Sequence record: MZ574431.2
Length of the DNA stretch: 64,000 nt
Direction: 5' to 3' (one strand)
Below the pieces are notes generated by a model, which saw nothing but the letters and a program-made list of their open reading frames with translations, was not told the DNA's origin and searched no databases. Both the position numbers and the translations under genes were made by a program. This document shows positions 1-64,000 of the stretch, one piece after another. The stretch's first letter is position 1, and each line of letters starts with the position of its first letter.

Positions 1-376
1 ACTGCTTGCGCACCTTGGTGCGGATCGGCTTGCGCTTGACGCCGTCATGGCTGTCGTGGTGGAAGGTGTAGAGCCACGTCACCATCCCCGGCGTCTCGCT
101 GGGGACCCGCATGTCCTTGCGACGCAGCGGGAACTTTGGCGGCTCGATCCGCGTCCAGCGATCGTCGAAAGGGATCGCCGGCTCAAAGGTCTTGGGACCA
201 CCCTCGGGAGGGCTCTCGCGGCCGATCTTGACCCCGGATGGATCGAAAAAGGCCACGTCCATCAGAACGTCGTCGCCGCACCAGTAGGATTGACGCACCT
301 TGCCGATGGTGATGTTGCCGTCGTGGACCTCGGCGACCCAGTCGCCTTGGACGATCGGCAGTACCTTCTCGGTCAT
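1..376 (-). CDS. hypothetical protein, partial (runs off left edge)
   Basis: Not in ORF track. Manual translation MTEKVLPIVQGDWVAEVHDG... is open to the window edge; AGGAG SD 10 nt upstream; follows the promoter at 410-451. Confidence 0.8.
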   Translation of the reverse strand, partial: MTEKVLPIVQGDWVAEVHDGNITIGKVRQSYWCGDDVLMDVAFFDPSGVKIGRESPPEGGPKTFEPAIPFDDRWTRIEPPKFPLRRKDMRVPSETPGMVTWLYTFHHDSHDGVKRKPIRTKVRKQ

Positions 377-409
377 GATGCGGGTGCTCCTGCGGTGGAA
401 GTTGCGGGT

Positions 410-451
410 CTTCTATGTCACGAAAAGTGACATGTCAACTCATTTCTTGCA
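410..451 (-). promoter_or_regulatory. conserved phage promoter (minus-strand copy)
   Basis: TGCAAGAAATGAG-TTGACA, 17-nt palindromic spacer (TGTCAC-TTTTC-GTGACA), TAGAAG. Confidence 0.85.
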
Positions 452-601
452 CAGTTGCCCGGCCACATAGACCGCCACGCCAACGCCCAGCAGGCCCCAG
501 ATGAGGGTCGAGCCATGCAGCACGATACGCGAGTGGGACACGTAATAGACGAGGCCAATGGCGATAATAGCGGCAATCACCAAGCCAAACCTGCTGTTCA
601 T
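440..601 (-). CDS. small membrane protein, 53 aa, two predicted TM helices
   Basis: Below ORF-track cutoff: MNSRFGLVIAAIIAIGLVYYVSHSRIVLHGSTLIWGLLGVGVAVYVAGQLCKK. AGGAG SD; stop lies inside the promoter motif. Confidence 0.8.
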   Translation of the reverse strand: MNSRFGLVIAAIIAIGLVYYVSHSRIVLHGSTLIWGLLGVGVAVYVAGQLCKK

Positions 602-695
602 GCAATCTCCTGAAACCGATGGGGCGTAAGGCCGTTGAGCCCTGCATTACCCGTTGGTGGACCAGTCCACTGAAAATTGTGTGTGACGTGGATCG

Positions 696-740
696 TGACC
701 CTTGTCAACGTCCGCGTCCTGTGTCTAGGTAAGAGGGTCA
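696..740. promoter_or_regulatory. putative divergent promoter site
   Basis: TTGTCAA at 702-708 reads TTGTCA on + (TAGGTA 18 nt later) and TTGACA on -; flanked by inverted repeat TGACCCT/AGGGTCA. Confidence 0.45.
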
Positions 741-744
741 AGGG

Positions 745-1212
745 ATGCAGGCGTCAATGAGTCGATACACGAGCCTTTTTCAAGAGGCGGCCAAGGTGGT
801 CGACGAAACAGAGCAGCACCCAGGTCAGTCGATTCCCGGCTACTGGGAAATGTCCGATGAGACCTCATGGCCCGTCCTCATCGGCGTGATCATGAGCAAC
901 GCCATCAATGAGGTCTGCCGTAGGCAGCCAGATTGCGTGTTCGAGCACGCCCTGGAGCGCCTTGTCGAGGTGACATCAGGCGTGCCGATGGTCGTCAAGG
1001 GCGATCCGGCCCAGATCGCGGCCAATCGACTGCGGCTGGCGGCCCAGGCGAATTTCGAGCGGGTTGAAACCGCCGTCGAGCGCTTGACCCGTCTGGCCTC
1101 CCTGGCGGCCGGCGAGTTGAAGAAGCTAGCCCCAAACGACGTCGAGTTGGAAAGACTCGCCAAGGACATTCGCGTGGCCATCGGCGACGCAAAGCATGTG
1201 AGGTTGCAGTGA
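745..1212 (+). CDS. hypothetical protein
   Basis: First + strand gene; GTGA overlap with next; start could be 757. Confidence 0.7.
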   Translation: MQASMSRYTSLFQEAAKVVDETEQHPGQSIPGYWEMSDETSWPVLIGVIMSNAINEVCRRQPDCVFEHALERLVEVTSGVPMVVKGDPAQIAANRLRLAAQANFERVETAVERLTRLASLAAGELKKLAPNDVELERLAKDIRVAIGDAKHVRLQ

Positions 1213-1784
1213 CGACGACGAAGGTGAAGTTCAAGGGCTCCAAGCGGTTGGAGCGCCGGCGGCAAGCTCGCCTGATCCAGGCGAGCGATCGGGCCAAGGC
1301 GGTCGTCAGCCCCTATAGCCGCGCGCAGCCGGTCAACAGGCCGTCCCTGCGGCACTTGGACAGCATACCGTCGGTGACGTCCCTGTCGGGTATTCTCGAA
1401 AAGCGCGCCAAGCCCTCACCAACGCCGTTCTACAAGGACCTGCACTGGGTGTCGCCGGCCAAGGATGGCGCCGCCGCCATGGCCATGAAGGTCACCGAGA
1501 TGCCCAAGCCCCATCTCCTGGCGGCGATCAGCCACGAGCGGGACAAGCGCATTGCCTTCACGCGGATGGCGAGCGCATCATACCCAACCGCGATGAACAA
1601 GGAGGCGCGCACCCGCGCCCAGAAAGCCGCCGCCATCCATTGTGCGTGGCTGGTCTGCCTTGAAGCCGAGGCCATGCGCCGCGACCCCTCCTACCAGCAG
1701 TTCATCACCCAGAAGGGTCTTAGCCTGACCCAACCCACGCCGGCGGAGATCGCCGCGCTGCCGTCCGTCTTCGTGGGCTCCTAA
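1209..1784 (+). CDS. hypothetical protein
   Basis: Coupled to upstream gene; GC3-rich codons. Confidence 0.75.
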   Translation: MTTTKVKFKGSKRLERRRQARLIQASDRAKAVVSPYSRAQPVNRPSLRHLDSIPSVTSLSGILEKRAKPSPTPFYKDLHWVSPAKDGAAAMAMKVTEMPKPHLLAAISHERDKRIAFTRMASASYPTAMNKEARTRAQKAAAIHCAWLVCLEAEAMRRDPSYQQFITQKGLSLTQPTPAEIAALPSVFVGS

Positions 1785-1789
1785 AGCCC

Positions 1790-2839
1790 ATGATGTTCGT
1801 CACCCGCTATCGCGTGCCCTCGGGCCGGACCAAGATCACCCAGTGCTTTGCTGATTCGCCTGAACACCTCCAGGAGGTGATCAAGGCCAGGGGCATGGAT
1901 GAGGTCGTCGACGACTCCGGGGTCAAGGTCGCCAAGCCGAAGCTGCCCAGCCAGTGGCTGGACCAGAAGCAGTACGCCAAGGCGATGCACGCCCTCAACT
2001 GGGTGGCGATGGTGGGTGTCCAGGCTGGCGTCGTCAGCGCCTGGGACCTGCTCAACAACGAAGGCGTGCTCCATGAGATGGCGCATCTCATTGAGTATGT
2101 CGGCGACCAGCCCAAGTGGCCTTACGGGTATGGTTTGGGCCGTGGCAAGAGCATCTTCGGGCTCGACGGCAGCTACGATCCCTACCTTGAAACCCATCTG
2201 GCCAAGGTCAAGCGCCTCTGCAAGGACCTCGAAGCCAAGGTCCCTGGCGTGGTGGATCACGAGGAACCGCAAGACCCCAAGCCCGCGCCGTTCGAGGGCT
2301 TGCTGTTCAGCGACTACAAGGCGCTGGAGCAACGCGCCATCGCCATGATGATGGAGCAGATCAAAACCAAGCCGCTCCAGGTCGATGAGTTGCGTGTGGT
2401 CTATGACGAATATTTCGACAGCAAGCCTAGGGCCGAGCGTCGCAAGCCCATCGACGCCAAGGTGAAGGCGCCATCCGAGAAGTCGCGCGACTTCGATCGC
2501 CAGCGTCGCGAGCAGTCGCAGGCCGCCAAGGATCGCAAGGCTGATCTGGTCGCCAAGCTCAAGGCCAAGGCGCCGCCGAAAGAGGAGGCTCCCAAGCCGC
2601 CGCAAACGCCCGAGGCCGAAGCCGCGATAAACCACATCATCAAGGCCGAAGAGACGATGAGCCAGATCATCAAGGCCTACGCCAAGGAATTCGATGATGG
2701 CTTCATGCGCAATCTGATCGTCGCGAAGCCTCCCGAGTCGCCTCTCTTCCCACCGGTCCGCCTCCCGGTCCAGGTCAAGCTCGACAAGGGCGAAACCGTC
2801 ATACCCCGTATCTCTCGCCATTCCCTGAATCTGCCCTAG
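1790..2839 (+). CDS. HExxH-motif protein, paralog of 4580-5110, with charged C-terminal extension
   Basis: LHEMAHLI motif and flanks shared with 4580-5110. Confidence 0.75.
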   Translation: MMFVTRYRVPSGRTKITQCFADSPEHLQEVIKARGMDEVVDDSGVKVAKPKLPSQWLDQKQYAKAMHALNWVAMVGVQAGVVSAWDLLNNEGVLHEMAHLIEYVGDQPKWPYGYGLGRGKSIFGLDGSYDPYLETHLAKVKRLCKDLEAKVPGVVDHEEPQDPKPAPFEGLLFSDYKALEQRAIAMMMEQIKTKPLQVDELRVVYDEYFDSKPRAERRKPIDAKVKAPSEKSRDFDRQRREQSQAAKDRKADLVAKLKAKAPPKEEAPKPPQTPEAEAAINHIIKAEETMSQIIKAYAKEFDDGFMRNLIVAKPPESPLFPPVRLPVQVKLDKGETVIPRISRHSLNLP

Positions 2840-2850
2840 GTAGCTTTCCC

Positions 2851-3360
2851 GTGCCCCTCAAGTTTGACCTGCCCAGTCCGATCCAGAACGACCGCTGCGG
2901 CTGCTATGGCCAATGGCGTGATGAAGACCAATGGGTCAGCGGCTTCGTGACCGCGTTCAACGGCTCGGTGGCGTCGATCACGACCGACCAGGGCGTTGAA
3001 CTCAAGGTTCCCGCCCGGCGGATGACCTGGAAGAAGAACCGCAGCGAATGGGCGGTCTGGTCGCCTCAGATCGACGCCATCGCCCAGGCGGCCTTCCACG
3101 CCCGGTCGGGGGATGGTCGCTCCAGGCATAACCGCCGGCTCGTCCCTGGCGAGTACGTGCGCTGCCAGATTGGAGAACGGCTGGTGGGCGGCTTTGTGTG
3201 TGGCGTGCTGATCGATGGCTTCATGGTCACCATCCCGGTCGAGAAGACCCTGGTTCCCGAGGCGGGCGTCAACACTGTCGTGATTTCGTCCGACATGCTA
3301 AGCTATGATGGTGATCGCCAGTGCTGGCAGGCCCGCCACCGCAAGGTCAAGCCGCAATGA
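2851..3360 (+). CDS. hypothetical protein
   Basis: Packed gene, ATGA overlap with next. Confidence 0.7.
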   Translation: MPLKFDLPSPIQNDRCGCYGQWRDEDQWVSGFVTAFNGSVASITTDQGVELKVPARRMTWKKNRSEWAVWSPQIDAIAQAAFHARSGDGRSRHNRRLVPGEYVRCQIGERLVGGFVCGVLIDGFMVTIPVEKTLVPEAGVNTVVISSDMLSYDGDRQCWQARHRKVKPQ

Positions 3361-3527
3361 GTCGGGAGGACGCCGTCAAGGTCGCCGAGGCGGTGAACGC
3401 CATCGGTGATGTCGGCTTCTACCGTTCAGAGACCATGGCGAGGCTACGCAAAGCCTTTCCAGAGCACGTCGATGTCCTCGTGCTCGATTATCCGACCGGA
3501 CGCCAGGAAAGGAGGGCGACGGCATGA
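3357..3527 (+). CDS. hypothetical protein
   Basis: ATGA overlaps at both ends. Confidence 0.65.
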   Translation: MSREDAVKVAEAVNAIGDVGFYRSETMARLRKAFPEHVDVLVLDYPTGRQERRATA

Positions 3528-4114
3528 GCCATCCCGACGACGCCATCCTCTGGAAGGTCCGCGCGCCGCGCCTGCTGGACCATGTGCCCAGGCCCTGGAT
3601 TGCCGACGCGGTCCAGTCGATCCGCGCCGAGTTCGGCGCCGGCCGCCGCATCCACCAGCGCCCTGAGATCACGTCCTTCCACCCGTTCGTGCGCGATCGC
3701 GGCCCCAAGGACGATGACTTCGGGGTCAATCCCGGCATGTCGCTGATCGTGACCAAGGGGCCAGCCCAGTACCATACCGACGGCAGCTTCCCGAGGTTCT
3801 TCTATCTCCTCATCCTCCATTCGCGCAGCTACTGCGTCGATGGCGGCATGTGGCCAGAGCCGTTCGAAGCTGACCAGCCGGGCGACCTCATCTGCCTGGA
3901 TAGCCACCGCCATCATGGGCTTCGCGCCTCCTGGCACGAGGGTCCCGAGGACCTTCAGCCTGAGGCGTGTCGCACCGATCGGGTCATCCCCAACTTCTGG
4001 CTGGCCCTGTCGATGGAGTCCTGGGCATCCTGGACGCCCGAGCAGACCATCACCGCCTACGACCGTGGGCTCAAGCACAACAAGGCGCTGATCTCCGCAA
4101 AGGAATACGCATGA
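3524..4114 (+). CDS. putative 2OG-Fe(II) dioxygenase/cupin-like protein
   Basis: HxD (YHTDG) plus distal His (PGDLICLDSHRHHGL), the pattern of the facial triad. Confidence 0.5.
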   Translation: MSHPDDAILWKVRAPRLLDHVPRPWIADAVQSIRAEFGAGRRIHQRPEITSFHPFVRDRGPKDDDFGVNPGMSLIVTKGPAQYHTDGSFPRFFYLLILHSRSYCVDGGMWPEPFEADQPGDLICLDSHRHHGLRASWHEGPEDLQPEACRTDRVIPNFWLALSMESWASWTPEQTITAYDRGLKHNKALISAKEYA

Positions 4115-4569
4115 AGGATCACTTCTCCCGCATCCAGCCGACGACCATCCAGGACGCCGTCGACCTGATCTACTCGTGGATGGACGAGCAGGACAAGCTG
4201 GCCGCCCAGTCCAACGCCGCCTACCTCCACCATGGCCTGATGCGCCACGTGCGCAACGAATGGCAGTTGTGGGACACCTCGACCGCGATCGTCCGCCACG
4301 CCAAGTCCGTTTACGGCATCGAGCATGGCGACGACGTCTCCGGCATGATCCAGGGCGGGCTGCTGGCTAAGATCAAGGGCGAGACCTTCGACTACGATGC
4401 GGAGGCTCGCCGCTATCGCGATCACTGGGCGCGCTACGGCGGGGAGGACGACGGTGACCCGCTCCTGCCGCCGGCCGCGCTCATTACCCCCTCCAGCGCC
4501 CGCCCCAATGTCCAGGAGGCGCCGCGCAAGCGGGGCATCCTGAGCCGCCTGGGCGATCTCTTCAGCTAA
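4111..4569 (+). CDS. DUF6794-like protein
   Basis: LHHGLMRHVRNEWQLW...HGDDVSGMI resembles DUF6794 (recalled, not searched); ATGA overlap gives the start. Confidence 0.55.
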   Translation: MKDHFSRIQPTTIQDAVDLIYSWMDEQDKLAAQSNAAYLHHGLMRHVRNEWQLWDTSTAIVRHAKSVYGIEHGDDVSGMIQGGLLAKIKGETFDYDAEARRYRDHWARYGGEDDGDPLLPPAALITPSSARPNVQEAPRKRGILSRLGDLFS

Positions 4570-4579
4570 GGACCCCACC

Positions 4580-5110
4580 ATGACCGAGACCACCGTGGCC
4601 GAGAAGGCCCCCGAGACCGAAGTCGCCCAGGCCGCCGAGCCCGCGCGCAATCCGAACCTGCCGCTGCTGTTCCACACCGAGTACATCTCGGGCGGACGCA
4701 AGTTCGGCGGCTTGATCGAGGCCGAGGACATGGGCCACGCCCAGCTTCTGGCCGCGCGTCGCAATCTCAACGAGCGCATCATCAGCCAGGGCTTCCAAGT
4801 CGCCGATCCGGGCGTGGGTCACTTCGGATACCACCTCGCCGAAGGCGATTACGTCGCCGCCCTGCACGACGCCACCTACATGACCTATCTGGGCATGGAA
4901 GCCGGCGTCATCACGCCGCGCGAAGCCCTGGGCGATCGTGGGCTGCTGCACGAGATGGCTCATCTGATCCAGGAAGGCGACGACCGTCATCCCGAGGACC
5001 CCGAGAGCCGTCTGCTGCGCCTGCGTGGCATGTGGAAGGACCTGTCGGGCCGCGTGCCGGGCTTCCCGCTGGCCACGCTCGACGCCTACTATCGCCGGGA
5101 CCTCGCGTGA
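4580..5110 (+). CDS. HExxH-motif protein, paralog of 1790-2839
   Basis: LLHEMAHLI; AAGGA SD. Confidence 0.75.
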   Translation: MTETTVAEKAPETEVAQAAEPARNPNLPLLFHTEYISGGRKFGGLIEAEDMGHAQLLAARRNLNERIISQGFQVADPGVGHFGYHLAEGDYVAALHDATYMTYLGMEAGVITPREALGDRGLLHEMAHLIQEGDDRHPEDPESRLLRLRGMWKDLSGRVPGFPLATLDAYYRRDLA

Positions 5111-5424
5111 CCGAGACCATCGTCAGCCAGGACGCGTTCGTCCACGCCTCCACTGACCAGCGCTGCATCCGCCGTGACCATGTTCACGGCGGGTGGGCCG
5201 CGCGCAGCGCCAGTGGCATCGAGAAGAACTTCCCCGACTACTTCGCCGCCTGCAAGTATGCCGGCCTGACGCCGCTCGCCGGCGCCGACAAGGATGGCCG
5301 CGTTCCCACGCCAGAGGTCGACCCACGCTCGGCGCAAGGATGCGCGCTTCGTTTTGAGAACGTCGTGCCCTTCCGAGGCGCGCCGGTCATTCCTGAAGAC
5401 CCGCTCGTGAGGACCGACGGCTGA
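5107..5424 (+). CDS. hypothetical protein
   Basis: GTGA overlap start. Confidence 0.65.
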   Translation: MTETIVSQDAFVHASTDQRCIRRDHVHGGWAARSASGIEKNFPDYFAACKYAGLTPLAGADKDGRVPTPEVDPRSAQGCALRFENVVPFRGAPVIPEDPLVRTDG

Positions 5425-5708
5425 TGCCCCGCATCTTCTTCGACCCCGTCTCGCTCGATGACGTCGCAGAGTTGGGCTATCGAGCCCAGTTCTATGGACG
5501 TGACGGTGTCAGGTCCTACGGGACGACGACGCGACCGGCGAGCGACGGCGAAGCCGGAGAGAGGTGGGACGCGAAGACCGTCACCAAGACCATCGAGAAG
5601 GCCTATAACACCCAGACCTATGTCGAGGAAGAGGTGCGCCCGCTGCGATCACGCGCCGAGGCTGACGAACTGATGGAAGCGTTCCTGACTGGACGTCTTG
5701 ATCGTTGA
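5424..5708 (+). CDS. hypothetical protein
   Basis: TGATG coupling. Confidence 0.7.
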   Translation: MPRIFFDPVSLDDVAELGYRAQFYGRDGVRSYGTTTRPASDGEAGERWDAKTVTKTIEKAYNTQTYVEEEVRPLRSRAEADELMEAFLTGRLDR

Positions 5709-6645
5709 CACGGTGACGCGAGCCGTGGCACGTAAGGCCATGGATCAGATCACCGAGATCGCGCCGCATCTGCGCGGCTATGGCTGGGCGCCGGGCGACT
5801 ATTTCTCCCGCTGCCACGTCTGCGACCAGCAATTCATCGGCGACAAGCGCGCCATCAGTTGCCACCCCTGCGCGGTGGCCCGACACGAGGATTTGACGAC
5901 CTTGTTCACGTTGACGCCGGCCCAGCAGGAAGCTCTGCTCAAGATCGCGGCCTATCTGGACCTCGACGGCGTCTTCGCCGACTTCGACGAGGGCATCCGG
6001 CGCCTCGGGTTCAAGCCCGACCCCGAGTACAACAAGTCCAGCCACGAGATGGACGACGCCGCCCGCCTCTGGAAGGAGGGCATGTATCAGGTGATCCAGG
6101 GCACCAACTTCTACGAGACCCTGCCGCTCATGGAGCGCGCCGCCGATCTCTACAGACTGTTTGCACCCACCGACCCAATCTTCGTCACGGCGTCCCCGAA
6201 GTTCGGCTCGACCGAGGACACCTATCTGACCCACCCCTACTTCCTGGGCGCGGCCTACGCAAAGCGCCGCTGGGTCGAGGAGTGCCTGCTGCCGGCCGCT
6301 GCCTTGCCCCCAGGCGCGCCGGCCGGCGGCCAGTCGTTGCGCATCCGTATCGCCGATCGGAACTTCGTCTGCACGACCTCGTCGCGCAAGCAGGAGTTCA
6401 TGCACCGCAAGCACTCGCCCTATCAAGTCCTGGTCGATGACCGCGAGGCCAATTGCCGTGTCTGGGCTGAGTCGGGCGGGATCGCCATCCTGCACACCTC
6501 GGCCATGTCGACCTACCGGCTGCTCGTCAGTCTCCTGGATCAGATCATCGCCGGCGCCGAGCTTCAGCCCTCGATCCTGCGAACCGATTTTCCGCGTAGC
6601 CGCCAACCCAAGGTCGACGTCGCCCAACTGGTCGCGGGCCTCTAG
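5698..6645 (+). CDS. HAD-family 5'(3')-deoxyribonucleotidase-like protein with N-terminal CxxC...CxxC domain
   Basis: DLDGVFADF (HAD motif I) and VLVDDREAN (motif IV); N-terminal CHVC...CHPC. Start uncertain (5698-5740). Confidence 0.75.
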   Translation: MIVDTVTRAVARKAMDQITEIAPHLRGYGWAPGDYFSRCHVCDQQFIGDKRAISCHPCAVARHEDLTTLFTLTPAQQEALLKIAAYLDLDGVFADFDEGIRRLGFKPDPEYNKSSHEMDDAARLWKEGMYQVIQGTNFYETLPLMERAADLYRLFAPTDPIFVTASPKFGSTEDTYLTHPYFLGAAYAKRRWVEECLLPAAALPPGAPAGGQSLRIRIADRNFVCTTSSRKQEFMHRKHSPYQVLVDDREANCRVWAESGGIAILHTSAMSTYRLLVSLLDQIIAGAELQPSILRTDFPRSRQPKVDVAQLVAGL

Positions 6646-6647
6646 CG

Positions 6648-6899
6648 ATGACGCTAGCCGACGTCCTGGCCCTGACCGTGGCGATGTTGTTCGCCTCTGG
6701 TTTTGTCCTGATCTGGGCGTCGCTTATCACCATGGTGTTCGACGAACCCTTCGCTCGATTACTGGCTTTCGGCGGGATCGGTTCGTGGGTTGGGTCCTTG
6801 GCCTTGCTGCTCCTGTGCTGGAGCTTTGGTCTCTGGGCGCCGACCATGAATGGCGTGGAACAATGGGAGCCCAAGAACTATTGGGCCGAATGGTTCTAA
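6648..6899 (+). CDS. membrane protein
   Basis: Two hydrophobic segments. Confidence 0.6.
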   Translation: MTLADVLALTVAMLFASGFVLIWASLITMVFDEPFARLLAFGGIGSWVGSLALLLLCWSFGLWAPTMNGVEQWEPKNYWAEWF

Positions 6900-6910
6900 G
6901 GGAGGAACCG

Positions 6911-7162
6911 ATGGGTATGCACCTGGACAGCATCTGGCTTGTGATCTGGGCCATCGTGGGCGGAACCGGCATCACGCTGGCCGTCGTGTCGAAGAATTTC
7001 GCCACCAGCGTCTGGGGCGCGTCGATCGGTTTCTGCGCCGTGGCGTTCTTCTTCTGGAAGATCACGCTGATCGCCTCGGCGGCGGCGTTCGTCCTGGGAT
7101 CGCTGCTCTACGTGGCCGGCGAGTTCCACAACTTCCTCTCGCGCAGGGGGCTTATTCGCTGA
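6911..7162 (+). CDS. membrane protein
   Basis: GGAGG SD; about three hydrophobic segments. Confidence 0.75.
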   Translation: MGMHLDSIWLVIWAIVGGTGITLAVVSKNFATSVWGASIGFCAVAFFFWKITLIASAAAFVLGSLLYVAGEFHNFLSRRGLIR

Positions 7163-7497
7163 TGTCCAAGATCGTCCACTGGTACGGCATCAAACCCTGG
7201 ACAGGCCCCGAGGCGGACTATCGGATCGCCGACAATCTGCCGGCCGGCACCAAGGTCCTGACCGCGTGCATGCGGGAGGGCCGGCCCGTGCTCTATGTCG
7301 AGAAGGTCGTTGGCAAGGGCAATCCGGCCCAGGCCATGTACCAGAACCAAGTCGACGCTTTCTTCGTCGAGACCGGCAAGGAGTTCCTGGAGGTCCTGAC
7401 GCCGGGCGACCCGTTCAAATACGTCGCCACGATCCAGATCGAGCGACCCTCGGGGCTCTATTTCTACCATGTCTACGCAAGGGTCCTGGGTCTGTGA
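7162..7497 (+). CDS. hypothetical protein
   Basis: TGATG coupling. Confidence 0.7.
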   Translation: MSKIVHWYGIKPWTGPEADYRIADNLPAGTKVLTACMREGRPVLYVEKVVGKGNPAQAMYQNQVDAFFVETGKEFLEVLTPGDPFKYVATIQIERPSGLYFYHVYARVLGL

Positions 7498-7762
7498 AGT
7501 CCTCAACCGCCGAGATTACGGCGGTAAGATGCCCAAGGGCGCCAAGTCAGTAGACCGTAACACGCCCTACGGCAATCCCTTCCACATCTCGGCGACCATG
7601 AACCGAGACCAGTGCATCGACGCCTTCGAGGCCTGGGTGATGACCCAGCCTGATCTGATCGCCAGGGCGCGCCGAGAGCTTCGCGGCTACCATCTGGCGT
7701 GCTGGTGCGCGCCGCTGCGCTGCCACGCCGAGGTCTGGAAGAAATTATTGGTTACTTCGTGA
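7469..7762 (+). CDS. DUF4326 family protein
   Basis: DRNTPYGNPF...LRGYHLACWCAPLRCHAEV signature. Confidence 0.85.
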   Translation: MSTQGSWVCEVLNRRDYGGKMPKGAKSVDRNTPYGNPFHISATMNRDQCIDAFEAWVMTQPDLIARARRELRGYHLACWCAPLRCHAEVWKKLLVTS

Positions 7763-7806
7763 CGCCGTCGTTGACAGGCTACGCGAATCTGAGGACAAAT
7801 CGACGC

Positions 7807-8334
7807 ATGCTTTTGCACACACCTGCCATCCAGGCAGCATGGGCGTTCGCTCAGCTAGCCCATGCCGGCCAGAAGTACGGCGACGACGATTACGACGTCC
7901 ACGTCCGGGAAGTGGCGCTGACGCTTCAGGATCATGGCTATAGCCAGGAAAGCTGGATCATCAAGGGCCTGCTCCACGACTGCTTCGAGGACAACAGCAA
8001 CGTCACGCTGGAGATTCTGGTTGCCGGCTTCGGTGCAGATGTCGCCGAAGGGGTTGACACCTGCTCGGGGTTTGGAGAAACGCGCCTGGAGCGCGTGACC
8101 ATGATCGCCGAGAAGATGCGCCAGCGGCCTCGGCACATTCCCGTCAAAGTCGCTGACCGGATCGTGAACCTGCGCGCGGCGGCGAAGAACAAGTCCGTGC
8201 GCCACGCGCTGCTCTATCTGGGCGAGGCGGCCGGGTTCGACGAAATCGTTCGAGATCACGTGGGTGACACCATGTGGCTCGACCTGCAAGACGCCTACGC
8301 CGCCTGCGAGCGCATGGTCGGAGAGCACCATTGA
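7807..8334 (+). CDS. RelA/SpoT-type HD hydrolase (small alarmone hydrolase/Mesh1-like)
   Basis: AHAGQKY...H...GLLHDCFED...FGADVA...VKVADRIVNLR follows the HD_4 motif order. Confidence 0.85.
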   Translation: MLLHTPAIQAAWAFAQLAHAGQKYGDDDYDVHVREVALTLQDHGYSQESWIIKGLLHDCFEDNSNVTLEILVAGFGADVAEGVDTCSGFGETRLERVTMIAEKMRQRPRHIPVKVADRIVNLRAAAKNKSVRHALLYLGEAAGFDEIVRDHVGDTMWLDLQDAYAACERMVGEHH

Positions 8335-8618
8335 GCCATTCAAGCCTTGACGCCGCGTCCCTGGAAGCTTTCCAGAGCGGCTTCGACAACGCCGCCATCG
8401 ACGCCTTCGCCAACGTCCTGAAGGCCAAGATGGCGGAGTCGCGCGCCAAGGGCCGAGGCGGCTGGCACCGACCCGACGAGGTCAGCCAGCAGGCGCTCGT
8501 CGAAGCGCTGCGCCACCACCTCGACAAGGGCGATCCCCGTGACGTCGCCCTGTTCGCCATGATGCTCCACTACCACGGCTGGTCCACCAGCCTGGACGCC
8601 CCGAAAGAAGCTGCATGA
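8331..8618 (+). CDS. conserved phage protein with KGDPxDVA motif
   Basis: RAKGRGGW...HLDKGDPRDVALFAMMLH; TTGA overlap start. Confidence 0.65.
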   Translation: MSHSSLDAASLEAFQSGFDNAAIDAFANVLKAKMAESRAKGRGGWHRPDEVSQQALVEALRHHLDKGDPRDVALFAMMLHYHGWSTSLDAPKEAA

Positions 8619-9052
8619 CCTACACCCGCAAGCAGGCCGTGATCGCGCTGGAACATCTGACCCCGCCCATGCCCGGCGTTGAACTCGATGCGGATGGCCG
8701 CAAGATCGCCAAGCCGCCGGCTGATCTTTCCTGGGGAACTAAGGCGCTTTCGAGGCGCCTGAACGTCGACGTCGCTACCGCCAAGGACATCGAAGACGAA
8801 CTGGTCGCCGACGGTCTCCTTCGCCGCACGCCAGGGTTCTACAACACGCCCAGGTTCCACCTCACCGAGTCGGGTGCGGCCTACCTGATCCTGGCCCGTC
8901 GCGGCGCCCAGACCGCCGAAGGGATCGTGGAAAGGATTCCGCGCGGTCCGATCGCGGCCGACCCCATCTCGATGCGTGGCACCCTCAACGAGATGGAGTT
9001 CCGAGGACTGGTCACCACGAGCGACGGCGCGACCTACGCCCTGGCGGCCTGA
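8615..9052 (+). CDS. putative winged-helix protein
   Basis: ALSRRLNVDVATAKDIEDELVADGLL, HTH-like. Confidence 0.55.
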   Translation: MTYTRKQAVIALEHLTPPMPGVELDADGRKIAKPPADLSWGTKALSRRLNVDVATAKDIEDELVADGLLRRTPGFYNTPRFHLTESGAAYLILARRGAQTAEGIVERIPRGPIAADPISMRGTLNEMEFRGLVTTSDGATYALAA

Positions 9053-9054
9053 TC

Positions 9055-9894
9055 ATGGCCATGCTCAACGAGATGAAGGAATTCATCGCGCGCGGGATTC
9101 GTCATCCTGCGTTCATGAACACTGAGTTAAGAGAGCGTATGACGCTGCTCTATAGGCAGCACGTGTATCAGTCCAACGCTATCGCGTTGCGTATTTTGCG
9201 AGATGAGCGTGTGTACGGCTTGAGTTTGCTTGAGGTTACGCAGGATGAGGCCAGACGCCTTATTCATGCAGAGATCGAATGGCTGCTGCCGGGTATGGTG
9301 ACGCGCATCCCGCGAGTGCTTATTGCCTACTTCGATAACGATGGCGAGCGACACGATCGCTATGTCGAGGACGCCCTGGCCGTCAAGGCGGGTCTGGAAG
9401 TCACCGCCGACTGGCATCATACCGTCCAAGCGTTCGAGGCGCAGGAACCCGACGCCCAAGTCATGGGCCGCAGCCAGGACCCCAACTGGTATCTGGTGCG
9501 CAAGCGTGATCCGTTCGGCATCCTGACGGAGATGCGCCGCAGCGGCGCGCGCAATCCGATCATGTTCAAGGATCGGCCCAGCGATCGCTATGAAGACCTG
9601 ATGGACGAGGACAGCATCGTCGGCGAGGCCTTGCTGCCGGTCGAGTACCATTTGCTGCTGGACATGCGAGCGGCGGCCTACAAGCGCCAGATGAAGACCC
9701 TGCCGCCATCACGAGGTGACATTGGCGACGGGCTCGTCAACCTTCAGCTTGCCAAGGTGAAGGCCGCGCCTGCATCGATCACCAGCCGCACGCCCTTCAT
9801 TCGTGAAGTGATCTTGCCGACCGATCTTGGCCTGCGGTTCATGGGCGTGAAGGACGCCAACCTTCGCAACGCCATCCTGACCGGATACCGCTAA
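9055..9894 (+). CDS. hypothetical protein
   Basis: Long packed ORF; AT-richer segment near 9110-9330. Confidence 0.7.
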   Translation: MAMLNEMKEFIARGIRHPAFMNTELRERMTLLYRQHVYQSNAIALRILRDERVYGLSLLEVTQDEARRLIHAEIEWLLPGMVTRIPRVLIAYFDNDGERHDRYVEDALAVKAGLEVTADWHHTVQAFEAQEPDAQVMGRSQDPNWYLVRKRDPFGILTEMRRSGARNPIMFKDRPSDRYEDLMDEDSIVGEALLPVEYHLLLDMRAAAYKRQMKTLPPSRGDIGDGLVNLQLAKVKAAPASITSRTPFIREVILPTDLGLRFMGVKDANLRNAILTGYR

Positions 9895-10139
9895 TGTTCA
9901 CGCCGTCCGATCGTCAGAAGGGTATGATCCACAATGCCCTGGGCCTGCTCTATAGCGACAAGCCCTACCGCCGGCACTTCGTAGTTGGGCGTGGTAGCCC
10001 AAACCACGACGCCTGGGCGGAACTGACCGTTCACGGGTTCGCCGAGGAAGGTGAGCACGGCGAGGATGCCCAGCAGCTTTGGTTCTTCGTGTCTGAGAAG
10101 GGCGCGGCCCTGCTCGGGCACAAGCTGCCGGTAGATTGA
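9894..10139 (+). CDS. hypothetical protein
   Basis: TAATG coupling. Confidence 0.7.
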   Translation: MFTPSDRQKGMIHNALGLLYSDKPYRRHFVVGRGSPNHDAWAELTVHGFAEEGEHGEDAQQLWFFVSEKGAALLGHKLPVD

Positions 10140-10162
10140 TTTATGAGTGTGTGAGGGGTCCT

Positions 10163-10558
10163 ATGAGCGTAAAAGACGAAAGACAGGGTTGGCCAGGACG
10201 GCGCCGGGTTTGGGTGGACTTCATGTTCGCTGGCCCGTTCAGCACCGCCTTCATCAACGAAAAGCAGAGCCATCGCGACGCGACCATCGAGTTCAAGACC
10301 ATGGTCTTGGAGAAGCTGTGTCACGCCTGCGCTGATGGTTCCAAGTGGGGCCTCTCGGATGCTGGACGAGTCCTGCGCGTTCTCTATATGCTCGGCGACA
10401 AGGAAGCCGGTCCGTGGACCCTGACCCAGATCAGGCAGTTCGCGGACATGAAGCGTCTGACCGCCGACGAGGTCGCTGCTGGCCTGGAGGTCCTGGTGGA
10501 GTTCCGCATCGTCGATCGACAACCCTCCTCTCGCACTATCAAATGGGACCTGAAATGA
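10163..10558 (+). CDS. hypothetical protein, possible C-terminal HTH
   Basis: GAGGGG SD before ATG 10163. Confidence 0.6.
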   Translation: MSVKDERQGWPGRRRVWVDFMFAGPFSTAFINEKQSHRDATIEFKTMVLEKLCHACADGSKWGLSDAGRVLRVLYMLGDKEAGPWTLTQIRQFADMKRLTADEVAAGLEVLVEFRIVDRQPSSRTIKWDLK

Positions 10559-10791
10559 CCAAGACCTACTTCGCCCGTGACGGCCAAGTCTACAAGCTGC
10601 AACTGGGCGAGGAAATCCCGATGCCGCTCGGGGGCGCCAAGCTCCGTCACGCCCAACACCTGACCGATGCCACCTTCAACGAGGCCAGCTACCCCGAGGT
10701 CGCCGAGCGCGAGCGCGCCCAAGCCGCCGAACTGGCCGCCGCCATCCGCGAGATCGAGCCGACGTTCGAAGGTGAAACGGGCGTCTGCTAG
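10555..10791 (+). CDS. hypothetical protein
   Basis: ATGA overlap; stop inside promoter motif. Confidence 0.7.
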   Translation: MTKTYFARDGQVYKLQLGEEIPMPLGGAKLRHAQHLTDATFNEASYPEVAERERAQAAELAAAIREIEPTFEGETGVC

Positions 10792-10828
10792 AAAACTGTT
10801 GACAGGCCTCCTCGTCGTCGCGTAAGCA
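10786..10828 (+). promoter_or_regulatory. conserved phage promoter with anti-SD arm
   Basis: TGCTAGAAAACTG-TTGACA-18-TAAGCA; spacer GGCCTCCTCG is complementary to CGAGGAGGCC (SD). Confidence 0.85.
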
Positions 10829-10856
10829 TGCGTGACATCAACCGAGGAGGCCCGTC

Positions 10857-11162
10857 TTGAGCGAACGCTACGAAGTCCGGTTCATCACGCCCGAAGGCGT
10901 GCCGAACCCAAAGGGTGCGAACACCTATAGCGACGCCGTGTTCGTCCGCGATTCGGCGGCCAAGATGGACCCGCCCTATGCCCTGGCCAATCCCGACATC
11001 GTGCGTTTCACCGAAACCGTGATCCCGCCGTCGGCCTATCCGCGCATGCTCGAACCGCTGACCGGCCTGGAGATCACTGAAATCCGTGCGGCCCTGCGGC
11101 GCGGCTGCGATGAGCGCACCGCCGCCCGCGCCCTGGCCCAGATGGGGATTTTCGATCGATGA
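10857..11162 (+). CDS. hypothetical protein
   Basis: GAGGAGG SD, TTG start. Confidence 0.75.
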   Translation: MSERYEVRFITPEGVPNPKGANTYSDAVFVRDSAAKMDPPYALANPDIVRFTETVIPPSAYPRMLEPLTGLEITEIRAALRRGCDERTAARALAQMGIFDR

Positions 11163-11614
11163 AGCTGAAGCGAGCCCTCAAGAGCGCCAGCGATCTGAAG
11201 CGCGGCCCCCGACTCGCCACGCCGGCCGAGCGCGCCAAGCTCGACCCGCTGGAACTGGCCAATGTCGTCGCCGCCGAGCGCCGGATGAAGGCCTACGATG
11301 ACCGGCGCGCGGCCGAACTCGGAGCCGCCAAGCGCTCGCCGTTGGACGCCTTCCGCGCCAATAAAGGCTACACCGGCGACGAGATGCCCGATAAGGGCCA
11401 GCGTGATGGATCGTGCAACCGCACCGCCTGTCAGCTTCCCCTGGCCGGCAACCGCCAGTTCTTCATGAAGGACCACTTCACCGGTGGGCGGCTGTACTAC
11501 TGCCCGGCCTGCGAGCGCAAGTTCAGTGAAGCCGATCGCCAGTTCCGCGAGGAGCGCCGCTGCCAGCCTGACGAGGACAACGAAAATCGCCCGCGCTGGG
11601 AGAGCTATCCATGA
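11159..11614 (+). CDS. Cys-rich putative Zn-binding protein
   Basis: KGQRDGSCNRTAC...YYCPAC. Confidence 0.7.
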   Translation: MKLKRALKSASDLKRGPRLATPAERAKLDPLELANVVAAERRMKAYDDRRAAELGAAKRSPLDAFRANKGYTGDEMPDKGQRDGSCNRTACQLPLAGNRQFFMKDHFTGGRLYYCPACERKFSEADRQFREERRCQPDEDNENRPRWESYP

Positions 11615-12069
11615 CCGAAGAACAACGCGTCGCCATCTTCAAAGCCTTCGCCGATCACTTGGCCCTCTATCCCACCCGGACCACGTTGGTCAGCTTCGGC
11701 GTCGTCGGTAGCGAAACCTACAGCCGAGATGAAGTGCGCCACATCCTGCGGGCGATGGAGTCCGATGGTCTGACGCGTAACGTCGAAGGCGCCTGGAAGC
11801 TGACGGCGGCCGGTGCTGTCTATCGCTACCTCTGCCAGAAGGCCGAGGGCGAGGAGTTCCGCCAGTCGGTCAGGATCAAGATTCGCAATCTGCGTTTCCT
11901 GCCGCAGTTCGACATCTATGAGGCGCGCCACATCCATGCCTCGCCGACGGAGCTACGCGCCCGCCAGTTGGTCGACGTCAACGGCCGCGAAGGCATCATG
12001 TGGCTCTCGGACGTCTACTATCCGCTCGGCGAACTGGCCGGCTGGAACCTCTCCAAGGCTCGCCCATGA
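11611..12069 (+). CDS. hypothetical protein
   Basis: ATGA overlaps. Confidence 0.7.
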   Translation: MTEEQRVAIFKAFADHLALYPTRTTLVSFGVVGSETYSRDEVRHILRAMESDGLTRNVEGAWKLTAAGAVYRYLCQKAEGEEFRQSVRIKIRNLRFLPQFDIYEARHIHASPTELRARQLVDVNGREGIMWLSDVYYPLGELAGWNLSKARP

Positions 12070-12878
12070 CCACCTTCCAGACCGTCAATCGTGAGTACAC
12101 GCCGGGGCTTCAGCAAGGCGTCGACTATGGCTCCAAGCCAATCATCATCCTGGCTCGCTCTCCCAAGGCCGCGTTGCTGTGGGTCGCCGGGAGTTCCTTC
12201 CGGTCCGGCATCGGCATGACGAGCTATTCGCCGGCCTACATGAAGGTGATCGAAGGCCGCAGCCTGAGTCCGTGGGGCCGCTATAAGACCCACGAGTTCG
12301 AGCGGCGTCAGCACGATCCTGCGGTGCGACTGTCCGGTGACCTGATCCTGGCCCGCGCCGAAAAGATCAACGAGTTCTTCGGCGCCGACGTCGCCAAGGC
12401 CCTGGCGGCCTCGGTCAAGGCCAAGAAGACCCTTCTGGTCGACGGCGGGGGCGAGCCGTTCAAGGCCGACGCCAAGACCGAACGCAAGCAGCGTGAGGCC
12501 GCCGCGCTCAAGGTCGCCCTAGCCAACAACGTCAACCGCAGGGTCGAGCCCGAGGGCGTTGCGTGCTGCCGCCAGTGCGGGATCAAGCTGCGGCCCTATC
12601 TGCAAACCCACTATCTGGAAGAGGGCCAGGAGCCGGCGACGTCCTTGGAGGAGCTTCAACGGCGTCACAACGCCGTCCAGGTCATCTCGACCAAGGCCGC
12701 CCCCTGGGCCGACCCGAGCAAGGCCCATCTGATCGGCGTCTACGAGACCTGGGATCGGGAGAGCTACCGCAATGGCGCCTACTTCTGCCATGACGACTGC
12801 GCCAAGGACTATGCCACCCGCGCCGTCGAGGCCTACGCACCCCTGCCGGTCATTCCGATGGAAGAAGACGAAGAGTGA
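12066..12878 (+). CDS. hypothetical protein with CxxC and FCxxxC
   Basis: ATGA overlap; stop inside promoter motif. Confidence 0.75.
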   Translation: MTTFQTVNREYTPGLQQGVDYGSKPIIILARSPKAALLWVAGSSFRSGIGMTSYSPAYMKVIEGRSLSPWGRYKTHEFERRQHDPAVRLSGDLILARAEKINEFFGADVAKALAASVKAKKTLLVDGGGEPFKADAKTERKQREAAALKVALANNVNRRVEPEGVACCRQCGIKLRPYLQTHYLEEGQEPATSLEELQRRHNAVQVISTKAAPWADPSKAHLIGVYETWDRESYRNGAYFCHDDCAKDYATRAVEAYAPLPVIPMEEDEE

Positions 12879-12915
12879 GAAACCGGTTGACGTGACGTTG
12901 GCCCTTGCCTAATGT
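12874..12915 (+). promoter_or_regulatory. conserved phage promoter
   Basis: AGTGAGAAACCGG-TTGACG-17-TAATGT; inverted repeat CGTGACGTT/AATGTCACG. Confidence 0.75.
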
Positions 12916-12941
12916 CACGATCGACAACACGGGAGACTTGC

Positions 12942-13313
12942 TTGACCATCAAGACCGTCATCGACGAGAACCGGAAGGCGCCTAAGCAGCTACGCCACTG
13001 GGCGCAGCGCCATGGCCTGTACCTCACCCGGTTCAAGAAGCATGGGTGGCGGGACTATCCGATCCTCAAGACGCGCAAGAGCCGCTTCACCGTCGGCTGT
13101 CGCGACCCCGAGCGCCACATTCGCGTACTGCCGCACCTGGGCCGGATGGACATCTGCGACGGTTATATGGATCGCTGGGCCAATTCCCTGGCCGCCAGCG
13201 TGCCTATGCCGCTGACCCAGGCTGAGTTCGACGGCGCCATTGGCGAACTCCTTGCCAAAGCTCGCAAGCGCGTGGCCGAGACCCATCCTGCCCCCGAGGC
13301 CGCCCATGGCTAG
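12942..13313 (+). CDS. hypothetical protein
   Basis: GGGAGA SD, TTG start. Confidence 0.7.
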   Translation: MTIKTVIDENRKAPKQLRHWAQRHGLYLTRFKKHGWRDYPILKTRKSRFTVGCRDPERHIRVLPHLGRMDICDGYMDRWANSLAASVPMPLTQAEFDGAIGELLAKARKRVAETHPAPEAAHG

Positions 13314-13677
13314 CGCAGCGGCGATCGCCGGCATCGAGGCTCACGGCCTGTCGTGGAAGTACAGGCTCCATGGCCTGCGCGCCCAGGACTTTGGCGCGCT
13401 CAAGGGCACGATCGAGTCGCCAGCCCACGCCGAGAAGGCCCAGGCTCACTGGGATCGCATCGTCGAGGCCGTTCGCCTTGCCGCCGGCCGCTACCAGGAC
13501 GATGCGACCCTGGTCGACAAGCTGATCGATTGGGCGGACGAAAACGCCACCGTCTCGATCGTCGACATCGACGTCGTCTACCAGGGCGACCCGGACGCCT
13601 GGATGGATTCGCGGTTCGAAGACCTCGAAGCCCTGTATGACATCCTCGACTATCACCGCGTGTTGGTCATCAACTGA
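13306..13677 (+). CDS. hypothetical protein
   Basis: GAGG SD; packed. Confidence 0.7.
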   Translation: MASAAAIAGIEAHGLSWKYRLHGLRAQDFGALKGTIESPAHAEKAQAHWDRIVEAVRLAAGRYQDDATLVDKLIDWADENATVSIVDIDVVYQGDPDAWMDSRFEDLEALYDILDYHRVLVIN

Positions 13678-13952
13678 TGCCCGCCCTGCTCGTCCGCGAT
13701 CAGGACTACGACGTCGTTGTCAGCCACGATACGGTGTGGGTGAACGACGCCGTGGGCATGTGCATCGGACGCTTCGGGCCGCGCGGCGTCGATGTCCACG
13801 CCAACGCCCAGGACCAGCTTGAAGGCGCCCATTGTCTGGCGTGCTGCAAGCGAACCGCCAATCCCCACGGCGACTGGGGCTTTTTCGTCAACAACATGCT
13901 GAATCACCATCGTATCCAGCTAACCGATCAGGACCGCCCGGAGCGCATCTGA
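13677..13952 (+). CDS. hypothetical protein
   Basis: TGATG coupling. Confidence 0.7.
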   Translation: MPALLVRDQDYDVVVSHDTVWVNDAVGMCIGRFGPRGVDVHANAQDQLEGAHCLACCKRTANPHGDWGFFVNNMLNHHRIQLTDQDRPERI

Positions 13953-13953
13953 C

Positions 13954-14325
13954 ATGAGCCTGCACCAGCAAATCGCCGACATCGTTGGCGCCAACGTGTC
14001 TTCCATGCAGATGCGGACGGAGTTCGAAAGCGCGGCCACCGACATCGTGGCGCTGCTCGGCCCGCACCTGGAACTCGCCCTCGTCGTCAAGGAAGTTGAG
14101 ACCGTCCTGCCCGGCTATGGCTGGCTAGTACGGGCTGATGAAAGCCAAGGCTATTTCGCCAACATCATGTCGCCAGACTATGTCTCGATCGTCGAGCAGT
14201 CCGGCGGCCGATTCGTCGACCGTTCCTTGGGCAAACGCTATCCGGCCTACGCGCCGACGCCGGCCCAGGCGCTCAAGACGGCGTTCGACGCGGTGATCGC
14301 CGCCGTCAAGGCCCAGGCCAACTGA
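13954..14325 (+). CDS. hypothetical protein
   Basis: Packed, GC3-rich. Confidence 0.7.
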   Translation: MSLHQQIADIVGANVSSMQMRTEFESAATDIVALLGPHLELALVVKEVETVLPGYGWLVRADESQGYFANIMSPDYVSIVEQSGGRFVDRSLGKRYPAYAPTPAQALKTAFDAVIAAVKAQAN

Positions 14326-14326
14326 C

Positions 14327-15520
14327 ATGCTGATCCCTGACGATCTGCGCATCCTGCGTGCGGCTTTCGAGGCCCTCAACCGCGACATCCGCTTCGTGGG
14401 CGGCTGGGTTCGCGCTTACATGCTGGGCGAGGCGCCCAAGGACATCGACCTCTGCACCGACGCCAGCATCGAGGAAATGAAGGAGATCGCCGAAGCCTGC
14501 GACGTGGTGCTTGATCTCTACCCCACGGGCGAGGAGCATGGCACCATGACCTTCCGCCTCGACAGCGGGCTCTACGAAATCACCTGCCTGCGTCAGGAAA
14601 CCGCCCACGATGGCCGGCGCGCAGACTGCGTGTTCGGGCAGGACTGGGACGCCGATTTGGCCCGGCGTGATCTGACGATCAACGCCATGGCCATGGACTT
14701 CGACGGGCGCCTCTACGATCCCCACGGCGGCGCCGTGGACCTCAAGGCCGGCCGCGTGCGCTTTGTCGGTGATCCGGTTGATCGGATGCGCGAGGACTAT
14801 CTGCGCATCTTGCGCTGGCTGCGCTTCCACGCCCGTTACTCCAAGGGACCGCTGGATTTTGACGCCCGCAACGCCGCCGAGGACCTTCGAGATGGTCTGG
14901 GGCCGATCAAGGCAGTCCGAACCAAGATCGGCTACACCGTCTCTCGCGAGCGGGTCTGGGACGAGATGAAGAAGATCATCGCCGGCCCGCGCTCGGCCTA
15001 CATCCTCTTCCAGATGGTTCGCATGCGCCTGGACGAGCCGCTGGGCTTTGATGGGATCGTCATCGGCGACCGCTACAACGCCGTCGTGCGCGAAACCGCC
15101 GATCCGATCGTGAGGCTGGTGGCGTTGTTCGAGGATACCCGCGACATCGAAGCCCTGGCGACCGATTGGAAATGGAGCCGCGAGGAGCGGAGCCGCGCGA
15201 TCTTCCTGTCCAAGTGCCTCCTGGCCGAAGATGTCGACGTTCTCAGCCTCGTCCTCATGGGCGTGTGCGACAAGGACGCCGCCGAGGACATCTGCATCCT
15301 GCGGGAGGATGCCGACCTTTTGGCCTACGTCCGCCGCTGGACGCCGCCAGAGTTTCCGGTAAAGGGTCAGGACCTCCTAGATTTAGGCATGAAGCCTGGG
15401 CCGCAGATGGGCGTTCACCTTGCCAGCCTCCGCCGCCTTTTCGCCGATCATCGCGGGGGCGTCACCAAAGAACAACTGCTCGCCACCCTGCGCCTGGAGA
15501 TAGACCTGTGCCCGTCTTGA
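14327..15520 (+). CDS. cca: class II tRNA nucleotidyltransferase (CCA-adding enzyme / poly(A) polymerase family)
   Basis: FVGGWVRAYMLG..KDIDL, EITCLR.E..DGRRA, DLARRDLTINAM, EDYLRILR motifs. Confidence 0.92.
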   Translation: MLIPDDLRILRAAFEALNRDIRFVGGWVRAYMLGEAPKDIDLCTDASIEEMKEIAEACDVVLDLYPTGEEHGTMTFRLDSGLYEITCLRQETAHDGRRADCVFGQDWDADLARRDLTINAMAMDFDGRLYDPHGGAVDLKAGRVRFVGDPVDRMREDYLRILRWLRFHARYSKGPLDFDARNAAEDLRDGLGPIKAVRTKIGYTVSRERVWDEMKKIIAGPRSAYILFQMVRMRLDEPLGFDGIVIGDRYNAVVRETADPIVRLVALFEDTRDIEALATDWKWSREERSRAIFLSKCLLAEDVDVLSLVLMGVCDKDAAEDICILREDADLLAYVRRWTPPEFPVKGQDLLDLGMKPGPQMGVHLASLRRLFADHRGGVTKEQLLATLRLEIDLCPS

Positions 15521-15834
15521 ATCCCATTCTCGAAACCGAGATCATTCGGATCATCGACAACAAATCGCCCCTTACGGACAAGCCGACCGTGATCGGAGCC
15601 GTCTCCTTCGTCGGAGGCATCCTCTCGGACCGCATCACCCATCTGATCGCCTTCCATGTCGAGGGGTGGGGTCTCAATCGCTGGGCCAACTTCACCTTCA
15701 ACATCGCCGGGCCGGACCCGCTGAACATGAGCGTGCAGAACCTCACCTACCGTGAGGACCTTCGTGTGCCGGGCACCGAGGTCTGGGACGAGGACGACCT
15801 GACCGCCCTGGCCTCCAAACTGCTCTATGTCTAG
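15508..15834 (+). CDS. hypothetical protein
   Basis: GGAG SD before GTG 15508. Confidence 0.65.
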   Translation: MPVLNPILETEIIRIIDNKSPLTDKPTVIGAVSFVGGILSDRITHLIAFHVEGWGLNRWANFTFNIAGPDPLNMSVQNLTYREDLRVPGTEVWDEDDLTALASKLLYV

Positions 15835-16060
15835 CACCGATGCGATCCACCTGCTGACCTCACCCAGTGGCGACAACATCTACCTCGCCGAGGAGGATGT
15901 CGATCCGTTCGCCACCTGGGACCCGCGCTGGAAGGTCGTTCGGTACGATCGGCTCCCCTGCGATGGTCGCATGAGGCAGTTCATTGGCTGGGCCGGTTAC
16001 CTCACCGACGCCAAGGTCCTGGCGCAGGCCAACCTGAGCAAGATGCAAGAATCCAGTTGA
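15827..16060 (+). CDS. hypothetical protein
   Basis: Stop is the TGA of TTGACA. Confidence 0.65.
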   Translation: MSSTDAIHLLTSPSGDNIYLAEEDVDPFATWDPRWKVVRYDRLPCDGRMRQFIGWAGYLTDAKVLAQANLSKMQESS

Positions 16061-16098
16061 CAAACGCCGGCGCCTTCTCCAGGGTGCCGGCGTTTTCA
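16044..16098 (+). promoter_or_regulatory. conserved promoter motif overlaid with terminator-like hairpin
   Basis: TGCAAGAATCCAG-TTGACA; 13-bp stem AAACGCCGGCGCC/GGTGCCGGCGTTT ending in a T4 run; weak -10 (CAGGGT). Confidence 0.65.
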
Positions 16099-16109
16099 AT
16101 GGAGGTTCC

Positions 16110-16370
16110 GTGAGCAATCGACGCGCCAGCTTGAACGGGGGCCAGACCAAGCCGCTGACACCCAGCGCCATCGCGGTGCTGCGTAGCCTGCGAGACTTCG
16201 GTCCGCGCCCGCGTCAGGAGATCAATCCTGGCCACAACGATCGGTTCGAGCGCGAAGACCTGACTGAGGTCTACCGGGACGTCAGCCCCTATGCGTCCCA
16301 CAAGGGCGCCTTGATCCCATTCGTGCGCATCGCCGAGGAAGGTCTGCGCACCCTGCGAGAAATCGGTTGA
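16110..16370 (+). CDS. hypothetical protein
   Basis: GGAGG SD; stop is the TGA of TTGACA. Confidence 0.7.
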   Translation: MSNRRASLNGGQTKPLTPSAIAVLRSLRDFGPRPRQEINPGHNDRFEREDLTEVYRDVSPYASHKGALIPFVRIAEEGLRTLREIG

Positions 16371-16372
16371 CA
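16354..16372 (+). promoter_or_regulatory. conserved promoter motif, -10 unclear
   Basis: TGCGAGAAATCGG-TTGACA; no TA at the 17-18 nt position. Confidence 0.5.
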
Positions 16373-16423
16373 CACCTGTCGGTATAGAGCACCTTCAGCG
16401 TCACAACTTCAACGGGGAGCCCC

Positions 16424-16855
16424 ATGCAGCCCAACGCCTCGAACGTCCGCAACGCGCTGATCCTCCTCAAGGAGGAGGACCCCAATCTGGCGCACCTGCT
16501 GGACCCGGTCATAAACGATCGCGGCTCGCTGAGCACCCTGGCCGAAATCCTCACCAAGACCTACGAGGCCGGCTACAACCGCCCGACCCTGACCAGCTAC
16601 GAAGTCACGGGCCACCGCACCGGCATCTTCCCGCTGGACATGCTGCGCCGGGGCGAGTGCTGGCCGACGACGACGGACGACGCCAACCTGATCGAAAAGC
16701 TCCTGACCCGCGAGGACGCCGTGATCGCCCGCCTGCCTAAGACGGTGACGATCCGCATCACCACCTGCGGCACCGAGTACGCCCAGATGAGCGTCATCGA
16801 CCGCTGGGCCTCGTTCGGCTGGACCGCGCGTGTTCTCCTGGAGGACGTGGCTTGA
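16424..16855 (+). CDS. hypothetical protein
   Basis: GGGGAG SD; VTG...FPLDMLR...CWP motif. Confidence 0.75.
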   Translation: MQPNASNVRNALILLKEEDPNLAHLLDPVINDRGSLSTLAEILTKTYEAGYNRPTLTSYEVTGHRTGIFPLDMLRRGECWPTTTDDANLIEKLLTREDAVIARLPKTVTIRITTCGTEYAQMSVIDRWASFGWTARVLLEDVA

Positions 16856-17124
16856 GCGCCTGGGTCAAGCAACCCATTTCCGAAGTCGGCGAGCGGCGTG
16901 AAATCCTGACCTCGATAGACCGTGAGTGGATCATTCTTCGCTGGGAAGATCGACAGGATCACGCCGGCCGGTGCGATACCGTCACGCGTCGTCCGGGTTG
17001 GACCGACGGGACCTACGATACCTCGGGGAGCATCGCCCATCATGGCTTGCTGTTGGTCTTCGAACCCACCCACTTCTACGCCCTGCCTGATGAAGGAGAA
17101 GACGATGCGCCGCAGCCTGCATAA
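16852..17124 (+). CDS. hypothetical protein
   Basis: GGAGG SD, TTGA overlap. Confidence 0.7.
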   Translation: MSAWVKQPISEVGERREILTSIDREWIILRWEDRQDHAGRCDTVTRRPGWTDGTYDTSGSIAHHGLLLVFEPTHFYALPDEGEDDAPQPA

Positions 17125-17536
17125 GACCGTCACCCTTTTTGGCCGGCAGTTCGGCCTGATCCAGGCCTACAGTAAGGCCCACGATCACTCGATCCTGCAT
17201 GGGAAGTCGACGATCGACCGTTCGGCCTGCCTCCGGGTCCTGGGCCTGGGCGTCGTCCTTCAGTCTCATCAGTCGACCAAGTCCTGGTGCGTGGCCCTGG
17301 GCCATGAATGGCTGTTCGACATCCAACTGAGCGGCACCTTCGCCGGCGCGCCCAAGCCCCCGCCCAATCCGTTCGTCAAGGACGCCCATCGCGCCTACGA
17401 GCCGCACATCGGCCTGTGCCTGATCCTTCTGGGCTCGGTCAGCAAGGCCCTGTGGGCCTGGGACGGCTTTGACGCCACCTCGGTGCTGGCGCCGGGGTCT
17501 GGTCGCGTGATGCGCTGGAGCCATCGCTTTGGCTAA
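17105..17536 (+). CDS. hypothetical protein
   Basis: AAGGAG SD before ATG 17105. Confidence 0.65.
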   Translation: MRRSLHKTVTLFGRQFGLIQAYSKAHDHSILHGKSTIDRSACLRVLGLGVVLQSHQSTKSWCVALGHEWLFDIQLSGTFAGAPKPPPNPFVKDAHRAYEPHIGLCLILLGSVSKALWAWDGFDATSVLAPGSGRVMRWSHRFG

Positions 17537-18752
17537 CCTCGACCTGCTCAACGAGTTCTGGACGCGCACCGAGCGCGAGGACGAGTTTCGCAACTATCGG
17601 GATTTCGTCCGCCAAGCGCGCGCCTTCACGCTCGACGATGATCTCGCCGGCGTGGTCAGCAAGCTGGGGGCGCGCGCCGACGACAAGACGCTCCTACGCT
17701 ACAAGCATGCCGCGCGTCTACCCTATCCCAAGATGTGGATAGAGGGCAGCTTCGAGCACCTGTTTGCCGACAACGGCTCCTCCCGGCACATGTTCGGCCG
17801 CCCCGAGCGCGTGGGCTGGATGCTCAAGCAAGGCGACGAGGTTTATGGCCCGGACGTGATCCAGGCCATCCGCGTCGCGCGCACTGACGGCGGCGGACCC
17901 CTGGCCGGCGGAGACCTGTTGGCGTCGGTCTACCCGGCCATCTTCCGCTGGTTCCCTGAAGGCCGCATCGACTACCGTCCCATCCGGCTGCGCGATGGCA
18001 ACGCCGCCGCCACGAAGTGGTTTGAGGAACTGGTGGCGGCCGAGCAGGACTTCAACAGCCATTCCGCCTCGATGCGGTTGGCCTGGACACCGAATGACCC
18101 AGGCGTCGAGCGCCAGATCGGCGTGGACGCCATGGAACTGCTGCGCCGCGCCAGTCAGGAGACCGACCGGCTCCCCCTGGCCGGGCAGGCGGTCGTGTCG
18201 ATGGAAGGGCGCGCGCTCGACGCCCTGGTCCGGCGCAACACCTACCCCACCTTGACCGAAGGCGTGAAGGAGCTACTGGGCGCGGCGCTCTATGATCAGA
18301 CCGGGGACCTTGGGCTCATCGTCTCGGCCCTGGCGCTGATCAACGAAATCCCCATCCGACGCATCGAGTACCAGCCGCGCGGCAGCGTTCGGGCTGGTGG
18401 TCGCATCCGCCCCTACATGCGCTCGACGATCGTCTCGATCGAGGTGCCCGCCAACCGCCGGCGCGTCAAGGACATCGAGAAGACCATCAAGCTTCGTGTC
18501 GAGGCCGCCAAGCGCGCCCGCCATGAGGTTCGCGGCCATTGGCTGACGTCCGACAAGCCGCCCCGCGCCGAAGAGACCCGCGAAGAAAAGCGTTGGGAGA
18601 CCTACTTCGATCGGCACGGCAAACTCCGCTGGCGGACCTGGATCGCCAACCACATGCGTGGCAGCGCCGAGATTGGCTTCGTTCAGCATGTCTACGAGGT
18701 CACGGAGAACCCGCGCAAGAAAGCTGTTGACAACTCCCTGGCAGGTCTCTAG
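17529..18752 (+). CDS. hypothetical protein with C-terminal RHEVRGHW...HMRG motif
   Basis: 407 aa; its last codons are the next promoter. Confidence 0.8.
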   Translation: MANLDLLNEFWTRTEREDEFRNYRDFVRQARAFTLDDDLAGVVSKLGARADDKTLLRYKHAARLPYPKMWIEGSFEHLFADNGSSRHMFGRPERVGWMLKQGDEVYGPDVIQAIRVARTDGGGPLAGGDLLASVYPAIFRWFPEGRIDYRPIRLRDGNAAATKWFEELVAAEQDFNSHSASMRLAWTPNDPGVERQIGVDAMELLRRASQETDRLPLAGQAVVSMEGRALDALVRRNTYPTLTEGVKELLGAALYDQTGDLGLIVSALALINEIPIRRIEYQPRGSVRAGGRIRPYMRSTIVSIEVPANRRRVKDIEKTIKLRVEAAKRARHEVRGHWLTSDKPPRAEETREEKRWETYFDRHGKLRWRTWIANHMRGSAEIGFVQHVYEVTENPRKKAVDNSLAGL

Positions 18753-18755
18753 CTA
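18714..18755 (+). promoter_or_regulatory. conserved phage promoter
   Basis: CGCAAGAAAGCTG-TTGACA-17-TAGCTA. Confidence 0.8.
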
Positions 18756-18784
18756 TGCAAGACGTTCAACAGGAAAGGCCCGCC

Positions 18785-19303
18785 ATGACCGAAGCTTCAG
18801 AAGGCAAGCCCCTCTACTACGCCGTCATCAGTGGCTCGGCGGAACATGCAGGCATGCCCGCTTCGATCGTGGCCGTCTTTGACGAGACCGCCAAGGCCGT
18901 CACCGGCCCCGCGATCGTCATCGAGCGCGACTACAACAACAACCTGACCCGCGTGACCAAGCCCGACGCTAACCCGATCTGGGGCAGGCGCACGGCCACG
19001 GGTCTGGTCCGAGCGTCCAAGAGCAACATCCTGGCGCGGTTCGACGACCGCGACAAGGCTGAAGCGGCGATGGAGGCGGCGTACAAGAACGCCAGAACCA
19101 GTATTGATGAGTTCGGCGACATCGCGGGCATCAAGACGCTGAACGAGGAGATCGGCGCCTTGGAAAAGCGCGTCAGGGAGCTTCGCGTCGAACTCCAGGA
19201 AAAGCGTCGGGTCTCGTGGGAAGACCGCTTCCAGAAGACCCTGGCCATTCTCACCGAAGGCGGTGCGACCGAGGTCTGGAAAGACCCCGAGGCGTCGACT
19301 TAA
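18785..19303 (+). CDS. hypothetical protein (coiled-coil C-terminus)
   Basis: AGGAAAGG upstream of ATG 18785. Confidence 0.75.
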   Translation: MTEASEGKPLYYAVISGSAEHAGMPASIVAVFDETAKAVTGPAIVIERDYNNNLTRVTKPDANPIWGRRTATGLVRASKSNILARFDDRDKAEAAMEAAYKNARTSIDEFGDIAGIKTLNEEIGALEKRVRELRVELQEKRRVSWEDRFQKTLAILTEGGATEVWKDPEAST

Positions 19304-19356
19304 AGCCACCTTCTTCTCCGGCCCCTGGCCGCCGCATCATTTATCGATAGGACCCC

Positions 19357-19986
19357 ATGTACCCCAAGCACCACCTCATTCTCCACGGGATCGAAGACGC
19401 CGGCATGCAAGGCATGGTCCGCGCCATTCTCGGCCCGGACTACTCCTCGATCATCGTCTCCGAGAACATGATCCACCAGGAGTGGAACAACCCCAAGGCC
19501 GTGGCTGTCCTTCTCCAGCCTGTCTATGACGACGAAAACGACCGCCTGGGCGTGATCGTTGGCAAGCGCGCCATCGCGCCGCAGATCGGCGAGTGGGCGA
19601 TCCCCGGCGGTTTCGTGCAGAACTTCGGCCGATCGATCGAAGAAGAAGCCGTCACCGAGTTCGAGCAGGAGATGGGCATCGCCGGCCTCACCGCCGACAC
19701 CGTGCGCATGTGGCACAGCTACCCCACGCCCAACGGCCGCATCCTGTTCTTCTGTGTCAACGGCCAGACCCTGAAGGCCCGCGAGATCAAGGAGGTCCTG
19801 GGCGCAGGCAAGGGCGACGGCGAGATGAGCGACTTCAAGGTCGCCTATGAGCCGTTCCAACTGGCCTTCCCGTTCCACACCATCGTCATGGAGAAGTTCT
19901 TCCGGTCCTTCCAGGCCGGCGCCAAGGAATTCCCCATGCCCGGCTATGGTCTGATCGCCTCTCGGGGCCATCTGCCGCAACGCTAG
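19357..19986 (+). CDS. Nudix hydrolase (degenerate box)
   Basis: WAIPGGFVQNFGRSIEEEAVTEFEQEMGI; C-terminal LAFPFH. Confidence 0.8.
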   Translation: MYPKHHLILHGIEDAGMQGMVRAILGPDYSSIIVSENMIHQEWNNPKAVAVLLQPVYDDENDRLGVIVGKRAIAPQIGEWAIPGGFVQNFGRSIEEEAVTEFEQEMGIAGLTADTVRMWHSYPTPNGRILFFCVNGQTLKAREIKEVLGAGKGDGEMSDFKVAYEPFQLAFPFHTIVMEKFFRSFQAGAKEFPMPGYGLIASRGHLPQR

Positions 19987-19995
19987 GAGAAGCCT

Positions 19996-20184
19996 ATGCC
20001 CACCACCCGCCTTCGTAGCCCGGAGATGGTCGACAAGATCATCGCCGACTTCAAGAAGACCCAGAACCTGGACGCTACCGCCAAGAAGTTCAACGCGTCC
20101 GTTTCGGGCATCCGAGCGGTCCTGCGCTGCCATGCGCCGGACCTGCTTTCCGAGCGCCGGCAAGCCCAGGCTGACAAGAGCTAA
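19996..20184 (+). CDS. small HTH protein
   Basis: LDATAKKFNASVSGIRAVLR; AGGAG SD. Confidence 0.65.
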   Translation: MPTTRLRSPEMVDKIIADFKKTQNLDATAKKFNASVSGIRAVLRCHAPDLLSERRQAQADKS

Positions 20185-20189
20185 AATTC

Positions 20190-20232
20190 TACAAGAAAAC
20201 GGTTGACACTCCTCGGCGCGCTCGCCTAAGGT
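20190..20232 (+). promoter_or_regulatory. conserved phage promoter with anti-SD arm
   Basis: TACAAGAAAACGG-TTGACA-18-TAAGGT; CTCCTCGGCG pairs with CGCCGAGGAG. Confidence 0.85.
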
Positions 20233-20259
20233 GCGCCCATAGCCGCCGAGGAGAGACAG

Positions 20260-21093
20260 ATGTCGATCACCATGCCCGCCCAACAAGACGCCGAAGGCAA
20301 CTGGCCCGAGGGCGCGTGGCTCAATGTCGAGCCGGTCTACGAAGGTGGTTACAGCACCTCGTACGGTTACGACCACAAACTCAAGCGCGACACCTACAAG
20401 TTCAGTGACTTCGACCCGGCGCTCGGTCGCTTCGTCGAAGTCCAGCCGATGTTCGGCCCCTATCGCCGCGACCGGATCGTCGGCTATCGCCCTTCCGCTT
20501 TCGCCGACCGCGTGATGGCCCAGACCTACAAGGGCTGCGTCCTGAGCCTGGGCGAGGTCAACGGCTACCACGACAGCGACTTCTACGCGATCGTCTGGGA
20601 CGAGGCCGACCAAGCAACGCGTCGCATCGAGTACGCCTCGACGCGTGGCTGGACCTACGACTGCGGCGCCTCGATCGACGCGACTGATGAGGTCAAGGCC
20701 GCCTACGCCGCCTATGAAGAGGCCCAGTATCGGCGCCGGGTCGAGGAGCGTGAACGCGCCACCCAGGCCAAGCGCGAGGAAGTCGCCAAGGCCCTGGCGG
20801 TCGACATCGCCGCCATCGCGCGCCTCGAAAGCGCCTACGGTCGTATCGACCCGCGCCCGATCGCCACGAGCGGTCGCTACAACAACCACTATTCGTCGCT
20901 CTCGAAGTCGTTCGGCTTCACGCGAGAGTCCAACACCCTGGACAGCATCATCGCCTTGGCGATCAGCGGCAAGAGCGGCCGGCTGCGCAACGCCTTCCGC
21001 AAGAAGATGGCCGAGCAGGTCCTGGCCTGGATGGTCGACCCCACCCCGCAGTACCCCACGCCCCTGTCCCGCAAACAACTCCAATACATCTGA
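20260..21093 (+). CDS. hypothetical protein
   Basis: GAGGAG SD; strong codon bias. Confidence 0.85.
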   Translation: MSITMPAQQDAEGNWPEGAWLNVEPVYEGGYSTSYGYDHKLKRDTYKFSDFDPALGRFVEVQPMFGPYRRDRIVGYRPSAFADRVMAQTYKGCVLSLGEVNGYHDSDFYAIVWDEADQATRRIEYASTRGWTYDCGASIDATDEVKAAYAAYEEAQYRRRVEERERATQAKREEVAKALAVDIAAIARLESAYGRIDPRPIATSGRYNNHYSSLSKSFGFTRESNTLDSIIALAISGKSGRLRNAFRKKMAEQVLAWMVDPTPQYPTPLSRKQLQYI

Positions 21094-21104
21094 AGGAGGT
21101 CAGC

Positions 21105-22052
21105 TTGATCGACATCAATCACCCCGAGCCCGTCACCCACGGCAACTTCGCCCTGATGTGGTCGGGCGGCGCCTTCGAGGTCTTCGAACTGCGCAGCCGC
21201 TTCCAGGACGGCGAGGTTCAAGACCCGATCCTGCGCTTCCACGCCATGGAGGTCACCGACCCCTATCCGATCATCCTGAACCATCGCGAAATCCTCGCCC
21301 GCTACGACGACAAGGACGAGGCGCTGTACTGCGCCGAGGCCGCTCGCGCCGCCTGGGCGAGCGGCGAGGATGCCCTGAAAGAGCTTCAAGACGAGTTCGA
21401 CCGCAAGAAGAAGTTCCTCACCGAGCGTCGCGATCGCTATGCTCGTGATCTGGCCATCGCCGGCCGCGAGAAGATCGACGCCGGCGAGATCAAGCCGATG
21501 ACCATCCCGCTCACGGATCGCGAGACCGATCAGGCCATGGAGGCCTCCTATCGCACCGACGCGGCCGTCGAAAGCGCCCTGCGCAACATCACCGAGGTCC
21601 TGCCGCCGGTCAGCGAGTTCCCTGGCATCCCGGACTCCTGGTACGAGAAGCCCGTCTGCAAGGTCGAGTGGGCCAGCGAGGACGGCGATCCCTCCGTCGG
21701 CATCCCCGGCTGGCACGGGCTCGTCCTCAAGCCCGACCAGTCCGGTACGATCCTGGGCGAAATCCTCGCCGATCTGGCGCAGGACCTCGGCGACGCCCGC
21801 GTCATCCCCGGCGCCGACCACTCGCGCCTGGAGAACTGGGAGCGCCTGGAAGCGGCCGAAGCCGTCCTCAAGCTGCTGACCGACGTCCTGGAAGACCAGA
21901 CCTCGACGCACATGCGCTTCGAGACCAGCCGCGCCGCCCTCGACGAGCGCGTTCGTGCCCTGCTGGGCTACATGAAGGTCAACGCCGAAAAGCTCCTGGA
22001 CGCCCTGGCCGTCTGGGAAGACATCGTCGCCACCCAGAAGGCCACCGCATGA
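21105..22052 (+). CDS. hypothetical protein
   Basis: AAGGAGG SD, TTG start. Confidence 0.8.
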   Translation: MIDINHPEPVTHGNFALMWSGGAFEVFELRSRFQDGEVQDPILRFHAMEVTDPYPIILNHREILARYDDKDEALYCAEAARAAWASGEDALKELQDEFDRKKKFLTERRDRYARDLAIAGREKIDAGEIKPMTIPLTDRETDQAMEASYRTDAAVESALRNITEVLPPVSEFPGIPDSWYEKPVCKVEWASEDGDPSVGIPGWHGLVLKPDQSGTILGEILADLAQDLGDARVIPGADHSRLENWERLEAAEAVLKLLTDVLEDQTSTHMRFETSRAALDERVRALLGYMKVNAEKLLDALAVWEDIVATQKATA

Positions 22053-22567
22053 CCGCGATCCCTAAACCTACCAACAGCCTCCCGCGCGTCCTGGAGAAGG
22101 TGCGCCACGCCAAGGCCATGCTGGATGCCATGCCGGCATCGGGCGTGGCCAACCTCCCAGACACCCGCCACGCCATTGGCGCCGAGGTGCTCGTCAGTCT
22201 GGTGATCGCCTACAATCTGCTCGGCGAGACGGCGGGCCTTGAGGCGATGTCCCTGGCCATCTCCTCGGACACCTCGCGCAAGCAGCCGCCGGTCCTGCTG
22301 AACGGCGTCGACAAGCGCATTGCGGCCGGCAACCTGACGCCCGACTGCATGGCGATGGCCAACCAGGACAGGTCCATCAAGGAATATTTCGAGGCGATCA
22401 CCGGCCTGCTGCTCGACCCCTACTTCTACCAGCGCACCCGCGACGGCGAAAAGCCGCTGCATGACGCCGCGCTCTGGGGCCAACGCAAGGCCGCGTTCCT
22501 GATCCTGGACCTGATCGAGCACTTCATGCACATCCCCGATCGGATCAAAGGCTCCTTGAGCTACTAA
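22049..22567 (+). CDS. hypothetical protein
   Basis: ATGA overlap start. Confidence 0.75.
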   Translation: MTAIPKPTNSLPRVLEKVRHAKAMLDAMPASGVANLPDTRHAIGAEVLVSLVIAYNLLGETAGLEAMSLAISSDTSRKQPPVLLNGVDKRIAAGNLTPDCMAMANQDRSIKEYFEAITGLLLDPYFYQRTRDGEKPLHDAALWGQRKAAFLILDLIEHFMHIPDRIKGSLSY

Positions 22568-22568
22568 G

Positions 22569-22610
22569 TGCAAGAAAGCTGTTGACACACGTGTTGGGAG
22601 GCCCTAAAGG
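22569..22610 (+). promoter_or_regulatory. conserved phage promoter with anti-SD arm
   Basis: TGCAAGAAAGCTG-TTGACA-17-TAAAGG; GTCTCCTC pairs with GAGGAGAC. Confidence 0.85.
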
Positions 22611-22640
22611 TCTCCTCACCCGCAACGAGAGGAGACTCCG

Positions 22641-23009
22641 GTGACCACCGAAGCTGACATCAAGGCCAAGCCGTTCATCCTGACCAACGACGGCGCCGGC
22701 CTCATCCGCATCTGGGAAGTCACCGGCCTCAAGCAGCGCCTGCCGGGTGAGCCGGGTGTGTTCGAGATCGCTATGAAGGACACCGACGAGAACAACTCGA
22801 CGACGATCCGCAGCGACGACTTCGACACCATCTACGCGACCGCCGCGACCCTGGCCCAGGCGCAGATCGCCCGTCGGGCCTCGCGCCTCGCCTGGGACAG
22901 CCATCAGCAGACGATCGCCTCGATCGAGATGACCCTGGCCAACGCCAAGAACAACCAGTGGCTGGACTGCAAGACCGTCACGCGTCTCATCGCCGAGGCC
23001 GCGATCTAA
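22641..23009 (+). CDS. hypothetical protein
   Basis: GAGGAG SD. Confidence 0.8.
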   Translation: MTTEADIKAKPFILTNDGAGLIRIWEVTGLKQRLPGEPGVFEIAMKDTDENNSTTIRSDDFDTIYATAATLAQAQIARRASRLAWDSHQQTIASIEMTLANAKNNQWLDCKTVTRLIAEAAI

Positions 23010-23010
23010 C

Positions 23011-23406
23011 ATGGCCCAGCAAGTCCAATTCACCGCCGTCGACATCGACGATCGCCGTCAGCAGATTCTGCGCGCCGTCCGCGACGCCGTGCTGCGCCAC
23101 CGCAGCGACAAGAAGCCCTGGACGCACCCGACCTTCGAGGCCCTTCGCGACGCGGCCGACGCCGGCGCCAAGGACCGCATCTGGCGCATGGAAGCGGCGG
23201 GCTACGTCGACGGCACGCGCAACACGCTTCTGCGCCTGCGCGGCAACTACGTGCTGCCGCAAGGCCTGGAGATGCAGCCGATGCTGGATGCGCTGATCCA
23301 GGTCTATCAGGTCCTGTCGTGCGACGATCTGGTGGAACTCCACCGCGAAGAAACGTCGGTTCACAACCTGCTCGACATTCTGGAAAGGACCCGCCCGCGT
23401 GACTAA
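23011..23406 (+). CDS. hypothetical protein
   Basis: Packed. Confidence 0.75.
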   Translation: MAQQVQFTAVDIDDRRQQILRAVRDAVLRHRSDKKPWTHPTFEALRDAADAGAKDRIWRMEAAGYVDGTRNTLLRLRGNYVLPQGLEMQPMLDALIQVYQVLSCDDLVELHREETSVHNLLDILERTRPRD

Positions 23407-23860
23407 CCTCGCCCTGAAGGCCACGGACTCGTTCGTTCGCGACGGCGCCTATTACCTCTACGACTGCAACCTCAATCGGCGACTGACCGACGAGGACTTC
23501 GCCCACGCCGGCGTCACGCTCGAAGAGGTCTGCATCGCCCTGTCGGAATCGTACCTGTCGTTCCATGCGTTCGGCGAGCCGGGCGCGTGGGACCTGCGTG
23601 ACCGTCTGCGCTGCGGCACCTTGGACTTCCCGGTGCGCGGCGCCACGGTTCTGCTGACCGAGGTCCGCAAGTTCATCGACGACAAATACAAGCCCCGCAA
23701 GGAAGCTGAAGCGAAGGCGCAAGCCGAAGCGGAAGCTTTCGATGCGGCCATGGAGGACATCCGCATCCTCCTCACCCAGGGCCTGGACAACGACGGCGTT
23801 TCGATCAGCCGCGCCCAGTGCGCTAAAATTCTGCGAGGTCTCCGTGTACCAGCGTTCTAA
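23399..23860 (+). CDS. hypothetical protein
   Basis: AAGGA SD; packed. Confidence 0.7.
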   Translation: MTNLALKATDSFVRDGAYYLYDCNLNRRLTDEDFAHAGVTLEEVCIALSESYLSFHAFGEPGAWDLRDRLRCGTLDFPVRGATVLLTEVRKFIDDKYKPRKEAEAKAQAEAEAFDAAMEDIRILLTQGLDNDGVSISRAQCAKILRGLRVPAF

Positions 23861-24245
23861 ACCAAACCACCACGACGCTGCTAGCTTCAACGACGTCATC
23901 TACGGCGTTTCGGGCAGCATGCGCGACAGCGCCTGCAATCTCCAGAGCCTCGCGGCCTCGTTCCAGGACGTCGGCAACAGCGTCGTGGCCGATCGCCTGT
24001 GGGCCATCGCCAAGGACCTGGAGGTCGATCGTCAAATCCTGATGGATGCCTGGGGCAACAAGGTCCACGACGACCTGCGCGCCTCCGAGCGAGCGACCGC
24101 CAACATGCTGCTGGGCGTCTTCGCGGGCGTCACCATCGGCGCCGACGGCGGCGTCGATCAGGATACCGCCAAGACCTTCGTCGGCCTCGCTGAAATGGTC
24201 TCGCCGGGCAGCAGCGCGGGCATCAAGCCGATCGAGGACGCCTAG
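23844..24245 (+). CDS. hypothetical protein
   Basis: GAGGT SD before GTG 23844. Confidence 0.7.
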   Translation: MYQRSKPNHHDAASFNDVIYGVSGSMRDSACNLQSLAASFQDVGNSVVADRLWAIAKDLEVDRQILMDAWGNKVHDDLRASERATANMLLGVFAGVTIGADGGVDQDTAKTFVGLAEMVSPGSSAGIKPIEDA

Positions 24246-24662
24246 TTGAACGACACGTCCAATCCGGCCAACATCAGGGCCAGCCAGATCAAGGCGCTGT
24301 CCGCGAGCCTAGACAAGTTCGTCGATCGCTTCGATACGCCCACCAAGCGGCGGGTCATGCCCTTCTACCTCCAGCCGGCCGCCGACATGGTCCGCGAGAC
24401 CCTTTCGGCGGCGCGCGCGGACAGCCTCCTGGGGCGCAAGGAGTGGGGCCTGCGCCTGACCGGCGCGCGTACGCTGCTCTACGCCCACCCCAAGGACGCC
24501 GTGGCGCCGCTGATCGCCCAGGCCCTGGACCACGCCGCCTATGTCATGCTGGCCGAGAGCGCCAACCGCATGCGCGAGCGCTGGGACCCCATCAACGCTC
24601 TGGTCGCCAAGGTGGCGACGATCAAGATCGACCCGCCCGCCGCCACGCCCGTCAAGGCCTAG
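24246..24662 (+). CDS. hypothetical protein
   Basis: Abuts upstream stop, TTG start. Confidence 0.7.
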   Translation: MNDTSNPANIRASQIKALSASLDKFVDRFDTPTKRRVMPFYLQPAADMVRETLSAARADSLLGRKEWGLRLTGARTLLYAHPKDAVAPLIAQALDHAAYVMLAESANRMRERWDPINALVAKVATIKIDPPAATPVKA

Positions 24663-24677
24663 TTCAAGGAGACCGAC

Positions 24678-24902
24678 ATGCCCGACCTCTACCGCCTGAA
24701 GGTCACCGTTCGCGACTATCTCGACTTCGAGGTCATCGGCTCCTCGCCCGGCGATGTGATGGACAGGTTCGAGGCCGCGATCCACAAGAAGGCCAAGAGG
24801 GGCGGCTGGTCGGAGCACGCTCAGGCCGAGATCGACCGCATCAAGCCCGAGTGGATCGAGCGCCTGGACGTCGGCGTCTGGATCGATTACGAGCCGGCCT
24901 GA
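24678..24902 (+). CDS. hypothetical protein
   Basis: AAGGAG SD. Confidence 0.75.
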   Translation: MPDLYRLKVTVRDYLDFEVIGSSPGDVMDRFEAAIHKKAKRGGWSEHAQAEIDRIKPEWIERLDVGVWIDYEPA

Positions 24903-24905
24903 TCA

Positions 24906-24948
24906 CGCGAGAAAACTGTTGACAGGCTCCTGTCCTCTGTCCTAAGAC
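24906..24948 (+). promoter_or_regulatory. conserved phage promoter
   Basis: CGCGAGAAAACTG-TTGACA-18-TAAGAC; partial anti-SD (CTCCT/AGGAG). Confidence 0.8.
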
Positions 24949-24971
24949 TGCGGACAACGAAAGGAGACCCG

Positions 24972-25217
24972 ATGTCGCGAGTTCACGTCATCTGCCGCCG
25001 AGGCGAACGCCAGACTGATCACACCGAGTTCGCGACCCTGGCCGAGGCCAAGTCGCGGGCGCTGCGCTATGCCGAGCGCGAGGCGATGATCGCGGGTATC
25101 TACCACGATGCGAGCTTCGGCGACATCAAGCGCCAGATCGAAGGCTTCCGGCGTGGTTGCTTCAAGGGCGTCTCCGTCGGTCCCAACGCGGTCGTGCGGA
25201 TCGAGGACCGGACGTGA
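24972..25217 (+). CDS. hypothetical protein
   Basis: AAGGAG SD. Confidence 0.75.
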   Translation: MSRVHVICRRGERQTDHTEFATLAEAKSRALRYAEREAMIAGIYHDASFGDIKRQIEGFRRGCFKGVSVGPNAVVRIEDRT

Positions 25218-25507
25218 AGGTTTTCGTCTGGCAAGGCGGCGACGTCCTGCGCGACTATGCCAGCGGCCTTGTGGTCGTGCTCGCCGCCGATGAGGCGACG
25301 GCCTGGGACAAGCTGCGCCAACAGCATCTGCGCGCCTTCGTGCAACTTCTCACCGGGCACAGCTTCGGGATCGAGAGCGTCGACGACCTCTACTTCTACT
25401 GGAACGACCTGTGGGAGGATGAGAAGCTCAAGCCGGGCTTTCCGATCATACCGGTGGCCTATGACATCAACGACGCGCCCGTGGCCGTCTGCTGGGGAGG
25501 TCAGTGA
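25214..25507 (+). CDS. hypothetical protein
   Basis: GTGA overlap. Confidence 0.7.
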   Translation: MKVFVWQGGDVLRDYASGLVVVLAADEATAWDKLRQQHLRAFVQLLTGHSFGIESVDDLYFYWNDLWEDEKLKPGFPIIPVAYDINDAPVAVCWGGQ

Positions 25508-25980
25508 TGACCATCGAAAGGATCGCCGACTTCGCCTACTATGCGGACGGCTACGGTGGCGACTCGCCGGTGCAGTTCAACGTCCAGGTGACGCACGAAT
25601 ACTACTACCGCAACGACTCAAACTACTTGGTGTCGCGCACCGAACTGTGCGAGGTCATCACCGCCGATACCCTGGAAGACCTCTACCAGAAGATGGCCGA
25701 GATCAGGGTGTCCAAGGCGGAGCGCAACCGTCCCGGCAGCGAAGAAAAGGAGGTCGCCTACTTCGGGACGATCTTCCTGGCCATCGCGGAAGCCGAGGTC
25801 AACGATGCCCTGCTGGAAGCCACGCCCGCCTGGACGGCCTACACGGAAAAACTGGCTCAAGCCAGGGCCGCGCAGGAGCGCCACGAGCAAATGCTGAAGC
25901 AGCAGGACGCCCAGAAGGCCGAAGCTGCTGAGCGCGCTCAACTGGCCTACCTGTCCAAGAAATACGGTCCGCCGCAGTAG
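25504..25980 (+). CDS. hypothetical protein
   Basis: GGAGG SD. Confidence 0.75.
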   Translation: MMTIERIADFAYYADGYGGDSPVQFNVQVTHEYYYRNDSNYLVSRTELCEVITADTLEDLYQKMAEIRVSKAERNRPGSEEKEVAYFGTIFLAIAEAEVNDALLEATPAWTAYTEKLAQARAAQERHEQMLKQQDAQKAEAAERAQLAYLSKKYGPPQ

Positions 25981-26012
25981 CGGCGCCGATCAACCCGAAC
26001 TGGAGAAGCTCG

Positions 26013-26276
26013 ATGCGCCAAGACCGTGTTCCCGACCATATGCTCGACCCGGTGACCGGGATCGGCCCGACCGTCAAGCAGCGCATGGCCGAGCGCGCGC
26101 GCATCCGCAAGGACCTTGAACTGGCTCATCCGGGCTGGAGGGTCCAGCGCACCGAGGAAACCGCCTGGGGCTCGATCGAGGCCGTCATGTTCAAGGACGG
26201 CGAGACCTTCCCCAAGCGGGTCTACTGGAACCCGGTGGCCGAACTGGGCCGCCAGTACGAACTCCCTTTGCATTAA
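26013..26276 (+). CDS. hypothetical protein
   Basis: GGAG SD. Confidence 0.7.
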   Translation: MRQDRVPDHMLDPVTGIGPTVKQRMAERARIRKDLELAHPGWRVQRTEETAWGSIEAVMFKDGETFPKRVYWNPVAELGRQYELPLH

Positions 26277-26286
26277 GGAGACACCC

Positions 26287-26508
26287 ATGGGCGTCAAAAC
26301 CACCATCCGCCTCTCGCGCCAGGAAGCCGAAGAACGCTATGTGCGTTTCAAGCTTGCGGACAAGACCCTGGCGCGCTCTTACCGCGCCCAGGCGGCGTTG
26401 ATGAGCGACAAGGACCTCGAAGATGTGCTGGAACGGCTGAACGATGAGAGCTACCGAGACGACTATGGCACCTACGGCGGCTACGACAACTACCTCATCC
26501 AAGGCTAA
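26287..26508 (+). CDS. hypothetical protein
   Basis: AAGGAG SD. Confidence 0.75.
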   Translation: MGVKTTIRLSRQEAEERYVRFKLADKTLARSYRAQAALMSDKDLEDVLERLNDESYRDDYGTYGGYDNYLIQG

Positions 26509-26556
26509 GTTCGTCCTCTCGCTCGGTCAGCCGCATCAGGCCCTGTGGCGACGTGC

Positions 26557-26608
26557 TGCAAGAAAGCTGTTGACACGCCTGCTCTAGGACCCTAGAACGG
26601 GCGTGTCA
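26557..26608 (+). promoter_or_regulatory. conserved phage promoter spanned by a palindrome
   Basis: TGCAAGAAAGCTG-TTGACA-17-TAGAAC; TGACACGCC/GGCGTGTCA plus inner TCTAGG/CCTAGA. Confidence 0.85.
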
Positions 26609-26627
26609 CAGCAAAGGGAGACACCCC

Positions 26628-27074
26628 GTGGCCCAGTCCGAAAACGTGAGCGTCGTGCTCGTCGTCTACGCGCTCTATGAGACCGACCGCGCGATCGCGG
26701 TCAACGCCGGCCAGCTTCAGATGCAGCGGGACAATCCCGCCGCCCTGGCCTATCTCCCCAAGAGTCAGATCAAGCTGGGCGCGCCGCTGAAGGTGCATGA
26801 GGACAAGGTCCGCTCGCGCGGTATCCCGACCAGCGTCGCCGAACGCCTGGGCATTTCCAAGGTCGGCTACTACGCCGTCGACGCCGACCGCAACGCGGTC
26901 ATGTCGCGTGTCGAATGGCGCCCCGTCACCATGCCCAAGTGGCTGGCCGACAAGCACGGCTGGGAAGACCAGGACATCGAGACCATGATCGGCGTCTGCA
27001 AGACGTGGGCCTATGCCGATGTGTCCGCCGCCGACGTTCGCGCCGCCTTGGCCAAGGACGTCGCGCATGCGTGA
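26628..27074 (+). CDS. hypothetical protein (ETDRA...LPKSQI...MPKWLA motif)
   Basis: GGGAGA SD. Confidence 0.75.
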   Translation: MAQSENVSVVLVVYALYETDRAIAVNAGQLQMQRDNPAALAYLPKSQIKLGAPLKVHEDKVRSRGIPTSVAERLGISKVGYYAVDADRNAVMSRVEWRPVTMPKWLADKHGWEDQDIETMIGVCKTWAYADVSAADVRAALAKDVAHA

Positions 27075-27351
27075 GATGAAGCAGCGCAAGCCCTCGATCC
27101 TGCGCTGGGAGTATCAGCGCGGCGTGGCCTTCGGCTACCTCGGCGAACACCGCGTCGCCTCGGTCTACGCCTGGGAAGGCGGGATCATGATGAAGGGCCG
27201 CTGGCGTTGGCGCATCGAACTGCCGCCGGCGCCAGGACGCAATGCGTCCGGTAAGGGGCTCTCGGAGAGCTATTGCCGCCAGCAAGCCGCCAACGCGATC
27301 CAGCATTTCATCGACACTGCCGGCCTTGCCATCAAAGCGCCGTCAGCGTAA
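27067..27351 (+). CDS. hypothetical protein
   Basis: AAGGA SD; packed. Confidence 0.65.
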   Translation: MREMKQRKPSILRWEYQRGVAFGYLGEHRVASVYAWEGGIMMKGRWRWRIELPPAPGRNASGKGLSESYCRQQAANAIQHFIDTAGLAIKAPSA

Positions 27352-27382
27352 GCATAGACGTCACGAAGTCAGTGAGGATGAC

Positions 27383-27619
27383 ATGCCTGCGGTCTTGACC
27401 GTCGAAGACGCCCTTCGCCTCCTGGGCGACATGCCCAAGTCGGCGATCCTGGTGATCGGTGGCGAGACCGTGTCGAGCATCACCACTCAGCAAGGCCGCC
27501 GGCGCGAGGGCTATTTCAACGATAGCTTCAAGCCGCATGCCGACGGCCGCGTGACGGCGGTGCGCTTCTGCCAGACCGACGAGTTGTCGACCGGCGAAGT
27601 CTATGAGCGAATCGTCTGA
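27383..27619 (+). CDS. hypothetical protein
   Basis: GAGGA SD. Confidence 0.7.
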   Translation: MPAVLTVEDALRLLGDMPKSAILVIGGETVSSITTQQGRRREGYFNDSFKPHADGRVTAVRFCQTDELSTGEVYERIV

Positions 27620-27834
27620 TGGCCGAGGTCCTGAACGTCGAGTTCCACGTCCTCGACGACGTCGATGACGCCGTGGACTACCTGACCACCCAGGCCGCCG
27701 CCGAAGCCAGGGCTCAAGAACTTTACGAGGCGACCGGCGAGCGACATGTCGTCGAGCAGGTCACCTACTACGCCACCGACCGCGTCGTGCTCGCGGCCTT
27801 TCCGCCCTATCCCGAAGAGGATGAAGACCTGTGA
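27619..27834 (+). CDS. acidic hypothetical protein
   Basis: TGATG coupling. Confidence 0.7.
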   Translation: MAEVLNVEFHVLDDVDDAVDYLTTQAAAEARAQELYEATGERHVVEQVTYYATDRVVLAAFPPYPEEDEDL

Positions 27835-28469
27835 TCAAGGCCCTGGCCTTCCTCTGCGCCCACGGCGAGTTTGTCCGCCTTGAGGTCAACGACCATCGCA
27901 CCTGCTATGAGTCGCCCGAGCGGAACCTTCGCATGCACTCGCTCCTCCCCGAGGAGTGGTGCAACCAGATCGAGCGCGTCCTGATCCAGGCGGCCGTCGA
28001 GAACGAATCGCCCTTGACCACGGTCAAGGTCTGGACCAACCAGCAGCGCAACGTTGACCGCCAACTGACGGTCGGCGCGTCCTTGCCCATGACCTTGGCC
28101 ATGGCGCTCGATCGCCTGCGGGTCTCCGAGGCGAATGTCATGCCCCTGCCGGAGTTGGAGGAGGACGCCTCCGCGCTCTTGGAGCGCTGCATGGCCTATC
28201 TCTTCTCCAACGCCCTCTCCTGGTATCTGGACGTCCAGCCCTTCTGCCCCGAGGACGCCATGCCTCTCGACGCCCTGATCGAGTGCAACATGGCCGCGCC
28301 AGAGGACTGGATCGGCGAGGAGCCGTGGACGCGTGACTACACCGGTCCGTTCCACGCCCTGATCATCTATCCCGACAACCCTGTGGGAAGCTGGTGCTTC
28401 TACGGCCCGTCCGTGCCGGACCTGCTGATCAAGGGCTATCAGACGCTGAAGGAGTATCGCGCCCAATGA
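27831..28469 (+). CDS. hypothetical protein
   Basis: GTGA/ATGA overlaps. Confidence 0.75.
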   Translation: MIKALAFLCAHGEFVRLEVNDHRTCYESPERNLRMHSLLPEEWCNQIERVLIQAAVENESPLTTVKVWTNQQRNVDRQLTVGASLPMTLAMALDRLRVSEANVMPLPELEEDASALLERCMAYLFSNALSWYLDVQPFCPEDAMPLDALIECNMAAPEDWIGEEPWTRDYTGPFHALIIYPDNPVGSWCFYGPSVPDLLIKGYQTLKEYRAQ

Positions 28470-29308
28470 CCGAGACCAAGGACGCCCTGGGCGACCGGAT
28501 GAAGGCCTACGAGAAGGTCGAGACGGGGCGGCGCTTCATGCCCGGTCTGCCGGTGATCGTGCGCCTGGATGGTCACGGCTTCTCGCGCTTCACCAAGGGC
28601 CTTCAAAAACCCTTCGACATGCGCATGGTCGCCGCCATGGCCGAGACCACCAAGGCCTTGGTCGAGAAGACCCATGCACGCCTGGGCTACACCCAGTCCG
28701 ACGAGATCACCCTGGTCTTCATGCCCAAGGATGACATCGAGCAGTATTTCTTCGCCGGCAAGGTCTTCAAGATGAAGTCCGTGCTGGCCGGCCTGTGCTC
28801 GACCCTCTTCTATCGCAACTTCGAGCGCGAGTGGCTCGCCAGAACCGGGGACGCCGCCCACGACCTTACGGCCCTGACCCGCTACCTGGAGCGCAATCCC
28901 CACTTCGATGCGCGCGCCTTCCAGGTGCCCGTCGACTACGAGGCCGCCAACGCCGTCCTCTGGCGCGTCAAAGACGCCGAGCGCAACGCCGTGCAGATGG
29001 CGGCCCAGTCGCTCTACTCGCAAAAGCAGCTTCACAAGCTGTCGACCGAGACCCTGCGCCGCAAGATCGCCGAGGGTGGCCTGGACTTCGACGCCTATCC
29101 TCGCGCCATCCGCAGCGGCAGCTTCTTCCAGTCGGTCACAGAGCTTCGGCCGATCCCGCCCGAGGCGCTGGAGCGGATGAAGGAGAAAGACCGGCCGGCG
29201 GACGGTATGATGCGACGCGCCTCGGTCCAGGAAGTGGCCGCCGAAGGTCCGGTCGCCTACCGAACGGTCGCCGATCTCCTGGGCATCGTGCCGGTGATGG
29301 ACGTCTGA
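28466..29308 (+). CDS. thg1: tRNA(His) guanylyltransferase Thg1-like protein (3'-5' polymerase)
   Basis: RMKAYE...IVRLDGHGFSRFT...KPFD...GYTQSDEITL...FDARAFQVP...WRVKDAERN signature. Confidence 0.92.
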   Translation: MTETKDALGDRMKAYEKVETGRRFMPGLPVIVRLDGHGFSRFTKGLQKPFDMRMVAAMAETTKALVEKTHARLGYTQSDEITLVFMPKDDIEQYFFAGKVFKMKSVLAGLCSTLFYRNFEREWLARTGDAAHDLTALTRYLERNPHFDARAFQVPVDYEAANAVLWRVKDAERNAVQMAAQSLYSQKQLHKLSTETLRRKIAEGGLDFDAYPRAIRSGSFFQSVTELRPIPPEALERMKEKDRPADGMMRRASVQEVAAEGPVAYRTVADLLGIVPVMDV

Positions 29309-29649
29309 TGTACCTGCTCAATGACGTCAAGGACCAGAAGGGCAGCACGACTGTCCTTCTCGTCAAGGAGAAGACCTTCGATCACGTCGTGGGTTACCAT
29401 GTCTCGGCGGACGGGACGGTGTCGGAGCAGACCTACGGCGCGCGCCGCGTCAATTGGATCGCCTTCTTTGACACCTTCGAGGAGGTCAAGGCTGCTCGCA
29501 AGGCGGCGATGGAGGCCTTCAAAGCCCACGACAAGGCCATGGAGAAGGCCCGCAAGGTTCTCCGTGACGCCACCAATGATCGCAAGTCCGCCTGGACGAA
29601 CGCCATCCTGGCCTCGCCCGGCGCCCAGCCCGTGAAGGCCGGCCTATGA
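29308..29649 (+). CDS. hypothetical protein
   Basis: TGATG coupling. Confidence 0.7.
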   Translation: MYLLNDVKDQKGSTTVLLVKEKTFDHVVGYHVSADGTVSEQTYGARRVNWIAFFDTFEEVKAARKAAMEAFKAHDKAMEKARKVLRDATNDRKSAWTNAILASPGAQPVKAGL

Positions 29650-30215
29650 GTAAGACCCTCGTCCAGGTGATGGAGCGCAAGGACGGCGTCATCCGCTATT
29701 TCGTCTGCGTCGACGGCAAGAGCGCGCCGCGTGTGCCGCACGACGACGTCGAAAAAGCCCTGCGCGAAGCCAAGCGTCTGGCCCGTAAGAGCCGCAAGAC
29801 CGCGCGCATCTTCATGCAGATCGGCGCGGTCTTTCCGACCCAGCGCGGTATCCTGGTCGCCAACTTCGGTCAGGGCCAGTGGTACACCGAGCAGAACGAC
29901 GAGGATCGCCGTGTCTGCGCCCAGGCCATCCTGGAGAAGCTGGCCCCTAAGATCAGGGCCAAGCTGGGGTCGGCGCCCTGGGACGTGTTCGACGAAGAAG
30001 GCTATCCGCTCCAACGTCCGCCCAAGACCGATCTGCCGCCCAAGGGCTCGCTTCACTACTGGGCGCCCGCCGACAAGATCAACGAGGTCTATGCGGCGCT
30101 GTGGGGCAACCAGAAGGCCGTTCTCCGCGTCGTGGCCATGCACTTTGGCTGGACGATTGGCGAGGCCTATGTCGCCACCGAAGACTGGTTTCGCTCGACG
30201 AGAAACTATAACTGA
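29646..30215 (+). CDS. hypothetical protein
   Basis: ATGA overlap. Confidence 0.75.
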   Translation: MSKTLVQVMERKDGVIRYFVCVDGKSAPRVPHDDVEKALREAKRLARKSRKTARIFMQIGAVFPTQRGILVANFGQGQWYTEQNDEDRRVCAQAILEKLAPKIRAKLGSAPWDVFDEEGYPLQRPPKTDLPPKGSLHYWAPADKINEVYAALWGNQKAVLRVVAMHFGWTIGEAYVATEDWFRSTRNYN

Positions 30216-30221
30216 TCATTC

Positions 30222-30263
30222 TGCAAGATAACGGTTGACAGCATAGCGTGGGCCGCCTACCCA
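30222..30263 (+). promoter_or_regulatory. conserved phage promoter heading the NAD salvage operon
   Basis: TGCAAGATAACGG-TTGACA-17-TACCCA; TGACA...TGTCA flanking repeat. Confidence 0.75.
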
Positions 30264-30294
30264 TGTCACGACCACTTTCACCAAGGGAGTTCCC

Positions 30295-30888
30295 GTGACC
30301 GACAAGACCCTGCCCCCGCCGCCCCACGTCGCCGAAGATGACCAGTTCGAGGAACTGGCGCGGGTGTGGGTGCGCCGCGATGCGGCTCCCACCGACGGCG
30401 AGAGCCAGATCAGCCTGGGCGTCACGCTCAGCGATCGCGCCAGCTTCCACGAAGTCATGGGCCTGCTGAGCGCGGTCGCCACCGGCTACATCATCCAGCA
30501 GCCCGAAGTCGCCGCCGCCTCGGGCGAGATCAAGGACTACCTGATCGCCCAGGGCACCCAGCAACTGCTGGAGCAGACCGTCGAGGCCGCCAGCCCGCTG
30601 CGGCCCCAGCATCTCCCCGCGCCGGACGAACTGCTCTACGAGCCCGGTTCGGTCAACATCGCCAGCCTCTGGATCGATCCTTCGCAGGAAGGCACCCACA
30701 CCATCTTCGCCGGCGAGCCCCAGAAGCTTGGGGCCAAGACGCTCGGCGGCCTCCTGGCGACGATGCTGCTCGAAGCCGGGCGCAACGCCGACGGCACCTT
30801 CAACGTCGACTTCATCGAGGGCCTGCAAACCTCGATCGCCACGACGACCAAGGCGTATCTGGCCCAAGAGGGTCAACCCACGCAATGA
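30295..30888 (+). CDS. hypothetical protein with two related halves (DUF5076-like)
   Basis: LPPPPHVAED...ELARVWV versus LPAPDELLYE...NIASLWI; GGGAG SD. Family name recalled, not searched. Confidence 0.6.
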   Translation: MTDKTLPPPPHVAEDDQFEELARVWVRRDAAPTDGESQISLGVTLSDRASFHEVMGLLSAVATGYIIQQPEVAAASGEIKDYLIAQGTQQLLEQTVEAASPLRPQHLPAPDELLYEPGSVNIASLWIDPSQEGTHTIFAGEPQKLGAKTLGGLLATMLLEAGRNADGTFNVDFIEGLQTSIATTTKAYLAQEGQPTQ

Positions 30889-31571
30889 TGCGCAAGGCTC
30901 TACTGTTCTCGTCCGCCCTGGCCGCCATCCTGGCCTTGGCCACCAGCACCGAAGCCGGCGAGATCGCCGGCTCGGTCACCCTGACCTCCGCCTACATCTC
31001 ACGGGGCACCGACCAGAACGTCCTCAACGGCGCGGCCGTCCAGGGCTTCGTGACCTACGCCAAGGGTCCATTCTACGTCAGCGCCTTCGCCTCGACCATG
31101 AACTATGGCGAGGGCACGACCAAGGAACTCGACTTCTTCGGCGGCGTCCGCAAGAGCTACGGTCCTTGGACGGTCGACGTCGGTTTCGCCAACATCAACT
31201 ATCCCGACAACCACACGCCGCTGAACTTCGTCGAGTACGATCTGAAGATCGATCGCGCGGTCGGCAAGGGCAACGTCGGCGTCTGGCTCGGCTACACCGA
31301 CGCCTACTTCAACACCTATGGCCAGGGCGTCTGGACCGAGGCCCATGTCAGCTACCCGATCACCAGCACGGTGTCGATCAGCGGCGCGGTCGCCAACCAG
31401 GACCTGCCCAACAACTTCGACTACCGGACCTGGAACGTCGGCGTCACCAAGGCCTTCGCCCATGGCGTCTCGGCCGATCTGCGCTATAGCGACACCGATC
31501 GCCACGACCTGGACCCGCGCTGGAACACCTACGGCGCGCGGACCTCGCTGACCCTGTCCAAGAGCTTCTGA
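30885..31571 (+). CDS. TorF/TIGR02001-family outer-membrane beta-barrel (putative porin)
   Basis: Sec signal (MMRKALLFSSALAAILALATSTEA), GSVTLTSAYISRG.DQ, ELDFFGG, YSDTD, C-terminal Phe. Confidence 0.85.
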   Translation: MMRKALLFSSALAAILALATSTEAGEIAGSVTLTSAYISRGTDQNVLNGAAVQGFVTYAKGPFYVSAFASTMNYGEGTTKELDFFGGVRKSYGPWTVDVGFANINYPDNHTPLNFVEYDLKIDRAVGKGNVGVWLGYTDAYFNTYGQGVWTEAHVSYPITSTVSISGAVANQDLPNNFDYRTWNVGVTKAFAHGVSADLRYSDTDRHDLDPRWNTYGARTSLTLSKSF

Positions 31572-31582
31572 AGGGGGAGCCG

Positions 31583-32218
31583 ATGAGCCTGCTTGAAATC
31601 CTCGCCACCGCCGTGACGGTCGCCTGCGTCCTACTGGCCGTCAAGCGTTCGACGTGGCAGTACCCGGTCGGGATCGTCGGTACGATCCTGTTCTTCTTCG
31701 TCTTCCAAGGCGCCAAGCTCTACGCCAGCGCCATGCTCCAGGTGTTCTTCACCCTCGTCCAGGTCTACGGCTGGTGGTACTGGACGCGCGGCGATCGAGG
31801 CAAGTCGCCGCCGATCACCTCCTGGAGCCCGGCCTTCACCGGGGCGATCGTGGTTGCCGGCCTCGTGGTGGGCGTGGTGCTGAGCATGATTCTCAACGCC
31901 TTCACCGACGCCAAGGTGGCGCTCTGGGACTCGGCGATCTTTGGCCTGTCCATGGCCGCTCAGTTCCTGCTCGACCGCAAGAAGCTGGAGAACTGGACCG
32001 TCTGGGGTCTGGTCAACATCATCTCGGTCTTCGTCTACTGGCAGCAAGGCCTGACCGTCGCGGCGATCCTCTATGCCGGCCTGTTCGTCAACGCCTTCTG
32101 GGGCCACTATGAGTGGGCCAAGGCCAAGCGCGCCCAGAAGATCGTCTGGGACGCCGAGGCCCAGAAGTACCCGGCCGCGCCCATCCATGAACCGAAGCCT
32201 GGGGACCTGCTGACTTGA
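31583..32218 (+). CDS. pnuC: nicotinamide riboside transporter PnuC
   Basis: YGWWYW, WDS...S..AQFLL.RKKLENW..W motifs; multi-TM. Confidence 0.92.
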   Translation: MSLLEILATAVTVACVLLAVKRSTWQYPVGIVGTILFFFVFQGAKLYASAMLQVFFTLVQVYGWWYWTRGDRGKSPPITSWSPAFTGAIVVAGLVVGVVLSMILNAFTDAKVALWDSAIFGLSMAAQFLLDRKKLENWTVWGLVNIISVFVYWQQGLTVAAILYAGLFVNAFWGHYEWAKAKRAQKIVWDAEAQKYPAAPIHEPKPGDLLT

Positions 32219-33258
32219 ACCACGCCGTCGAAGTCCCCGCCCATCCCTTCGAAGCCAAGCCCGAGCGCGGCTTTGTCCTGGGCAAGTTCATGCCGCCGAC
32301 CGAGGGCCATCGGTTCCTCTGCGAGTTCGCCAGAGAGTACGTGCAGAAGCTGACCATCCTGGTCTGCTCGATGCCCGATGAGCCCATCGACGGCTTCCTG
32401 CGCTTCCAGTGGATGCGCGAGATGTTCCCGGACTGCAATGTCCAGTGGTGTCAGGAAATCCTGCCCCAGGAACCCGTCGGCGAGGACCCGGAGTTCTGGT
32501 CGACCTGGGCCGGCGTCATCCAGAAGTACGGCAGCCGCTACGGCGAGCCTTATCGCCCCGATGTCGTCTTCGCCTCGGAGACCTATGGTCACAAGCTGGC
32601 CGCCAGCGTCGGCGCGCGGTTCGTGCCCTGCGACATCAGTCGCACCGCGCGCGACATCTCCGCGACCCGCATCCGCGCCCAGCCCCTGGCCAACTGGTCC
32701 TACATCCCCAACGTCGTGCGCCCGCACTTCGTCAAGCGGGTGACCATGTTCGGCCCCGAAAGCAGCGGCAAGTCGACCCTGGCGACCGCGCTCGGCAAGG
32801 TCTTCGACACCATCGTCGTGCCCGAGTATGGTCGCACCTATACCGAGCAGTTCGGAGCCGACGTCGGCGCCGAGGACCTGATCCGCATCGTCCAGGGTCA
32901 CCGCGCCAGCGTGGCGGCGGCCAAGCGCCAAGCCAACCGCATCATGTTCGAGGACACCGACCCGATCATGAGCGCGGTCTGGGCCGACATGCTGGGCGTC
33001 GCGCGCGACCCCTGGTTCGACAGCTTTGACGACAAGGCCGACCTTTATCTGCTGTGCGGCGTCGACATCCCCTGGGAAGACGACGGGACGCGCTACTTCC
33101 CCAGGCAGTCCGACCGCGAGCGCTTCTATGATCTCTGCAAGGCGGAACTCGAACGGCGCGGCTGCCGCTACATCGAGATCAGCGGGTCCATGCTGGAGCG
33201 CCGGGTCCAGGCGATCGCGGCAGTGACCAAAACCTTTGGCATCGAGGTGGCGATTTGA
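32215..33258 (+). CDS. nadR: NadR-type NMN adenylyltransferase / ribosylnicotinamide kinase
   Basis: GKFMPPTEGH (T/HxGH), ISATRIR, Walker A GPESSGKS, PEYGR, DIPWEDDGTR. Confidence 0.92.
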   Translation: MNHAVEVPAHPFEAKPERGFVLGKFMPPTEGHRFLCEFAREYVQKLTILVCSMPDEPIDGFLRFQWMREMFPDCNVQWCQEILPQEPVGEDPEFWSTWAGVIQKYGSRYGEPYRPDVVFASETYGHKLAASVGARFVPCDISRTARDISATRIRAQPLANWSYIPNVVRPHFVKRVTMFGPESSGKSTLATALGKVFDTIVVPEYGRTYTEQFGADVGAEDLIRIVQGHRASVAAAKRQANRIMFEDTDPIMSAVWADMLGVARDPWFDSFDDKADLYLLCGVDIPWEDDGTRYFPRQSDRERFYDLCKAELERRGCRYIEISGSMLERRVQAIAAVTKTFGIEVAI

Positions 33259-33641
33259 GTACCTTCACCTATCTGGGCATCCCCTACACCTCCAAGAACC
33301 CCGACCCGGTCGCGGCCGAAGCCGAACGCGCCGCGCGCATGGTCGAGTTCTGGAAGGGCTGCGCGTTCCTGATCGAGCGGGGCGACAATGTCGTCTCGCC
33401 CATGACCCTGGAGCCGGCCCTGACGGTCGTGCCCGACATCCCCTACGATTGGCCGTTCTGGCAGCACTATTCTCGCCGGATGCTGGCCACCTGCACACGT
33501 CTGGTGGTGATGACGCTGCCGGGCTGGGAAGTCTCCTCGGGCATTGCCGGTGAGATCGAGGAAGCCGAACGCCTGGGCCTGGAGATCGAGTATCTGGCGC
33601 CCGAAGCTGTGGACGCCTGGGTCGCCGGGCGGCAGGCTTAG
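33255..33641 (+). CDS. DUF1937-like protein (nucleoside deoxyribosyltransferase-like fold)
   Basis: YLGIPYT...VVSP...LVVMTLPGWEVSSGIAGEIEEA. Confidence 0.8.
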   Translation: MSTFTYLGIPYTSKNPDPVAAEAERAARMVEFWKGCAFLIERGDNVVSPMTLEPALTVVPDIPYDWPFWQHYSRRMLATCTRLVVMTLPGWEVSSGIAGEIEEAERLGLEIEYLAPEAVDAWVAGRQA

Positions 33642-33648
33642 TTTCCCC

Positions 33649-33696
33649 TTGCGCCGTGTCGCCGATGGTGTACTGATGACGCCAACAGTGACACGG
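33649..33696 (+). promoter_or_regulatory. putative promoter with anti-SD arm
   Basis: TTGCGC-16-TACTGA; CCGTGTC/GACACGG covers the GGGG SD region; lacks the upstream motif. Confidence 0.45.
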
Positions 33697-33704
33697 GGTC
33701 GTAG

Positions 33705-33950
33705 ATGCAAGATTCGGTCAAGGACGATCCGTTCGGCGACGACCACGGCTTCCTCATGTATGTGGACGCCCACTGCCGCACGCCGCGCTGCCTCTTCCAC
33801 ATCGACCATATCGAGCGCTTCGCCAAGCTGGCCGGCGGGGAGATCAATCGCGCGGACTGGCGCGGGGAATGGTTTTCGATGGACCAGGAGTTCTGCGAGC
33901 CGTTCCTGAAGCGCGCCTTCGCGCGCCTGTCGGTAGCGGAGCCGGCCTGA
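33705..33950 (+). CDS. hypothetical protein
   Basis: Packed. Confidence 0.7.
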   Translation: MQDSVKDDPFGDDHGFLMYVDAHCRTPRCLFHIDHIERFAKLAGGEINRADWRGEWFSMDQEFCEPFLKRAFARLSVAEPA

Positions 33951-34381
33951 TGGCGTTCGGGACCCTTGAGGGCGAGCGCTGTTGGCGGAACGGATGCGAC
34001 GGCGTGATCGAGGCGCCGGCGGCCGAAAACTGCACCTGCTTCCAACGCCCGCCCTGCAACGCCTGCGTCACCCCGCGAGAGGTCTGTCTGACCTGCGGGT
34101 GGATCGCCGCCGAGGAGGGCGAGCCGCTCAATGGCTTCCTGGTCCACTACAACGAGGACCGCACGGTCCTCACCGACTGCAAGCCCAGGCCGCTGGACCC
34201 GCGCAAGATCGATTGGCGCTCGCGGTCTCACTCCAATGCCTCCATGATCAAGGAGGGTGTCTTCCCGCCCGGCCTCTCGCGAGAGGACGTCGAAAAAGCC
34301 GTCGCGGGAACCTTCGGCGGCCGGTTTGTCCATTTCGATCCCGTGGCCGGCGCCTTCAAGTACATCGCCTACACCGATTAA
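33950..34381 (+). CDS. Cys-rich hypothetical protein
   Basis: C..GC...CTCF.RPPCNAC...C..CGW. Confidence 0.75.
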   Translation: MAFGTLEGERCWRNGCDGVIEAPAAENCTCFQRPPCNACVTPREVCLTCGWIAAEEGEPLNGFLVHYNEDRTVLTDCKPRPLDPRKIDWRSRSHSNASMIKEGVFPPGLSREDVEKAVAGTFGGRFVHFDPVAGAFKYIAYTD

Positions 34382-34388
34382 GAGACCC

Positions 34389-34589
34389 ATGACCCACCGT
34401 GACGCCACGCCCGCCGACTTCGAGGGCAAGAAGATCATCCTGGCCGAAGTCGACGCCATCAACGTCTGGCGGCTGCACTTCGACGACGGGACTAACGTCA
34501 CCGTCGAACTCACCTATTTTGGTCCGCTGCTAGGTTACGGCATGGCGGTATGCGAGTGCGATCAACCCGTCCCGGAGCTAGTGCCTTGA
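34389..34589 (+). CDS. hypothetical protein
   Basis: AGAG SD; packed. Confidence 0.65.
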   Translation: MTHRDATPADFEGKKIILAEVDAINVWRLHFDDGTNVTVELTYFGPLLGYGMAVCECDQPVPELVP

Positions 34590-34948
34590 CCCCGGAAAGC
34601 ATCGATCATCCCACGCGAGGCCCGCTGACCCGGATCGGCTTCTACGTCTATGGTGGGGAGGTGGACGATCCCAGCCTGCCTCTGCCCGACGATGGCTCGC
34701 AGGTGACGCCGGCGCTCTTTCGCGCCCAGACCTTCGTGGTGATCGGCGGCTATACCTCCTACAAGGGGGCCTACGACGCCTGGAAGGCCAAGGCCTGGGC
34801 GACGGTCGACAATGCCCACGCCCGTTACCGGATCGCCGAAGTCTACGCCGAGGACCTTCCGCCGCTGCGGTCCGATCAAGGGCTTCTGCCGGGCACGATC
34901 AGCAACAAGATCGTCAGTCTCGCCTACCAGATGGGAGGCCGGTCCTGA
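34586..34948 (+). CDS. DUF4170 family protein
   Basis: YVYGGE...AYDAWKAKAWATVDNAHARY signature. Confidence 0.8.
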   Translation: MTPESIDHPTRGPLTRIGFYVYGGEVDDPSLPLPDDGSQVTPALFRAQTFVVIGGYTSYKGAYDAWKAKAWATVDNAHARYRIAEVYAEDLPPLRSDQGLLPGTISNKIVSLAYQMGGRS

Positions 34949-35142
34949 TGGACGTCAATCTCATCGAAATCTCGCTCGACATGACCGTGCGCGAGCTTCT
35001 GCTACAAGCCCGCCGCGCGCTGGACGAGTCGGGCGCGTCCGACGACATCATCGGTGACGTCGATGCGGCCCTGAAGGCCGGCACTGTCCGCCTAACGGCG
35101 GCCGAAGTCGACGCCCTCGCCACCCTGCAAATTCTCATCTGA
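34948..35142 (+). CDS. hypothetical protein
   Basis: GGAGG SD, TGATG coupling. Confidence 0.7.
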   Translation: MDVNLIEISLDMTVRELLLQARRALDESGASDDIIGDVDAALKAGTVRLTAAEVDALATLQILI

Positions 35143-35154
35143 GAGAGCTAGACC

Positions 35155-35952
35155 ATGATCCAGTCCATCCAACTCGCTGATGTCGATCGCCTCGAAAAGC
35201 TTGTCGAGATGATGCGCAACGGCAACAAGATTCCGTTCGTCACCGAATCGGCCATCGCCCTGGCGCGCAAGATCGCACCGACCGAGATCGTCAACACCAT
35301 CTTCACCGATCCCGACCGCGCCCTCGCCGCCGGCTACAACCTGCTGCCGGGCGCGACGATCGTCATCGACGGCAAGAAGGGCTTCTTGGGCATCGGCGCC
35401 GAGACCAATGTCGAACTAGTCCATGAAGGACATACCTACCGGACGACCCTGAAGTCGCGTGACCACGCCGTGGCCATCTGGTCGGCGGTCCTGCGCGCGC
35501 TGCGCGTCGCCGTCATCCGCTCGATGGAGCAGGAAGAACCCCAGGCGCCAGTCAAGCCGCCGGCGGTCAAAAAGCCGCGTGCGGCGAAGGCCCCCAAGGC
35601 CGAGGCCCCGGCGGCGGAAACCGCCGAACCCGCGCCGGCCCTGGAAGCCGATAAGCCCGCCAAGCGCACCCGCAAGGACGCCCAGAGAAAAAAGCCCTCG
35701 CCCGCCGCCGAAAGCGGCGGAGATACGGCGACCTCTTCTAACGAAGGTCTCGTGGGCGCGGTCGACGATCAAAAGCCGAACACCAAGCGCGTCGTCGGCG
35801 AAGGCAAGACGGCCAAGGCGCCCAAGGAACGCTCCTCGTCTGGCTCGCTGCGTCCGGTCGGCTTCAAGCCCCAGGCGGTCGGTCGAGACGCCTCCACGAC
35901 CTCGGGACCGAAGGCGCCGCGCCTGTCGGCCAAGGACCTCTCGCGTCGCTGA
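35155..35952 (+). CDS. hypothetical protein with K/A/P-rich disordered C-terminal half
   Basis: KPPAVKKPRAAKAPKAEAPAA... low complexity. Confidence 0.75.
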   Translation: MIQSIQLADVDRLEKLVEMMRNGNKIPFVTESAIALARKIAPTEIVNTIFTDPDRALAAGYNLLPGATIVIDGKKGFLGIGAETNVELVHEGHTYRTTLKSRDHAVAIWSAVLRALRVAVIRSMEQEEPQAPVKPPAVKKPRAAKAPKAEAPAAETAEPAPALEADKPAKRTRKDAQRKKPSPAAESGGDTATSSNEGLVGAVDDQKPNTKRVVGEGKTAKAPKERSSSGSLRPVGFKPQAVGRDASTTSGPKAPRLSAKDLSRR

Positions 35953-35958
35953 TCGCCC

Positions 35959-36426
35959 ATGACCTGCATCGTCTACCGCGACGGCGTCTTGGCTTGCGAT
36001 AGCTGGGTGCTCGACATCTGGACCAAGATTGGCCAGTTCCCCAAGATCGCAAAGCGCGAGACCAGGGACGGCGCGATCCTGTTCGCCGCGTCGGGCAACT
36101 CTGGCCACTGCAAGACCTTCCTCGACTGGGGCCGTGGCGATGGTTTCGCCGACTGGGTCAGCGGGCAGTACGAGCCCCCGAGCCTGGGCGAAGGCGATAA
36201 CACCGCCACGGGGATGGTTTTCATGCCTGATGGGAGTTGCGTGCGCTTCGATGCGGGTTTGCCTCCCTACGCGCTCCAGGGGCCGTTCTTTGCCATTGGC
36301 TCGGGGTCGTGGGTGGCGCTTGGCGCGCTTGAAGCGGGCGCGACCGCTGAGCAGGCCGTCGAGGCGGCGATCAAATGGGACGTTGGCACCAACGGCCCGG
36401 TAAGGAGCCTGAGACACCGTGATTAG
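35959..36426 (+). CDS. HslV/proteasome-like Ntn peptidase
   Basis: N-terminal Thr after Met (MTCIVYRDGVLACDS), FAIGSG...ALGA...AVEAA..WD. Confidence 0.8.
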   Translation: MTCIVYRDGVLACDSWVLDIWTKIGQFPKIAKRETRDGAILFAASGNSGHCKTFLDWGRGDGFADWVSGQYEPPSLGEGDNTATGMVFMPDGSCVRFDAGLPPYALQGPFFAIGSGSWVALGALEAGATAEQAVEAAIKWDVGTNGPVRSLRHRD

Positions 36427-36718
36427 CCTGACTATCACCGAGACCATCACCCGCCAGTACGTGCTCGAAGACATCCCGGAGAACTGGGCCATCATCGAGA
36501 AACTGCGCGAGGACATGCTGGGCGCCGGAAAGCCCCAGCTTCAAATCCTGGGCCTGACCCCGGCGCCGAAGGTCTCGTTGCCGCCGGTGCTGAAAGGCCA
36601 GGAAAAGGCTTCTCTCAAGGAGGTCACCGAATACTCGCTGACCACGCGCCGCCGCTACAACGGCGCAGCCTTCCGCGAGCACGGAACCCACGGCCACGTC
36701 AATCGAGACACCCTGTGA
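36419..36718 (+). CDS. hypothetical protein
   Basis: Packed. Confidence 0.6.
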   Translation: MISLTITETITRQYVLEDIPENWAIIEKLREDMLGAGKPQLQILGLTPAPKVSLPPVLKGQEKASLKEVTEYSLTTRRRYNGAAFREHGTHGHVNRDTL

Positions 36719-37224
36719 CCGACGAAGAAATCCAGAACCTGCCGCGTCTGGAGCCCAACTACGGCGGGACCTTCCTGCTGCTCAACCACGAGCGGTTCAT
36801 CCTGGCGCGTGGCGTCCCCGACTTCCAGTTGGGCGACTACATGAAGAAGAACGCCAGCGAGCAGCAACAGGTGAGGGTCTACAAGGAGGTCTATGTCGAC
36901 TGCGCCCATTGCCGGCGCGCGCGCGACATGGTCGCCAAGGCCTACCCCAACCTCGTGCGCAAGACGATCATCGAGCGGCTGCGCGAGCGCAAGGATCGCG
37001 AGACCTACTGGTGCAACACCTGCCAAGCCACGGGCTGGGTTCTGGAGCCGACGGCCGACGTGGTGGCGCGCCACGACATCATGACCTGGGAACGCAAGGT
37101 CGCCCTGCTCACCGACGCTGAACTGAAGGAAGCGATCCTGACGTCGAGCGATCTGAACTTCCGGCTGTATGGGCGCGGCTATCCGCCCAATGTCCTGGCC
37201 GCCGAGGCCGCCAAGCGCCTCTAG
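36715..37224 (+). CDS. hypothetical protein with two CxxC
   Basis: CAHC...CNTC; GTGA overlap. Confidence 0.7.
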   Translation: MTDEEIQNLPRLEPNYGGTFLLLNHERFILARGVPDFQLGDYMKKNASEQQQVRVYKEVYVDCAHCRRARDMVAKAYPNLVRKTIIERLRERKDRETYWCNTCQATGWVLEPTADVVARHDIMTWERKVALLTDAELKEAILTSSDLNFRLYGRGYPPNVLAAEAAKRL

Positions 37225-37233
37225 GAGATCATC

Positions 37234-37422
37234 ATGCTGCCGCAGTTCTGCACGATCTACTATCACCTCGACGGCGCCGTCACCCGCGTGCCCAACCAGG
37301 ACACCGGCATTGCCGCGTCCGCCGAGCAAAGCGGGGAGGCCGAGTTCGACGGCGGCATCTACCGCGCCGACGTCTACTGGGACACCCACGGCCGCGTCGA
37401 CATCTACCTGACGGAGCGCTGA
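37234..37422 (+). CDS. hypothetical protein
   Basis: AGGAG SD. Confidence 0.7.
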   Translation: MLPQFCTIYYHLDGAVTRVPNQDTGIAASAEQSGEAEFDGGIYRADVYWDTHGRVDIYLTER

Positions 37423-37424
37423 AG

Positions 37425-37823
37425 TTGACCAACGTCCTCTGGCTGATGCTGCTTCTCCAGATCAAGCACTTCGTGTTCGACTGGGTCTACCAGCCGCCCT
37501 ACATGTGGAAGAACAAGGGCACCTTCGGGCATTGGGGCGGTATCGTCCACTCGGGCCTGCACGCCGCCTGGACTGCCCTGATCCTGGCCCTGTTTGGCGG
37601 GGTGGTCCTGCCTCCTGACGCGGCCATGAAGGTGATCCCGTGGATCGCCTTGGGGGAGTTCATCGCCCACTATCTGATCGACTGGGCCAAGATGAACATC
37701 AACAGGAAGATGGGCTGGACGGCCACGACCCATCATGCCTTCTGGGTTCTGACGGGCTTCGACCAGCTTCTCCATCAACTCACCTATCTGGCGATCATCG
37801 CCTACTGGGTCACGTACTGGTAA
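37425..37823 (+). CDS. DUF3307 family membrane protein
   Basis: KHFVFDW..Q...K, HSGLH, HYLIDWAK, DQLLH. Confidence 0.85.
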   Translation: MTNVLWLMLLLQIKHFVFDWVYQPPYMWKNKGTFGHWGGIVHSGLHAAWTALILALFGGVVLPPDAAMKVIPWIALGEFIAHYLIDWAKMNINRKMGWTATTHHAFWVLTGFDQLLHQLTYLAIIAYWVTYW

Positions 37824-37827
37824 TCCG

Positions 37828-38556
37828 ATGGCCGATCACTTCTCGCCGATCTTGTTTTGGAAGGCCGATTACGACGGCTGGATGACCCCCAAGTCCGAGG
37901 GCGGCTTTGGTCCTGAAAACGCCCGCGAGGTGCTTGGGATCGAGGTCTATCACCACTATGGGGTGACGACGCACGAGGTGGTCGCCGGGACGGCGGCCGG
38001 CGAAGTGGTCTACAACCTGACCCGCACCCTGTGGCATGCCCCGCGCCCCGATGGCGGCGGCTTGCATGACGATGACCACACCTGGGAGGCCGACGAAACC
38101 CGATCGCCGGGCGGGCGTTCCAGGATGCAAATTTACAAGAACGAGAACTCCTCGCTCTGGGCCTTCAACCCCTACCGAATACAGGATGGCCCAGGCGCGC
38201 GCTGGTTTCACGAGGAGTATCGCGTCACCACGATCGGCGAACTTCTGGCCGAGGCCGCCGACTGCGAGCGCCATATCCTGGAGCACGGCGCCGAACTGGT
38301 CCAATGCCGCGACACCGTGCGCGGGCGCAAGCGGGTCAAGGACCTCAAGAGCCTGATCGAGAACCGCGAGTGGCTGCGCAAGATGATCCTCAAGCGCTGG
38401 CCCCAGACCGCCGTCTATCTCGACACGCCCCTGATCGCGCCGATGCACCTGCCGGCCGATCGCCTGGACGTCACCAAGTTCTCCGCCCAGCGGCTGGAGA
38501 GCTATCCCATCGTCAAAGCCCTCCTGGGAGATCACCCGTGCTCGTCTGGGTCCTGA
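37828..38556 (+). CDS. hypothetical protein
   Basis: Packed. Confidence 0.75.
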   Translation: MADHFSPILFWKADYDGWMTPKSEGGFGPENAREVLGIEVYHHYGVTTHEVVAGTAAGEVVYNLTRTLWHAPRPDGGGLHDDDHTWEADETRSPGGRSRMQIYKNENSSLWAFNPYRIQDGPGARWFHEEYRVTTIGELLAEAADCERHILEHGAELVQCRDTVRGRKRVKDLKSLIENREWLRKMILKRWPQTAVYLDTPLIAPMHLPADRLDVTKFSAQRLESYPIVKALLGDHPCSSGS

Positions 38557-38738
38557 CCATCACCATCTTCTACGGCAATAACGCGGGCGTCAGCGTCCAC
38601 CAGTCCGTCGTCGACAACATCGCCTCGGCCGAAAGCTGCAAGCAGCTTGCCAAGGTCCACACCTGGAACAACTCCAACCAGTACCGGACGCTGAACTCGA
38701 TCGCCGTCTGCGCGCCGGTCCGAAAGGCCAAGGTCTGA
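38538..38738 (+). CDS. small secreted or membrane-anchored protein
   Basis: GGGAG SD; hydrophobic N-terminus; two Cys. Confidence 0.65.
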   Translation: MLVWVLTITIFYGNNAGVSVHQSVVDNIASAESCKQLAKVHTWNNSNQYRTLNSIAVCAPVRKAKV

Positions 38739-39190
38739 TGCGCTACTATCTCGATTGCGAATTCGATGGGCACGGCGGTACGCTGCTGTCCATGGCGCTC
38801 TATCGCAAGGACTTCCGCTCCCTCTACATGGTCCGCGACGACGCCGAGCAGATCGCCAACAACGCCTGGGTCTGCGAGCACGTCCTGCCGGTCCTGCGCA
38901 AGTCGCCCTCGAACATCGCCATCCACACCATTCCGATCGCCGAGTTCGGTCCGACGCTGGCGGAATTCTTCAAGGGCGAGCAGCCCTACATCGTCGCCGA
39001 CTGGCCCGCCGACATCATCCACTTCTGCCAGCAGTTGATGATCCAGCCCGACAAGATGGCGGCGGTCCCCAACTTCGTCACCCAGGTCATCCGCATCCCC
39101 GACGCCTACGCCGACACGCCCTTCAAGAGCGCCGTGCGGCACAATGCCATGTGGGACGCGATCGTCCTCTGCGACGCCATCGAGCCTTGA
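38738..39190 (+). CDS. DEDD 3'-5' exoribonuclease (Rv2179c/RNase AS-like)
   Basis: YYLDCEF...SMAL...RHNAMWDA. Confidence 0.8.
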   Translation: MRYYLDCEFDGHGGTLLSMALYRKDFRSLYMVRDDAEQIANNAWVCEHVLPVLRKSPSNIAIHTIPIAEFGPTLAEFFKGEQPYIVADWPADIIHFCQQLMIQPDKMAAVPNFVTQVIRIPDAYADTPFKSAVRHNAMWDAIVLCDAIEP

Positions 39191-39266
39191 GTCACGAAGC
39201 CGACATAAGGTCAATACCCAGAAAGCTTGAGATCATTGTTAACGGCGCCTTGACGCGATCCACGTC

Positions 39267-39632
39267 ATGAGGAACAAAGGCGTACCCTGTTATTTGAGGT
39301 GTCCTGTGACTGCCCGCCCGCCGTGGATTGAATACCCGACGCATGATGGCGTGCAGGAGCGCTTGCGCTACTATGCCGACCCTCATGGCATCTGCCTGCA
39401 TTTCGAGCTTCACGACGTCCAGTTCGGCTATCCGCTGATCGACGGCGAGGCCCGCATCCGGGGGCACGTCAAATGGGACGGCACCCTCAACTGGGAAACC
39501 CACAAGAACCTTATGTGCCAGTTCATCGGTCCGGGAGACTCGATGCGGCTGCACCAATGGTTCCTGACCCTCTGGCGCCTGGGAAGGGATAACCTATCGC
39601 AATGGGACGCCGACATGGATGACCTGCTGTGA
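39267..39632 (+). CDS. hypothetical protein
   Basis: GTGA overlap with next; start uncertain. Confidence 0.6.
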   Translation: MRNKGVPCYLRCPVTARPPWIEYPTHDGVQERLRYYADPHGICLHFELHDVQFGYPLIDGEARIRGHVKWDGTLNWETHKNLMCQFIGPGDSMRLHQWFLTLWRLGRDNLSQWDADMDDLL

Positions 39633-40186
39633 GCCCCGAGGACATCGAATTCACCCAGCGCTGGTGGCGGCGCAAGGTTGCTGACGAGGCCGCCTTGCTG
39701 GCCTTCCTGATCAAGCTCCACCGCACCGAGTGGGAGGGCATGGTTGACAACAACGAGGCGGCCGTTCGCTGGGCCAAGGGCGACAACGTCGCCAGCAATA
39801 TCTTCCTGCAAACCGGCTACGACGAGGCGCGCCATGCCGATCTACTGGTTCCGCTGATCGAGGCCCGAGGCGGCTCTGTCGGCATTGGTCAGAACCCGCC
39901 GCCCTCCCTCTACTGGGAGGAGATGGACAAGGTCATCACCAGCCTGGAGACCTGCGCGGCCGTTCTGCACGTCGGTGAGCAACTGGCGGCCGATCGCTTT
40001 TCGGTCATGCTCGACATGCCCGAAACGCCGCAGGACATCCGGGGCTTCCTGGAGGAGGCCCTGCCCGACGAACGCCACCATGCTCGCGTCTTTGGCAAGC
40101 TGGCCGGCGAGGAGGCGATCGCCCTGGTCAGAGACCACCACGCCGCGACCGTGCGCCGGCTGATGGGCCTGCAAGGGGTCGAATGA
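39629..40186 (+). CDS. ferritin-like di-iron protein
   Basis: E...DEARH...E...DERHH, two ExxH pairs. Confidence 0.8.
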   Translation: MSPEDIEFTQRWWRRKVADEAALLAFLIKLHRTEWEGMVDNNEAAVRWAKGDNVASNIFLQTGYDEARHADLLVPLIEARGGSVGIGQNPPPSLYWEEMDKVITSLETCAAVLHVGEQLAADRFSVMLDMPETPQDIRGFLEEALPDERHHARVFGKLAGEEAIALVRDHHAATVRRLMGLQGVE

Positions 40187-40211
40187 TGCAGTGGTGGACG
40201 GAGAGGCGCCC

Positions 40212-40622
40212 ATGAACCAACTCTACCTGTGGAAGATGGGGGAAGCTCCCGAGCCGCCACCGGGGTTCGTCCTGCTCGACCTCCACCCCGCTTTCGACCC
40301 GTGGGTGCTTCTGGAGCGCACCAAAGGCGCGCCGGTGCCTGAAGACCTGATCCCCCTGGCTCAGGTCCATCATGCCCTGAACGCGGTGCTCCACAGCGTC
40401 AACAAGGGCTCGTGGATGCGCTGGTTCGGTGGCCCCATGCCCGTGGCGCCGGGCGTGCTGGTCGACGTCGAACACCGCGATGGGCGAACCTACTTCCGGC
40501 AGTTTGCTGGCTCCGAGGAAGGCGCCGCCTGCGAGTGGGAGCATGGTGATGGCGGGGACGCTCCCACCGATCCCGCTGACATCATCGCCTACCGTCGGAG
40601 CCCGCCGCGTGGACAAATATAG
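40212..40622 (+). CDS. hypothetical protein (GGPMPV...VDV..RDG...DIIAYR motif)
   Basis: GAGAGG SD. Confidence 0.7.
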   Translation: MNQLYLWKMGEAPEPPPGFVLLDLHPAFDPWVLLERTKGAPVPEDLIPLAQVHHALNAVLHSVNKGSWMRWFGGPMPVAPGVLVDVEHRDGRTYFRQFAGSEEGAACEWEHGDGGDAPTDPADIIAYRRSPPRGQI

Positions 40623-40884
40623 GACGCCTGCGGACTTCAAGGACCTCGTCCTCAAGACCGCCCATCTCCTGGCCCAACAGCGCCTCGACGACTGGGCCAA
40701 GATCGCGCCACGGATCACGGCCAAGGTGCATCGGCACAAGATCGTTTTCGAGGTTGGCGCCGCCCAGGTCACCATCGATTGCGACGCCCAGGTCATGACG
40801 CCACCCACGGCCCTGGCCGTCGCGGTGCTCAAGGACATTGATCTGCACTGGAGACACGCCATCCGCAGCCGGCCCGCCGCATGA
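40609..40884 (+). CDS. hypothetical protein
   Basis: GGAG SD before GTG. Confidence 0.65.
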   Translation: MDKYRTPADFKDLVLKTAHLLAQQRLDDWAKIAPRITAKVHRHKIVFEVGAAQVTIDCDAQVMTPPTALAVAVLKDIDLHWRHAIRSRPAA

Positions 40885-41117
40885 GCAAGCGAACCTGCGT
40901 CAACCCCGCCTGTCGCACCCGTTTCAATCCCGACCACCGGGGACACTTCTGGTGTCAGCAGATGTGCCGCCAATCGCACTTCAAGGCCGAGACTGGCAAG
41001 CACCTCTCGGGCGCTTTTGGGTTCGGGACTGATCCCAACCTCGTTCGAGGCTTCGACGAGAAGTGGATCAGGAACTTCGGCCGGGTCAAGCCCATGAAAA
41101 AGAAAGTAAAAGCGTGA
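40881..41117 (+). CDS. small Zn-binding protein
   Basis: CVNPAC...WCQQMC. Confidence 0.7.
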   Translation: MSKRTCVNPACRTRFNPDHRGHFWCQQMCRQSHFKAETGKHLSGAFGFGTDPNLVRGFDEKWIRNFGRVKPMKKKVKA

Positions 41118-41317
41118 GTATCACCGTCACCACCACGACGATTTCCTACCGCTATTTCGCCCGCAAGACCCGCGACTGGCTGGCCAACCACATCCAGACC
41201 CTGCACGACATGCTGGATCAGCCCAGGCCGGACCACAACGCGCTCATGGCCAAGGACAAGGCGACCCTGGTCCGCGAGGCCATGAACCTTCACGCCAAGC
41301 TCCCGGACGACGAATGA
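41114..41317 (+). CDS. hypothetical protein
   Basis: GTGA/ATGA overlaps. Confidence 0.7.
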   Translation: MSITVTTTTISYRYFARKTRDWLANHIQTLHDMLDQPRPDHNALMAKDKATLVREAMNLHAKLPDDE

Positions 41318-42264
41318 AAGACCTCTGCGACGAGTTCTGCCAGCGTTATGGGGTACAGCTTCTCGACGAGATCGTCGCGGCGGCGACCGACGGCGTTCAC
41401 TATCCCCACATCTGGGTCGAGAAGGTCGAAAAGCACAACAGTCTCAACTACACCTACACCGGACGGGCGATCATCGCTTACGCCACCTGGGTGACGTTCG
41501 TCATTGAGAACGGCGATAGCAACGGCACTTGGATGTCCGATTACGATGAGCGGACCATGGCGCGCGTCTTCGATATGATGCTGGCGCCGGCGTCCACGCC
41601 TGTCGAGCAGTTGTCGATCGACCTCAATCACTACCTGTCCTTGACCCTGCGCGACAAGGGCGACCTGCGCGGCGTCTTCCGTCAGACCGAGAAGGCGTTT
41701 GGAGCCAAGCTCCTACATAGCCGCGAGGAGATGAAGGCCTTCGAGGACTTCGCTGCGGCTCGCCGGCTGATCTGTGCCATCAATACCTCCTCGACCATCG
41801 CCAAGAAGGTCTCCGAGGAAGACCTGACGACGGCGCGCATCGCCTATCTGCAAGCGGCCGACAAGTGGTTCCAGGCTCTGCGCCGCAAGCTGCCCCCGCG
41901 CCGGGCCAAGGATGAACTGCGCCTGAAGGCCAGCGCTTTCTTCTTGCTGCTCGGCGAGCACTTCTTCGGCGAAGGTCGCTGCAACGCCGCTGCCTTGGCC
42001 AAGCGGGCTGGACGCCTGTGGGCCGAGAAGCAGTACGTCCTGGTCTCCGACACGATCCCGTCGAAAAACGACTTCCAGACCCATCGCATCCCCGCCCGCG
42101 ATCTGGCGCGCCTCTATCAAGTTCCGCTTGCGCTGTGTCACATCTGGCGTCATGATGAGGCTGAAAGTGTCAAGGCCCGCCTGCGAAAGCAGTGGGAGAA
42201 CTTGATCTGGCTTTATCCAGACTACTCGGGGACCTACGAGATTGAACCGACCCAACCCGGATAG
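41314..42264 (+). CDS. hypothetical, probably multidomain protein
   Basis: 316 aa; ATGA overlap. Confidence 0.75.
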   Translation: MKDLCDEFCQRYGVQLLDEIVAAATDGVHYPHIWVEKVEKHNSLNYTYTGRAIIAYATWVTFVIENGDSNGTWMSDYDERTMARVFDMMLAPASTPVEQLSIDLNHYLSLTLRDKGDLRGVFRQTEKAFGAKLLHSREEMKAFEDFAAARRLICAINTSSTIAKKVSEEDLTTARIAYLQAADKWFQALRRKLPPRRAKDELRLKASAFFLLLGEHFFGEGRCNAAALAKRAGRLWAEKQYVLVSDTIPSKNDFQTHRIPARDLARLYQVPLALCHIWRHDEAESVKARLRKQWENLIWLYPDYSGTYEIEPTQPG

Positions 42265-42517
42265 GCGCTCCTTCCTGGCCCTGCTGGGCATCGCCGGCGG
42301 GGCGTTTGGCGTAGGCCTGGGCGGCGGCGCTGTCGCCCTGGCTCCGAAAGCCGCGCCGGCTGCGCTGCCCGCCGTGACAGGCGTCGCCGACTGCGTGCTG
42401 ATGTCCGACGGCGAGGCCATGCGGTGGGAAAAGCTCTACAAGGCGGGCTACATCAGCCACGCTGAAATCTGCCGTCAACTCGGCTACCCGCCGCTCGATA
42501 TGTTGGAGCACCTGTGA
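42242..42517 (+). CDS. small protein with twin-arginine (Tat)-like signal
   Basis: DRRSFLALLG, a hydrophobic stretch, then AxA. Confidence 0.65.
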   Translation: MNRPNPDRRSFLALLGIAGGAFGVGLGGGAVALAPKAAPAALPAVTGVADCVLMSDGEAMRWEKLYKAGYISHAEICRQLGYPPLDMLEHL

Positions 42518-42909
42518 TCAAAGACCCTCACCTGCTGCGCGACGGGGACATCATCACGCTCAAGGGCGTCTATGAGGCCAATGGCGGTGTCCCTCGCGTC
42601 AACCTGGGTTGCCAGCAGATCGATCTGGACAATTCTGTCAAAGAGATCGCCGTGGATGTCACCCATATTTTCCATCCCGGCGACGAGGTTCGAACGCCCG
42701 AGGGCAAGGGCATTGTCGCCCAGGGTCTGAACCGCAGAGGCCATCTTCTCCCCGAAAATGAGCCGGCCTTCGCCTATCTCGTCGACATCCAGAGAGACCC
42801 CTATCGGGAACTGGGCAGCACGCCCGCCTTTGAGGGCCTCACCATCCTTTCGCCCGGCAAGTTGACGCTGCTCAACCGCGCCTTGAAACTCGACCTGGAC
42901 ATCGACTGA
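42514..42909 (+). CDS. hypothetical protein
   Basis: GGAG SD, GTGA overlap. Confidence 0.7.
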   Translation: MIKDPHLLRDGDIITLKGVYEANGGVPRVNLGCQQIDLDNSVKEIAVDVTHIFHPGDEVRTPEGKGIVAQGLNRRGHLLPENEPAFAYLVDIQRDPYRELGSTPAFEGLTILSPGKLTLLNRALKLDLDID

Positions 42910-43148
42910 TGAAACGCCTTCTCGCCCTGGCCGCCGCCAGCCTTCTGCTCGCCGGCTGCACTCTGAGAGAAGACCGCGCCGAGGCGCAGTCCAAAGCCCT
43001 GAATCAGTCGAGCTATGGTCGCGACGGCCGCACGGGCCTGTGCTTCAACACCACCTTCATCATCGTCAACGGTAACTACCAGTTCTCGCATACGAATGTG
43101 CCCTGCACGCCCGAGGTGCAGGCTCAGATCAGAAAGCCCGAGCAGTGA
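42909..43148 (+). CDS. putative lipoprotein
   Basis: MKRLLALAAASLLLAGC lipobox. Confidence 0.8.
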   Translation: MKRLLALAAASLLLAGCTLREDRAEAQSKALNQSSYGRDGRTGLCFNTTFIIVNGNYQFSHTNVPCTPEVQAQIRKPEQ

Positions 43149-43561
43149 ACAACGACCACTATCTTGACAAGCCGATCATGCGCTCGTTCAGCGTGCGCGC
43201 CGGCCCGCTCTATGTGGTGGTCTACGAGATCGAGGCCCATGAAGGCCCCGAGGTTCAGCTTCACTACTATGTCGACGACGTCCTGATGGCGCTGCTGCCC
43301 GAGCGGGCCATCAAGCTGCTCAGGTTGAACCGCGACGGCATCAGCCAGTACCTGAAGGCCGAGGACGACTCCTTCAGCGTCCTCTACGACGAGGACGCAG
43401 GTACGGTGATGCGCCTGCGTCGTCGGCCCGACGGCGCCGGCCCCGTGCTGCGCCTGGAGCACTACGGCATGACGATCGCCAATCTGACCGCCGGCCTCGC
43501 CGAGGTCGATGTGATCCTTCAGGCCTATGGCCGGTATCTCGCGAACAAGGAAAAACCGTGA
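43145..43561 (+). CDS. hypothetical protein
   Basis: GTGA overlaps. Confidence 0.7.
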   Translation: MNNDHYLDKPIMRSFSVRAGPLYVVVYEIEAHEGPEVQLHYYVDDVLMALLPERAIKLLRLNRDGISQYLKAEDDSFSVLYDEDAGTVMRLRRRPDGAGPVLRLEHYGMTIANLTAGLAEVDVILQAYGRYLANKEKP

Positions 43562-44001
43562 CCGATCCCGAAAACCGCGACTACACCGTCTGCTACCTGC
43601 TGATGCGCACCGACCTGAAGTCGCTGTGCGCCGGCAAGGCGATGGCCCAGGCCCACCACGCCGCCCTCCAGATGGAACAGGACGCCAAGTCCTGGACCCC
43701 GGAGCAGCAGGAGGTCTTCGCCCGCTATCGCACCGAGGCCAAGGGCTTTGGCACCACGATCGTCCTGGGCGTCACCGCCCAGGAGATGCGCGCGGCCCTG
43801 ATCCGCGCCCGTGACCTGGGCTACAATCACGCCGTGGTCAACGATCCCGAGTACCCTCTGATGGACGGCGGGTTCCTGCATCACATCCCGCTCGACACCT
43901 GCGCCTACGTCTTCGGCGAGAAGCGCTTTGTCGAGAACGCGGTGATCAAGCTGGACCTGCTGCGCCGCGCCAGTCTATGGCAGCCGGCGGTCAAGGCGTG
44001 A
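43558..44001 (+). CDS. PTH2-family peptidyl-tRNA hydrolase-like protein
   Basis: YLLMRTDL...GKAMAQAHHAA...TIVL...VNDP. Confidence 0.75.
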   Translation: MTDPENRDYTVCYLLMRTDLKSLCAGKAMAQAHHAALQMEQDAKSWTPEQQEVFARYRTEAKGFGTTIVLGVTAQEMRAALIRARDLGYNHAVVNDPEYPLMDGGFLHHIPLDTCAYVFGEKRFVENAVIKLDLLRRASLWQPAVKA

Positions 44002-44438
44002 GCGACCGCAAGTTCAACCCTCACCAGCTTCGCATCTCCCTGGCCAACAAGGGCTATGGCTTTCAGGACATCGCCAAGCTGATCCGAGGCCAGAAGCTGC
44101 GGGACGCCCTGGACGCGGCCGAGGACCTGGACGCGGTCAAGGCCGTGGTCCACACCCTGATCACCGGGCTCTACGGCGATCACGAGTACCTGCGCAATCC
44201 GCCGCACAACTTCACAGGCCCGCTGAAGAAGAACGTCAAGGTCATTCTGGAGCAGTACCCAGGGCCGAACCGCTATGGCCGCATCGTGGCGGTCCGAGAG
44301 CCAGAGACGGCCGGCGGCGAGCGCGACGTTGACGTGCGCATCTATGAGGGTCCTGGCAAGGGCGAGGTCATCTTCATGACCGAGAACGAGTTCCGATCCC
44401 TGGCCCAGCCGCTCGAAGACCACATCCCGTTCGAATAG
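43998..44438 (+). CDS. hypothetical protein
   Basis: GTGA overlap. Confidence 0.7.
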   Translation: MSDRKFNPHQLRISLANKGYGFQDIAKLIRGQKLRDALDAAEDLDAVKAVVHTLITGLYGDHEYLRNPPHNFTGPLKKNVKVILEQYPGPNRYGRIVAVREPETAGGERDVDVRIYEGPGKGEVIFMTENEFRSLAQPLEDHIPFE

Positions 44439-44446
44439 GAGCCGTC

Positions 44447-44734
44447 ATGGCCACGAAGTTCAAGGTCGCGCTCAGCGACGTCATGCAGGCGCTCGACCTC
44501 AACAAGCTCAACATCGTCGGCGCCGGCTATTCGACCTCCGACCTGAACGTCATGCCGGCCGATCTGGAGCGCGATAACGGCTTGGCCGACGAGATCGTTT
44601 TCCTGGTCGAGGACGATCGCCTGCCCGACGGCGAGACCGTCGAACTGGATTTGAAGTTCCACTCGGACGGCAGCGTCACCCTGCTGCGGATCGGCGATCT
44701 CGACGTCCAGGACGAAGAAGGCGGCTGGGACTGA
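44447..44734 (+). CDS. acidic hypothetical protein
   Basis: AGGAG SD. Confidence 0.75.
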   Translation: MATKFKVALSDVMQALDLNKLNIVGAGYSTSDLNVMPADLERDNGLADEIVFLVEDDRLPDGETVELDLKFHSDGSVTLLRIGDLDVQDEEGGWD

Positions 44735-44745
44735 CGTCAAGCCCC

Positions 44746-44775
44746 TTGACATGGTGACACGGTTCGCGTCATGTG
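44746..44775 (+). promoter_or_regulatory. putative promoter
   Basis: Intergenic TTGACA with ACATG/CATGT flanking repeat; weak -10; lacks the upstream motif. Confidence 0.4.
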
Positions 44776-44796
44776 CGCCTGAACCTGGAGTTAACC

Positions 44797-45477
44797 ATGT
44801 TGCCGACGCCCGATCCCCGCCAGCAGGACGATCTCTTCACCCATCGCCTCGCTTGGCGCGCCGCCCTGGTCGACTGCCTGGAGCGAGGGAAGAACGACGA
44901 GGCCAGCCGCACCTACTGGCAGCACGAATTGAAGGTGTTCGACCGCGTCTTCCATAACCTGGAAGTCAATCGCAGTCCTCACCTCCAGATCGGCCAGCAG
45001 GCGCGCATCCGTCTTGACGAGGATGCGCCGTGGACGGCCGACTGGCAGAACCAGACCTACTGGATCGTCGGCGTCCGCTACTGGGCCGAGCCGTACGGGC
45101 CGCCCAAGCTTTCCTACGACCTTTCCGAGGTCTGGCCGCCCAAGCAGGGCTCCATCACCACCGAATTCGACGATCAATACGTGAGGGAAGCATGTGACCT
45201 ACGTCCGCCAAATCGAGGTCAAGACCATCGTTCGCGTCGAGGTCGACGAGACCAAGTTCACGCCGGAGTTCATGGAGGAATACTCCAAATACTTCAACTT
45301 CCGCGATACGGTCGAGGAGCATCAGGAGTATCTGGGGCGCATCTTCGCCGCCGGCATCATCGACGGCTTCCAGGAGGAGTTCGTCGAAGGCTACGGCAAG
45401 CTCAAGGACATGGGCATCCGGCTCAGCCTGTTGCAGGAAACCGCCGAGGTTCTCCACGAGCAAGACGAGGTCTATGA
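44797..45477 (+). CDS. hypothetical protein; C-terminal ~95 codons overlap the next gene
   Basis: GGAG SD; coding-like only to about 45197. Confidence 0.6.
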   Translation: MLPTPDPRQQDDLFTHRLAWRAALVDCLERGKNDEASRTYWQHELKVFDRVFHNLEVNRSPHLQIGQQARIRLDEDAPWTADWQNQTYWIVGVRYWAEPYGPPKLSYDLSEVWPPKQGSITTEFDDQYVREACDLRPPNRGQDHRSRRGRRDQVHAGVHGGILQILQLPRYGRGASGVSGAHLRRRHHRRLPGGVRRRLRQAQGHGHPAQPVAGNRRGSPRARRGL

Positions 45478-45493
45478 TGACCGCCGCGACTGA
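45194..45493 (+). CDS. hypothetical protein
   Basis: GAGGG SD; strong GC3 bias. Confidence 0.75.
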   Translation: MTYVRQIEVKTIVRVEVDETKFTPEFMEEYSKYFNFRDTVEEHQEYLGRIFAAGIIDGFQEEFVEGYGKLKDMGIRLSLLQETAEVLHEQDEVYDDRRD

Positions 45494-45956
45494 TTTGGAT
45501 AACCTCTGCCTGGAGGTGCCGGTCGCCCCTGGCGTCACCGACGAGCAGCTACGGGCCGCGATCGCCGAGGCCAAGAAGGCGTGGTATCCCAAGTCCAACG
45601 AGCGCGCCATGCACGACTTCAGCCTGCCGGCGATCGTGCGCGGCTTCATCGCCCTTCACCAGGGGCCGGCAACCGAGGTCCTGGCGATCGAGGAAGCCGG
45701 CTTCATGCCCAAGCTCTACGCCAAGCATGAGGGCCGCGCCTGCGAGATCACCCTGGTCTCGTCCATGGGCGACATCGGCGTTGACTACCTCAAGCCCGTC
45801 GCGGGCGCGGCATCGTATGCGCGGGGGATTTCGGTCTACGACCTGACGGACTTCTCCCTCGAAGAACCGGGCCGCGAGGCGCGCCAAGCGCCGATGCGCA
45901 AGTTGACCCGGCGCGAGAAGGTCAAGATGTTCGGCAAGGGGCGCGCGCGGCCATGA
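45474..45956 (+). CDS. hypothetical protein
   Basis: GAGGT SD. Confidence 0.7.
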   Translation: MMTAATDLDNLCLEVPVAPGVTDEQLRAAIAEAKKAWYPKSNERAMHDFSLPAIVRGFIALHQGPATEVLAIEEAGFMPKLYAKHEGRACEITLVSSMGDIGVDYLKPVAGAASYARGISVYDLTDFSLEEPGREARQAPMRKLTRREKVKMFGKGRARP

Positions 45957-46483
45957 GCTTCGTCCACTTGGTCTTCTTCGATCAGGAGGGGACGATCTTC
46001 GACGGCAAGATGAGCCACTTCGAGGACGCCTTCGGAGGCGTTGGCGGAGACTTCTATGCGGCGTGGCAGTTTGCTGCCGGCGAAGGCTGGGGCACGCTGG
46101 CCTATCACACCGCCACGGCCGAGGAGGTGATGTCCGAGGCCAAGACCGAGGACATGGTCCGCCTGTGCCGCGCCATGTGGTCGAACGCGCCGTCGCGCTG
46201 CTGGCGCGCGATGTTCACCTCCTGGGCGTTCATGCCACCCGTGCCGTTCTATCCGGTCCCCAAGCAGTCGCGCCATCCCCGCGCCAACTGGTTGATCGAA
46301 ATCCTGCGGGCGACGGAACCTGACCTGCTGATCGACCGCAACGATCCGCTCGATCCCGCCTCCTATGACCGGAAGATCGTCCTGCATGGACAGTTCGACC
46401 CCGAGCGGCTGCTGGCCGCACTCGACGCCTTCGAGTACGGAGACCGCGACTACTTCCTTCAGTCCATGAGGCCCCTGCCGTGA
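45953..46483 (+). CDS. hypothetical protein
   Basis: ATGA/GTGA overlaps. Confidence 0.7.
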   Translation: MSFVHLVFFDQEGTIFDGKMSHFEDAFGGVGGDFYAAWQFAAGEGWGTLAYHTATAEEVMSEAKTEDMVRLCRAMWSNAPSRCWRAMFTSWAFMPPVPFYPVPKQSRHPRANWLIEILRATEPDLLIDRNDPLDPASYDRKIVLHGQFDPERLLAALDAFEYGDRDYFLQSMRPLP

Positions 46484-47298
46484 CCGGCAAGCTTTCCATC
46501 ACCAAGGCGCCGACTAATCCGCCGCCGGATCAGAAGGCCCGTGAGGCCAAGCTTCATGTCCATGTCTTCAACGATGATGGTCTGGTCTTCAGTGGCACGC
46601 TGAATGACTATGTCGAGAAGCGCTGCGCCGACTATTACTACCCGCTCTTTCCCAAGCTGGGGCTGGTGGTCGGCGACGCTATCGAGCGCTTTTCCGATAT
46701 TCTGGTGACCGCAGGACCGCTGACGAGAAGCCAGCTTAACAGCGCCAAAAAACAGGTCGAAGGCTCCCCGTCTGATGAATGTTGGCGCGTGGCGTGCCTG
46801 AGCCCCTTCCTCATCGAGGAGGTCGACATCGACGAAGACGACTGGGATCGCAAGCTGGCCCGACACAAGCCGGCCCAGACGCGCGCGGACCTGGACGAAG
46901 AAGAAGACGAGGACGACGTGGATTTCGACGATGATGATGAGGAGACCAAGCCCTTCTGGCTCTCGGCCCTGATCCTGGTCGGCGAAGCCCTGCTGGCCGC
47001 CCTAACGCTATGGCTCCTCACCCACTGGGGCGCGGTGGCGGCTGTCGTGTGGCCCTGGGCTGTGGGTCTTTGGCACGTCCTCGGTTGGGGTCTCTGGGGC
47101 GTGGGCGTCCTGACCGGCATCGCCCTCCTGATGTGGCTTTTCACGACCGAGGATGGTCATTCCGTTCTTGGTGCGATCATGCTCCTGGCCTTCATCGGCT
47201 GGGTGCTTTGGGCCGCGTCCATGGGTCTATACACCTACGGCAAGGACATCCTGGCCAAGGAACACAAGGCAGCCGCCCATGCTTCTGCGCCACGTTAA
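46480..47298 (+). CDS. membrane protein with acidic tract and about four C-terminal TM helices
   Basis: DLDEEEDEDDVDFDDDDEE followed by hydrophobic segments. Confidence 0.75.
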   Translation: MTGKLSITKAPTNPPPDQKAREAKLHVHVFNDDGLVFSGTLNDYVEKRCADYYYPLFPKLGLVVGDAIERFSDILVTAGPLTRSQLNSAKKQVEGSPSDECWRVACLSPFLIEEVDIDEDDWDRKLARHKPAQTRADLDEEEDEDDVDFDDDDEETKPFWLSALILVGEALLAALTLWLLTHWGAVAAVVWPWAVGLWHVLGWGLWGVGVLTGIALLMWLFTTEDGHSVLGAIMLLAFIGWVLWAASMGLYTYGKDILAKEHKAAAHASAPR

Positions 47299-47509
47299 CC
47301 CAGGCCTCAAACCCGGCGACCTCGTCATCCAGTTGAACTGGACAGACGAACCGGGCGCGTGGAAGGATTTCGTGCCGCTCAACCCCGCCCTCTCCTCGGC
47401 CTTCCAACTGGCCGTGTTGATGCAGGAGTGGCGCGAGACCAAGCTGCGCTATCCCAGTCTGAACCATGATGTGGCCTTCCGCATCGCAACCTACGAGCCG
47501 AGGCGATGA
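47279..47509 (+). CDS. hypothetical protein
   Basis: Packed. Confidence 0.6.
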   Translation: MLLRHVNPGLKPGDLVIQLNWTDEPGAWKDFVPLNPALSSAFQLAVLMQEWRETKLRYPSLNHDVAFRIATYEPRR

Positions 47510-47730
47510 TCAACGATACGCCAACCCAGCAGCGACGCGTCCGGGAAGCCTTCATGGCCGCCCGCGCCGCCGAGGCGCAGATCAACAACCTGGACTTCTC
47601 CAACATGGCGCCCGACGCCCAGGAGAAGCTCGTGGTCAGCCTGGAAACGGCTGTCTCCAAACACCGTGACGCCATTGAGCGGGACAAGCGCGAGGCCCAG
47701 GTCTCCGCCGCGAACGAAGGACGAGTCTGA
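47506..47730 (+). CDS. hypothetical protein
   Basis: GAGG SD, ATGA overlap. Confidence 0.7.
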   Translation: MINDTPTQQRRVREAFMAARAAEAQINNLDFSNMAPDAQEKLVVSLETAVSKHRDAIERDKREAQVSAANEGRV

Positions 47731-48473
47731 TGGGCTGGGCGGACTGCGGCACCGATAGCCAGGATCGTCCGATCGGATACGCCCACGCGGCGACCTGCGA
47801 TCACCCCGGCTGCGAAGCGCAAATCCACCGAGGACTGGCCTATGCCTGTGGCGGCATGCACGGCTCCTCGTCCGGCTGCGAAGGCTACTTCTGCGCCGAT
47901 CACCTTGTCTATGTCTGGGACCCCGGAGAAGGGGTCGGCGTCCAGGTCTGCGAGACCTGTGAGTCGGTCCTGAAGGACGCGATGATGCAGGAGTTCATGG
48001 ACCTGATGGTCTCGGCGGTGCGCGAGCCCTCGGTGGCGCCGCAATTCCATCCGATCAACGAGCAGCGGATCGACGTCTATCTCCAGGGCCATCGCGCCGG
48101 TACGCTCCAGGGCGCCAACGGCCGCTGGGAGTTCGTGGACGAGGGCTTCCGCATGCCCGCCGGACACAGCGCCGGCGAGGCCCTGGCGATCTGCACCAAG
48201 CATTTCGTCCAGCCTCCTCTCGGACGCACGGAGCTTCGCCAGGAGATCATGCGCCTGATGATCCGCTGGGACCACGAGGACCTGCATCACCTGCCGCTGA
48301 ACACCGGCTTGCTGAGCCCGGCCGACGAGCAGGCCATCGTCAAGGCCAAGCAGCGGCACGCGGCCTATTCGATCAAGATCGAGCCCAATGTCGAGGTCAT
48401 CGAGCGGCTTCAAGCCATGACCCGCGAACGCAACAGCAAGGTGGTTTTCGGTGAAGCTCTCTCTCGCCCCTGA
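47730..48473 (+). CDS. protein with N-terminal Cys/His-rich domain
   Basis: IGY...ATCDHPGC...RGLAYACG..H...CEGYFCADH. Confidence 0.75.
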   Translation: MGWADCGTDSQDRPIGYAHAATCDHPGCEAQIHRGLAYACGGMHGSSSGCEGYFCADHLVYVWDPGEGVGVQVCETCESVLKDAMMQEFMDLMVSAVREPSVAPQFHPINEQRIDVYLQGHRAGTLQGANGRWEFVDEGFRMPAGHSAGEALAICTKHFVQPPLGRTELRQEIMRLMIRWDHEDLHHLPLNTGLLSPADEQAIVKAKQRHAAYSIKIEPNVEVIERLQAMTRERNSKVVFGEALSRP

Positions 48474-48708
48474 GGAACTGGCGCGTCTCTCGCCGGCCGC
48501 CCGTAAAATCTACACGGCCCTGCACGCCGGCGCCAAGCTCACGATCACGATCGACAACGATTCGTGGTGGCTGAACGAGGACCTGGGCCAGAAGGACGAG
48601 GACGGCTATCCGATCGAGGAACTGCTGCTCAAGGGCGGCGGTCCGTACGGCGCGGACGTGCTCGACTATCTGGCCGAAATCCTTGGCATCGAGACCGAGA
48701 GCGTCTGA
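48451..48708 (+). CDS. hypothetical protein
   Basis: Packed. Confidence 0.7.
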   Translation: MKLSLAPEELARLSPAARKIYTALHAGAKLTITIDNDSWWLNEDLGQKDEDGYPIEELLLKGGGPYGADVLDYLAEILGIETESV

Positions 48709-48866
48709 TGCAGGTGGAACTTACCCAGGAGGAAATGGCGTCCTGGCCGCCGCAGGCGTTCGAGACCCTGTCCCAGTTGAGGCACGGCTGCAAGATCGAG
48801 TTCGGTCCGGGCTGGATCACCTTCAGGACCATTGAGAGCGGGCAGACCGATGATGAACGTCGCTGA
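48708..48866 (+). CDS. hypothetical protein
   Basis: TGATG coupling. Confidence 0.55.
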   Translation: MQVELTQEEMASWPPQAFETLSQLRHGCKIEFGPGWITFRTIESGQTDDERR

Positions 48867-49164
48867 TTTCAAGGACCCTCACGATCCCGAGGGGCGCAAC
48901 TATCGTCAGGTGCAGGCCGCCAAGGTGCATAGCTTCCCGCTTGGGGCTTTGGTCGAAGTCAACGACACCGGCGCGCGCCTCTTCGTGGGGCAGCACACGC
49001 GTGACTGCGATCAGACGCCGCTCTATTCGCTCGCGCCCGAGCCGGCGCCGATCGAGTTCTACAGTGAATCTTTTGCCTGGGACATGTGGCGCATGAAATT
49101 CGTCCACGGCTGGTGCGAAGATAGCCTGACGTTGATCAATCCCGATCCGGTCATCAAGGACTGA
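48850..49164 (+). CDS. hypothetical protein
   Basis: H..PLGALVEV...RLFV..HTRDCD.TPLY motif. Confidence 0.7.
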   Translation: MMNVADFKDPHDPEGRNYRQVQAAKVHSFPLGALVEVNDTGARLFVGQHTRDCDQTPLYSLAPEPAPIEFYSESFAWDMWRMKFVHGWCEDSLTLINPDPVIKD

Positions 49165-49166
49165 TC

Positions 49167-49610
49167 ATGGCCACCGAATACTCTCCGATCGCCGGTATCG
49201 GCATCCTGCTGGACCTGGGCAAGCTGAAAACCGCCCAGGGCCTGGAGCACTCCTGCGAGCATCCCGAGCGACATGGCCAGCGCTACTGCCCCCGGTGTGG
49301 CGCGAAGGTCTGGAGCCGGCCGCTCATCCTGAGCGACAAGGTCTTCGAGGTCACCGTAGAGCTTGAGGCCATGAAGCTGCCCAAGCACATGGTCCTGGGC
49401 TTTTGGGACTATGACAATGACGTCTGGTTCCTGGGCTACGGCGTCTCTTTCGACCGCAACGAGGCGTATGGGCCGCTGCCCCTGCCGGACCTCAAGGGCC
49501 TGGATGAGACCATCCACGAGATCATCTCCAGCCTGAAGTCGCTCGACGATCCAAGCGTGATCGTCATGCCGAACTCGTTTGGCTTCCACGCCGCCATGCC
49601 GGGCTGGTGA
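49167..49610 (+). CDS. Zn-ribbon protein
   Basis: CEH...YCPRCG. Confidence 0.7.
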   Translation: MATEYSPIAGIGILLDLGKLKTAQGLEHSCEHPERHGQRYCPRCGAKVWSRPLILSDKVFEVTVELEAMKLPKHMVLGFWDYDNDVWFLGYGVSFDRNEAYGPLPLPDLKGLDETIHEIISSLKSLDDPSVIVMPNSFGFHAAMPGW

Positions 49611-49894
49611 TCATGTGCGGCTGTGCCAATGTCGAGATGGGGTCCTACGCCAACCAGGAAGCGCGTATCGCGCCGGGTGGCGGACTGGTCGGTATCGACC
49701 GCTGCCTACTCGATGAAGTCGAGATGCTTTGGCGTCTGGGGATCGTCACGGTCGAAAGCTGCTGCGGTCACAATGTCGCCGCGCCTTACATTGCCGTCGC
49801 CCACGGCCATGAGCCGCTAATGCACGCTCTGGGCTATCAGCTTGATCCCCGCCTGGAGGATCGCCCCGAAATCTTCGTGCCCAAGTCCCTATGA
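49607..49894 (+). CDS. hypothetical protein with IDxC...TxxSCCGH motif
   Basis: IDRCLLDEVEMLWRLGIVTVESCCGH. Confidence 0.7.
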   Translation: MIMCGCANVEMGSYANQEARIAPGGGLVGIDRCLLDEVEMLWRLGIVTVESCCGHNVAAPYIAVAHGHEPLMHALGYQLDPRLEDRPEIFVPKSL

Positions 49895-50175
49895 CCGAAC
49901 CTCGCCTCCAGACTCGTAACCTTCTCCTGGCGTTGAAGGAGCAGCTTCCGCTCGCCCGGCTGTGGCAGGTCTTCTTCGTGACGCGCAACGGCTGGGGCCT
50001 CTTCCACGTCAACAGCCACATCAATCAAGGATCAGGCAAGCCGAAGGTGACCTACAACACCAAGGCCACCGCCGAGAAGTCCGCCCAGGCGATGGCCAAG
50101 AAGCACGGTGGGGTGTTTCGGCCCTACAAGTGCGCCTTCTGCGACGGGTATCACATTGGCAAGAACCGCGCCTGA
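49891..50175 (+). CDS. small YxCxxCxxxH Zn-finger protein
   Basis: KVTYNTKATA...PYKCAFCDGYHIG. Confidence 0.75.
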   Translation: MTEPRLQTRNLLLALKEQLPLARLWQVFFVTRNGWGLFHVNSHINQGSGKPKVTYNTKATAEKSAQAMAKKHGGVFRPYKCAFCDGYHIGKNRA

Positions 50176-50176
50176 C

Positions 50177-50200
50177 AAGATCGGCGAAAAGATCGGCGAA
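50177..50200. repeat. 12-bp perfect tandem duplication
   Basis: AAGATCGGCGAA twice, intergenic. Confidence 0.9.
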
Positions 50201-50280
50201 GACTGGGCTGTAAAACCCGACAACCTCCTGATCTGGTAAAACATTCCGACGCCGCAGGATCGGCAATCCTTGGATCGACG

Positions 50281-50784
50281 ATGACCCCTTCTGATCAGCA
50301 CCGCAATCGAGCCCTCGTGATCGCCCTAGGCGGCGTGGAGCCCTGGGAACGGACCGCCACGCCGACCTATGCCGTGATGCACAAGGAAGACACCGGTCGG
50401 GTGGTGGTGACCGAGACCACCAAGGCGCCGCGCCAGCAAACCAACGAGTTCGATTTCATCGCCAGTCTGGACCGACGCTATGCGCCTCGGTTCTTCCTGG
50501 TCGACGCCAGTCTGCCCAAGCATTTCCTGGACGCCGTCCGATCCGAACTGGGCTATCGCGGCATCCCGCTGCGCCTCATCGCCCAGAGCCATCCGGGGCG
50601 TGATCGTCTTGACCTGATCCACCACCTCTTCCGCTTGGAGCGCCTGGATGTCACCAGGGCGGTTGATCTGGCCCACCCCCATGCGGTCGACGCCGTGACC
50701 TTGGGCTTCACCCACCTCAACGCCCCGCCCCCGGTCGTCTACCACTTCGCGCCGGACCGATCGGGCCGTCTCGGCCGATGGTGA
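50281..50784 (+). CDS. hypothetical protein
   Basis: Stop inside promoter motif. Confidence 0.65.
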   Translation: MTPSDQHRNRALVIALGGVEPWERTATPTYAVMHKEDTGRVVVTETTKAPRQQTNEFDFIASLDRRYAPRFFLVDASLPKHFLDAVRSELGYRGIPLRLIAQSHPGRDRLDLIHHLFRLERLDVTRAVDLAHPHAVDAVTLGFTHLNAPPPVVYHFAPDRSGRLGRW

Positions 50785-50821
50785 GAATCCTGTTGACAAC
50801 CTAGGGTCATGCGCCTATATG
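50780..50821 (+). promoter_or_regulatory. conserved phage promoter
   Basis: GGTGAGAATCCTG-TTGACA-17-TATATG. Confidence 0.75.
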
Positions 50822-50860
50822 CCGCACCAAGTCATCAATCTTGGCACGGAGGCATGGATC

Positions 50861-50986
50861 ATGGTACGTCATCTTTGGTGCTCGATGTTTCACTGGCTCC
50901 GCTGGGAATTGCTCGACGCTCAGGACAAAACCAATCGCCGCTGGCGATGCACGGAGTGCGGTGAGCACCACCATGTCGAGGACTAG
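50861..50986 (+). CDS. 41-aa micro-protein with CxxC
   Basis: Not in ORF track: MVRHLWCSMFHWLRWELLDAQDKTNRRWRCTECGEHHHVED; GGAGG SD 8 nt upstream; directly after a promoter. Confidence 0.7.
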   Translation: MVRHLWCSMFHWLRWELLDAQDKTNRRWRCTECGEHHHVED

Positions 50987-51025
50987 ACCCCACTCGAAGC
51001 TGGCCGATGTCCTGGCGGCCTCCTG

Positions 51026-51238
51026 ATGCCTTGGGACATGCGCGCCCAGCACCGTAGGCGTAGCTGCGAGGGCAAGGTTCGCTACGCGACTGAAACCCTG
51101 GCCCGCGCCGGCGCCCAGGAGATGCTCAAGCGGACGGGACGTCGCCGAGGCGGCGTGTATCCGTGCGAGTTCTGTGGCCTATGGCACGTGTCCAGCGAGG
51201 GCAAGGGCCGCTACGTCGTTATGCAAGAAAACTGTTGA
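51026..51238 (+). CDS. small YxCxxCxxWH Zn-finger protein (paralog of 49891-50175)
   Basis: CEGKVRYAT...VYPCEFCGLWHV; stop is the TGA of TTGACA. Confidence 0.75.
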   Translation: MPWDMRAQHRRRSCEGKVRYATETLARAGAQEMLKRTGRRRGGVYPCEFCGLWHVSSEGKGRYVVMQENC

Positions 51239-51265
51239 CAAGATCGTCTGACCGGCTGATATAGG
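51222..51265 (+). promoter_or_regulatory. conserved phage promoter
   Basis: TGCAAGAAAACTG-TTGACA; TGATATAG in the -10 region. Confidence 0.8.
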
Positions 51266-51299
51266 GCCATCAACGACGACAACGAAAGGCCCGCCGTCC

Positions 51300-53437
51300 A
51301 TGCTGGAGACCAGTCCTCTTTGGGAAGCCATCGCGCTCTGGGAAGAGATCACCGGCGTGGCCGTGCCCGGCGAGGACAATCGCTTCAAGGGCTCGTGGGG
51401 CAACTACGAGGTCCACAAGACCTACGAGGAACTGCGCGACACCCTGGAGCTTGATCCCTCCGAGGTCACGACGAACCTGATGTTCAACATCTTCGTCAAG
51501 GAGTGGCTGGGCAAGCAGAAGTTCGACCTGCTGTCGCTGACCAATGATCCTCAGTCCTTCCTCGACAAGACCATCAAGCCGCGCAAGCTACTCGACATCC
51601 TCAATCGCGAGGAGATCATCGAGGCGCGTGATGAGTTCCTGGAAACGCTGCAAGCCACGGCCGTCAAGTACGGCGCCGACCAGCGCGAAGACCTCCAGAA
51701 GACCCTGGGCCAGCACGATCTGGTCGCGATCCTGCGCCGCGATGCGCTGAAGGCGGTCAACCGCCTGCGCGTCCACCAGTTCACCGCCGGCGACTCCGAA
51801 GCCGCCGACTACAAGCCCGTCTATGTCAAGACCGTCCACCAGTGGTGGAACATCAACTCGTTGCTCGACGCGGCGCTGAAGATGCCGTCGGGCGTGTCGC
51901 TGAACCTGATCAAGGACCCGGACGTCTACCAGTCCTTCTACTGCTTCTGCATCCGCAACGGCGGCAATCTCTTCATCCTGACCGACGCGCCCGAGCACGC
52001 TCACCCGCTGCACGGCCTCTTCACCCGCAAGCCCGAGCGCGCCTACGAGCAGCGTGTCTATCAGGCGTGGTTCCCCTACGACCTCCTGGGCCTGGAATGG
52101 GACGAGGAGGCCGAGCAATACTACCAGAAGGCCTCTGAAGTCACGGCCCTGACCGCCTATCAGAACCAGCAACTGCCCCTGAAGCCGTTCAATGAACTGC
52201 CGCCGGCCGAGTTCCTGTGGTGCTCGATGATGCTCGACCTGATCGTCGAGAAGTTCTGGCGCCAGAACTATCAGGCCAAGGCTCTGTCCTACACCGGCGA
52301 GATGCTGGTCATCGAAAACCGCCTGGAAGCTGCCGCAAGCTCGGCCAACCTGCCCGTCGTCAACTACGAGCGCCTGAACCTGCCGGCCCTGTCCCTGGCG
52401 GACATGCGCTCGGACGTCCTGGGCGCCGAGGCGATCGGCAAGGGCTACCACCAGCCCAACAAGTGGCTGGAGGACCGCTTCATCGACAAGGTCCCCGAGA
52501 CGGTCCTGAACCTTGTGGCCAACGCCGATCGCATGCTGCTGCTCGATCGCAAGACTGGCCAAATCGAGACCCAGTCGCGTGAGTTCGTCAAGAAGTACAA
52601 GGCCATTCCGAAGATTTTCGATCGTGACCGCGATCAGATGCTGGCCGGCCGGGCGCAGATGGAGGTGCTCAACCCCACGCGCTTTGGCACCCGCGAGGAA
52701 CTGGACAACGATCGCAAGTTCATCGCCCGCTACAACTTCGCCAGCGAAATCCAGCGGCTGGCCAAGGAAGAGTTCGAGGACCGCAAGGACGACATCAAGT
52801 CCTGGTGGAAGACGAGCCTGCGCAAGAACCTGCCCAACCTCCTGGCCTACGCCGGCTGCAAGGTCCTCTGGGCCGAGGCCGACATGCAGGGCTCCAACGA
52901 CAGCTTCGACATGCTCCGCAGCGGCGGGGGCGCGGCATCCACCTGGACACCCACGCAGCGGCGTCCCTGGGCGCTGACAAAACCGGCCGCATCCGCAAGG
53001 TGCTGCACACCTTTGCTGATCGCCACGACATCCAGGCCTTCAGCTACGAGACCGCCGGCTTCTCGTCGACCAATCTCGGTGGCTACGACCAGCGCCGGGG
53101 CTACCTCTGCGCGGTCAACGACACCAAGGCCAGCTACATGCAGACCTTCCACCCGGCCAATGCCGAGGAACTAGCGCTGCTGGCCGGCATCGACATCAAG
53201 GACCTGCCGGACGTGCTCCAGCACTGGACCCTGGCCGATCCCTATGACGGCAACCACATCCTCTCGCGCATCGACCCGCTGAACTGGAGGGTGAGCAATC
53301 CCTGGCTGAAGCTGAACTTCCAGGTGGTCCTGCCGCTCTCGATGCGCGCCGAGGCCAAGCTGGTCGCTCGCAAGCCGCCCCTGACCTACCTGTGGCCCGA
53401 CGACAAGATCAGCGATACGGGCCGCCCCTTCCTCTAA
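51300..53437 (+). pseudogene. large hypothetical gene (~710 aa if joined) split by a -1 frameshift near 52926-52930
   Basis: ORF 51300-53174 loses codon bias after the G5 run; the -1 frame (ORF 52805-53437) gains it from that point. Confidence 0.7.
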
Positions 53438-53446
53438 GGATTCTCG

Positions 53447-53890
53447 ATGCAAGACGAACTTCGCCTCTACGCCATCACCAGCCTCGAAGCCATCCAAGCC
53501 ATGGGCGGCAATCGCGGCAAGCTCGGCGCCCAGGCCGCCCATGCCTGTCTCCATGCGTGGTTTGACGCCTATGAGCGCTTCCCCAAAGTCGCCAAAGCCT
53601 ACGCCAAGTCCATGGCGGCCGTGAAGATCGCGCTTGTCGTCCCGACCAACGATGAGCTTGTCGACCTTGCTCGCGTCTTCGAAGGCGAGTGCGGCGATGT
53701 CCTGGTCGTGCCGACCACCGACGACCTGCGGACCATGCAGCCGGTCTTCGAAGGCGAGTGCGGCGTCACCCTGGTCACCGACGCCGGCCGCACGGTTCTC
53801 CAGCCCGGCACTGTCACCTTCCTGGGCGTGGGGCCGATCACCAAGGCGCGCTTCGCCGAACTGGCGCCCGGCCTCGTGCCGCTCTGCTGA
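53447..53890 (+). CDS. PTH2-family peptidyl-tRNA hydrolase
   Basis: GKLGAQAAHA, KIALV, VTDAGRT..QPGTVTFLGVGP. Confidence 0.88.
   Translation: MQDELRLYAITSLEAIQAMGGNRGKLGAQAAHACLHAWFDAYERFPKVAKAYAKSMAAVKIALVVPTNDELVDLARVFEGECGDVLVVPTTDDLRTMQPVFEGECGVTLVTDAGRTVLQPGTVTFLGVGPITKARFAELAPGLVPLC
53675..53765 (+). repeat. intragenic 69-bp-period duplication
   Basis: GTCTTCGAAGGCGAGTGCGGCG at 53675-53696 and 53744-53765. Confidence 0.9.
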
Positions 53891-53893
53891 TCG

Positions 53894-53941
53894 TGCAAGA
53901 AAACTGTTGACACCCCTTCTGGACCTCGGCTAGAAGGGGTG
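53894..53941 (+). promoter_or_regulatory. conserved phage promoter spanned by a palindrome
   Basis: TGCAAGAAAACTG-TTGACA-18-TAGAAG; CACCCCTTCT/AGAAGGGGTG. Confidence 0.85.
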
Positions 53942-53965
53942 CATCAACAGTCAATGGAGACACCC

Positions 53966-54370
53966 GTGCAGCGCACCATCACCGCCCGTATCATCGAATT
54001 GACGAGCACCATCGCCAATCCGAGCTACGATCGTCGCTGCCGCTACGGCATCGGCGCGATCGAGAAATACTCGGCCGGCGAGCGTCTGGTCTTCAAGACG
54101 CTCCAAGTTGGCGACGAGCCAACGGAGTACACGATCTGCACGCCGGGCGACGGCTTCAACTGGACGTCCGATCGCAAGATCGTCGACGCCGTCCGGGCCG
54201 CCTCGATCGACGTCGATCCGAAGTCCTGGGTCGAATGGTGCGCCACCACCGACGAGTGCGGTCGCGGTATCGACATGCGGGTCCTGGAAATCCTCTTCCA
54301 CTCCCACCCCGAGATCGTGAAGGCCGCGCACGCCGAGGCCGTCGCCCGCTACGACGAGTTTGACGACTGA
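53966..54370 (+). CDS. hypothetical protein
   Basis: GGAGA SD before GTG. Confidence 0.75.
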   Translation: MQRTITARIIELTSTIANPSYDRRCRYGIGAIEKYSAGERLVFKTLQVGDEPTEYTICTPGDGFNWTSDRKIVDAVRAASIDVDPKSWVEWCATTDECGRGIDMRVLEILFHSHPEIVKAAHAEAVARYDEFDD

Positions 54371-54558
54371 TGCGGCTGATCATCAACGCTCCGCCAGCCC
54401 TGGTCGACGACGCGGTCGAAATCCTGCTGACCGAGGTCAAGCGGATCGAAGAGTACAACCGCGTCGGCTGGGGCTGGGCGTTTGGCAGTCCGCCCAGCAA
54501 GTTTTTCGTGCGCCGCCTCAAGGATGGTCTGTCGATCACCCACGTGAACAAGGACTGA
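54370..54558 (+). CDS. hypothetical protein
   Basis: TGATG coupling. Confidence 0.7.
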   Translation: MRLIINAPPALVDDAVEILLTEVKRIEEYNRVGWGWAFGSPPSKFFVRRLKDGLSITHVNKD

Positions 54559-54560
54559 CC

Positions 54561-54932
54561 ATGGCCAAGCAACGTTGGATCAAGGACCGCTTCGGCGACA
54601 GCCGCCGCGCCCCGATGACTATCCATGACGCCATCGTCTTGATCCTGGAGCACATGCAAAGCTCGGTGGCGCTGATCGCGCGCACGGACTATCGCAGCGT
54701 CCATAACCCCCAAGGCCTGCCCGAGATGTCGATGGCTTCGACAAAGGTCTATGGGACGCGCTACTGGCAAGCGGCCGAGCGCCTGATCAAGGAAGGCGCC
54801 GTGGTCGCGGCCAACGGCAGCCCCGACTGCCGCGACGACTTCCGTAACCCCTTATACATGGTTGCGGGGCCTAACTACGCCAAGGCGGTGAAAACCTACC
54901 TCGGTGATGTCGGTGTGCAAGAAAACAGTTGA
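54561..54932 (+). CDS. hypothetical protein
   Basis: AAGGA SD; stop is the TGA of TTGACA. Confidence 0.7.
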   Translation: MAKQRWIKDRFGDSRRAPMTIHDAIVLILEHMQSSVALIARTDYRSVHNPQGLPEMSMASTKVYGTRYWQAAERLIKEGAVVAANGSPDCRDDFRNPLYMVAGPNYAKAVKTYLGDVGVQENS

Positions 54933-54958
54933 CACACTCTCCTCGTCCGGGCTAGGTT
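54916..54958 (+). promoter_or_regulatory. conserved phage promoter with anti-SD arm
   Basis: TGCAAGAAAACAG-TTGACA-18-TAGGTT; TCTCCTCGT pairs with ACGAGGAGA. Confidence 0.85.
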
Positions 54959-54986
54959 CGAAGCCTGACGGAACGAGGAGACACCG

Positions 54987-56015
54987 ATGGCCAATACCCG
55001 CTTTGAAGTTCTCGACGCGCTACGCGGTGTCGCCGCCATCGCCGTCGTGCTCTACCACCTGGGTCTGGCCGTCAAGATGCCGCTGGCCCACCACGGCTGG
55101 GTCGCGGTCGACTTCTTCTTCATGCTGAGCGGTTTCATCATCGCCCACGCCTACGACAAGAAGCTGGCCGGCGGGCTCTCCACCAAGGCCTTCATGGTCG
55201 CGCGTCTCAAGCGTCTGTGGCCCCTGCACTTGGCCGGCATGATCCTGGGCCTGGGCGTCTACGTCTTCATGGCCCTGAGCCAAGGCAAGACCGAGACCAT
55301 CCCGGCCTTGACTCTGCTCGCGGTCGCCGGCGCCTTCTTCGTGCCGATCGTCGCCCAGGCCAAGATGACCGCCTTCATCCTCAACGTGCCGGCGTGGTCG
55401 CTGTTCTATGAGATGGTCGCCAATCTGGCCTATGCCGCTGGCTTCAAGCTGACCGGCAAGCGCGTCCTGGCGGCGCTCTCGTTCCTGGGGCTGGCGGGCC
55501 TGGGCGCCGACGCAGCCGTCTTCGGCATGCTCGATGTGGGCTGGTCCTCGACCAATCTCCTGGGCGGCTTGGCGCGCATCCTCTTTGCTTTCCCGCTGGG
55601 CGCGCTGATCTATCGCCTCCACGTCGAAGGTCGGTTTGACGCCCTGCGCAAGGTCTCGCCGACGGTCCTGCTGCTGGCCTTTGTGGCGATCGTCTGGATG
55701 CCTTTTCACCACAGCCTTCCGATCGATCTGCTGATCATCGTCCTGGTGTTCCCGCCCTTCCTGATCCTGGCCGCGCGGGCGCGCTTTACCGCGCCGTCGC
55801 CGGTGCTGATCAAGCTGGGCGATCTTTCCTATGCCGTCTACGCCACACACATGGCGTCGCTGACGGTCGCCTCAATGATCGCCGCCGCCTTGGGCCTGCC
55901 CGCCCTGACGATCCTGATCTCGATGCCGCTGGTTCTGACCGTCGCCTGGGCGGCGCAGAAGCTGACCACGGTATCCTACAAGAAAACTGTTGACACTCGT
56001 TTGGCGCGCGCCTAA
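54987..56015 (+). CDS. acyltransferase-3 (OafA-like) membrane O-acyltransferase
   Basis: LDALRGVAAIAVVLYH, AVDFFFMLSGF, RLKRLWP, WSLFYE, LGDLSYAVYATH; about ten TM helices. Confidence 0.9.
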   Translation: MANTRFEVLDALRGVAAIAVVLYHLGLAVKMPLAHHGWVAVDFFFMLSGFIIAHAYDKKLAGGLSTKAFMVARLKRLWPLHLAGMILGLGVYVFMALSQGKTETIPALTLLAVAGAFFVPIVAQAKMTAFILNVPAWSLFYEMVANLAYAAGFKLTGKRVLAALSFLGLAGLGADAAVFGMLDVGWSSTNLLGGLARILFAFPLGALIYRLHVEGRFDALRKVSPTVLLLAFVAIVWMPFHHSLPIDLLIIVLVFPPFLILAARARFTAPSPVLIKLGDLSYAVYATHMASLTVASMIAAALGLPALTILISMPLVLTVAWAAQKLTTVSYKKTVDTRLARA

Positions 56016-56018
56016 GAA
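55977..56018 (+). promoter_or_regulatory. conserved phage promoter
   Basis: TACAAGAAAACTG-TTGACA-17-TAAGAA, inside the 3' end of the acyltransferase gene. Confidence 0.85.
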
Positions 56019-56048
56019 GGGTTCAACAGCAACCGAGGAGCCCAGCGC

Positions 56049-56570
56049 ATGCCCAAGACGATCCACACCGTGACCTTCGCCGACGGTACGACCGCCACGC
56101 GCGAATCGGCCAACCGCAAGTACAGCCACGTGGTCGTCGGCAAGCACAGCAAGGCCCTGCACCTGAGCCAACTCGACGGCTATGCGCGCAGCGATCGCAG
56201 CAACTACCACTACGGCATGTCCAAGACCCGCGCGACGCCGGGCGTCCCCACGCCCTACCAGTCGCTGTCGGAGCGCGATCGCCCCTACGTCTTCACCTGG
56301 ACCGAGAAGGAAATCGAGGACGCCAAGATCGAGATGGCGCCCTATGCCGACATGGACGCCTATGTGGCCGGCAAGCGCGCCGAGCGCCTGGAGGTGATCG
56401 CCAAGCGCGAAGCCGAGGGCTACTACGATCAGTGGTGCGCCCTGACCTGGGCCTCGCGCCACGATCTGGCCGCCAAGCAGGTCGGCAACTGGTCCAAGAC
56501 CTTCGTCGAGGTCACCATCCTGCCCACCGAGCAACGCGAGGTCACCCCGCGCAAGAAGAAGGAGGCGTAA
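56049..56570 (+). CDS. hypothetical protein
   Basis: GAGGAG SD. Confidence 0.8.
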   Translation: MPKTIHTVTFADGTTATRESANRKYSHVVVGKHSKALHLSQLDGYARSDRSNYHYGMSKTRATPGVPTPYQSLSERDRPYVFTWTEKEIEDAKIEMAPYADMDAYVAGKRAERLEVIAKREAEGYYDQWCALTWASRHDLAAKQVGNWSKTFVEVTILPTEQREVTPRKKKEA

Positions 56571-56575
56571 GCGCG

Positions 56576-56770
56576 ATGAACGTCGAGACCGTCCTTCGCT
56601 TCCTGGCCGCGTGCTGGGCGCTGCAACTGGTCCTGTCGGGCTGGAGCATCAACTTCGACCGCACCGAGACCGGCTACCGTGGCTCGCTCGACTACAGCTA
56701 CGGCAACCTGATCGGCGGCGCGTTCTTGACCGCCTTCGCGGTCCTCGGCTTCGGCCTCTTCGGGAAATAA
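56576..56770 (+). CDS. small membrane protein
   Basis: GGAGG SD; two hydrophobic segments. Confidence 0.7.
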   Translation: MNVETVLRFLAACWALQLVLSGWSINFDRTETGYRGSLDYSYGNLIGGAFLTAFAVLGFGLFGK

Positions 56771-56773
56771 TCC

Positions 56774-57121
56774 ATGCCCATGAACACCAAGGACTTCCCG
56801 AGCGGCGATCAGGTCGCCAGCCTCAAGGCCACCTTCCTGGGCGGCCCTGGCCGGCCCTTCATGTCGACCGACGCCATGACCGAGGCCATGCGCAAACTGA
56901 TCGCCTTCTACGAGGCGACGGCGCCAGCCTCCGTACCGGGCATCGAAGGCTATCAGATCATCGTCGATGGTAAGATCGTGCCGATCACCGAAGCGTCCTG
57001 GCACGATCTGGCGCGAGCGGCCAAGACCAGCATCGAGCACCTGGAGCTTCTCGACGAGATGGCCCAAGAGCTTCGCGTCAACGTCGAGCGCCATCGCAAC
57101 GGCCTGGAGCCGGAGGAATGA
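56774..57121 (+). CDS. hypothetical protein
   Basis: Packed. Confidence 0.7.
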   Translation: MPMNTKDFPSGDQVASLKATFLGGPGRPFMSTDAMTEAMRKLIAFYEATAPASVPGIEGYQIIVDGKIVPITEASWHDLARAAKTSIEHLELLDEMAQELRVNVERHRNGLEPEE

Positions 57122-57387
57122 AGGACGCCATCTACACGCTCGACCGCGAGCCGATCAAGCGCCATCCGCAGTTCTATCTGATCGAGATGGGCCATGAGCC
57201 GGGCGAGTTCTGGATCAGCGGCTATGTCCGCGCCCGGACGCCTCAGAAGGCGATCAAGAAGGCCCGGCGCATCCAGAAGAACACCGGCTGGCCGTTCCTG
57301 CGTGTCGACGATCAACCGACCCGCCGCGAGGCCTGGGCCGACGTCAAGGCCGCGATCGATCGCGAGTCGCTGGAGAATGGCCTGTGA
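57118..57387 (+). CDS. hypothetical protein
   Basis: GGAGG SD, ATGA overlap. Confidence 0.75.
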   Translation: MKDAIYTLDREPIKRHPQFYLIEMGHEPGEFWISGYVRARTPQKAIKKARRIQKNTGWPFLRVDDQPTRREAWADVKAAIDRESLENGL

Positions 57388-57647
57388 GTCTCAGGCTTCG
57401 CAAGACCAAGCCGACCCTCTGGAACGGCAACGGGTTTGGCACCAGCGCCGCCGAATGGTCGCTGGCCGACCACCCCGGCTGGAAGATCACCAAGGCCTAT
57501 GACTGGGAGGCTCACCACGCCGACGGCCGGCGGGTTTCGGCCTACACCCGCAAGGAGCTTCTGGAGAAGCTGGAACCGATCGTCCTAGGACCTCCGTCGG
57601 CTCAAACCGACCCGGCCCCGCTTTTGGTCGACTCAAATCGACCGTAA
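57384..57647 (+). CDS. hypothetical protein
   Basis: GTGA overlap. Confidence 0.7.
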   Translation: MSLRLRKTKPTLWNGNGFGTSAAEWSLADHPGWKITKAYDWEAHHADGRRVSAYTRKELLEKLEPIVLGPPSAQTDPAPLLVDSNRP

Positions 57648-57673
57648 CAGCCCAAATGTCGACTGAAGGCGAT

Positions 57674-57703
57674 AAAGGCCCGGAGGCATCCTCCGGGCCT
57701 TTT
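57674..57703. terminator. bidirectional rho-independent terminator
   Basis: AAAGGCCCGGAGG-CAT-CCTCCGGGCCTTT(T) between convergent units. Confidence 0.9.
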
Positions 57704-57751
57704 GCATGATGTATCAGTCATAATCGGGCATTGTGACTGATATATCAGTCA
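57703..57751. repeat. three TATCAGTCA half-sites including an 18-bp perfect palindrome
   Basis: TGACTGATATATCAGTCA at 57734-57751; a 15/18 copy at 57703-57720. Confidence 0.9.
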
Positions 57752-57754
57752 AAC

Positions 57755-57833
57755 TGGCGGCCCCGGTGGGGATCGAACCCACGACCTCTGCTTTCGGAAA
57801 ACAGCGCTCTCAATTCCGCTGAGCTACGGGGCC
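57755..57833 (-). tRNA. tRNA-Arg (anticodon CCG), CCA encoded
   Basis: Manual cloverleaf: GGCCCCG/CGGGGCC acceptor, GCTC/GAGC D-stem, loop TTCCGAA, GTGGG-TTCGATC-CCCAC, discriminator G, CCA. Confidence 0.92.
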
Positions 57834-57835
57834 AT

Positions 57836-57910
57836 TGGCATGCCCGGCCGGAATCAAACCGGCATCCGGCGCTTAGAAGGCGCTTGCTCTCTTCGTTGAG
57901 CTACGGGCAC
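57836..57910 (-). tRNA. tRNA-Arg (anticodon UCU), CCA encoded
   Basis: Manual cloverleaf: GTGCCCG/CGGGCAT, GCTC/GAGC, loop CTTCTAA, GCCGG-TTTGATT-CCGGC, discriminator G, CCA. Confidence 0.88.
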
Positions 57911-57927
57911 GCAGAAAGGTGGGGCGC

Positions 57928-57975
57928 TTAGCGCCGCCGCCTGATCGTCTTTCTGGTCGTGCCCGAGAAGGTCAT
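57928..57975 (-). CDS. 15-aa Arg-rich leader peptide MTFSGTTRKTIRRRR
   Basis: Codons AGA, AGG, CGG, CGG, CGC; stop 17 nt before tRNA-Arg(UCU); ATG 7 nt after a putative -10. Confidence 0.6.
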   Translation of the reverse strand: MTFSGTTRKTIRRRR

Positions 57976-57981
57976 GATCCT

Positions 57982-58010
57982 CTCGTAACCTATCTGGTCG
58001 GCGCCGTCAA
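57982..58010 (-). promoter_or_regulatory. putative promoter of the leader-tRNA operon
   Basis: TTGACG-17-TACGAG on the minus strand. Confidence 0.5.
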
Positions 58011-58063
58011 CAAATGCGCCATGACGCCTTGCGTGACACGAAGTCTTAGGGCAGATTGCCGCC

Positions 58064-58390
58064 ATGACGATCCTCACCGAAGCTGAATTTCTGGCCGGCC
58101 ACCTGCCTCCCGCCCCGGCGGTCGAGCGCGACTTGGCAGGCCTGATCAAGGTCCTGGCTCAGTCCCTCTATTACGAGGCAGACGATCCTGCGCCGAGCGA
58201 CAACTATTTCAACTATCACGGCGGACGCGGATTTGAGTCGCACCTGCGCAAGGACTACAAGGTCAGCGTGAAGGGCAACATCCTGTCGGCCGGCGCCCGA
58301 GGCGGCGACGACTTCTACAACGTCAACTTCATGGCGCCGGCGCTGTACGATCGCCTGGAGGCCTTCTTCGCCGGAAAGGTCGCACGATGA
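58064..58390 (+). CDS. hypothetical protein
   Basis: First gene after the tRNA unit. Confidence 0.7.
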   Translation: MTILTEAEFLAGHLPPAPAVERDLAGLIKVLAQSLYYEADDPAPSDNYFNYHGGRGFESHLRKDYKVSVKGNILSAGARGGDDFYNVNFMAPALYDRLEAFFAGKVAR

Positions 58391-58701
58391 GCAAGGACCG
58401 TGACCTTCAGGGTCTGACCAACATCATCGAAGGCGCCATGGTCCAGCACGACCTGGATTGCTGGAACCTGCACATCAGCCTCATTCCCGAGGCCTTCTAC
58501 AACTCCGCCGCCGAGCACATCCAGCTTGGCTCGGGCGGGCGGGACTACGATGTCCATCTCTTCGCCGAGGACCTCTATGACGGCCTGGAGAAGTTCTTCA
58601 ACGCGCGACTGAAGGCGCGTATCGAAGCCATGATGGACAAGATGGTCGAGCACGAGAAGCGCTATGTCGAGCACCTCTTCGGGGCGGGCGGCGCGCTGTG
58701 A
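58387..58701 (+). CDS. hypothetical protein
   Basis: ATGA overlap. Confidence 0.75.
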   Translation: MSKDRDLQGLTNIIEGAMVQHDLDCWNLHISLIPEAFYNSAAEHIQLGSGGRDYDVHLFAEDLYDGLEKFFNARLKARIEAMMDKMVEHEKRYVEHLFGAGGAL

Positions 58702-59009
58702 TCCACTTCGCCACCGCCAGCACCGAAGACCAAGTCAAGGTCGTCGACATCCTGACGCAGTTCGATCATGCGCGGCAGGCGGCCTATGACAAGGCCAAGA
58801 CCACGCCCGAGTTTCAGCCCTGGTTCGAGCGCGCCGAGGCGATGTACCAGGACTTCTGCGCCTCCTATGGGCTCAACCCCCAGCCGGTCTTCGACAGCGT
58901 GCAGCACATCCGCCGCCGCATCGAGGAGGGCCATCCCGATTTCATGCACTACCACGACCGGCCCGAGTTCGCCGATGTCGTGCCCTTCTCCAGGGAACGG
59001 ACCTACTGA
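58698..59009 (+). CDS. hypothetical protein
   Basis: GTGA overlap. Confidence 0.75.
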   Translation: MIHFATASTEDQVKVVDILTQFDHARQAAYDKAKTTPEFQPWFERAEAMYQDFCASYGLNPQPVFDSVQHIRRRIEEGHPDFMHYHDRPEFADVVPFSRERTY

Positions 59010-59203
59010 TGTCCGCCAAGCTGTCGGTCTATGAGCGCATCATGAAGGCCGCCGAGAAGGGCGTTGGCATCCGCCTGTCCGCGCAGGACTGCGAAGAGAT
59101 GTCGATGGATGACGCCATCGCCACGGCGGCTTTCAATTTTGAGCTTCTCCGCAAGGGCCAAAAGCTGGACGACTACGGCGACATCATCGACGAGGCCATC
59201 TGA
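59009..59203 (+). CDS. hypothetical protein
   Basis: TGATG coupling. Confidence 0.7.
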   Translation: MSAKLSVYERIMKAAEKGVGIRLSAQDCEEMSMDDAIATAAFNFELLRKGQKLDDYGDIIDEAI

Positions 59204-59205
59204 CC

Positions 59206-59385
59206 ATGGACATCAGCACCACCGTTCACGTCCGCCGCAGCTATCCGATCCCGGCCTCGACCGACACCTTCAATGTCGACGTCCATGTCAGGCCTGAGGA
59301 CTACGACATCGATGAGATCACCAAGGCCTGCGACGCCCGGTACGAGGCGTTCTTAGCGTCGATGAAGGTGCGTTATCCGGGATGA
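59206..59385 (+). CDS. hypothetical protein, 59 aa
   Basis: Not in ORF track: MDISTTVHVRRSYPIP...VRYPG; fills the gap and ends in an ATGA overlap. Confidence 0.7.
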   Translation: MDISTTVHVRRSYPIPASTDTFNVDVHVRPEDYDIDEITKACDARYEAFLASMKVRYPG

Positions 59386-59978
59386 CCCAGCCGCTTAAGC
59401 CCCTGGCGCGCGACAAATACTGGATCAAGTTGATCGCCACCCTGGCCGAGTTCAACAAGCGCTTCGACCACCTGGAGCCCGACATCTTTGGCGAGCCCGC
59501 GTGGATGGCGCGGCCTGTCGGACCCAAGGCCAGTCAGTACGAGGTCTGGGCGCGCGAAATCTACCTGAAAGCCTATCGCCTCAATCGCTGCGCCTGGGCG
59601 CCGCGCTGTGATCCGCTGTTCCCCTCGCCGGTCATGAAGGGCGCGATCACCGATCCGCCCGTGATCGGCAATCTCGTCTACATGTCGTCGATCCGCCCCG
59701 GCAACGTCATGCGCGCCGTGGGACAGTTGATCATGGTCGACGAGGAGCGCGGACCTGGGGCGCTCAAGCTTTACGATCACCGCGACGGCGGCCCGGCAAC
59801 GCGCGGCGAGCGCTACACGATCAAGCTGCTTGACGGCTCGATCCAGCGCTGGGTCAACGCCAAGCCCGAGCGCATCTTCGATCTCAACCGCTATGTCGGC
59901 ACGATCCCCGAATGGGGCGTGCCGATGAGCCAGGAGGAGGCGGCGCGCCTCGTGCCGGCCAACTGGAGGCAATGGTAG
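59382..59978 (+). CDS. hypothetical protein
   Basis: Packed. Confidence 0.75.
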   Translation: MTQPLKPLARDKYWIKLIATLAEFNKRFDHLEPDIFGEPAWMARPVGPKASQYEVWAREIYLKAYRLNRCAWAPRCDPLFPSPVMKGAITDPPVIGNLVYMSSIRPGNVMRAVGQLIMVDEERGPGALKLYDHRDGGPATRGERYTIKLLDGSIQRWVNAKPERIFDLNRYVGTIPEWGVPMSQEEAARLVPANWRQW

Positions 59979-59980
59979 CC

Positions 59981-60559
59981 ATGACCGACAAGCTGCTTGA
60001 TTTCGACTACCTGCGCGCCAGCGGCGCACAGCCGCACAACTTCGGCCTTGGCTTCATCCAGTTGAAGCTGAACGAGCACAGCCGCCTCCACTTCTGGACT
60101 GGCGAGCCCAACGTCCCCGAGGACGAAATCCACGATCACCGCTACAGCTTCCGCTCGGAGGTCCTCAAGGGCTGCGTGGAGCACGAGACCTTCGTGTTCC
60201 GCCCACTGATGGACTCGCTCCTGCGCGGCGGCGTGGCGGCCGAGGGCGCGATCTGGACCATGACCATGGTTTCCTGCGATCCCGACAAGCTGGTGCGCGA
60301 TCCGCACCACACCTTCGGCACGGTCGAAAAGACCGGCGAGTACCATCTGGCGGAGAACTCCTCCTACTGGTTTCCCTACGGCGCCTTCCACCGCTCCAGG
60401 GGCAGCAAGGGCGCGATCACCCACCTCGTTCGCGATCCCACGGTCAACGAATACGCTCGCGTGATCCGCCGTCAGGGCGCGGTGGAAATCTGCCCGTTCT
60501 CCGATCCACGACCGCCCGAGGCGTTGTGGGAGACGATCAAGGAGTTTTTGGCCGCATGA
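59981..60559 (+). CDS. cupin-like protein
   Basis: RLHFW...IHDHRYSFRSEVLKG...FHR. Confidence 0.6.
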   Translation: MTDKLLDFDYLRASGAQPHNFGLGFIQLKLNEHSRLHFWTGEPNVPEDEIHDHRYSFRSEVLKGCVEHETFVFRPLMDSLLRGGVAAEGAIWTMTMVSCDPDKLVRDPHHTFGTVEKTGEYHLAENSSYWFPYGAFHRSRGSKGAITHLVRDPTVNEYARVIRRQGAVEICPFSDPRPPEALWETIKEFLAA

Positions 60560-61293
60560 GGTACGATCGCATCGTCGAGCATCACGTCAAGATGCTCTAT
60601 AAGCGCCGCTACGGCCCTCAAGCGACCGAGATGGACATCCCGACCTTCGATGCCGAGATCGCCCGTCTGAGGGGCCTCCAGGAGCGTTGCAGGGCACGTG
60701 ACGAGCGCAAGGCCGCCAAGGTTCGCTGGGCCGAGCACGTGGCGCGCATGCTGGGCGAGATGGCGTTCGCCCATCGGGTGATCCACAACCCCGATAAGCG
60801 CGAGCCCTTGACGCTGATGGCCTTCGACATCGAGCAGACGATGGATGGCGTGCTCGAAGAGGTGGGTGTCGCCATCCTCCGTCGCGGCGTGATGCTCAAC
60901 TATAACTACCGGCTCGCTGGCGCCGGCCGCACGCACGACTTCCACTTCGGCTCGACCACCTACCTCCACAGCCTCGCCGCCTTCCAGGCCGTCCTGGAGG
61001 TCCATGCCGCCGGCGTCGACTACTATGCCGGCCAGAGCCTCAACTACGACTTCGACCGCTTGAAGGCGCAAGGCATCGTCCTGCCGCGCCGCGCGGTCTT
61101 CGATGTCGGTCACTGGTCGACGATCGAGAGCGACAACAAGGAGATGACCTCGCTGGAGGCCTCCTGCGCCCGCCATGGCATTGACACCTCAGGCATGCAC
61201 TGTGGCGGCAACGACGCGGCCTACACGCTTCAGCTTATGCTGGCCATGATCGATGAGCACATCATCATTCCCCAGGCCCTGGCCGCCGCGTGA
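60556..61293 (+). CDS. DEDDh 3'-5' exonuclease-like protein
   Basis: AFDIE...GQSLNYDF...SL...MHCGGNDAAYT. Confidence 0.75.
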   Translation: MRYDRIVEHHVKMLYKRRYGPQATEMDIPTFDAEIARLRGLQERCRARDERKAAKVRWAEHVARMLGEMAFAHRVIHNPDKREPLTLMAFDIEQTMDGVLEEVGVAILRRGVMLNYNYRLAGAGRTHDFHFGSTTYLHSLAAFQAVLEVHAAGVDYYAGQSLNYDFDRLKAQGIVLPRRAVFDVGHWSTIESDNKEMTSLEASCARHGIDTSGMHCGGNDAAYTLQLMLAMIDEHIIIPQALAAA

Positions 61294-61604
61294 CCCAGTA
61301 CATCTATCTCCTGATCGCCAACGATCGCTACAACGACATGGGTGAGTGGCACCCGCTCGTCGCCTTCGAGCGCTCCGAAGACGCCATGCTGCTGTGGGCC
61401 GAGTTCTGCGCCCTGGCTTGCGATCCTGTCTTTGAGGACTGGGCGGGGCGCGCGGTCAATATCCCCTTCGCCATTCCGTCCTGGGAGGAGCGCAAGCCCG
61501 TTCTCCTCAAACGGCTGGGCTCCTTCCTGACCCAGGACGAGATCGACTGGATTCGCCCCTCCGATCTGTTCTTCGAAATCCTTAAGGTCCGCAAATACCC
61601 ATGA
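61290..61604 (+). CDS. hypothetical protein
   Basis: GTGA overlap. Confidence 0.7.
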   Translation: MTQYIYLLIANDRYNDMGEWHPLVAFERSEDAMLLWAEFCALACDPVFEDWAGRAVNIPFAIPSWEERKPVLLKRLGSFLTQDEIDWIRPSDLFFEILKVRKYP

Positions 61605-62020
61605 GCCGCAACTACGCCGAGATGTCGGCCCAGAGCCTGATCAAGTTCATCGCTCACGACTTTGTCGAACTGAGCCATGACAAGGTCCAGAACCAGTATC
61701 ACGCCTACAAGCGCATGTGTCGCGAGTGGCTGTCGGCTCGCCACAAGGGCGGCAAGGTCAACCCGCTCAAGGTCCGCCAGGAGGCGATCGTGCGCGGCCT
61801 CACCGAACGCGGCGACGGCGCCATCTTCCTGGGCAGCCAGATCGACGTGATCAGCCAGATGGCGGGCCGCATCGCGCTCCTGGAGGACAAGCTGGGCCTG
61901 CTGGACGACGAGGGTTGCTTGGTCGCTCTGGCGTCCACCAAGCCGAAGAAGAAACGAGATGCCGACCGCTCCAACGTCGGCTATGTCGAGAACGGTTATC
62001 GAGAGCAGGACGACTTCTGA
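61601..62020 (+). CDS. hypothetical protein
   Basis: ATGA overlap. Confidence 0.7.
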   Translation: MSRNYAEMSAQSLIKFIAHDFVELSHDKVQNQYHAYKRMCREWLSARHKGGKVNPLKVRQEAIVRGLTERGDGAIFLGSQIDVISQMAGRIALLEDKLGLLDDEGCLVALASTKPKKKRDADRSNVGYVENGYREQDDF

Positions 62021-62364
62021 TGCAAGTTCAGCACATCTCCCTCAAGGGCGGCCTGGGCGACGCCCGCAACGAGCAGTTCCAGCGGCTGAGCCCGATGGTC
62101 CCCGCCGGCGTCCCCAGTCCCAACCTCCAGGCGATCATCACCAACCTGGAGTCGGGTAAACTCGGCACGCTGCGCGTCCTGGCCGACAAGATCGAGAACG
62201 GCGCCGCCACCGAGGACGAAGCCGAACTCGACGCCCTCTACGATGGTCTGCCGCTGCTGGTGGCCTATGTCGAGGACCTGATCGGCATGTGCCTGCGCCG
62301 CGAGGAAGCCCTGGCCGAGTGCGACGTGCGCGTCGGTCGCCCGATCACCGATGACGAGGTCTAG
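62020..62364 (+). CDS. hypothetical protein
   Basis: TGATG coupling. Confidence 0.7.
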   Translation: MQVQHISLKGGLGDARNEQFQRLSPMVPAGVPSPNLQAIITNLESGKLGTLRVLADKIENGAATEDEAELDALYDGLPLLVAYVEDLIGMCLRREEALAECDVRVGRPITDDEV

Positions 62365-62367
62365 TCT

Positions 62368-62691
62368 GTGAACGAGGACGTTGCCGAGCAGCGCCTGAGC
62401 GAGTGGGGCGCTTACGATGCGCGGCGAGGGCGTAGCCCCTCGCAGGATCATCCCGCGTATCGCGAGGCTTATGAGCGCGCCGCGCATCAAGCCTTCGCCA
62501 ATCTCGACCCGTGCCCTTTCTGCCGTAAGCCGCTGCACATCATCGGCACGGAAAGCCAGGACCTCACGGTCATTCAGTGCATGACCAAGACCTGTCCCGG
62601 TGACGTTCGGATCGCCCTGACTGACCCTGACAAGCACAAGCGCTGGGTGCTTCTGGCCCACGGCTGGAACAACCAGGACACGGTGGCATGA
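62368..62691 (+). CDS. Lar-like (restriction alleviation-type) Zn-ribbon protein
   Basis: LDPCPFC...IQC..KTC...WN pattern. Confidence 0.5.
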   Translation: MNEDVAEQRLSEWGAYDARRGRSPSQDHPAYREAYERAAHQAFANLDPCPFCRKPLHIIGTESQDLTVIQCMTKTCPGDVRIALTDPDKHKRWVLLAHGWNNQDTVA

Positions 62692-62987
62692 TCGACGAGA
62701 CCGACATCGTCTACCGCCTGCGCAAGCGGGCCGAAATCCGCCGCCAGATACCGGGACGCAAGTCGGTCCAGGAGGGCAAGCCCGATCGCATGGCCGACCT
62801 CCTCGACGAGGCGGCCGACGAGATCATGCGCTTCCGGCGTCTGGACTTTGAGGAACGGTGTCGCCAGTGGCTCGCCAATGGGGGCGCAGAAGAGTTGGCC
62901 AAGGCGCTGGCCCGCGCCAAGCAGACGAGCGACGAGTTCGCCCGTTCGACCGCTGTGAGGCCCGAGACGCTGCACGAACGCTACTAG
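62688..62987 (+). CDS. conserved phage hypothetical protein
   Basis: VYRLRKRAEIRRQIPGRKSVQEGKPDRMADLLDEAADEI. Confidence 0.8.
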   Translation: MIDETDIVYRLRKRAEIRRQIPGRKSVQEGKPDRMADLLDEAADEIMRFRRLDFEERCRQWLANGGAEELAKALARAKQTSDEFARSTAVRPETLHERY

Positions 62988-62999
62988 GGGAGGCACGAC

Positions 63000-63329
63000 A
63001 TGAGCACTGAGGACCTGGGTGGCCCGGCCGTCTACATCGACCAGATGGACCCCAACAATCGCTGGTACGATCCCAAGCTGGCGAAGGACGTCTCGGCTGT
63101 GGACCTGGGGCGATGGCCTGTCGACCTGACGCAGTGGCGGGAATGGAACCGCAACAGCGCCTTTGAGCCGGGGCGCTATGGCTATCAGCGCAAGGCGGCC
63201 GACGAGCGCAGCGAGACGGGGCGGCGCCGCGTCGATGAAACGCTGTTCAACAAGGCCTGCTACTATGCCGCCATGGCCACCTATATCGTGGCGATCACCG
63301 CCGTCCTGATGCTGGTGTTCCGCGCGTAA
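63000..63329 (+). CDS. hypothetical protein with C-terminal TM anchor
   Basis: GGAGG SD; hydrophobic C-terminus. Confidence 0.75.
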   Translation: MSTEDLGGPAVYIDQMDPNNRWYDPKLAKDVSAVDLGRWPVDLTQWREWNRNSAFEPGRYGYQRKAADERSETGRRRVDETLFNKACYYAAMATYIVAITAVLMLVFRA

Positions 63330-63366
63330 GAAAGCTGTTGACAGGCCATGTAGGCTCCTCTATCAC
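63325..63366 (+). promoter_or_regulatory. conserved phage promoter with anti-SD arm
   Basis: CGTAAGAAAGCTG-TTGACA-17-TATCAC; GGCTCCTC pairs with GAGGAGCC. Confidence 0.85.
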
Positions 63367-63398
63367 CGTGACAACGCAAGCGACACGAGGAGCCCGAG

Positions 63399-64000
63399 GT
63401 GAAGCAAGGACCGCAGGAACGAGACTATCACGAGGCGATCGTCGAACTGAGCGACGTCAGTATCGTGGAAGGTCTGGAGACCCTGCTGGAGCGGCTGCGC
63501 GCCAAAGGCCAGTTCGAGGTCGCCGCCTGGGTCAACGCCGCTGCTTGGCGCATGCGCTGCCTGCGCACCACCGACCCCACGCCCGAGGACGACGACGACC
63601 AGCCTGATCTGGCGGCCCTGGAGCACATCAAGGGTCGCGGCGGCCTGCTGGATGACAGCGAGCCCCTGCCGATCCTGGACAGCTATGTCCACACCCGTCG
63701 CAAGACGATGCCCGACACCTTGCGCCCCTGGTACATCGTCATGGTCTACACGACCGACGGCCGCGTGATCGGCCCGATCGAGGCCAAGGATGTCGACTGG
63801 GCCGATAATGTCGGAGGCTACCGCCTGGGCTGGGCGCGCAAGGCCATCCAGTTCGACGCGGCCGATCAGGCCCACATCGCCGCCGCCGCCATTGGCCGTG
63901 TCGAGGTCGACGTCGACTACTATCTCGACCAGATGATCGACGCGCCGCTCTGGCTGTGGAAGGCCCACGCCCTCGACTACGGCATGGACCCCTGGCAGTT
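63399..64000 (+). CDS. hypothetical protein, partial (runs off right edge)
   Basis: Not in ORF track; GTG after GAGGAG; MKQGPQERDYHEAIVEL... open to the window end. Confidence 0.8.
   Translation, partial: MKQGPQERDYHEAIVELSDVSIVEGLETLLERLRAKGQFEVAAWVNAAAWRMRCLRTTDPTPEDDDDQPDLAALEHIKGRGGLLDDSEPLPILDSYVHTRRKTMPDTLRPWYIVMVYTTDGRVIGPIEAKDVDWADNVGGYRLGWARKAIQFDAADQAHIAAAAIGRVEVDVDYYLDQMIDAPLWLWKAHALDYGMDPWQ

Follow-up and report, generated by a model that had tools for sequence, protein, structure and literature searches.

Anti-Shine-Dalgarno segments in a subset of the host-type promoters of Caulobacter phage J4

In phage T4, genes e, soc, 49 and I-TevI, as well as mobE of Aeromonas phage Aeh1, have hairpins that sequester the ribosome-binding site on transcripts from upstream promoters (PMC3014915). 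An upstream segment pairs with the Shine-Dalgarno (SD) sequence or the start codon. The proximal promoter initiates between the two arms, and thus the inhibitory structure is confined to the longer transcripts. Multiple loci per genome are so arranged, and similar structures occur in related phages. In T4, the proximal promoter is late or middle, i.e., phage-specific, and the purpose is temporal: the early RNA is silent and the late RNA is active.

The Caulobacter jumbo phage J4 shares these traits, with initiation between the arms being predicted. A preliminary description of this DNA likened it to T4 e, soc and I-TevI, and the likeness holds for the geometry: the 5′ arm is upstream of the predicted +1, the 3′ arm is on the SD, and no terminator precedes them. 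J4 differs in that its promoters are complete and of host type, with the 5′ arm placed in the -35/-10 spacer, and those further upstream belong to that class too. A T4-like early-to-late switch is not evident, as a single consensus serves upstream and cognate promoters alike. The J4 hairpins are predicted from sequence and folding. A trick already known from T4 would thus recur at several J4 loci.

Genome setting and promoter family

The stretch analyzed (the window, 64,000 nucleotides) corresponds, with 100% identity, to record positions 186001-250000 of J4 (Bertelyvirus, 312 kb). It lies within a co-directional array of small genes of ~90 kb, or ~200 kb when the terminal repeat and the minus-strand array are counted. 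Host-type promoters break up the array every 1-5 kb. Their consensus is AAGAAA-n-CTGTTGACA, 17-18 nt, and cTAnnn; GTTGACA is found 22 times versus 4.4 expected, and 46 sites genome-wide carry the extended consensus. The promoters adjoin the 3′ end of the gene before them or overlap it, and no terminator intervenes: upstream stop codons are 0-62 nt from the -35 or within the promoter itself, and terminator-like sites in the 10-30 kb segment are not above chance. A literature search for experimental start-site, transcript or translation data for these phages found none.

Loci with anti-SD arms

The anti-SD segment, 7-10 nt long, follows the -35 and precedes the predicted +1; the first gene's SD region, which it complements exactly, is ~30 nt downstream (Table 1). 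We lean towards the proposal that this is silencing of read-through mRNA of the T4 e/soc/49/I-TevI type. RNA from an upstream promoter would hold both arms, and these would form a -20 to -35 kcal/mol hairpin, burying the SD and leaving the first gene untranslated. RNA starting at the promoter's own +1 would lack the 5′ arm, and its ~22-nt leader, predicted to be unstructured, would permit translation. From the arrangement we infer where transcription starts, that it reads through, that the hairpins form in vivo and that they silence translation.

Table 1. Positions in the window of promoters, pairing arms and related hairpins
Feature	Position	Strand	Sequence	Remarks
gp289 promoter	10799-10828	+		-35 TTGACA 10799-10804; 18-nt spacer; -10-like TAAGCA 10823-10828
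gp289 5′ arm (anti-SD)	10805-10814	+	GGCCTCCTCG	in spacer, immediately after -35; 10 nt
gp289 3′ arm	10843-10852	+	CGAGGAGGCC	SD region; TTG start 10857
gp308 promoter	20203-20232	+		-35 20203-20208; -10-like TAAGGT 20227-20232
gp308 5′ arm	20209-20218	+	CTCCTCGGCG	in spacer; 10 nt
gp308 3′ arm	20244-20253	+	CGCCGAGGAG	SD region; ATG 20260
gp311 promoter and leader	22582-22643	+		-35 22582-22587; -10-like TAAAGG 22605-22610; GTG start 22641
gp311 decoy	22596-22603	+	GGGAGGCC	
gp311 anti-SD	22610-22617	+	GTCTCCTC	downstream of -10, adjoins predicted +1; 8 nt
gp311 SD arm	22629-22636	+	GAGGAGAC	
gp317 promoter and leader	24919-24974	+		-35 24919-24924; -10-like TAAGAC 24943-24948; ATG 24972
gp317 5′ arm	24925-24931	+	GGCTCCT	
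gp317 SD arm	24962-24969	+	AGGAGACC	AGGAG-a-CC, single bulged A
gp384 promoter	54929-54958	+		Acyl_transf_3 acyltransferase gene; -35 54929-54934; -10-like TAGGTT 54953-54958
gp384 5′ arm	54938-54946	+	TCTCCTCGT	in spacer; 9 nt
gp384 3′ arm	54973-54981	+	ACGAGGAGA	SD region; ATG 54987
gp405 promoter and leader	63338-63401	+		-35 63338-63343; -10-like TATCAC 63361-63366; GTG 63399
gp405 5′ arm	63353-63360	+	GGCTCCTC	adjoins -10; 8 nt
gp405 SD arm	63387-63394	+	GAGGAGCC	
gp335 upstream hairpin	33654-33707	+	CCGTGTC / GACACGG	arms 33654-33660 and 33690-33696; ATG 33705
gp300 promoter with built-in intrinsic terminator	16057-16112	+		-35 16057-16062; U-run 16093-16096; GTG 16110
gp300 terminator 5′ arm	16063-16071	+	AACGCCGGC	in spacer
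gp300 terminator 3′ arm	16086-16094	+	GCCGGCGTT	
gp322 whole-promoter hairpin	26566-26612	+		-35 and spacer pair with region after -10; SD free
gp381 whole-promoter hairpin	53903-53951	+	CTGTTGACACCCCTTCT / AGAAGGGGTG..TCAACAG	SD free

Six promoters in the window make up the subset: 10799, 20203, 24919, 54929, 63338 and, less convincingly, 22582. The five arm pairs listed in the preliminary description are exact. They had been placed in promoter spacers, which is correct for four, found between TTGACA and a -10-like TAnnnn; the arm at 22610 follows the -10, adjoining the predicted +1, and is therefore outside the spacer.

At the five more convincing promoters, predicted SD accessibility is ~0% on read-through RNA versus ~60% on the promoter's own transcript. 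The predicted unpaired probability on read-through RNA is 0.00 for gp289, gp308, gp384 and gp405, versus 0.60, 0.64, 0.72 and 0.64, respectively, on their own transcripts; for gp317 it is 0.07 versus 0.63 (0.81 with a fixed window). The own-transcript leaders are unstructured, with z from -0.2 to +1.3. The read-through folds are -35.3 kcal/mol (z -5.4) for gp289, -29.1 kcal/mol (z -3.0) for gp308 and -24.4 kcal/mol (z -1.8) for gp384, and the overall gp405 fold is unremarkable (z -0.95). At gp311, the anti-SD segment of J4 favors an upstream decoy, with which it pairs in the MFE structure, so that the SD stays half open (unpaired 0.52; z -0.13). The CcrSC and CcrBL9 versions of this locus have GGGGTCTC ahead of the -10, which pairs with GAGACCCC.

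Weaker cases had been proposed as well. The one at 24927, belonging to gp317, stands: GGCTCCT pairs with AGGAG-a-CC with one bulge, and a pairing is retained there in relatives. The hairpin at 33654 is genuine (-29.2 kcal/mol, z -2.7), but the preceding promoter is non-canonical, having just a poor -35-like TTGCGC; in CcrSC, the intergenic gap is absent at the gp335 position. The cases at 55996 (z -0.26) and 696, where the claimed pair is missing from the MFE structure, are not borne out.

Stop codon positions bear on a different explanation, translational coupling, in which the SD is masked until the 5′ arm is melted by a ribosome completing the upstream gene. Masking would then be lifted by the upstream ribosome, and read-through translation of the first gene would require translation of the upstream gene. 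In polycistronic mRNAs with such coupling, as is predicted for J4, the downstream cistron's SD is masked by upstream RNA. There the mask lies in a translated ORF and so is opened by ribosomes, whereas the J4 mask is mostly 14-43 nt past the upstream stop. Coupling would suit 54929, where the TGA of gp383 is contained in the -35, 6 nt ahead of the arm, and 10799, where the gp288 stop (10789-91), inside the AAGAAA-like upstream element, is 14 nt ahead. It would also suit promoters 18727 and 55990, where the upstream ORF extends through the spacer and anti-SD arms are absent. At 20203, 22582, 24919 and 63338, however, 23-43 nt separate the stop from the arm downstream, a distance that ribosome footprints place out of a terminating ribosome's reach. 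We consider coupling quite unlikely.

Excess over chance and persistence in relatives

Promoters were predefined by the regular expression A[GA]A[AT]-N4-6-TTGACA. The segment at -35+4 to +34 was compared with that at start-20 to +4, with dinucleotide shuffles of the upstream part as the null. Of the 27 promoters not in the terminal repeat, 5 have perfect complements of at least 8 nt versus a shuffle expectation of 0.28, and none of 2000 shuffles matched the five; the enrichment that the preliminary description proposed to seek by shuffling is present. For complements of at least 7 nt, the numbers are 6 observed and 1.0 expected. Complements of at least 8 nt are found at 5/25 promoter-first genes versus 5/561 other J4 SD-plus-start contexts (Fisher 2e-5). 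A thermodynamic test on annotated starts, scoring SDs that are buried on read-through RNA and open on their own transcript, is passed by 8/17 promoter-first versus 2/117 internal genes (Fisher 5e-7). The SD unpaired probability is below 0.1 at 9 of the 27; 100 rounds of spacer shuffling gave 2.85, with 7 at most.

The complementarity is real, promoter-specific and locus-specific; it exceeds chance and persists at orthologous loci. Complementarity is better between an arm and its own SD than with the SDs of other loci (permutation P=0.003 for the window and again for all 27). Among host-type promoters beyond the terminal repeat, nevertheless, only roughly one in three has the feature (9/27 by burial; 5-6/27 by perfect arms of at least 7-8 nt). 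By the thermodynamic criterion, it is found at 0/19 terminal-repeat promoters, 4/20 promoters in CcrSC and 4/21 in CcrBL9. The earlier suggestion of a systematic rule thus fails; its author's observation is partly confirmed and the interpretation partly supported.

Might the excess be a by-product of composition, strong GAGGAG-type SDs meeting GC- and C/T-rich spacers, with selection unnecessary? Of shuffled spacers, ~10% still bury the SD, 8.5% of other-locus arm/SD pairs reach at least 7 nt, the permutation is not significant when restricted to the 11 J4 promoters that lie elsewhere in the genome (P=0.23), and a sample of Colossusvirus relatives shows little SD masking and no excess. Perfect arms of 10, 10, 9, 8 and 8 nt, the promoter-first to internal difference and the retention of the feature locus by locus while the spacers turned over make this explanation very unlikely.

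That retention is seen in two relatives. For 14 orthologous promoters, SD-burial status in J4 correlates with that in CcrSC (rho 0.65, P 0.012) and CcrBL9 (rho 0.66, P 0.010). Own duplexes straddling the predicted start site exceed those with other loci (P=0.0005 in CcrSC, P=0.0045 in CcrBL9); the two phages show weak enrichment when SD burial is scored (P 0.15 and P 0.08, respectively), and arm swaps between phages cost a mean of just ~1.6 kcal/mol. CcrSC has the same gp289 5′ arm, CcrBL9 has it displaced by one position, and the loop has diverged. The gp308 SD is still buried in both relatives despite differing spacers (CcrSC identical to J4 at 5/17 positions), the CcrSC stem, as read from the sequences, having 11 pairs, 3 of them G.U. 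At 24919, where spacer identity is 8/17, CcrSC has GGCCTC directly after the -35 and CcrBL9 has GGCCTCCT just ahead of the -10, each fitting its own altered SD flank. Such a switch of arm position, post--35 versus pre--10, is also seen at 22582. No gp405 orthologue was found in the CcrSC and CcrBL9 pieces compared.

Covariation in related phages had been suggested as a check. At 54929, CcrBL9 has a TCCTCGA/TCGAGGA pair in which an inner T-A has become A-T (the CcrSC pairing is weaker), and arms have relocated; RNAalifold found no covariation at 10799 and 20203 with only three lineages, among which strict covariation is thin.

These comparisons also bear on whether the inverted repeats act as DNA, as operators or cruciform-forming sites regulating the promoter. 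The repeats do flank the -10, and some strongly conserved spacers, those at 26570 and 50793, look like protein sites, e.g., CTAGG-n3-CCTAG. Against this, arm position within the promoter shifts between relatives, the arm sequence differs at every locus, so that there is no common operator, and the CcrSC stem at 20203 requires G.U pairs, which duplex DNA lacks and which fit RNA pairing. A DNA-level role is reckoned highly improbable.

Promoters in hairpins that leave the SD free or in terminators

Some promoters of the same family lie in hairpins that do not mask the SD. Examples are gp322 (promoter 26570; -37.8 kcal/mol, z -6.1), the spacer of which is nearly identical in J4, CcrSC and CcrBL9; gp381 (promoter 53907; -35.6 kcal/mol, z -5.7), with analogues in CcrSC and CcrBL9; and the orthologue of 16367 in both relatives, where TGATCGATA/TATCGATCA form a hairpin with the SD untouched. 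Intrinsic (Rho-independent) terminators, with GC-rich stem and U-run, overlap the promoter at 16057 (gp300; -36 kcal/mol, z -5.7) and at record position 164566, minus strand. The gp300 stem covaries in CcrSC and CcrBL9, with two pairs changed on both sides and three pair types at one position. With their own +1 inside or after the stem, terminators of this type would stop upstream RNA and spare their own. The anti-SD loci, in contrast, lack the U-run and have the SD as 3′ arm, and would affect translation, not termination.

These hairpin and terminator promoters make the theme of a start site within a hairpin wider than SD masking. It may be, then, that instead of silencing translation the hairpins are boundary elements acting in transcription or in RNA processing or stability, serving RNase III or other cleavage, 3′-end protection of the upstream message, or pausing and termination, with the SD a handy G-rich partner. 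The RNase III sites of the T7 early region are likewise stable hairpins at junctions of co-transcribed gene cassettes, but they are longer imperfect duplexes, of ~20 bp or more, not built into promoters and rarely SD-paired. We judge the boundary role unlikely: arms that have moved in relatives still aim specifically at the SD, enrichment is found when SD burial itself is scored against internal genes and shuffles, the SD arms of the five pairs have no following U-run, and the outer stems, at just 8-10 bp, are short for RNase III. T4-type silencing of read-through mRNA is the reading we prefer for the anti-SD loci.

Promoters of the J4 gene array

Window segment 10000–24000 matches Caulobacter phage J4 (MZ574431.2), a 312 kb Bertelyvirus, at 100% identity. 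The J4 host is C. vibrioides CB15, and the window spans record positions 186001–250000. It holds ~150 small hypothetical genes on the plus strand, almost entirely in one co-directional array. The Caulobacter phages CcrSC and CcrBL9 are relatives at ~75% DNA identity. Protein-based locus searches gave no close relatives beyond these two, IMG/VR contributed no others, and an IMG/VR scan with the 14-base promoter core returned chiefly unrelated single matches. Because these two phages are the sole close relatives found, the covariation evidence is limited to three lineages.

GTTGACA occurs 22 times in the window versus 4.4 expected. At 16 of them a longer consensus is common to all, AAGAAA-n-CTGTTGACA, 17–18 nt and cTAnnn, and at these 16 a Shine–Dalgarno (SD) sequence and an annotated start codon follow 52–68 nt downstream of the -35. 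The same regex finds 46 sites genome-wide in J4. For the promoter set, the -35 was widened to TTGAC[AT] and a usable downstream start was required, giving 19 promoters in the terminal repeat (record 1–24723, outside the window) and 27 elsewhere. The cTAnnn -10 is closer to the Caulobacter housekeeping type (sigma-73 consensus) than to TATAAT. As this -10 is not TATAAT, a built-in E. coli-style sigma-70 scan detected zero promoters.

The preceding genes adjoin the promoters, with stop codons 0–62 nt before the -35 or within the promoter, and terminator-like sites in window 10–30 kb are not above chance. Since promoters abut co-directional genes and terminator-like sites are no more frequent than chance, RNA from upstream is expected to cross the promoters.

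The terminal-repeat promoters, of AAGAAAGCTGTTGACA type, form a separate class with a distinct conserved spacer, GCAT...CCCATGCGACAAAG, which looks like a common operator or the mark of a distinct temporal class. This spacer hardly varies and contains a 5-bp inverted repeat, cGCAT-n9-ATGCG, after which comes ACAAAG. The gp377 promoter has a spacer, ACCTAnnnTCATGCGCCTATATGCCGCA, that resembles the terminal-repeat class (CATGCG) and, unlike most spacers, is kept in J4, CcrSC and CcrBL9 (15/17); in CcrSC and CcrBL9 its leader has an additional GCATCC/GGATGC hairpin. A TCAAC or CAAC(A/G) motif recurs at ~+1 to +15 of most promoters (e.g., 10839–43, 18769–75, 53941–47, 56030–36), and CAAC is found near the predicted start point of 18/27 non-repeat and 13/19 terminal-repeat promoters. 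Being reverse-complementary to GTTGA, the core of the -35, the motif pairs with the -35 at several loci; it may serve as a pairing partner or as a signal of the initiation region.

Complementarity between promoters and SD sequences

The preliminary description proposed that promoter segments (5′ arms) are complementary to the SD region of the first gene (3′ arm). The five arm pairs it listed are all exact. Four of the 5′ arms lie within the spacer, as claimed, but that of the gp311 promoter lies after the -10, abutting the predicted +1. Among the weaker cases, 24927 holds and 33654 is a good hairpin at a doubtful promoter, whereas 55996 and 696 fail. With consensus geometry (-35, 17–18 nt, -10, +1 ~7 nt further), the 5′ arms of all six anti-SD loci are upstream of the predicted +1. 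The reverse complement of the 5′ arm at 10805–14 is SD-like, but an antisense gene that would use it was considered and set aside, as no minus-strand start codon was seen downstream on reading the sequence.

Promoters and other features by window position (promoters by -35 start). Energies of the first five rows are for read-through RNA, which comes from an upstream promoter and carries both arms; the others are for the hairpin.
Position	Feature	5′ arm	3′ arm	Fold (kcal/mol)	z
10799	gp289 promoter	10805–10814	10843–10852	-35.3	-5.4
20203	gp308 promoter	20209–20218	20244–20253	-29.1	-3.0
54929	gp384 promoter	54938–54946	54973–54981	-24.4	-1.8
24919	gp317 promoter			-19.9	-1.8
63338	gp405 promoter	63353–63360	63387–63394	-21.0	-0.95
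22582	gp311 promoter	22610–22617	22629–22636		
22596–22603	gp311 decoy				
16057–16112	gp300 promoter, intrinsic terminator			-36	-5.7
26566–26612	hairpin, promoter 26570			-37.8	~-6
53903–53951	hairpin, promoter 53907			-35.6	~-6
50793–50840	gp377 promoter				
430–745	divergent control region				
44746–45477	gp362/gp363 gap and ORF				
57758–57910 (- strand)	two tRNA-Arg genes				

The excess over chance was assessed with a geometry fixed beforehand (upstream part, -35+4..+34; SD part, start-20..+4). Within the window, perfect complements reach 10, 10, 9 and 8 nt at the longest. Outside the terminal repeat, perfect complements of at least 7 nt occur at 6/27 promoters versus 1.0 in dinucleotide shuffles, and those of at least 8 nt at 5/27 versus 0.28. 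In the real J4 sequence, complements of at least 8 nt are found for 5/25 promoter-first genes versus 5/561 other SD-plus-start contexts (Fisher 2e-5). Arms fit their own SD better than those of other loci, with a permutation P of 0.003 both for the window and for all 27 promoters, but the 11 promoters beyond the window do not reach significance by themselves (P = 0.23). A J4 duplex test straddling the transcription start gave only P = 0.06, a value due in part to the whole-promoter hairpins being divided by the fixed cut at +1; the own-versus-other duplexes gave P = 0.0005 in CcrSC and 0.0045 in CcrBL9.

Folding gives a similar picture. An SD was called buried when its unpaired probability was <0.1 in a 74-nt read-through context, and open when >0.4 in the 29-nt context of the own transcript, which starts at the predicted +1 and lacks the 5′ arm. 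With annotated starts, 8/17 promoter-first genes are buried on read-through yet open on the own transcript, versus 2/117 internal genes (Fisher 5e-7). Shuffling the spacer and -10 only leaves 2.85 SD-burying promoters versus 9 observed. Overall fold energy does not differ between promoter regions and internal gene starts (P = 0.2), and the modeled signal is specific to SD burial, not general folding. Contrary to what had been proposed, the rule is not systematic: by the thermodynamic criterion, SD masking is seen at 9/27 promoters outside the terminal repeat, 0/19 terminal-repeat promoters, 4/20 in CcrSC and 4/21 in CcrBL9, the last two weakly above shuffles. In Colossusvirus, Colossus has 1/7 versus 1.28 expected and CcrPW 2/6 versus 0.32 expected; there is no general rule across the subfamily. 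The observation is thus partly confirmed: it is genuine, promoter-specific and locus-specific, but for a subset only.

At 10799, 20203, 24919, 54929 and 63338, the predicted unpaired probability of the SD on read-through RNA is 0.00–0.07, and the predicted folds pair the SD with its upstream complement in a stable hairpin of the T4 type. The five arm pairs listed in the preliminary description are perfect over 8–10 nt. For leaders that start at the predicted +1 of these loci, no structure is predicted (z -0.2 to +1.3) and the SD is ~0.6–0.7 unpaired. At 22582 in J4, the SD is half open (unpaired 0.52), the anti-SD prefers an upstream decoy over the SD, and shuffled sequences fold as well as this region. 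The SD-like decoy, GGGAGGCC, lies in the gp311 spacer and pairs with the anti-SD GGTCTCC (22596–22617); it is missing in CcrSC and CcrBL9. Decoy, anti-SD and SD, being mutually exclusive partners, possibly form a switch.

Comparison with CcrSC and CcrBL9

Fourteen orthologous promoters were compared. Their spacers are often unrecognizable, with 2–10/17 positions identical. SD-burial status is kept locus by locus (J4 versus CcrSC, rho 0.65, P 0.012; versus CcrBL9, rho 0.66, P 0.010). At 10799, the J4 and CcrSC arms are identical, the CcrBL9 arms are shifted by one pair, and the loop has diverged. At 20203, the J4 arm is replaced; as the sequences were read by eye, CcrSC has an 11-pair stem including three G.U and CcrBL9 a bulged one. 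In per-sequence folds the SD is fully buried in all three phages. The arm of 22582 lies after the -10 in J4 and before it in CcrSC and CcrBL9. That of 24919 directly follows the -35 in CcrSC and immediately precedes the -10 in CcrBL9, and in each phage it matches the altered SD flank. At 54929, one inner pair goes from T-A to A-T in CcrBL9. The G.U pairs and moving arms favor RNA pairing over a DNA operator.

Covariation in the strict sense is thin: RNAalifold showed none at 10799 and 20203 across the three lineages. On MAFFT alignments of 20203 and 54929, RNAalifold missed the SD stems because indels shift the arms between phages, and per-sequence folds were used in place of the consensus. 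Swapping arms between phages changes the energy from -19.3 to -17.7 kcal/mol, an average cost of ~1.6 kcal/mol; the effect is modest, and strong covariation is therefore not claimed. Taken as sequence evidence, the comparison makes selection for promoter–SD pairing likely, not proven.

Proposed masking of read-through RNA and other promoter hairpins

To our knowledge, how cassette expression is kept separate in jumbo phages, with hundreds of small co-directional genes and promoters packed against the preceding gene, is largely unknown. The arms had been read as silencers of read-through RNA, which is partly supported, and translational silencing of the first gene on such RNA is the reading we lean towards, by a modest margin. 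In the T4 device, the upstream promoter differs in temporal class from the proximal one, which is a trait of its use, not of its mechanism. T4 e, soc, 49 and I-TevI, and Aeh1 mobE, have a helix that masks the ribosome-binding site on long transcripts, and the proximal promoter starts inside it (PMC3014915). The predicted hairpin geometry of the J4 loci is the same. They differ in that the arm lies within the spacer of a full host-type promoter, in that upstream and cognate promoters are one class, with one shared consensus (AAGAAA-n-CTGTTGACA...cTAnnn) in place of different temporal classes, and in that the device recurs at at least six loci beside promoter-embedded terminators. Because the promoters are of one class, an early-to-late switch is not evident, and no late-type promoters were identified. 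A purely speculative benefit of masking would be transcriptional insulation of cassettes, through Rho acting on read-through RNA whose first gene goes untranslated.

Alternatively, the SD might be masked until a ribosome translating the upstream gene opens the arm. Such translational coupling is unlikely at most loci, where the upstream stop codon precedes the arm by 23–43 nt; only at 54929 (6 nt) and 10799 (14 nt) is it nearer. At promoters 18727 and 55990, the upstream ORF passes the -35 and ends in the spacer/-10 region, and both lack anti-SD arms. This fits the idea that a translated spacer would be unable to serve as a mask, anecdotally (n = 2).

Further promoters of this family likewise have their predicted start point within a hairpin, though of another kind. 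The gp300 promoter spacer supplies the 5′ side of an intrinsic terminator: a GC-rich stem-loop runs straight into a U-run (TTTT 16093–96, at ~+1), and at two of its pairs both partners have changed among J4, CcrSC and CcrBL9. At J4 record 164566 (minus strand), the spacer likewise forms the 5′ arm of such a terminator, U-run included; this arm, GGCTCCAG, is able to pair also with the SD. At 26570 and 53907, the -35 and spacer pair with the region after the -10, leaving the SD free. CcrSC and CcrBL9 either keep these two hairpins or have analogous ones in their place, and the three phages hardly differ in the 26570 spacer, CTAGG-n3-CCTAG. A 9-bp hairpin of this type is present at the 16367 orthologues of CcrSC and CcrBL9. 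Such structures support the notion that RNA arriving from upstream meets a different treatment where cassettes adjoin. They lend weight, too, to a rival in which the role of the hairpins is in processing or termination and not in translation. An RNase III site is ~two turns of near-continuous dsRNA, with cleavage products. The anti-SD stems have an outer 8–10 bp plus inner stems, and the whole-promoter hairpins reach ~20 bp.

A broader version of the masking model seems rather improbable to us. In it, a promoter inside a hairpin would be a general cassette-boundary architecture, with three interchangeable flavors acting solely on upstream RNA: intrinsic terminator (16057; record 164566, minus strand), SD mask (10799, 20203, 24919, 54929, 63338) and long perfect whole-promoter hairpin (26570, 53907). 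SD masks would insulate transcription too: with its first gene untranslated, read-through RNA would be exposed to Rho, and cassettes too tightly packed to fit terminators would remain separate transcription units.

Pfam recognized only gp384 (Acyl_transf_3 acyltransferase) among nine cassette-first proteins; therefore, no functional theme emerges among the masked genes. The literature searched gave no promoter or transcript study of Bertelyvirus, CcrSC or CcrBL9 and no description of these J4 hairpins. If silencing is correct, the T4 device arose independently in an alphaproteobacterial phage, using the ordinary host-type promoter spacer, and is used repeatedly within one genome, coexisting with promoter-embedded terminators. 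It would offer a compact, testable model for cassette insulation and might be of use in designing synthetic operons. Should the hairpins fail to work as predicted, a well-supported sequence regularity of unknown use remains.

Three further features of the window were seen. The divergent control region has minus-strand promoters at 438 and 708; a weak plus-strand -35-like TTGTCA (702–707) overlaps the reverse complement of the 708 site, and the 438 spacer carries the palindrome TGTCAC-n5-GTGACA. The 460-nt gap between gp362 and gp363 contains an ORF with an ATG at 44797, a GGAG SD and TTGACA upstream at 44746. It is in frame to 45477, where its end coincides with the gp364 start, and annotated gp363 (45194–45493, in another frame) may be a miscall. 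The two tRNA-Arg genes, amid the plus-strand array, are kept in CcrSC and CcrBL9.

Follow-up and report, generated by a model that had tools for sequence, protein, structure and literature searches.

The window, a stretch of 64,000 nucleotides analysed over its whole length, is identical (100%) to positions 186001-250000 of Caulobacter jumbo phage J4 (Bertelyvirus; MZ574431.2). Its roughly 140 ORFs are small, lie on one strand and are mostly unannotatable; the genes considered here are spread among them, non-adjacent and spaced 10-15 kb apart, and no family matches were obtained for their immediate neighbours. Part of a gene was found in one wastewater DNA run only. The features are:

7807-8334, plus strand: RelA/SpoT-type HD hydrolase (small alarmone hydrolase, SAH), a candidate extra member outside the range of the initial annotation
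14327-15520, plus strand: class II CCA-adding tRNA nucleotidyltransferase, 397 aa (GenBank, 'CCA-tRNA nucleotidyltransferase')
28466-29308, plus strand: bacterial-type Thg1-like protein (TLP), a 3'-5' nucleotidyltransferase (GenBank, 'tRNAHis-5'-guanylyltransferase')
38738-39190, plus strand: small DEDDh 3'-5' exonuclease, RNase AS (Rv2179c)-like (motifs, PHROG 2259)
43558-44001, plus strand: PTH2a, divergent PTH2-fold hydrolase (Pfam PTH2, 31.1 bits; cut-off 23)
53447-53890, plus strand: PTH2b, PTH2 peptidyl-tRNA hydrolase (Pfam PTH2, 50.8 bits)
57755-57833 and 57836-57910, minus strand: tRNA-Arg(CCG) and tRNA-Arg(UCU) (ARAGORN, Rfam)
60556-61293, plus strand: DEDDh exonuclease with N-terminal extension (Pfam DEDDh_C, 6.8e-10)

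All six protein genes named in the initial annotation (CCA enzyme, TLP, two PTH2-fold hydrolases, two DEDDh exonucleases) are real, and the textbook activities it gave for their families are correct. Its description of them as a dispersed kit holds for the dispersal; the genes are scattered, without an operon, and form no dedicated kit. Several are already named in GenBank, and the families are of a known, ordinary kind. Measured against the NCBIfam equivalog cut-offs, the CCA enzyme, PTH2a, PTH2b and the exonuclease resembling RNase AS score far too low for these family matches to fix exact specificities.

The CCA enzyme (residues 4-389) aligns over its full length with human mitochondrial TRNT1 (E 3e-53), with the motifs GGxVR..DxD, RRDLTINAM, EDYLR, and ERvW and an undeleted flexible loop; it matches the Pfam PolyA_pol head (1.6e-26) and PHROG 2244 (8.7e-49), and its best NCBIfam match is CCA tRNA nucleotidyltransferase (143 bits, vs 85 bits for PcnB). 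Both tRNA-Arg sequences in the window end in ...gcca, as had been noted earlier, and on these two tRNAs rested the proposal that the enzyme serves repair rather than maturation. Across the J4 genome, CCA is encoded in 25 of 27 tRNA genes. Those for tRNA-His (GUG) and tRNA-Val-GAC end at N73-C74, without C75A76, and adjoin tRNA-Ala and tRNA-Ile, respectively, with zero spacer after C74; the same CCA-less His and Val-GAC genes are kept in CcrBL9. The CCA enzyme therefore has maturation substrates, and the exclusion of maturation falls. The enzyme is still present in Colossus, CcrPW, and Kikimora, where all tRNA genes encode CCA, so that maturation alone is an insufficient explanation; judged from these gene ends, a maintenance or repair role is plausible. 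Cleavage by RNase P where the next tRNA begins would generate the 3' end at N73-C74, the CCA enzyme would then complete phage tRNA-His and tRNA-Val-GAC, and CCA ends nibbled by exonucleases would be rebuilt by the same enzyme.

The TLP, present as one copy in the J4 genome, matches Pfam Thg1 (1.1e-29) and PHROG 4717 (2.4e-66). Its nearest PDB entry is the Bacillus thuringiensis TLP (BtTLP; 4KGK, 1.2e-23), human Thg1 reaching only 5e-4, and its catalytic motifs RxDG and SDE align. TLPs carry out template-dependent 3'-5' repair of 5'-truncated tRNAs; the J4 protein would likewise be a template-dependent 3'-5' polymerase refilling such tRNAs, and not a G-1 adder in this host.

PTH2a belongs to PHROG 1866, and its AlphaFold model (pLDDT 89) has Pth2 structures as all of its top 12 PDB matches (TM 0.77-0.82). 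By tblastn, its phage matches are solely in alphaproteobacterial phages (of Caulobacter, Brevundimonas, Sinorhizobium, Ruegeria, Erythrobacter, Agrobacterium, and related hosts); 247 metagenomic homologues were found, most with PF01981. In the PTH2a alignment (A1), K27, Q31, and H34 are invariant, and D113, aligned to the Asp of DAG, is near-invariant. PTH2b matches PDB Pth2 entries at 6e-8 at best, carries the motifs GK..AQ..H and DAG.T..GT.T..GP, and contains VFEGECG twice, a lineage-specific internal duplication. It occurs in 39 phage records, including phiCbK (annotated there as PTH2 family protein), and in all sampled phiCbK-like phage genera but Colossusvirus; J4, CcrBL9, phiCbK, and Kikimora share K25, Q29, H32, D112, and T116 without variation. 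As read from the alignments, the catalytic Lys and Asp are kept in both paralogues, which would hydrolyse peptidyl- or N-blocked aminoacyl-tRNA, an activity of archaeal/eukaryotic type. The Caulobacter vibrioides control genome gave no Thg1-family match and no PTH2 match; a PolyA_pol-family enzyme and Pth1 are both present in it.

The translation of 38738-39190 has DxE (D6, E8), ADWPAD, and H135-x4-D140, and matches PHROG 2259 (1e-24), NCBIfam RNase_AS weakly (2e-5, far below cut-off), and the PDB exoribonuclease 6S0M/4OKE over the N-terminal 58 aa only (4e-4); a Pfam DEDD search gave nothing. In 60556-61293, DIE, NYDFD, and H-x4-D motifs accompany a DEDDh_C match of 39.8 bits (cut-off 27); PHROG and NCBIfam searches were without match, and the only PDB match, to a QIP exonuclease, was marginal. 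Both may be candidate 3' trailer trimmers. The SAH matches Pfam HD_4 (6.9e-9) and NCBIfam spoT_relA (4.2e-10), and its LLHDcfED and KVADRivNlR motifs align with Rel hydrolase domains. Its membership of the tRNA set is possible; the link to tRNA would be by analogy with the phage SAH PaSpo, which takes toxSAS pyrophosphate off tRNA CCA ends (PMC11559606). Outside the window, J4 has one HAD_PNKP+kinase (Pnkp-like) gene and three RNA-ligase-family genes, an Rnl1-like ligase among them; the Pnkp-like gene and the Rnl1-family ligase lie near genome positions 121 kb and 157 kb. The set would be one part of a larger RNA-maintenance/repair repertoire dispersed over the J4 genome, with no operon.

Co-occurrence across related phages, suggested in the initial annotation as a check, was found in part: Bertelyvirus, Colossusvirus, and Brevundimonas phage Kikimora have the CCA enzyme, TLP, and PTH2a together, and phiCbK lacks all three. 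Yen9-04 and Atu_ph07, jumbo phages that are unrelated and rich in tRNAs, carry the same trio. The co-occurrence covers few independent lineages and follows genome size. Single families occur alone elsewhere (TLP in PMBT8 and Bcp1; PTH2b in phiCbK). With 25-28 tRNAs and no phage CCA enzyme, TLP or PTH2a, phiCbK shows that a tRNA-rich phage of the same host can do without the set.

From the gene identities, conserved catalytic residues, tRNA gene ends, and distribution in related phages observed here, we consider it on balance probable that these are independent jumbo-phage genes which jointly preserve a working tRNA pool in the infected cell, with the activities and substrates predicted for their families; the selective pressure behind them may be host immunity or wear of the translation apparatus in general.

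A dedicated counter-defence set, mainly reversing tRNA damage by host abortive-infection effectors, is conceivable but rather unlikely. An anti-immunity role for this gene set is not new, since it was proposed in 2021, when CCA enzyme, Thg1, and PTH2 were suggested to let jumbo phages mend tRNAs attacked by host immunity (Iyer et al. 2021, Viruses 13:63, section 3.4.9; PMC7824862). Besides this published hypothesis, it is favoured by the Thg1 and PTH2 activities without match in the control host genome; by the CCA enzyme retained where relatives' tRNA genes all encode CCA; by the TLP of tRNA-less phages, which must therefore act on host RNA there; by the presence in J4 of Pnkp, the Rnl1-like ligase, other RNA-ligase-family genes, and the SAH; and by the removal of a toxSAS mark from tRNA by a phage SAH (PMC11559606). 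Against it stand the existence of phiCbK without the set on the same host and a literature in which no experiment was found that connects a defence system with any of these phage enzymes (CCA enzyme, TLP, PTH2). PrrC, PARIS AriB, and colicin D, the threats originally named, are anticodon-loop cutters, and their damage is beyond repair by these three enzymes; the relevant J4 enzymes, judged by family, are Pnkp and the RNA ligases outside the window. We also know of no defence aimed at the tRNA 5' end. If counter-defence were the purpose, the fitting threats would be acceptor-end toxins, not anticodon nucleases. Candidates are toxSAS enzymes that pyrophosphorylate CCA, a mark the SAH would undo; toxins of MenT/AbiEii type that extend or trim 3' ends, which exonuclease plus CCA enzyme would counter; and GNAT toxins that acetylate aminoacyl-tRNA, which PTH2 would counter. 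Anticodon-loop cuts would be left to Pnkp and RNA ligases elsewhere in the genome.

We doubt that the genes are functionally unconnected and grouped only as an effect of reading 64 kb together. Large phage genomes gather nucleic-acid enzymes, the exonucleases might act on DNA, and the PTH2-fold proteins or the TLP might have non-tRNA substrates; the dispersal among uncharacterised ORFs without operon structure, the occurrence of each family alone, the generic DEDDh signatures of the exonucleases, and the departure of PTH2a from the canonical DAG.T motif of Pth2 are all in keeping with this. However, the trio is repeated in unrelated tRNA-rich jumbo phages, catalytic residues are kept across genera, and tRNA acceptor ends are, to our knowledge, the sole well-established substrates of CCA enzyme, TLP, and PTH2.

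In the J4 tRNA-His gene, position -1 is U, G1 pairs with U72, and position 73 is G; given G1:U72 and G73, templated addition would yield no G-1. Caulobacter HisRS, with U72 and the anticodon as identity elements, does not require G-1, the addition of which cuts kcat/Km 5-fold (PMC3064791); by its sequence, the phage tRNA-His fits this G-1-independent host enzyme. It is thus very improbable that the TLP is, as its GenBank name says, a guanylyltransferase adding G-1 to the phage's own tRNA-His: all five sampled TLP-bearing phiCbK-like phages (J4, CcrBL9, Colossus, CcrPW, Kikimora) encode tRNA-His, phiCbK has neither, and Kikimora tRNA-His (C73, G-1 not encoded) is a classical TLP substrate, but the J4 protein is closest in sequence to bacterial TLPs, not Thg1, and TLPs occur in PMBT8 (no tRNAs), Yeet (one tRNA), Yen9-04 (about 30 tRNAs), and 4L372D, all without tRNA-His, and this role was rejected.

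The J4 genes have parallels in several known systems. In phage T4, Pnkp and Rnl1 heal and seal PrrC-cleaved tRNA-Lys; their J4 counterparts are the HAD_PNKP+kinase gene and the Rnl1-family ligase, whereas the enzymes of the window would have acceptor ends and the peptidyl bond as targets instead of anticodon loops. T4 dimeric tRNA precursors without encoded CCA reportedly depend on a CCA enzyme (work of Deutscher, McClain, and Seidman); tRNA-His/tRNA-Ala and tRNA-Val/tRNA-Ile of J4 likewise stand head to tail, the upstream tRNA needing CCA addition, although the enzyme is the host's in T4 and the phage's own in J4, and the J4 genes are short of C75A76 only. BtTLP (4KGK) is the best solved relative of the J4 TLP, with catalytic motifs aligned; the J4 protein, whose activity is predicted, differs by an extra C-terminal extension of about 70 aa without counterpart. 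Archaeal/eukaryotic Pth2 (Sulfolobus, 1XTY; human Bit1/PTRH2, 1Q7S) has the fold and the catalytic Lys/Asp positions in common with both phage proteins, each of which is about 30 aa longer; PTH2a has PLDTC in place of DAG.T, and PTH2b has the internal duplication. PaSpo (Salmonella phage SSU5) is, like 7807-8334, a stand-alone phage-encoded RelA/SpoT-type HD hydrolase, a likeness by family and not by direct alignment; for the J4 protein, (p)ppGpp or (p)ppApp is an equally possible substrate. The jumbo-phage RNA repair/ribosome rescue repertoire of Iyer et al. (2021), in which Caulobacter jumbo phages are placed in group 3 (PMC7824862), has the same parts (tRNAs, RNA ligases, polynucleotide kinase/phosphatase, CCA-adding enzyme, Thg1, PTH2) and the same proposed purpose, undoing host attacks on tRNA, with no essential difference from J4. 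To it, J4 adds the CCA-less His and Val-GAC genes; the mismatch between its TLP and a host tRNA-His system independent of G-1; a second, alphaproteobacterial-phage PTH2 clade; and the SAH.

On the sequence evidence, we lean towards reading the tRNA-end enzymes of Caulobacter phage J4 (312,338 bp; Bertelyvirus, Dolichocephalovirinae) as scattered, lineage-conserved enzymes of tRNA end maintenance and recycling, which would support translation in a tRNA-rich jumbo phage through maturation as well as repair. The initial annotation had proposed a dispersed tRNA rescue kit. The genes concerned, by window position, are:

7807-8334, plus strand, stand-alone RelA/SpoT-type HD hydrolase (small alarmone hydrolase, SAH) with intact LLHDcfED and KVADR motifs; GenBank label 'HD/PDEase domain protein'
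14327-15520, plus strand, CCA enzyme; GenBank label 'CCA-tRNA nucleotidyltransferase'
28466-29308, plus strand, Thg1-like protein (TLP); GenBank label 'tRNAHis-5'-guanylyltransferase'
38738-39190, DEDDh exonuclease
43558-44001, PTH2a, PTH2-family protein
53447-53890, plus strand, PTH2b, PTH2-family protein
60556-61293, DEDDh exonuclease

The families first assigned to the CCA enzyme, the TLP, the two divergent PTH2 proteins and the two DEDD exonucleases were all borne out, and the interpretation was supported in part; nothing links either of the exonucleases to tRNA. Both exonuclease translations show DEDDh motifs (ExoI DxE; ExoII D; ExoIII H-x4-D); 60556-61293 passes Pfam DEDDh_C with 39.8 bits, and 38738-39190, for which no Pfam DEDD match was obtained, bears a weak likeness to the RNase AS/Rv2179c exoribonuclease and a strong one to PHROG 2259.

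The CCA enzyme (397 aa) carries the PolyA_pol head (PF01743; 93.6 bits, 1.6e-26 in Pfam) and matches human mitochondrial TRNT1 over residues 4-389 (E 3e-53), with motif A (GGWVR..DIDL) and motif B (RRDLTINAM) aligned to TRNT1, and motif D (EDYLRILR, the EDxxR nucleotide template) and motif E present. An undeleted flexible loop sets CCA-adding apart from CC-adding enzymes, and the loop here (etahDGRradcvF) aligns to human TRNT1 free of gaps. That the protein might be a poly(A) polymerase, a case the initial annotation had allowed for, is argued against by the sequence: poly(A) polymerases match it in the head alone (7e-15), and NCBIfam ranks CCA transferase (143 bits, under the equivalog cut-off of 290 for NF009814) over PcnB (85 bits). 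By its motifs and its body and tail domains, 14327-15520 is a predicted divergent class II CCA-adding enzyme. Homologues occur in 355 phage records, many annotated so among the matches listed; the Caulobacter vibrioides control genome carries a PolyA_pol-family enzyme of its own.

For what the CCA enzyme acts on, the tRNA genes of the phage were considered. The initial annotation had argued for repair rather than maturation from the two tRNA genes of the window, both tRNA-Arg, and the encoded CCA was verified in both sequences; that basis was too narrow, since CCA is encoded in 25 of the 27 tRNAs of the J4 genome and the other two need CA. These two are the upstream members of zero-spacer pairs (J4 genome positions, with positions in the genome stretch labelled L031 in brackets):

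77565-77713 (L031:4565-4713), His/Ala tRNA pair, upstream member without encoded C75A76
84715-84863 (L031:11715-11863), Val(GAC)/Ile tRNA pair, upstream member without encoded C75A76

The tRNA-His(GUG) gene (77565-77637) and the tRNA-Val(GAC) gene (84715-84787) both stop at N73-C74, the next base being G1 of tRNA-Ala and of tRNA-Ile, respectively. Cleavage of the downstream tRNA by RNase P would leave ...N73-C74-OH on the upstream one, to which C75A76 would have to be added. Because both genes end at C74 and both junctions are kept in CcrBL9, the phage has maturation substrates for the enzyme. Colossus, CcrPW and Kikimora have the CCA enzyme, yet encode CCA in all their tRNA genes; its retention in these all-CCA relatives is therefore not explained by maturation, and a maintenance or repair role, to which the earlier argument pointed, is plausible. 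The tRNA genes of phiCbK, which has no phage CCA enzyme, are essentially all-CCA.

The TLP scores 103 bits against a Pfam Thg1 cut-off of 29 (1.1e-29) and 2.4e-66 with PHROG 4717. Among solved structures it is nearest to the Bacillus thuringiensis Thg1-like protein (4KGK; 1.2e-23), a match far better than that to eukaryotic Thg1 (just 5e-4), so that 28466-29308 is assigned as a bacterial-type TLP; the RxDG (RlDG) and SDE (SDEI) catalytic motifs, with their carboxylates, align to the B. thuringiensis protein. No match to the Thg1 family was found in the control genome; homologues occur in 149 phage records, many annotated so among the matches listed.

The tRNA-His of Caulobacter lacks G-1 (alphaproteobacterial group), and its HisRS, which recognises the anticodon and U72, works less well with G-1 added, kcat/Km falling 5-fold (PMC3064791). 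In J4, the tRNA-His gene shows U at -1, with G1:U72 and G73; by sequence it belongs to the host type, and G-1 would not result from templated addition. Among seven TLP-bearing phages of other clades, PMBT8 lacks tRNA genes altogether, Yeet carries a single one (Gly), 4L372D carries one or two and Yen9-04 about 30, in neither case with His, and Atu_ph07 has a tRNA-His with G1:U72/A73; since TLP phages without tRNA-His exist, the TLP is not tied to a phage tRNA-His. A role as maturase of the phage tRNA-His was rejected on these grounds (G-1 independence of the host HisRS; G1:U72/G73 in J4; TLP in phages without tRNA-His), and the GenBank name 'tRNA-His guanylyltransferase' for the J4 TLP is probably a functional misnomer. 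Bacterial TLPs carry out template-dependent repair of 5' ends, and such repair is the best available reading of the predicted activity of the J4 protein.

A 5'-editing role of the TLP, as in amoebal mitochondria, was also rejected, as 1:72 mismatches occur in TLP-lacking phiCbK too (Ile-GAU, Met) and no correlation was seen. The tRNA-Met(CAU) of J4 (J4 genome 145144-145220; L032:1144-1220) has a U1xU72 mismatch and C73 and resembles the open 1:72 pair of the initiator type; its counterparts in phiCbK and Kikimora have C1xU72. At the identity positions of tRNA-His, J4 and CcrBL9 (G1:U72, G73) are strikingly unlike Colossus (62400-62474, L043) and CcrPW (69940-70014, L046), both U1xU72 with A73, and Kikimora (229814-229889, L052), which has C1-G72 and C73 with no encoded G-1, in contrast to the reported U72 dependence of the host HisRS.

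PTH2a (31.1 bits) and PTH2b (50.8 bits) both exceed the Pfam PTH2 cut-off of 23, keep the catalytic Lys and Asp, and are the sole PTH2 matches in the J4 genome; both miss the NCBIfam PTH2 equivalog cut-off of 126 (22.7 and 52.6 bits, respectively). PTH2b has matches among Pth2 structures and retains GK..AQ..H and DAG.T..GT.T..GP; K25, Q29, H32, D112 and T116 do not vary between J4, CcrBL9, phiCbK and Brevundimonas phage Kikimora (four genera), and homologues occur in 39 phage records, some annotated PTH2, from every sampled phiCbK-like genus bar Colossusvirus. An internal duplication at about residues 66-107 of PTH2b, with the VFEGECG motif twice, is missing in the phiCbK and Kikimora orthologues and partial in CcrBL9; no matching tandem repeat of about 90 bp was found there at DNA level, and the duplication is therefore an old one that has diverged. 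PTH2a gave no phmmer match in the PDB. Its 247 metagenomic homologues mostly carry PF01981; K27, the Gln and the His are invariant, and D113, aligned to the Asp of DAG although the motif reads PLDTC, is nearly so. The AlphaFold model (pLDDT 89.1) returned Pth2 for all of the top 12 Foldseek matches (probability 1.00; TM 0.77-0.82), and on this model PTH2a is a Pth2 fold; its tblastn phage matches are confined to phages of Alphaproteobacteria. No PTH2 was matched in the control genome, which has Pth1, and no Pth1 was found in the J4 genome.

The window is made up of about 140 small genes, nearly all 'hypothetical', in one long block on the same strand; the tRNA-end enzyme genes sit in it at intervals of 10-15 kb, separated by unrelated ORFs. 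The window is 100% identical to positions 186001-250000 of J4 (MZ574431.2). RB23, C1, C2 and two 'Bertelyvirus sp.' records differ very little from J4; BL47 is about 92-99% identical to the window, and CcrSC and CcrBL9 about 73-77%. Pfam gave no relevant match for the ORFs that overlap or flank the CCA, TLP and PTH2 genes, nor for 20 larger window ORFs. In read archives a single wastewater DNA run matched, with 6% of the sampled words, and no RNA run did. Elsewhere in the window, a Gcw_chp/porin-like protein, a PnuC-like transporter and a NadR-like AAA_28 kinase lie consecutively at 30885-33258 (plus strand), likely a module for NAD-precursor uptake and salvage; a rubrerythrin-like protein (Pfam 1.4e-5) lies at 39629-40186 (plus strand), and a Nudix hydrolase with weak MutT-like matches at 19357-19986 (plus strand).

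Co-occurrence was profiled across 13 genomes, with similarity matches taken as the best 60 of 149-355 records. The CCA enzyme, TLP and PTH2a occur together in Bertelyvirus (J4, CcrBL9), Colossusvirus (Colossus, CcrPW) and Kikimora, and all are absent from phiCbK; the three are found together again in Yen9-04 and Atu_ph07, which are unrelated jumbo phages rich in tRNAs. In smaller phages with a TLP, what is missing is the CCA enzyme (Bcp1, Yeet, PMBT8, 4L372D), PTH2 (D69, Bcp1, Yeet, PMBT8) or both. The trio is associated with large, tRNA-rich genomes, in few independent lineages and with each family also alone. No physical linkage of the genes as one unit was found: they are dispersed in J4, and each family occurs alone elsewhere.

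The initial annotation had named PrrC, AriB and colicin D as the threats countered. These cut anticodon loops, and the enzymes that match them lie outside the window (J4 genome positions):

121234-122292, minus strand, Pnkp-like gp167c, HAD_PNKP phosphatase N-terminal and kinase C-terminal
131649-132236, 157067-158230 and 269081-270160, three RNA-ligase-family genes, two labelled only 'hypothetical'

The ligases comprise gp208 (Rnl1-family) and gp176 and gp453 (further RNA_ligase-family proteins); no RtcB was found in the J4 genome. Together with the Pnkp-like protein they could mend the cuts made by PrrC, AriB and colicin D.

A survey of 224 jumbo phages, Caulobacter phages included, has described tRNAs, RNA ligases, kinase/phosphatases, CCA-adding enzyme, Thg1 and PTH2 and read them as serving repair and ribosome rescue where the host attacks tRNA (Iyer et al. 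2021, section 3.4.9; PMC7824862). A dedicated anti-immunity role, which if true would be directed against acceptor-end toxins rather than anticodon nucleases, is plausible and already published, but appears less likely to us as the main function: the literature search found no experimental test of it for the CCA enzyme, TLP or PTH2, and no experiment showing a phage CCA enzyme, TLP or Pth2 defeating a defence system.

We give still less credence to a more specific form, in which the window enzymes and the SAH would make up an acceptor-end rescue pathway complementing anticodon-loop repair by Pnkp and RNA ligases. The SAH could act on (p)ppGpp or (p)ppApp, or on toxSAS pyrophosphate on tRNA ends. 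A phage SAH is known to strip toxSAS pyrophosphate off tRNA CCA ends (PMC11559606), and 7807-8334 is for this reason, we infer, a possible further member. In such a pathway the SAH would strip toxSAS pyrophosphate; 3' extensions of the MenT/AbiEii type, or 3' trimming, would be undone by a DEDDh RNase together with the CCA enzyme; N-acetylated or peptidyl-tRNA would fall to the PTH2s for clearance; and the TLP would repair 5'-end damage. We know of no defence system that inflicts 5'-end damage of the TLP type.

Tentative as it is, the preferred reading of tRNA end maintenance and recycling comes with a corrected CCA argument, a probable misnomer for the TLP, acceptor-end toxins as the threats that would be relevant and a genome-wide repertoire that includes Pnkp and RNA ligases. 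Of mild interest is a TLP in a host for whose tRNA-His G-1 plays no part, which would make its real function testable; because Caulobacter tRNA-His does not use G-1, J4 and its host would offer a clean natural setting for non-His TLP function in vivo. The components are annotated families and the counter-immunity idea is already in the literature, and the set belongs, as an ordinary case, to an already known type. The J4 Pnkp-like protein has its domains in the reverse of the T4 order. If the set does counter tRNA-directed immunity, phage Thg1-like proteins would gain a biological role and the T4 Pnkp/Rnl1 paradigm would be extended from anticodon loops to acceptor ends.

Follow-up and report, generated by a model that had tools for sequence, protein, structure and literature searches.

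Caulobacter phage C1 encodes three adjacent genes that we interpret, with moderate confidence, as the core of a module for uptake of NAD precursors across two membranes and their conversion to NAD+, in effect the known NARP3 pathway with a phage-specific outer-membrane channel added. The novelty is confined to the linkage with the porin, since the pairing of PnuC with a NadR lacking the helix-turn-helix (HTH) domain is already known as NARP3. The DNA analyzed (64,000 nucleotides of record MZ574431.2, hereafter the window) is 100% identical to Caulobacter phages C1, C2 and J4 (MZ574429 and relatives; Bertelyvirus, about 311 kb), and a position in the window becomes a position in the record by adding 185915.

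Organization of the gene block

Between 30234 and 33641, a recurrent phage promoter motif is followed by five tightly coupled genes on the + strand:

Promoter-like element, 30234-30259, + strand: predicted; GTTGAC-N16-CCTA in its GTTGACA form, with GCAAGATAACG directly before it
g1, 30295-30888, + strand: orphan protein of 197 aa, signal peptide absent
Porin, 30885-31571, + strand: 228 aa, outer-membrane beta-barrel of the TorF/Gcw_chp family, putative porin
PnuC, 31583-32218, + strand: 211 aa, PnuC-family nicotinamide riboside transporter (inner membrane)
NadR-like, 32215-33258, + strand: 347 aa, NMN adenylyltransferase and ribosylnicotinamide kinase, without HTH
DUF1937, 33255-33641, + strand: 128 aa, nucleoside 2-deoxyribosyltransferase-like, translationally coupled

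Read from the sequence, the stop of g1 and the start of the porin gene share a 4-nt ATGA overlap, the porin and PnuC genes are separated by 11 nt that include GGGGGAG, and 4-nt overlaps join PnuC to NadR-like (at 32215-18) and NadR-like to DUF1937. The motif, the overlaps and the short gap bear out the original prediction of one promoter and five coupled genes at 30222-33641. Its description of the operon as complete is too strong in that the block lacks a periplasmic enzyme for processing NMN or NAD and has no defined 3' end.

The pattern GTTGAC-N15-18-CCTA matches the 64-kb window eight times, against 0.13 matches expected, and all eight lie on the + strand. Seven fall between genes, in gaps of 40 nt or more, and the eighth, at 55989, lies past the stretch for which gaps were listed. 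The element at 30234-30259 belongs to a recurrent family of promoter-like phage elements; a generic sigma-70 scan did not call a promoter at 30234. Because no terminator was found 3' of DUF1937, and the next strict motif after this block is at 50792, the transcription unit probably continues past 33641. No riboswitch or other RNA element in Rfam matched the interval 29500-34500 at E<=1.

PnuC and the NadR-like enzyme

The inner-membrane and cytoplasmic components were assigned by profile searches. PnuC matches PF04973 (1.1e-47), TIGR01528 (98 bits, cut-off 42.45) and PHROG 1880, and aligns to the N. mucosa PnuC structure 4QTN. The NadR-like protein matches TIGR01526 (4.2e-71), PF13521 (AAA_28; 3.9e-29, residues 175-329) and PHROG 3462 (1.9e-64), and the motifs of both of its domains are intact (GKFMPPTEGH, ISATRIR, GPESSGKST, EDTD and WEDDGTR). 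Its catalytic motifs align with those of its PDB matches 1LW7 (H. influenzae NadR, 1e-35), 8X7F and 9X6F, and the chains of 9X6F/9X6H, matched at 1.7e-29, are named nicotinamide-nucleotide adenylyltransferase. Since the match covers positions 63-404 of the 411-position profile of full-length NadR (NF005988), the N-terminal HTH is missing. The scores fall below the NCBIfam equivalog cut-offs (239.8 versus 341.15 bits for TIGR01526, and 136.5 versus 201 bits for NF005988), marking a divergent member of the family, and we therefore call the protein NadR-like, not NadR. The gene identities given in the original prediction, including TIGR02001 for the barrel and a two-domain NadR without HTH, were right.

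The predicted outer-membrane barrel

The second gene of the block encodes a member of the TorF/Gcw_chp family, scoring 106.2 bits against TIGR02001 (cut-off 47.15; 1.9e-30, residues 6-228) and 66.5 bits against PF09694 (Gcw_chp; cut-off 24; 4.7e-18); otherwise, Pfam and NCBIfam yielded only a sub-threshold match to Porin_4. The protein begins with a signal peptide of ~24 residues (basic n-region, hydrophobic core, TEA|GE) and ends in SKSF, with the terminal Phe invariant across 18 homologues. The AlphaFold model (pLDDT 87.5) consists of an N-terminal helix (2-20) and 12 strands, so that a signal peptide, an even number of strands and a C-terminal aromatic residue, all hallmarks of outer-membrane beta-barrels, are found together. 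Foldseek matched the model to OmpG, FapF and KdgM, and also to autotransporter domains, and the best compact superposition was with KdgM (4FQE; target-normalized TM 0.79, rmsd 3.7). The KdgM resemblance is one of fold only, as no KdgM-family match was found in Pfam at E<=0.01. The small monomeric specific porins KdgM and NanC are similar to the protein described here in size and predicted architecture (12 strands, ~205 mature residues), but differ from it in sequence family and substrates. The nucleoside channel Tsx is another small, monomeric, substrate-specific porin. Not all barrels of 12 strands are solute channels.

Conserved columns cluster on the face assigned to the lumen (30/65 versus 9/67; Fisher p=5e-5), a face deduced from strand alternation and not from coordinates. 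We infer its residence in the outer membrane, its activity as a channel and its substrate. The original prediction knew of no described phage porin in this role; only the role is undescribed, since lambdoid prophages are known to encode porins.

The barrel might instead have a role unrelated to NAD, such as superinfection exclusion, receptor masking or transport of another small solute, and lie beside pnuC only through shared regional ancestry. The TorF/Gcw_chp family (844 clusters at 50% identity) is described only as "putative porin", with no characterized member found in the literature searched, and viromes hold other phage-encoded barrels. A distant bacterial member of the family also has nitrogen-assimilation genes, glnA and one for P-II, as neighbours, which means that specificity for NAD precursors is not a family trait. 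We nevertheless consider a role outside NAD metabolism improbable, because of the genomic contexts in which the porin clade is found.

Linkage of the porin to pnuC and nadR

In every one of the 13 contexts of the porin clade (36-85% identity) with visible downstream DNA, PnuC follows the porin. These contexts comprise Bertelyviruses (the C1 group, CcrSC, CcrBL9 and L025) and about nine metagenomic contigs of 50-62% GC (L004, L005/6, L007, L010, L012/13, L022, L023, L085 and L086). Several of the contigs are clearly phage; L005 has a tail-fibre PHROG and L007 has homing endonucleases. Where the order porin, PnuC, NadR was recorded, the porins are as little as 40% identical. The order is porin, PnuC, NadR, except that contig L086 ends inside or just after pnuC and NadR is thus outside the view there. 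The gap between porin and pnuC ranges from -1 to 1186 nt and holds 0-3 unrelated ORFs. A histidine phosphatase encoded in this interval in L005/L006 was considered as a periplasmic processing step and rejected, since it starts at its catalytic RHG motif and lacks a signal peptide. The small ORFs at this place in other contigs are mutually unrelated and likewise without signal peptides, and lend no support to a Haemophilus-like periplasmic step; no periplasmic phosphatase or nucleotidase was found in the module.

Such contexts were found in phages and metagenomes and not in the bacterial loci searched. Among 58 bacterial NadR loci, about 47 have pnuC directly upstream, and in none does such a porin lie within about 8 kb; the porin HMM applied here is able to pick up distant TorF relatives. 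A search of 185,579 species genomes found no close relative of the porin. Of 734 phage records with NadR, 11 have the porin, all of them Bertelyvirus; a scan of IMG/VR for porin loci returned only CcrSC and CcrBL9, and one of JGI metagenomes only five distant fragments, whose GC-rich, short contexts were left out of the counts. This survey, of the kind proposed in the original prediction, bears on whether the block is merely a captured host operon without phage-specific adaptation. Pairs of pnuC and nadR are common in Caulobacterales and relatives, and the closest bacterial NadR proteins, from Caulobacter MAGs, are 53-62% identical, as such a capture would have it. However, with the porin absent from all 58 bacterial NadR loci, the block is not an unmodified host operon, and the lack of close porin relatives in the species genomes searched and the phage-type promoter that opens the block also count against simple capture, which we regard as very improbable indeed.

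Across the module, the porin and NadR are conserved about equally (52-85% versus 55-88% identity). Outside the Bertelyvirus clade, the identity matrices of the three proteins (porin, PnuC and NadR) show no clear congruence (Mantel p 0.05-0.65), the tests reaching significance through that clade only and not for the other seven loci, and therefore the linkage is not attributable to selection with certainty. Nonetheless, adjacency is kept in all contexts on contigs of 50-64% GC, and has outlasted both the turnover of intervening genes and the non-congruent phylogenies of the components, which speaks against a barrel that stays by pnuC through regional ancestry alone. A further point against it comes from gene loss. 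In the metagenomic relatives, the trio lies within a larger NAD island with NadM-Nudix, PncB-like, PncA and NadE, whereas in Bertelyvirus the rest of the island is missing and the porin is still beside PnuC-NadR. No PncB-like match was found in Bertelyvirus genomes, and in the 64-kb window the NAD-salvage families are matched only by PnuC and NadR-like, apart from one Nudix gene. Taken as a pattern of gene neighborhoods, these observations support a functional association of the porin with PnuC and NadR.

Genes outside the conserved core

The first gene of the block is a fast-evolving orphan restricted to Bertelyviruses. The g1 protein has only a sub-threshold match to DUF5076 in Pfam (18 bits, cut-off 25) and nothing significant in the PHROG and PDB sequence searches. 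The homologue search retrieved only the same gene of a sister phage, and the positional counterparts in CcrBL9 and L025 are 28-29% identical. The AlphaFold model (pLDDT 44.9) is too poor for use.

DUF1937 belongs to PF09152 (5.1e-13, 50.1 bits, cut-off 23) and PHROG 355, and the original prediction had included it in the NAD operon. Its distribution argues otherwise: the protein is 55% identical to phiCbK gp255, and phiCbK-type phages have it without porin, pnuC or nadR nearby, while it was found in none of the metagenomic porin-pnuC modules. DUF1937 was thus ruled out as a part of the pathway and probably does not belong to the NAD module. The idea that the module is a clean insertion relative to phiCbK was also rejected, because the flanking genes are not homologous.

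Comparison with known NAD systems

In coliphage Bas30, NARP3 consists of the PnuC-like Bas30_87 and the HTH-less NadR-like Bas30_86, and experiments showed that it imports nicotinamide riboside and restores NAD in the face of Sir2-HerA (Sci Adv, August 2026; PMC13464706). C1 has the same combination, encoded by a lytic phage, of a PnuC-family protein and an HTH-less enzyme with RNK and NMNAT domains, adjacent and co-oriented. In contrast to the two-gene module of Enterobacteriaceae phages, the C1 module has pnuC preceding nadR, Caulobacter as the host and a TorF-family porin as a constant third partner; the terms "porin" and "outer membrane" do not occur in the NARP3 paper (PMC13464706). The PnuC-NadR route that the original prediction set apart from NARP1/2 is now on record as the experimentally tested NARP3 (PMC13464706), and what stands as new is the addition of the porin.

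The metagenomic relatives, with their NadM-Nudix, PncB-like, PncA and NadE genes, also liken the module to the NAD-synthesis clusters of jumbo phages and to KVP40-type NadV/NatV salvage (NARP2). For the metagenomic PncB-like protein, the nearest relatives are encoded by Agrobacterium phage Atu_ph07 and Sinorhizobium phage Phosso; no match to the porin was found in Atu_ph07. None of the described jumbo-phage NAD clusters includes an outer-membrane protein, and the survey that reported them (PMC11662467) places clusters for NAD synthesis under general metabolism. Such a classification, together with the wholesale NAD provisioning that the metagenomic island resembles, would fit auxiliary genes that boost metabolism rather than counter defence, supplying NAD+ to NAD-consuming steps that the phage itself encodes, over the course of a long infection in a nutrient-poor host, with the transport role of the porin unchanged. 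On the other hand, NARP3 neutralizes Sir2-HerA (PMC13464706), and PncA and PncB would also recycle nicotinamide freed by NADase defences. A purely metabolic role is therefore possible but doubtful, and the two roles are not mutually exclusive.

Two-membrane logic has a bacterial counterpart. Haemophilus influenzae takes up NAD, NMN and NR through the OmpP2 porin, periplasmic NadN and e(P4), PnuC and NadR, with the porin admitting pyridine nucleotides and nucleosides, PnuC importing NR and NadR converting it to NAD, much as proposed for C1. OmpP2 has 16 strands, is trimeric and of the general type, and is unrelated to TorF. Moreover, the H. influenzae genes are dispersed in the chromosome and the route includes periplasmic nucleotidase/phosphatase steps, whereas the C1 module is without such steps.

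Proposed mechanism and significance

In the two-membrane uptake that we favour, the promoter at 30234 would drive g1, porin, pnuC, nadR and the downstream genes. The porin precursor would be exported through Sec, its signal peptide cut after about residue 24, and the BAM machinery would insert the protein into the outer membrane, guided by the C-terminal Phe signal, to form a small monomeric channel of 12 strands whose lumen is conserved, net-acidic and rich in aromatic residues. This channel would let nicotinamide riboside diffuse across the Caulobacter outer membrane, and perhaps also NMN or nicotinamide. PnuC would then move the riboside over the inner membrane, and the kinase domain of NadR would convert it to NMN and the adenylyltransferase domain to NAD+, trapping the precursor. 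The phage would probably benefit by keeping NAD+ up through a long jumbo-phage infection, and the module could counter NAD-depleting defences as NARP3 does in Bas30, an extrapolation by analogy, or serve the needs of the phage in an oligotrophic host. According to PMC4659666, C. crescentus has 67 TonB-dependent receptors and neither OmpF/C-type nor specific porins, and the reported lack of general and specific porins provides a rationale for a phage-borne one.

The evidence leaves evenly balanced the broader proposal that, in a phage lineage of Caulobacter-like hosts, a substrate-adapted outer-membrane channel is an obligate third NARP3 component, tapping extracellular NAD precursors that the host outer membrane otherwise excludes; this would be the first two-membrane viral nutrient uptake, with TorF/Gcw_chp acting as a pyridine nucleoside/nucleotide channel. 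The case also serves as a caution that surveys of phage counter-defence based on two-gene signatures overlook accessory envelope components. If the porin is an NR/NMN channel, then in a host that has no general porins the two genes of NARP3 would not suffice and an outer-membrane partner would be needed, and host envelope permeability would shape the NAD-reconstitution systems of phages. The TorF/Gcw_chp family would then have a first assigned function, and one small gene would become a simple genetic handle by which a defined metabolite could be let through Caulobacter-type outer membranes.

A Five-Gene Block With a Putative Porin Ahead of PnuC and NadR

The original prediction described five coupled genes, and the open reading frames, all on the + strand, and family scans bore out both this arrangement and the families it had assigned. 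Adding 185915 to a window position gives the position in MZ574429.2.

30295-30888, + strand, g1, the orphan first gene
30885-31571, + strand, barrel, TorF family putative porin (TIGR02001, Pfam Gcw_chp)
31583-32218, + strand, PnuC (PF04973, TIGR01528)
32215-33258, + strand, NadR-like protein (full-length NadR profile from position 63, AAA_28)
33255-33641, + strand, DUF1937 protein (PF09152)

The g1 and barrel genes overlap by 4 nt, an 11-nt gap separates barrel from PnuC, and the two remaining junctions are again 4-nt overlaps. By sequence comparison, Caulobacter phages C1, C2 and J4, members of Bertelyvirus (Dolichocephalovirinae) with jumbo genomes of ∼311 kb, share the 3.4-kb block at 100% identity, and CcrSC and CcrBL9 match its last 77% at 84-86%. 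GenBank gives product names to just two of the five genes, "PnuC-like ribosyl nicotinamide transporter" and "ribosylnicotinamide kinase", leaving three as "hypothetical protein"; the CcrBL9 annotation of the barrel is "putative exported protein".

In the family scans, the barrel scored 106 bits against TIGR02001 (cut-off 47) and also matched Gcw_chp, and PnuC exceeded the cut-offs of both of its families. The fourth protein aligned to the full-length NadR profile solely from position 63 of 411, indicating that it has no HTH, and its residues 175-329 match an AAA_28 kinase domain. When it was aligned to H. influenzae NadR (1LW7; 1e-35), the motifs of the nucleotidyltransferase (…TEGH, ISATRIR) and of the kinase (GPESSGKST, EDTD, WEDDGTR) all proved to be kept. 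Since its score fell below the NCBIfam equivalog cut-offs, "NadR-like" is the accurate name.

The Barrel Resembles Outer-Membrane Porins

An AlphaFold model of the barrel, built from 18 homologues (pLDDT 87.5), contained an N-terminal helix, a predicted signal peptide, followed by 12 strands. When the model was compared with the PDB by Foldseek, outer-membrane barrels were matched exclusively; the top match was the monomeric porin OmpG, and the most compact superposition was obtained with the 12-strand porin KdgM (target-normalised TM 0.79, rmsd 3.7). The terminal Phe was invariant in all 18 sequences. With strand faces assigned from hydrophobic alternation in the sequence rather than from coordinates, conserved columns occupied 30 of 65 inferred lumen positions vs 9 of 67 lipid-facing ones (Fisher p=5e-5), and the inferred lumen face was net acidic and aromatic-rich. 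Set beside the cationic nicotinamide riboside, this pattern would fit a substrate-adapted channel, and the porin seems rather likely to conduct NAD precursors.

No characterised TorF-family member was found in our literature search. One distant bacterial relative (31% identity; locus L014, 7001-8144) has glnA on one side and a P-II (GlnK-like) gene on the other, so that substrate specificity is not readable from family membership, and there are hints that other TorF clades partner with other small-solute uptake systems.

The Porin Is Linked to PnuC and NadR

We searched 1.84 billion representatives exhaustively and found 844 porin-family members, among which the phage clade formed one cluster, with intermediates at 36-41% identity coming next. 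Homologues at 50-84% identity were nearly all in metagenome assemblies. On every contig readable 3' of the porin the order was porin, intervening ORFs or none, PnuC, NadR-like, the intervening sequence holding 0-3 small unrelated ORFs, a histidine phosphatase, or a 314-aa ORF (L004, L005/L006, L007, L010, L012/L013, L022, L023, and the Bertelyvirus-like contig L025). Both readable intermediates were porin-PnuC, with NadR also visible on L085; the contig of a third stops at the porin and is uninformative for linkage. In total, PnuC came after the porin in 13/13 informative contexts, three Bertelyvirus types included, at a GC content of 50-64% and with a porin-pnuC gap of -1 to 1186 nt. At least L005 and L007 are phage, as judged by a tail-fibre gene and homing endonucleases, respectively. 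Outside the Bertelyvirus clade, the divergence of porin, PnuC and NadR was not clearly congruent, which can be read as recombination with linkage retained, or as plain noise. The comparative data tie the porin fairly clearly to PnuC and NadR, and the trio is very probably a functional unit.

The two outer genes behaved differently. Among Bertelyvirus relatives g1 was only 28-29% identical, vs 73-88% for porin and NadR; a homologue search found none beyond these relatives, and its AlphaFold model was unusable. The DUF1937 protein is 55% identical to gp255 of the Caulobacter phage phiCbK, which carries no porin, pnuC or nadR and in which the genes flanking gp255 are unrelated to those here, and it was present in none of the metagenomic modules. 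We therefore rejected both as module members, g1 for its fast divergence and lack of homologues elsewhere and DUF1937 for its distribution; they are translationally coupled neighbours with no sign of a role in NAD metabolism. The proposed five-gene NAD operon accordingly contracts to porin, PnuC and NadR-like.

The Block Is Not an Unmodified Host Operon

The original prediction had allowed that the block might be an unmodified host operon, and pnuC-nadR pairs are indeed found in bacteria. A NadR-alignment scan gave 58 bacterial loci in Caulobacter, Maricaulaceae, Hyphomonadaceae, Sphingomonas, Actinomadura and others, with pnuC immediately 5' of nadR in ∼47. The closest NadR sequences, at 53-62% identity, came from Caulobacter MAGs, and from sequence the pair looks Caulobacterales-derived. 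However, a porin HMM sensitive enough to pick up distant TorF proteins (1e-10 to 1e-17) found no TorF-family ORF within ∼8 kb of any of the 58 loci, and a porin scan of 185,579 species, one genome per species, gave no close relative. In the phage collection, 734 records had a NadR-like protein and only 11, all Bertelyvirus, had the porin, which no PHROGs family matches. By this distribution, the block is more than a host operon taken over unchanged, the porin having been added to the pnuC-nadR pair in the phage lineage.

The NadR of the bacterial set that is closest to the phage protein (62% identity) lies in a ClpP-PnuC-NadR arrangement without porin (L026, 329-2729), on a 6.6-kb contig that was binned to an uncultured Caulobacter MAG and may be bacterial or viral. 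Full-length NMNAT+kinase forms lie 3' of pnuC in Caulobacter, Maricaulaceae and Actinomadura; in Hyphomonadaceae and Sphingomonas (among L029-L057 and others) the protein there matches the NadR kinase half only (query residues ∼173-340).

Predicted Promoter and Transcript Ends

The 79-nt gap 5' of g1 contains GTTGACA-N-CCTA, with GCAAGATAACG ahead of GTTGACA. When every intergenic gap of 40 nt or more in the listed stretch was inspected, many proved to contain this element, often in the form GCAAGAAAAC(T/G)GTTGACA-N16-17-CCTA, and a pattern scan of the window for GTTGAC-N15-18-CCTA gave 8 matches vs 0.13 expected, all on the + strand.

12886, 20202, 22581, 24918, 26569, 30234, 50792, 55989, + strand, recurrent promoter-like element, strict matches

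Seven of the eight fall within the listed gaps, and the eighth (55989) is past the end of that list. This recurrence makes the single promoter originally proposed for the block, here a predicted one, reasonable. Looser copies occur in other gaps, e.g., 5' of 7807 and of 10857. A terminator scan found none 3' of DUF1937, and the next strict motif beyond the block is at 50792, so the transcription unit probably extends past 33641. An Rfam search found no element at the block.

Other Features of the Window and Its Relatives

7469-7762, + strand, ORF with a DUF4326 domain (PF14216, 8.9e-21), likeliest start 7529, within a 299-nt stretch unannotated in the GenBank record of phage C1
14327-15520, CCA-adding enzyme
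28330-29172, Thg1-like tRNA-His guanylyltransferase
19357-19986, Nudix hydrolase
7807-8334, HD_4-domain protein
near 57.7 kb, - strand, two tRNA-Arg genes

On the 114-kb contig L025, a CsgG-family (curli-secretion-channel-like) protein (840-1784) lies ∼8 kb 5' of the porin, another envelope protein in the Bertelyvirus group.

Relation to Known Systems and Possible Role of the Porin

A paper of August 2026 described the phage pairing of PnuC with an HTH-less NadR under the name NARP3 (PMC13464706). There, Bas30_87 brings nicotinamide riboside into the cell, Bas30_86 turns it into NAD+, and together they restore NAD+ depleted by Sir2-HerA; crystal structures were also solved (PMC13464706). The original prediction was thus correct that the route is distinct from NARP1/2, but the route is not new. 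NARP3 was defined as a module of two genes, confined for the most part to phages of Enterobacteriaceae, and "porin", "outer membrane" and "Caulobacter" do not occur in that paper (PMC13464706). A survey of NAD genes in jumbo phages mentions pnuC and no outer-membrane protein, and our literature search found no paper joining porin, PnuC and phage. What is new here is the outer-membrane part, the block being NARP3 plus a conserved, phage-specific, predicted outer-membrane porin. Porins encoded by phages are as such already familiar from lambdoid prophages, and assorted barrels are present in viromes. Functionally, the module comes nearest to the Haemophilus route, where NAD and NMN enter through the porin OmpP2, a step ahead of PnuC and NadR.

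A counter-defence role for the module would be borrowed by analogy from NARP3, and the data fit a general role in NAD provisioning equally well. Favoring provisioning, a larger NAD island of NadM-type adenylyltransferase-Nudix, PncB-like phosphoribosyltransferase, PncA-like isochorismatase and NadE surrounds the trio on phage-like metagenomic contigs (L004, L005/L006, L007, L010, L012/L013, L022, L023, L085), a predicted Preiss-Handler route plus riboside route. Macro-domain genes lie near the island in L005 and L010. No periplasmic NMN- or NAD-processing enzyme accompanied the module in the contexts examined.

Nicotinamide riboside, at 255 Da, is well inside the size range of enterobacterial general porins. 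Genes for general porins of the OmpF/C type and for specific porins are reportedly absent from C. crescentus, which relies on 67 TonB-dependent receptors (PMC4659666). Because of this, the Caulobacter outer membrane would be a barrier to nicotinamide riboside, and a phage drawing on external precursor would need its own passive channel, which may be why a porin accompanies NARP3 here and not in coliphages.
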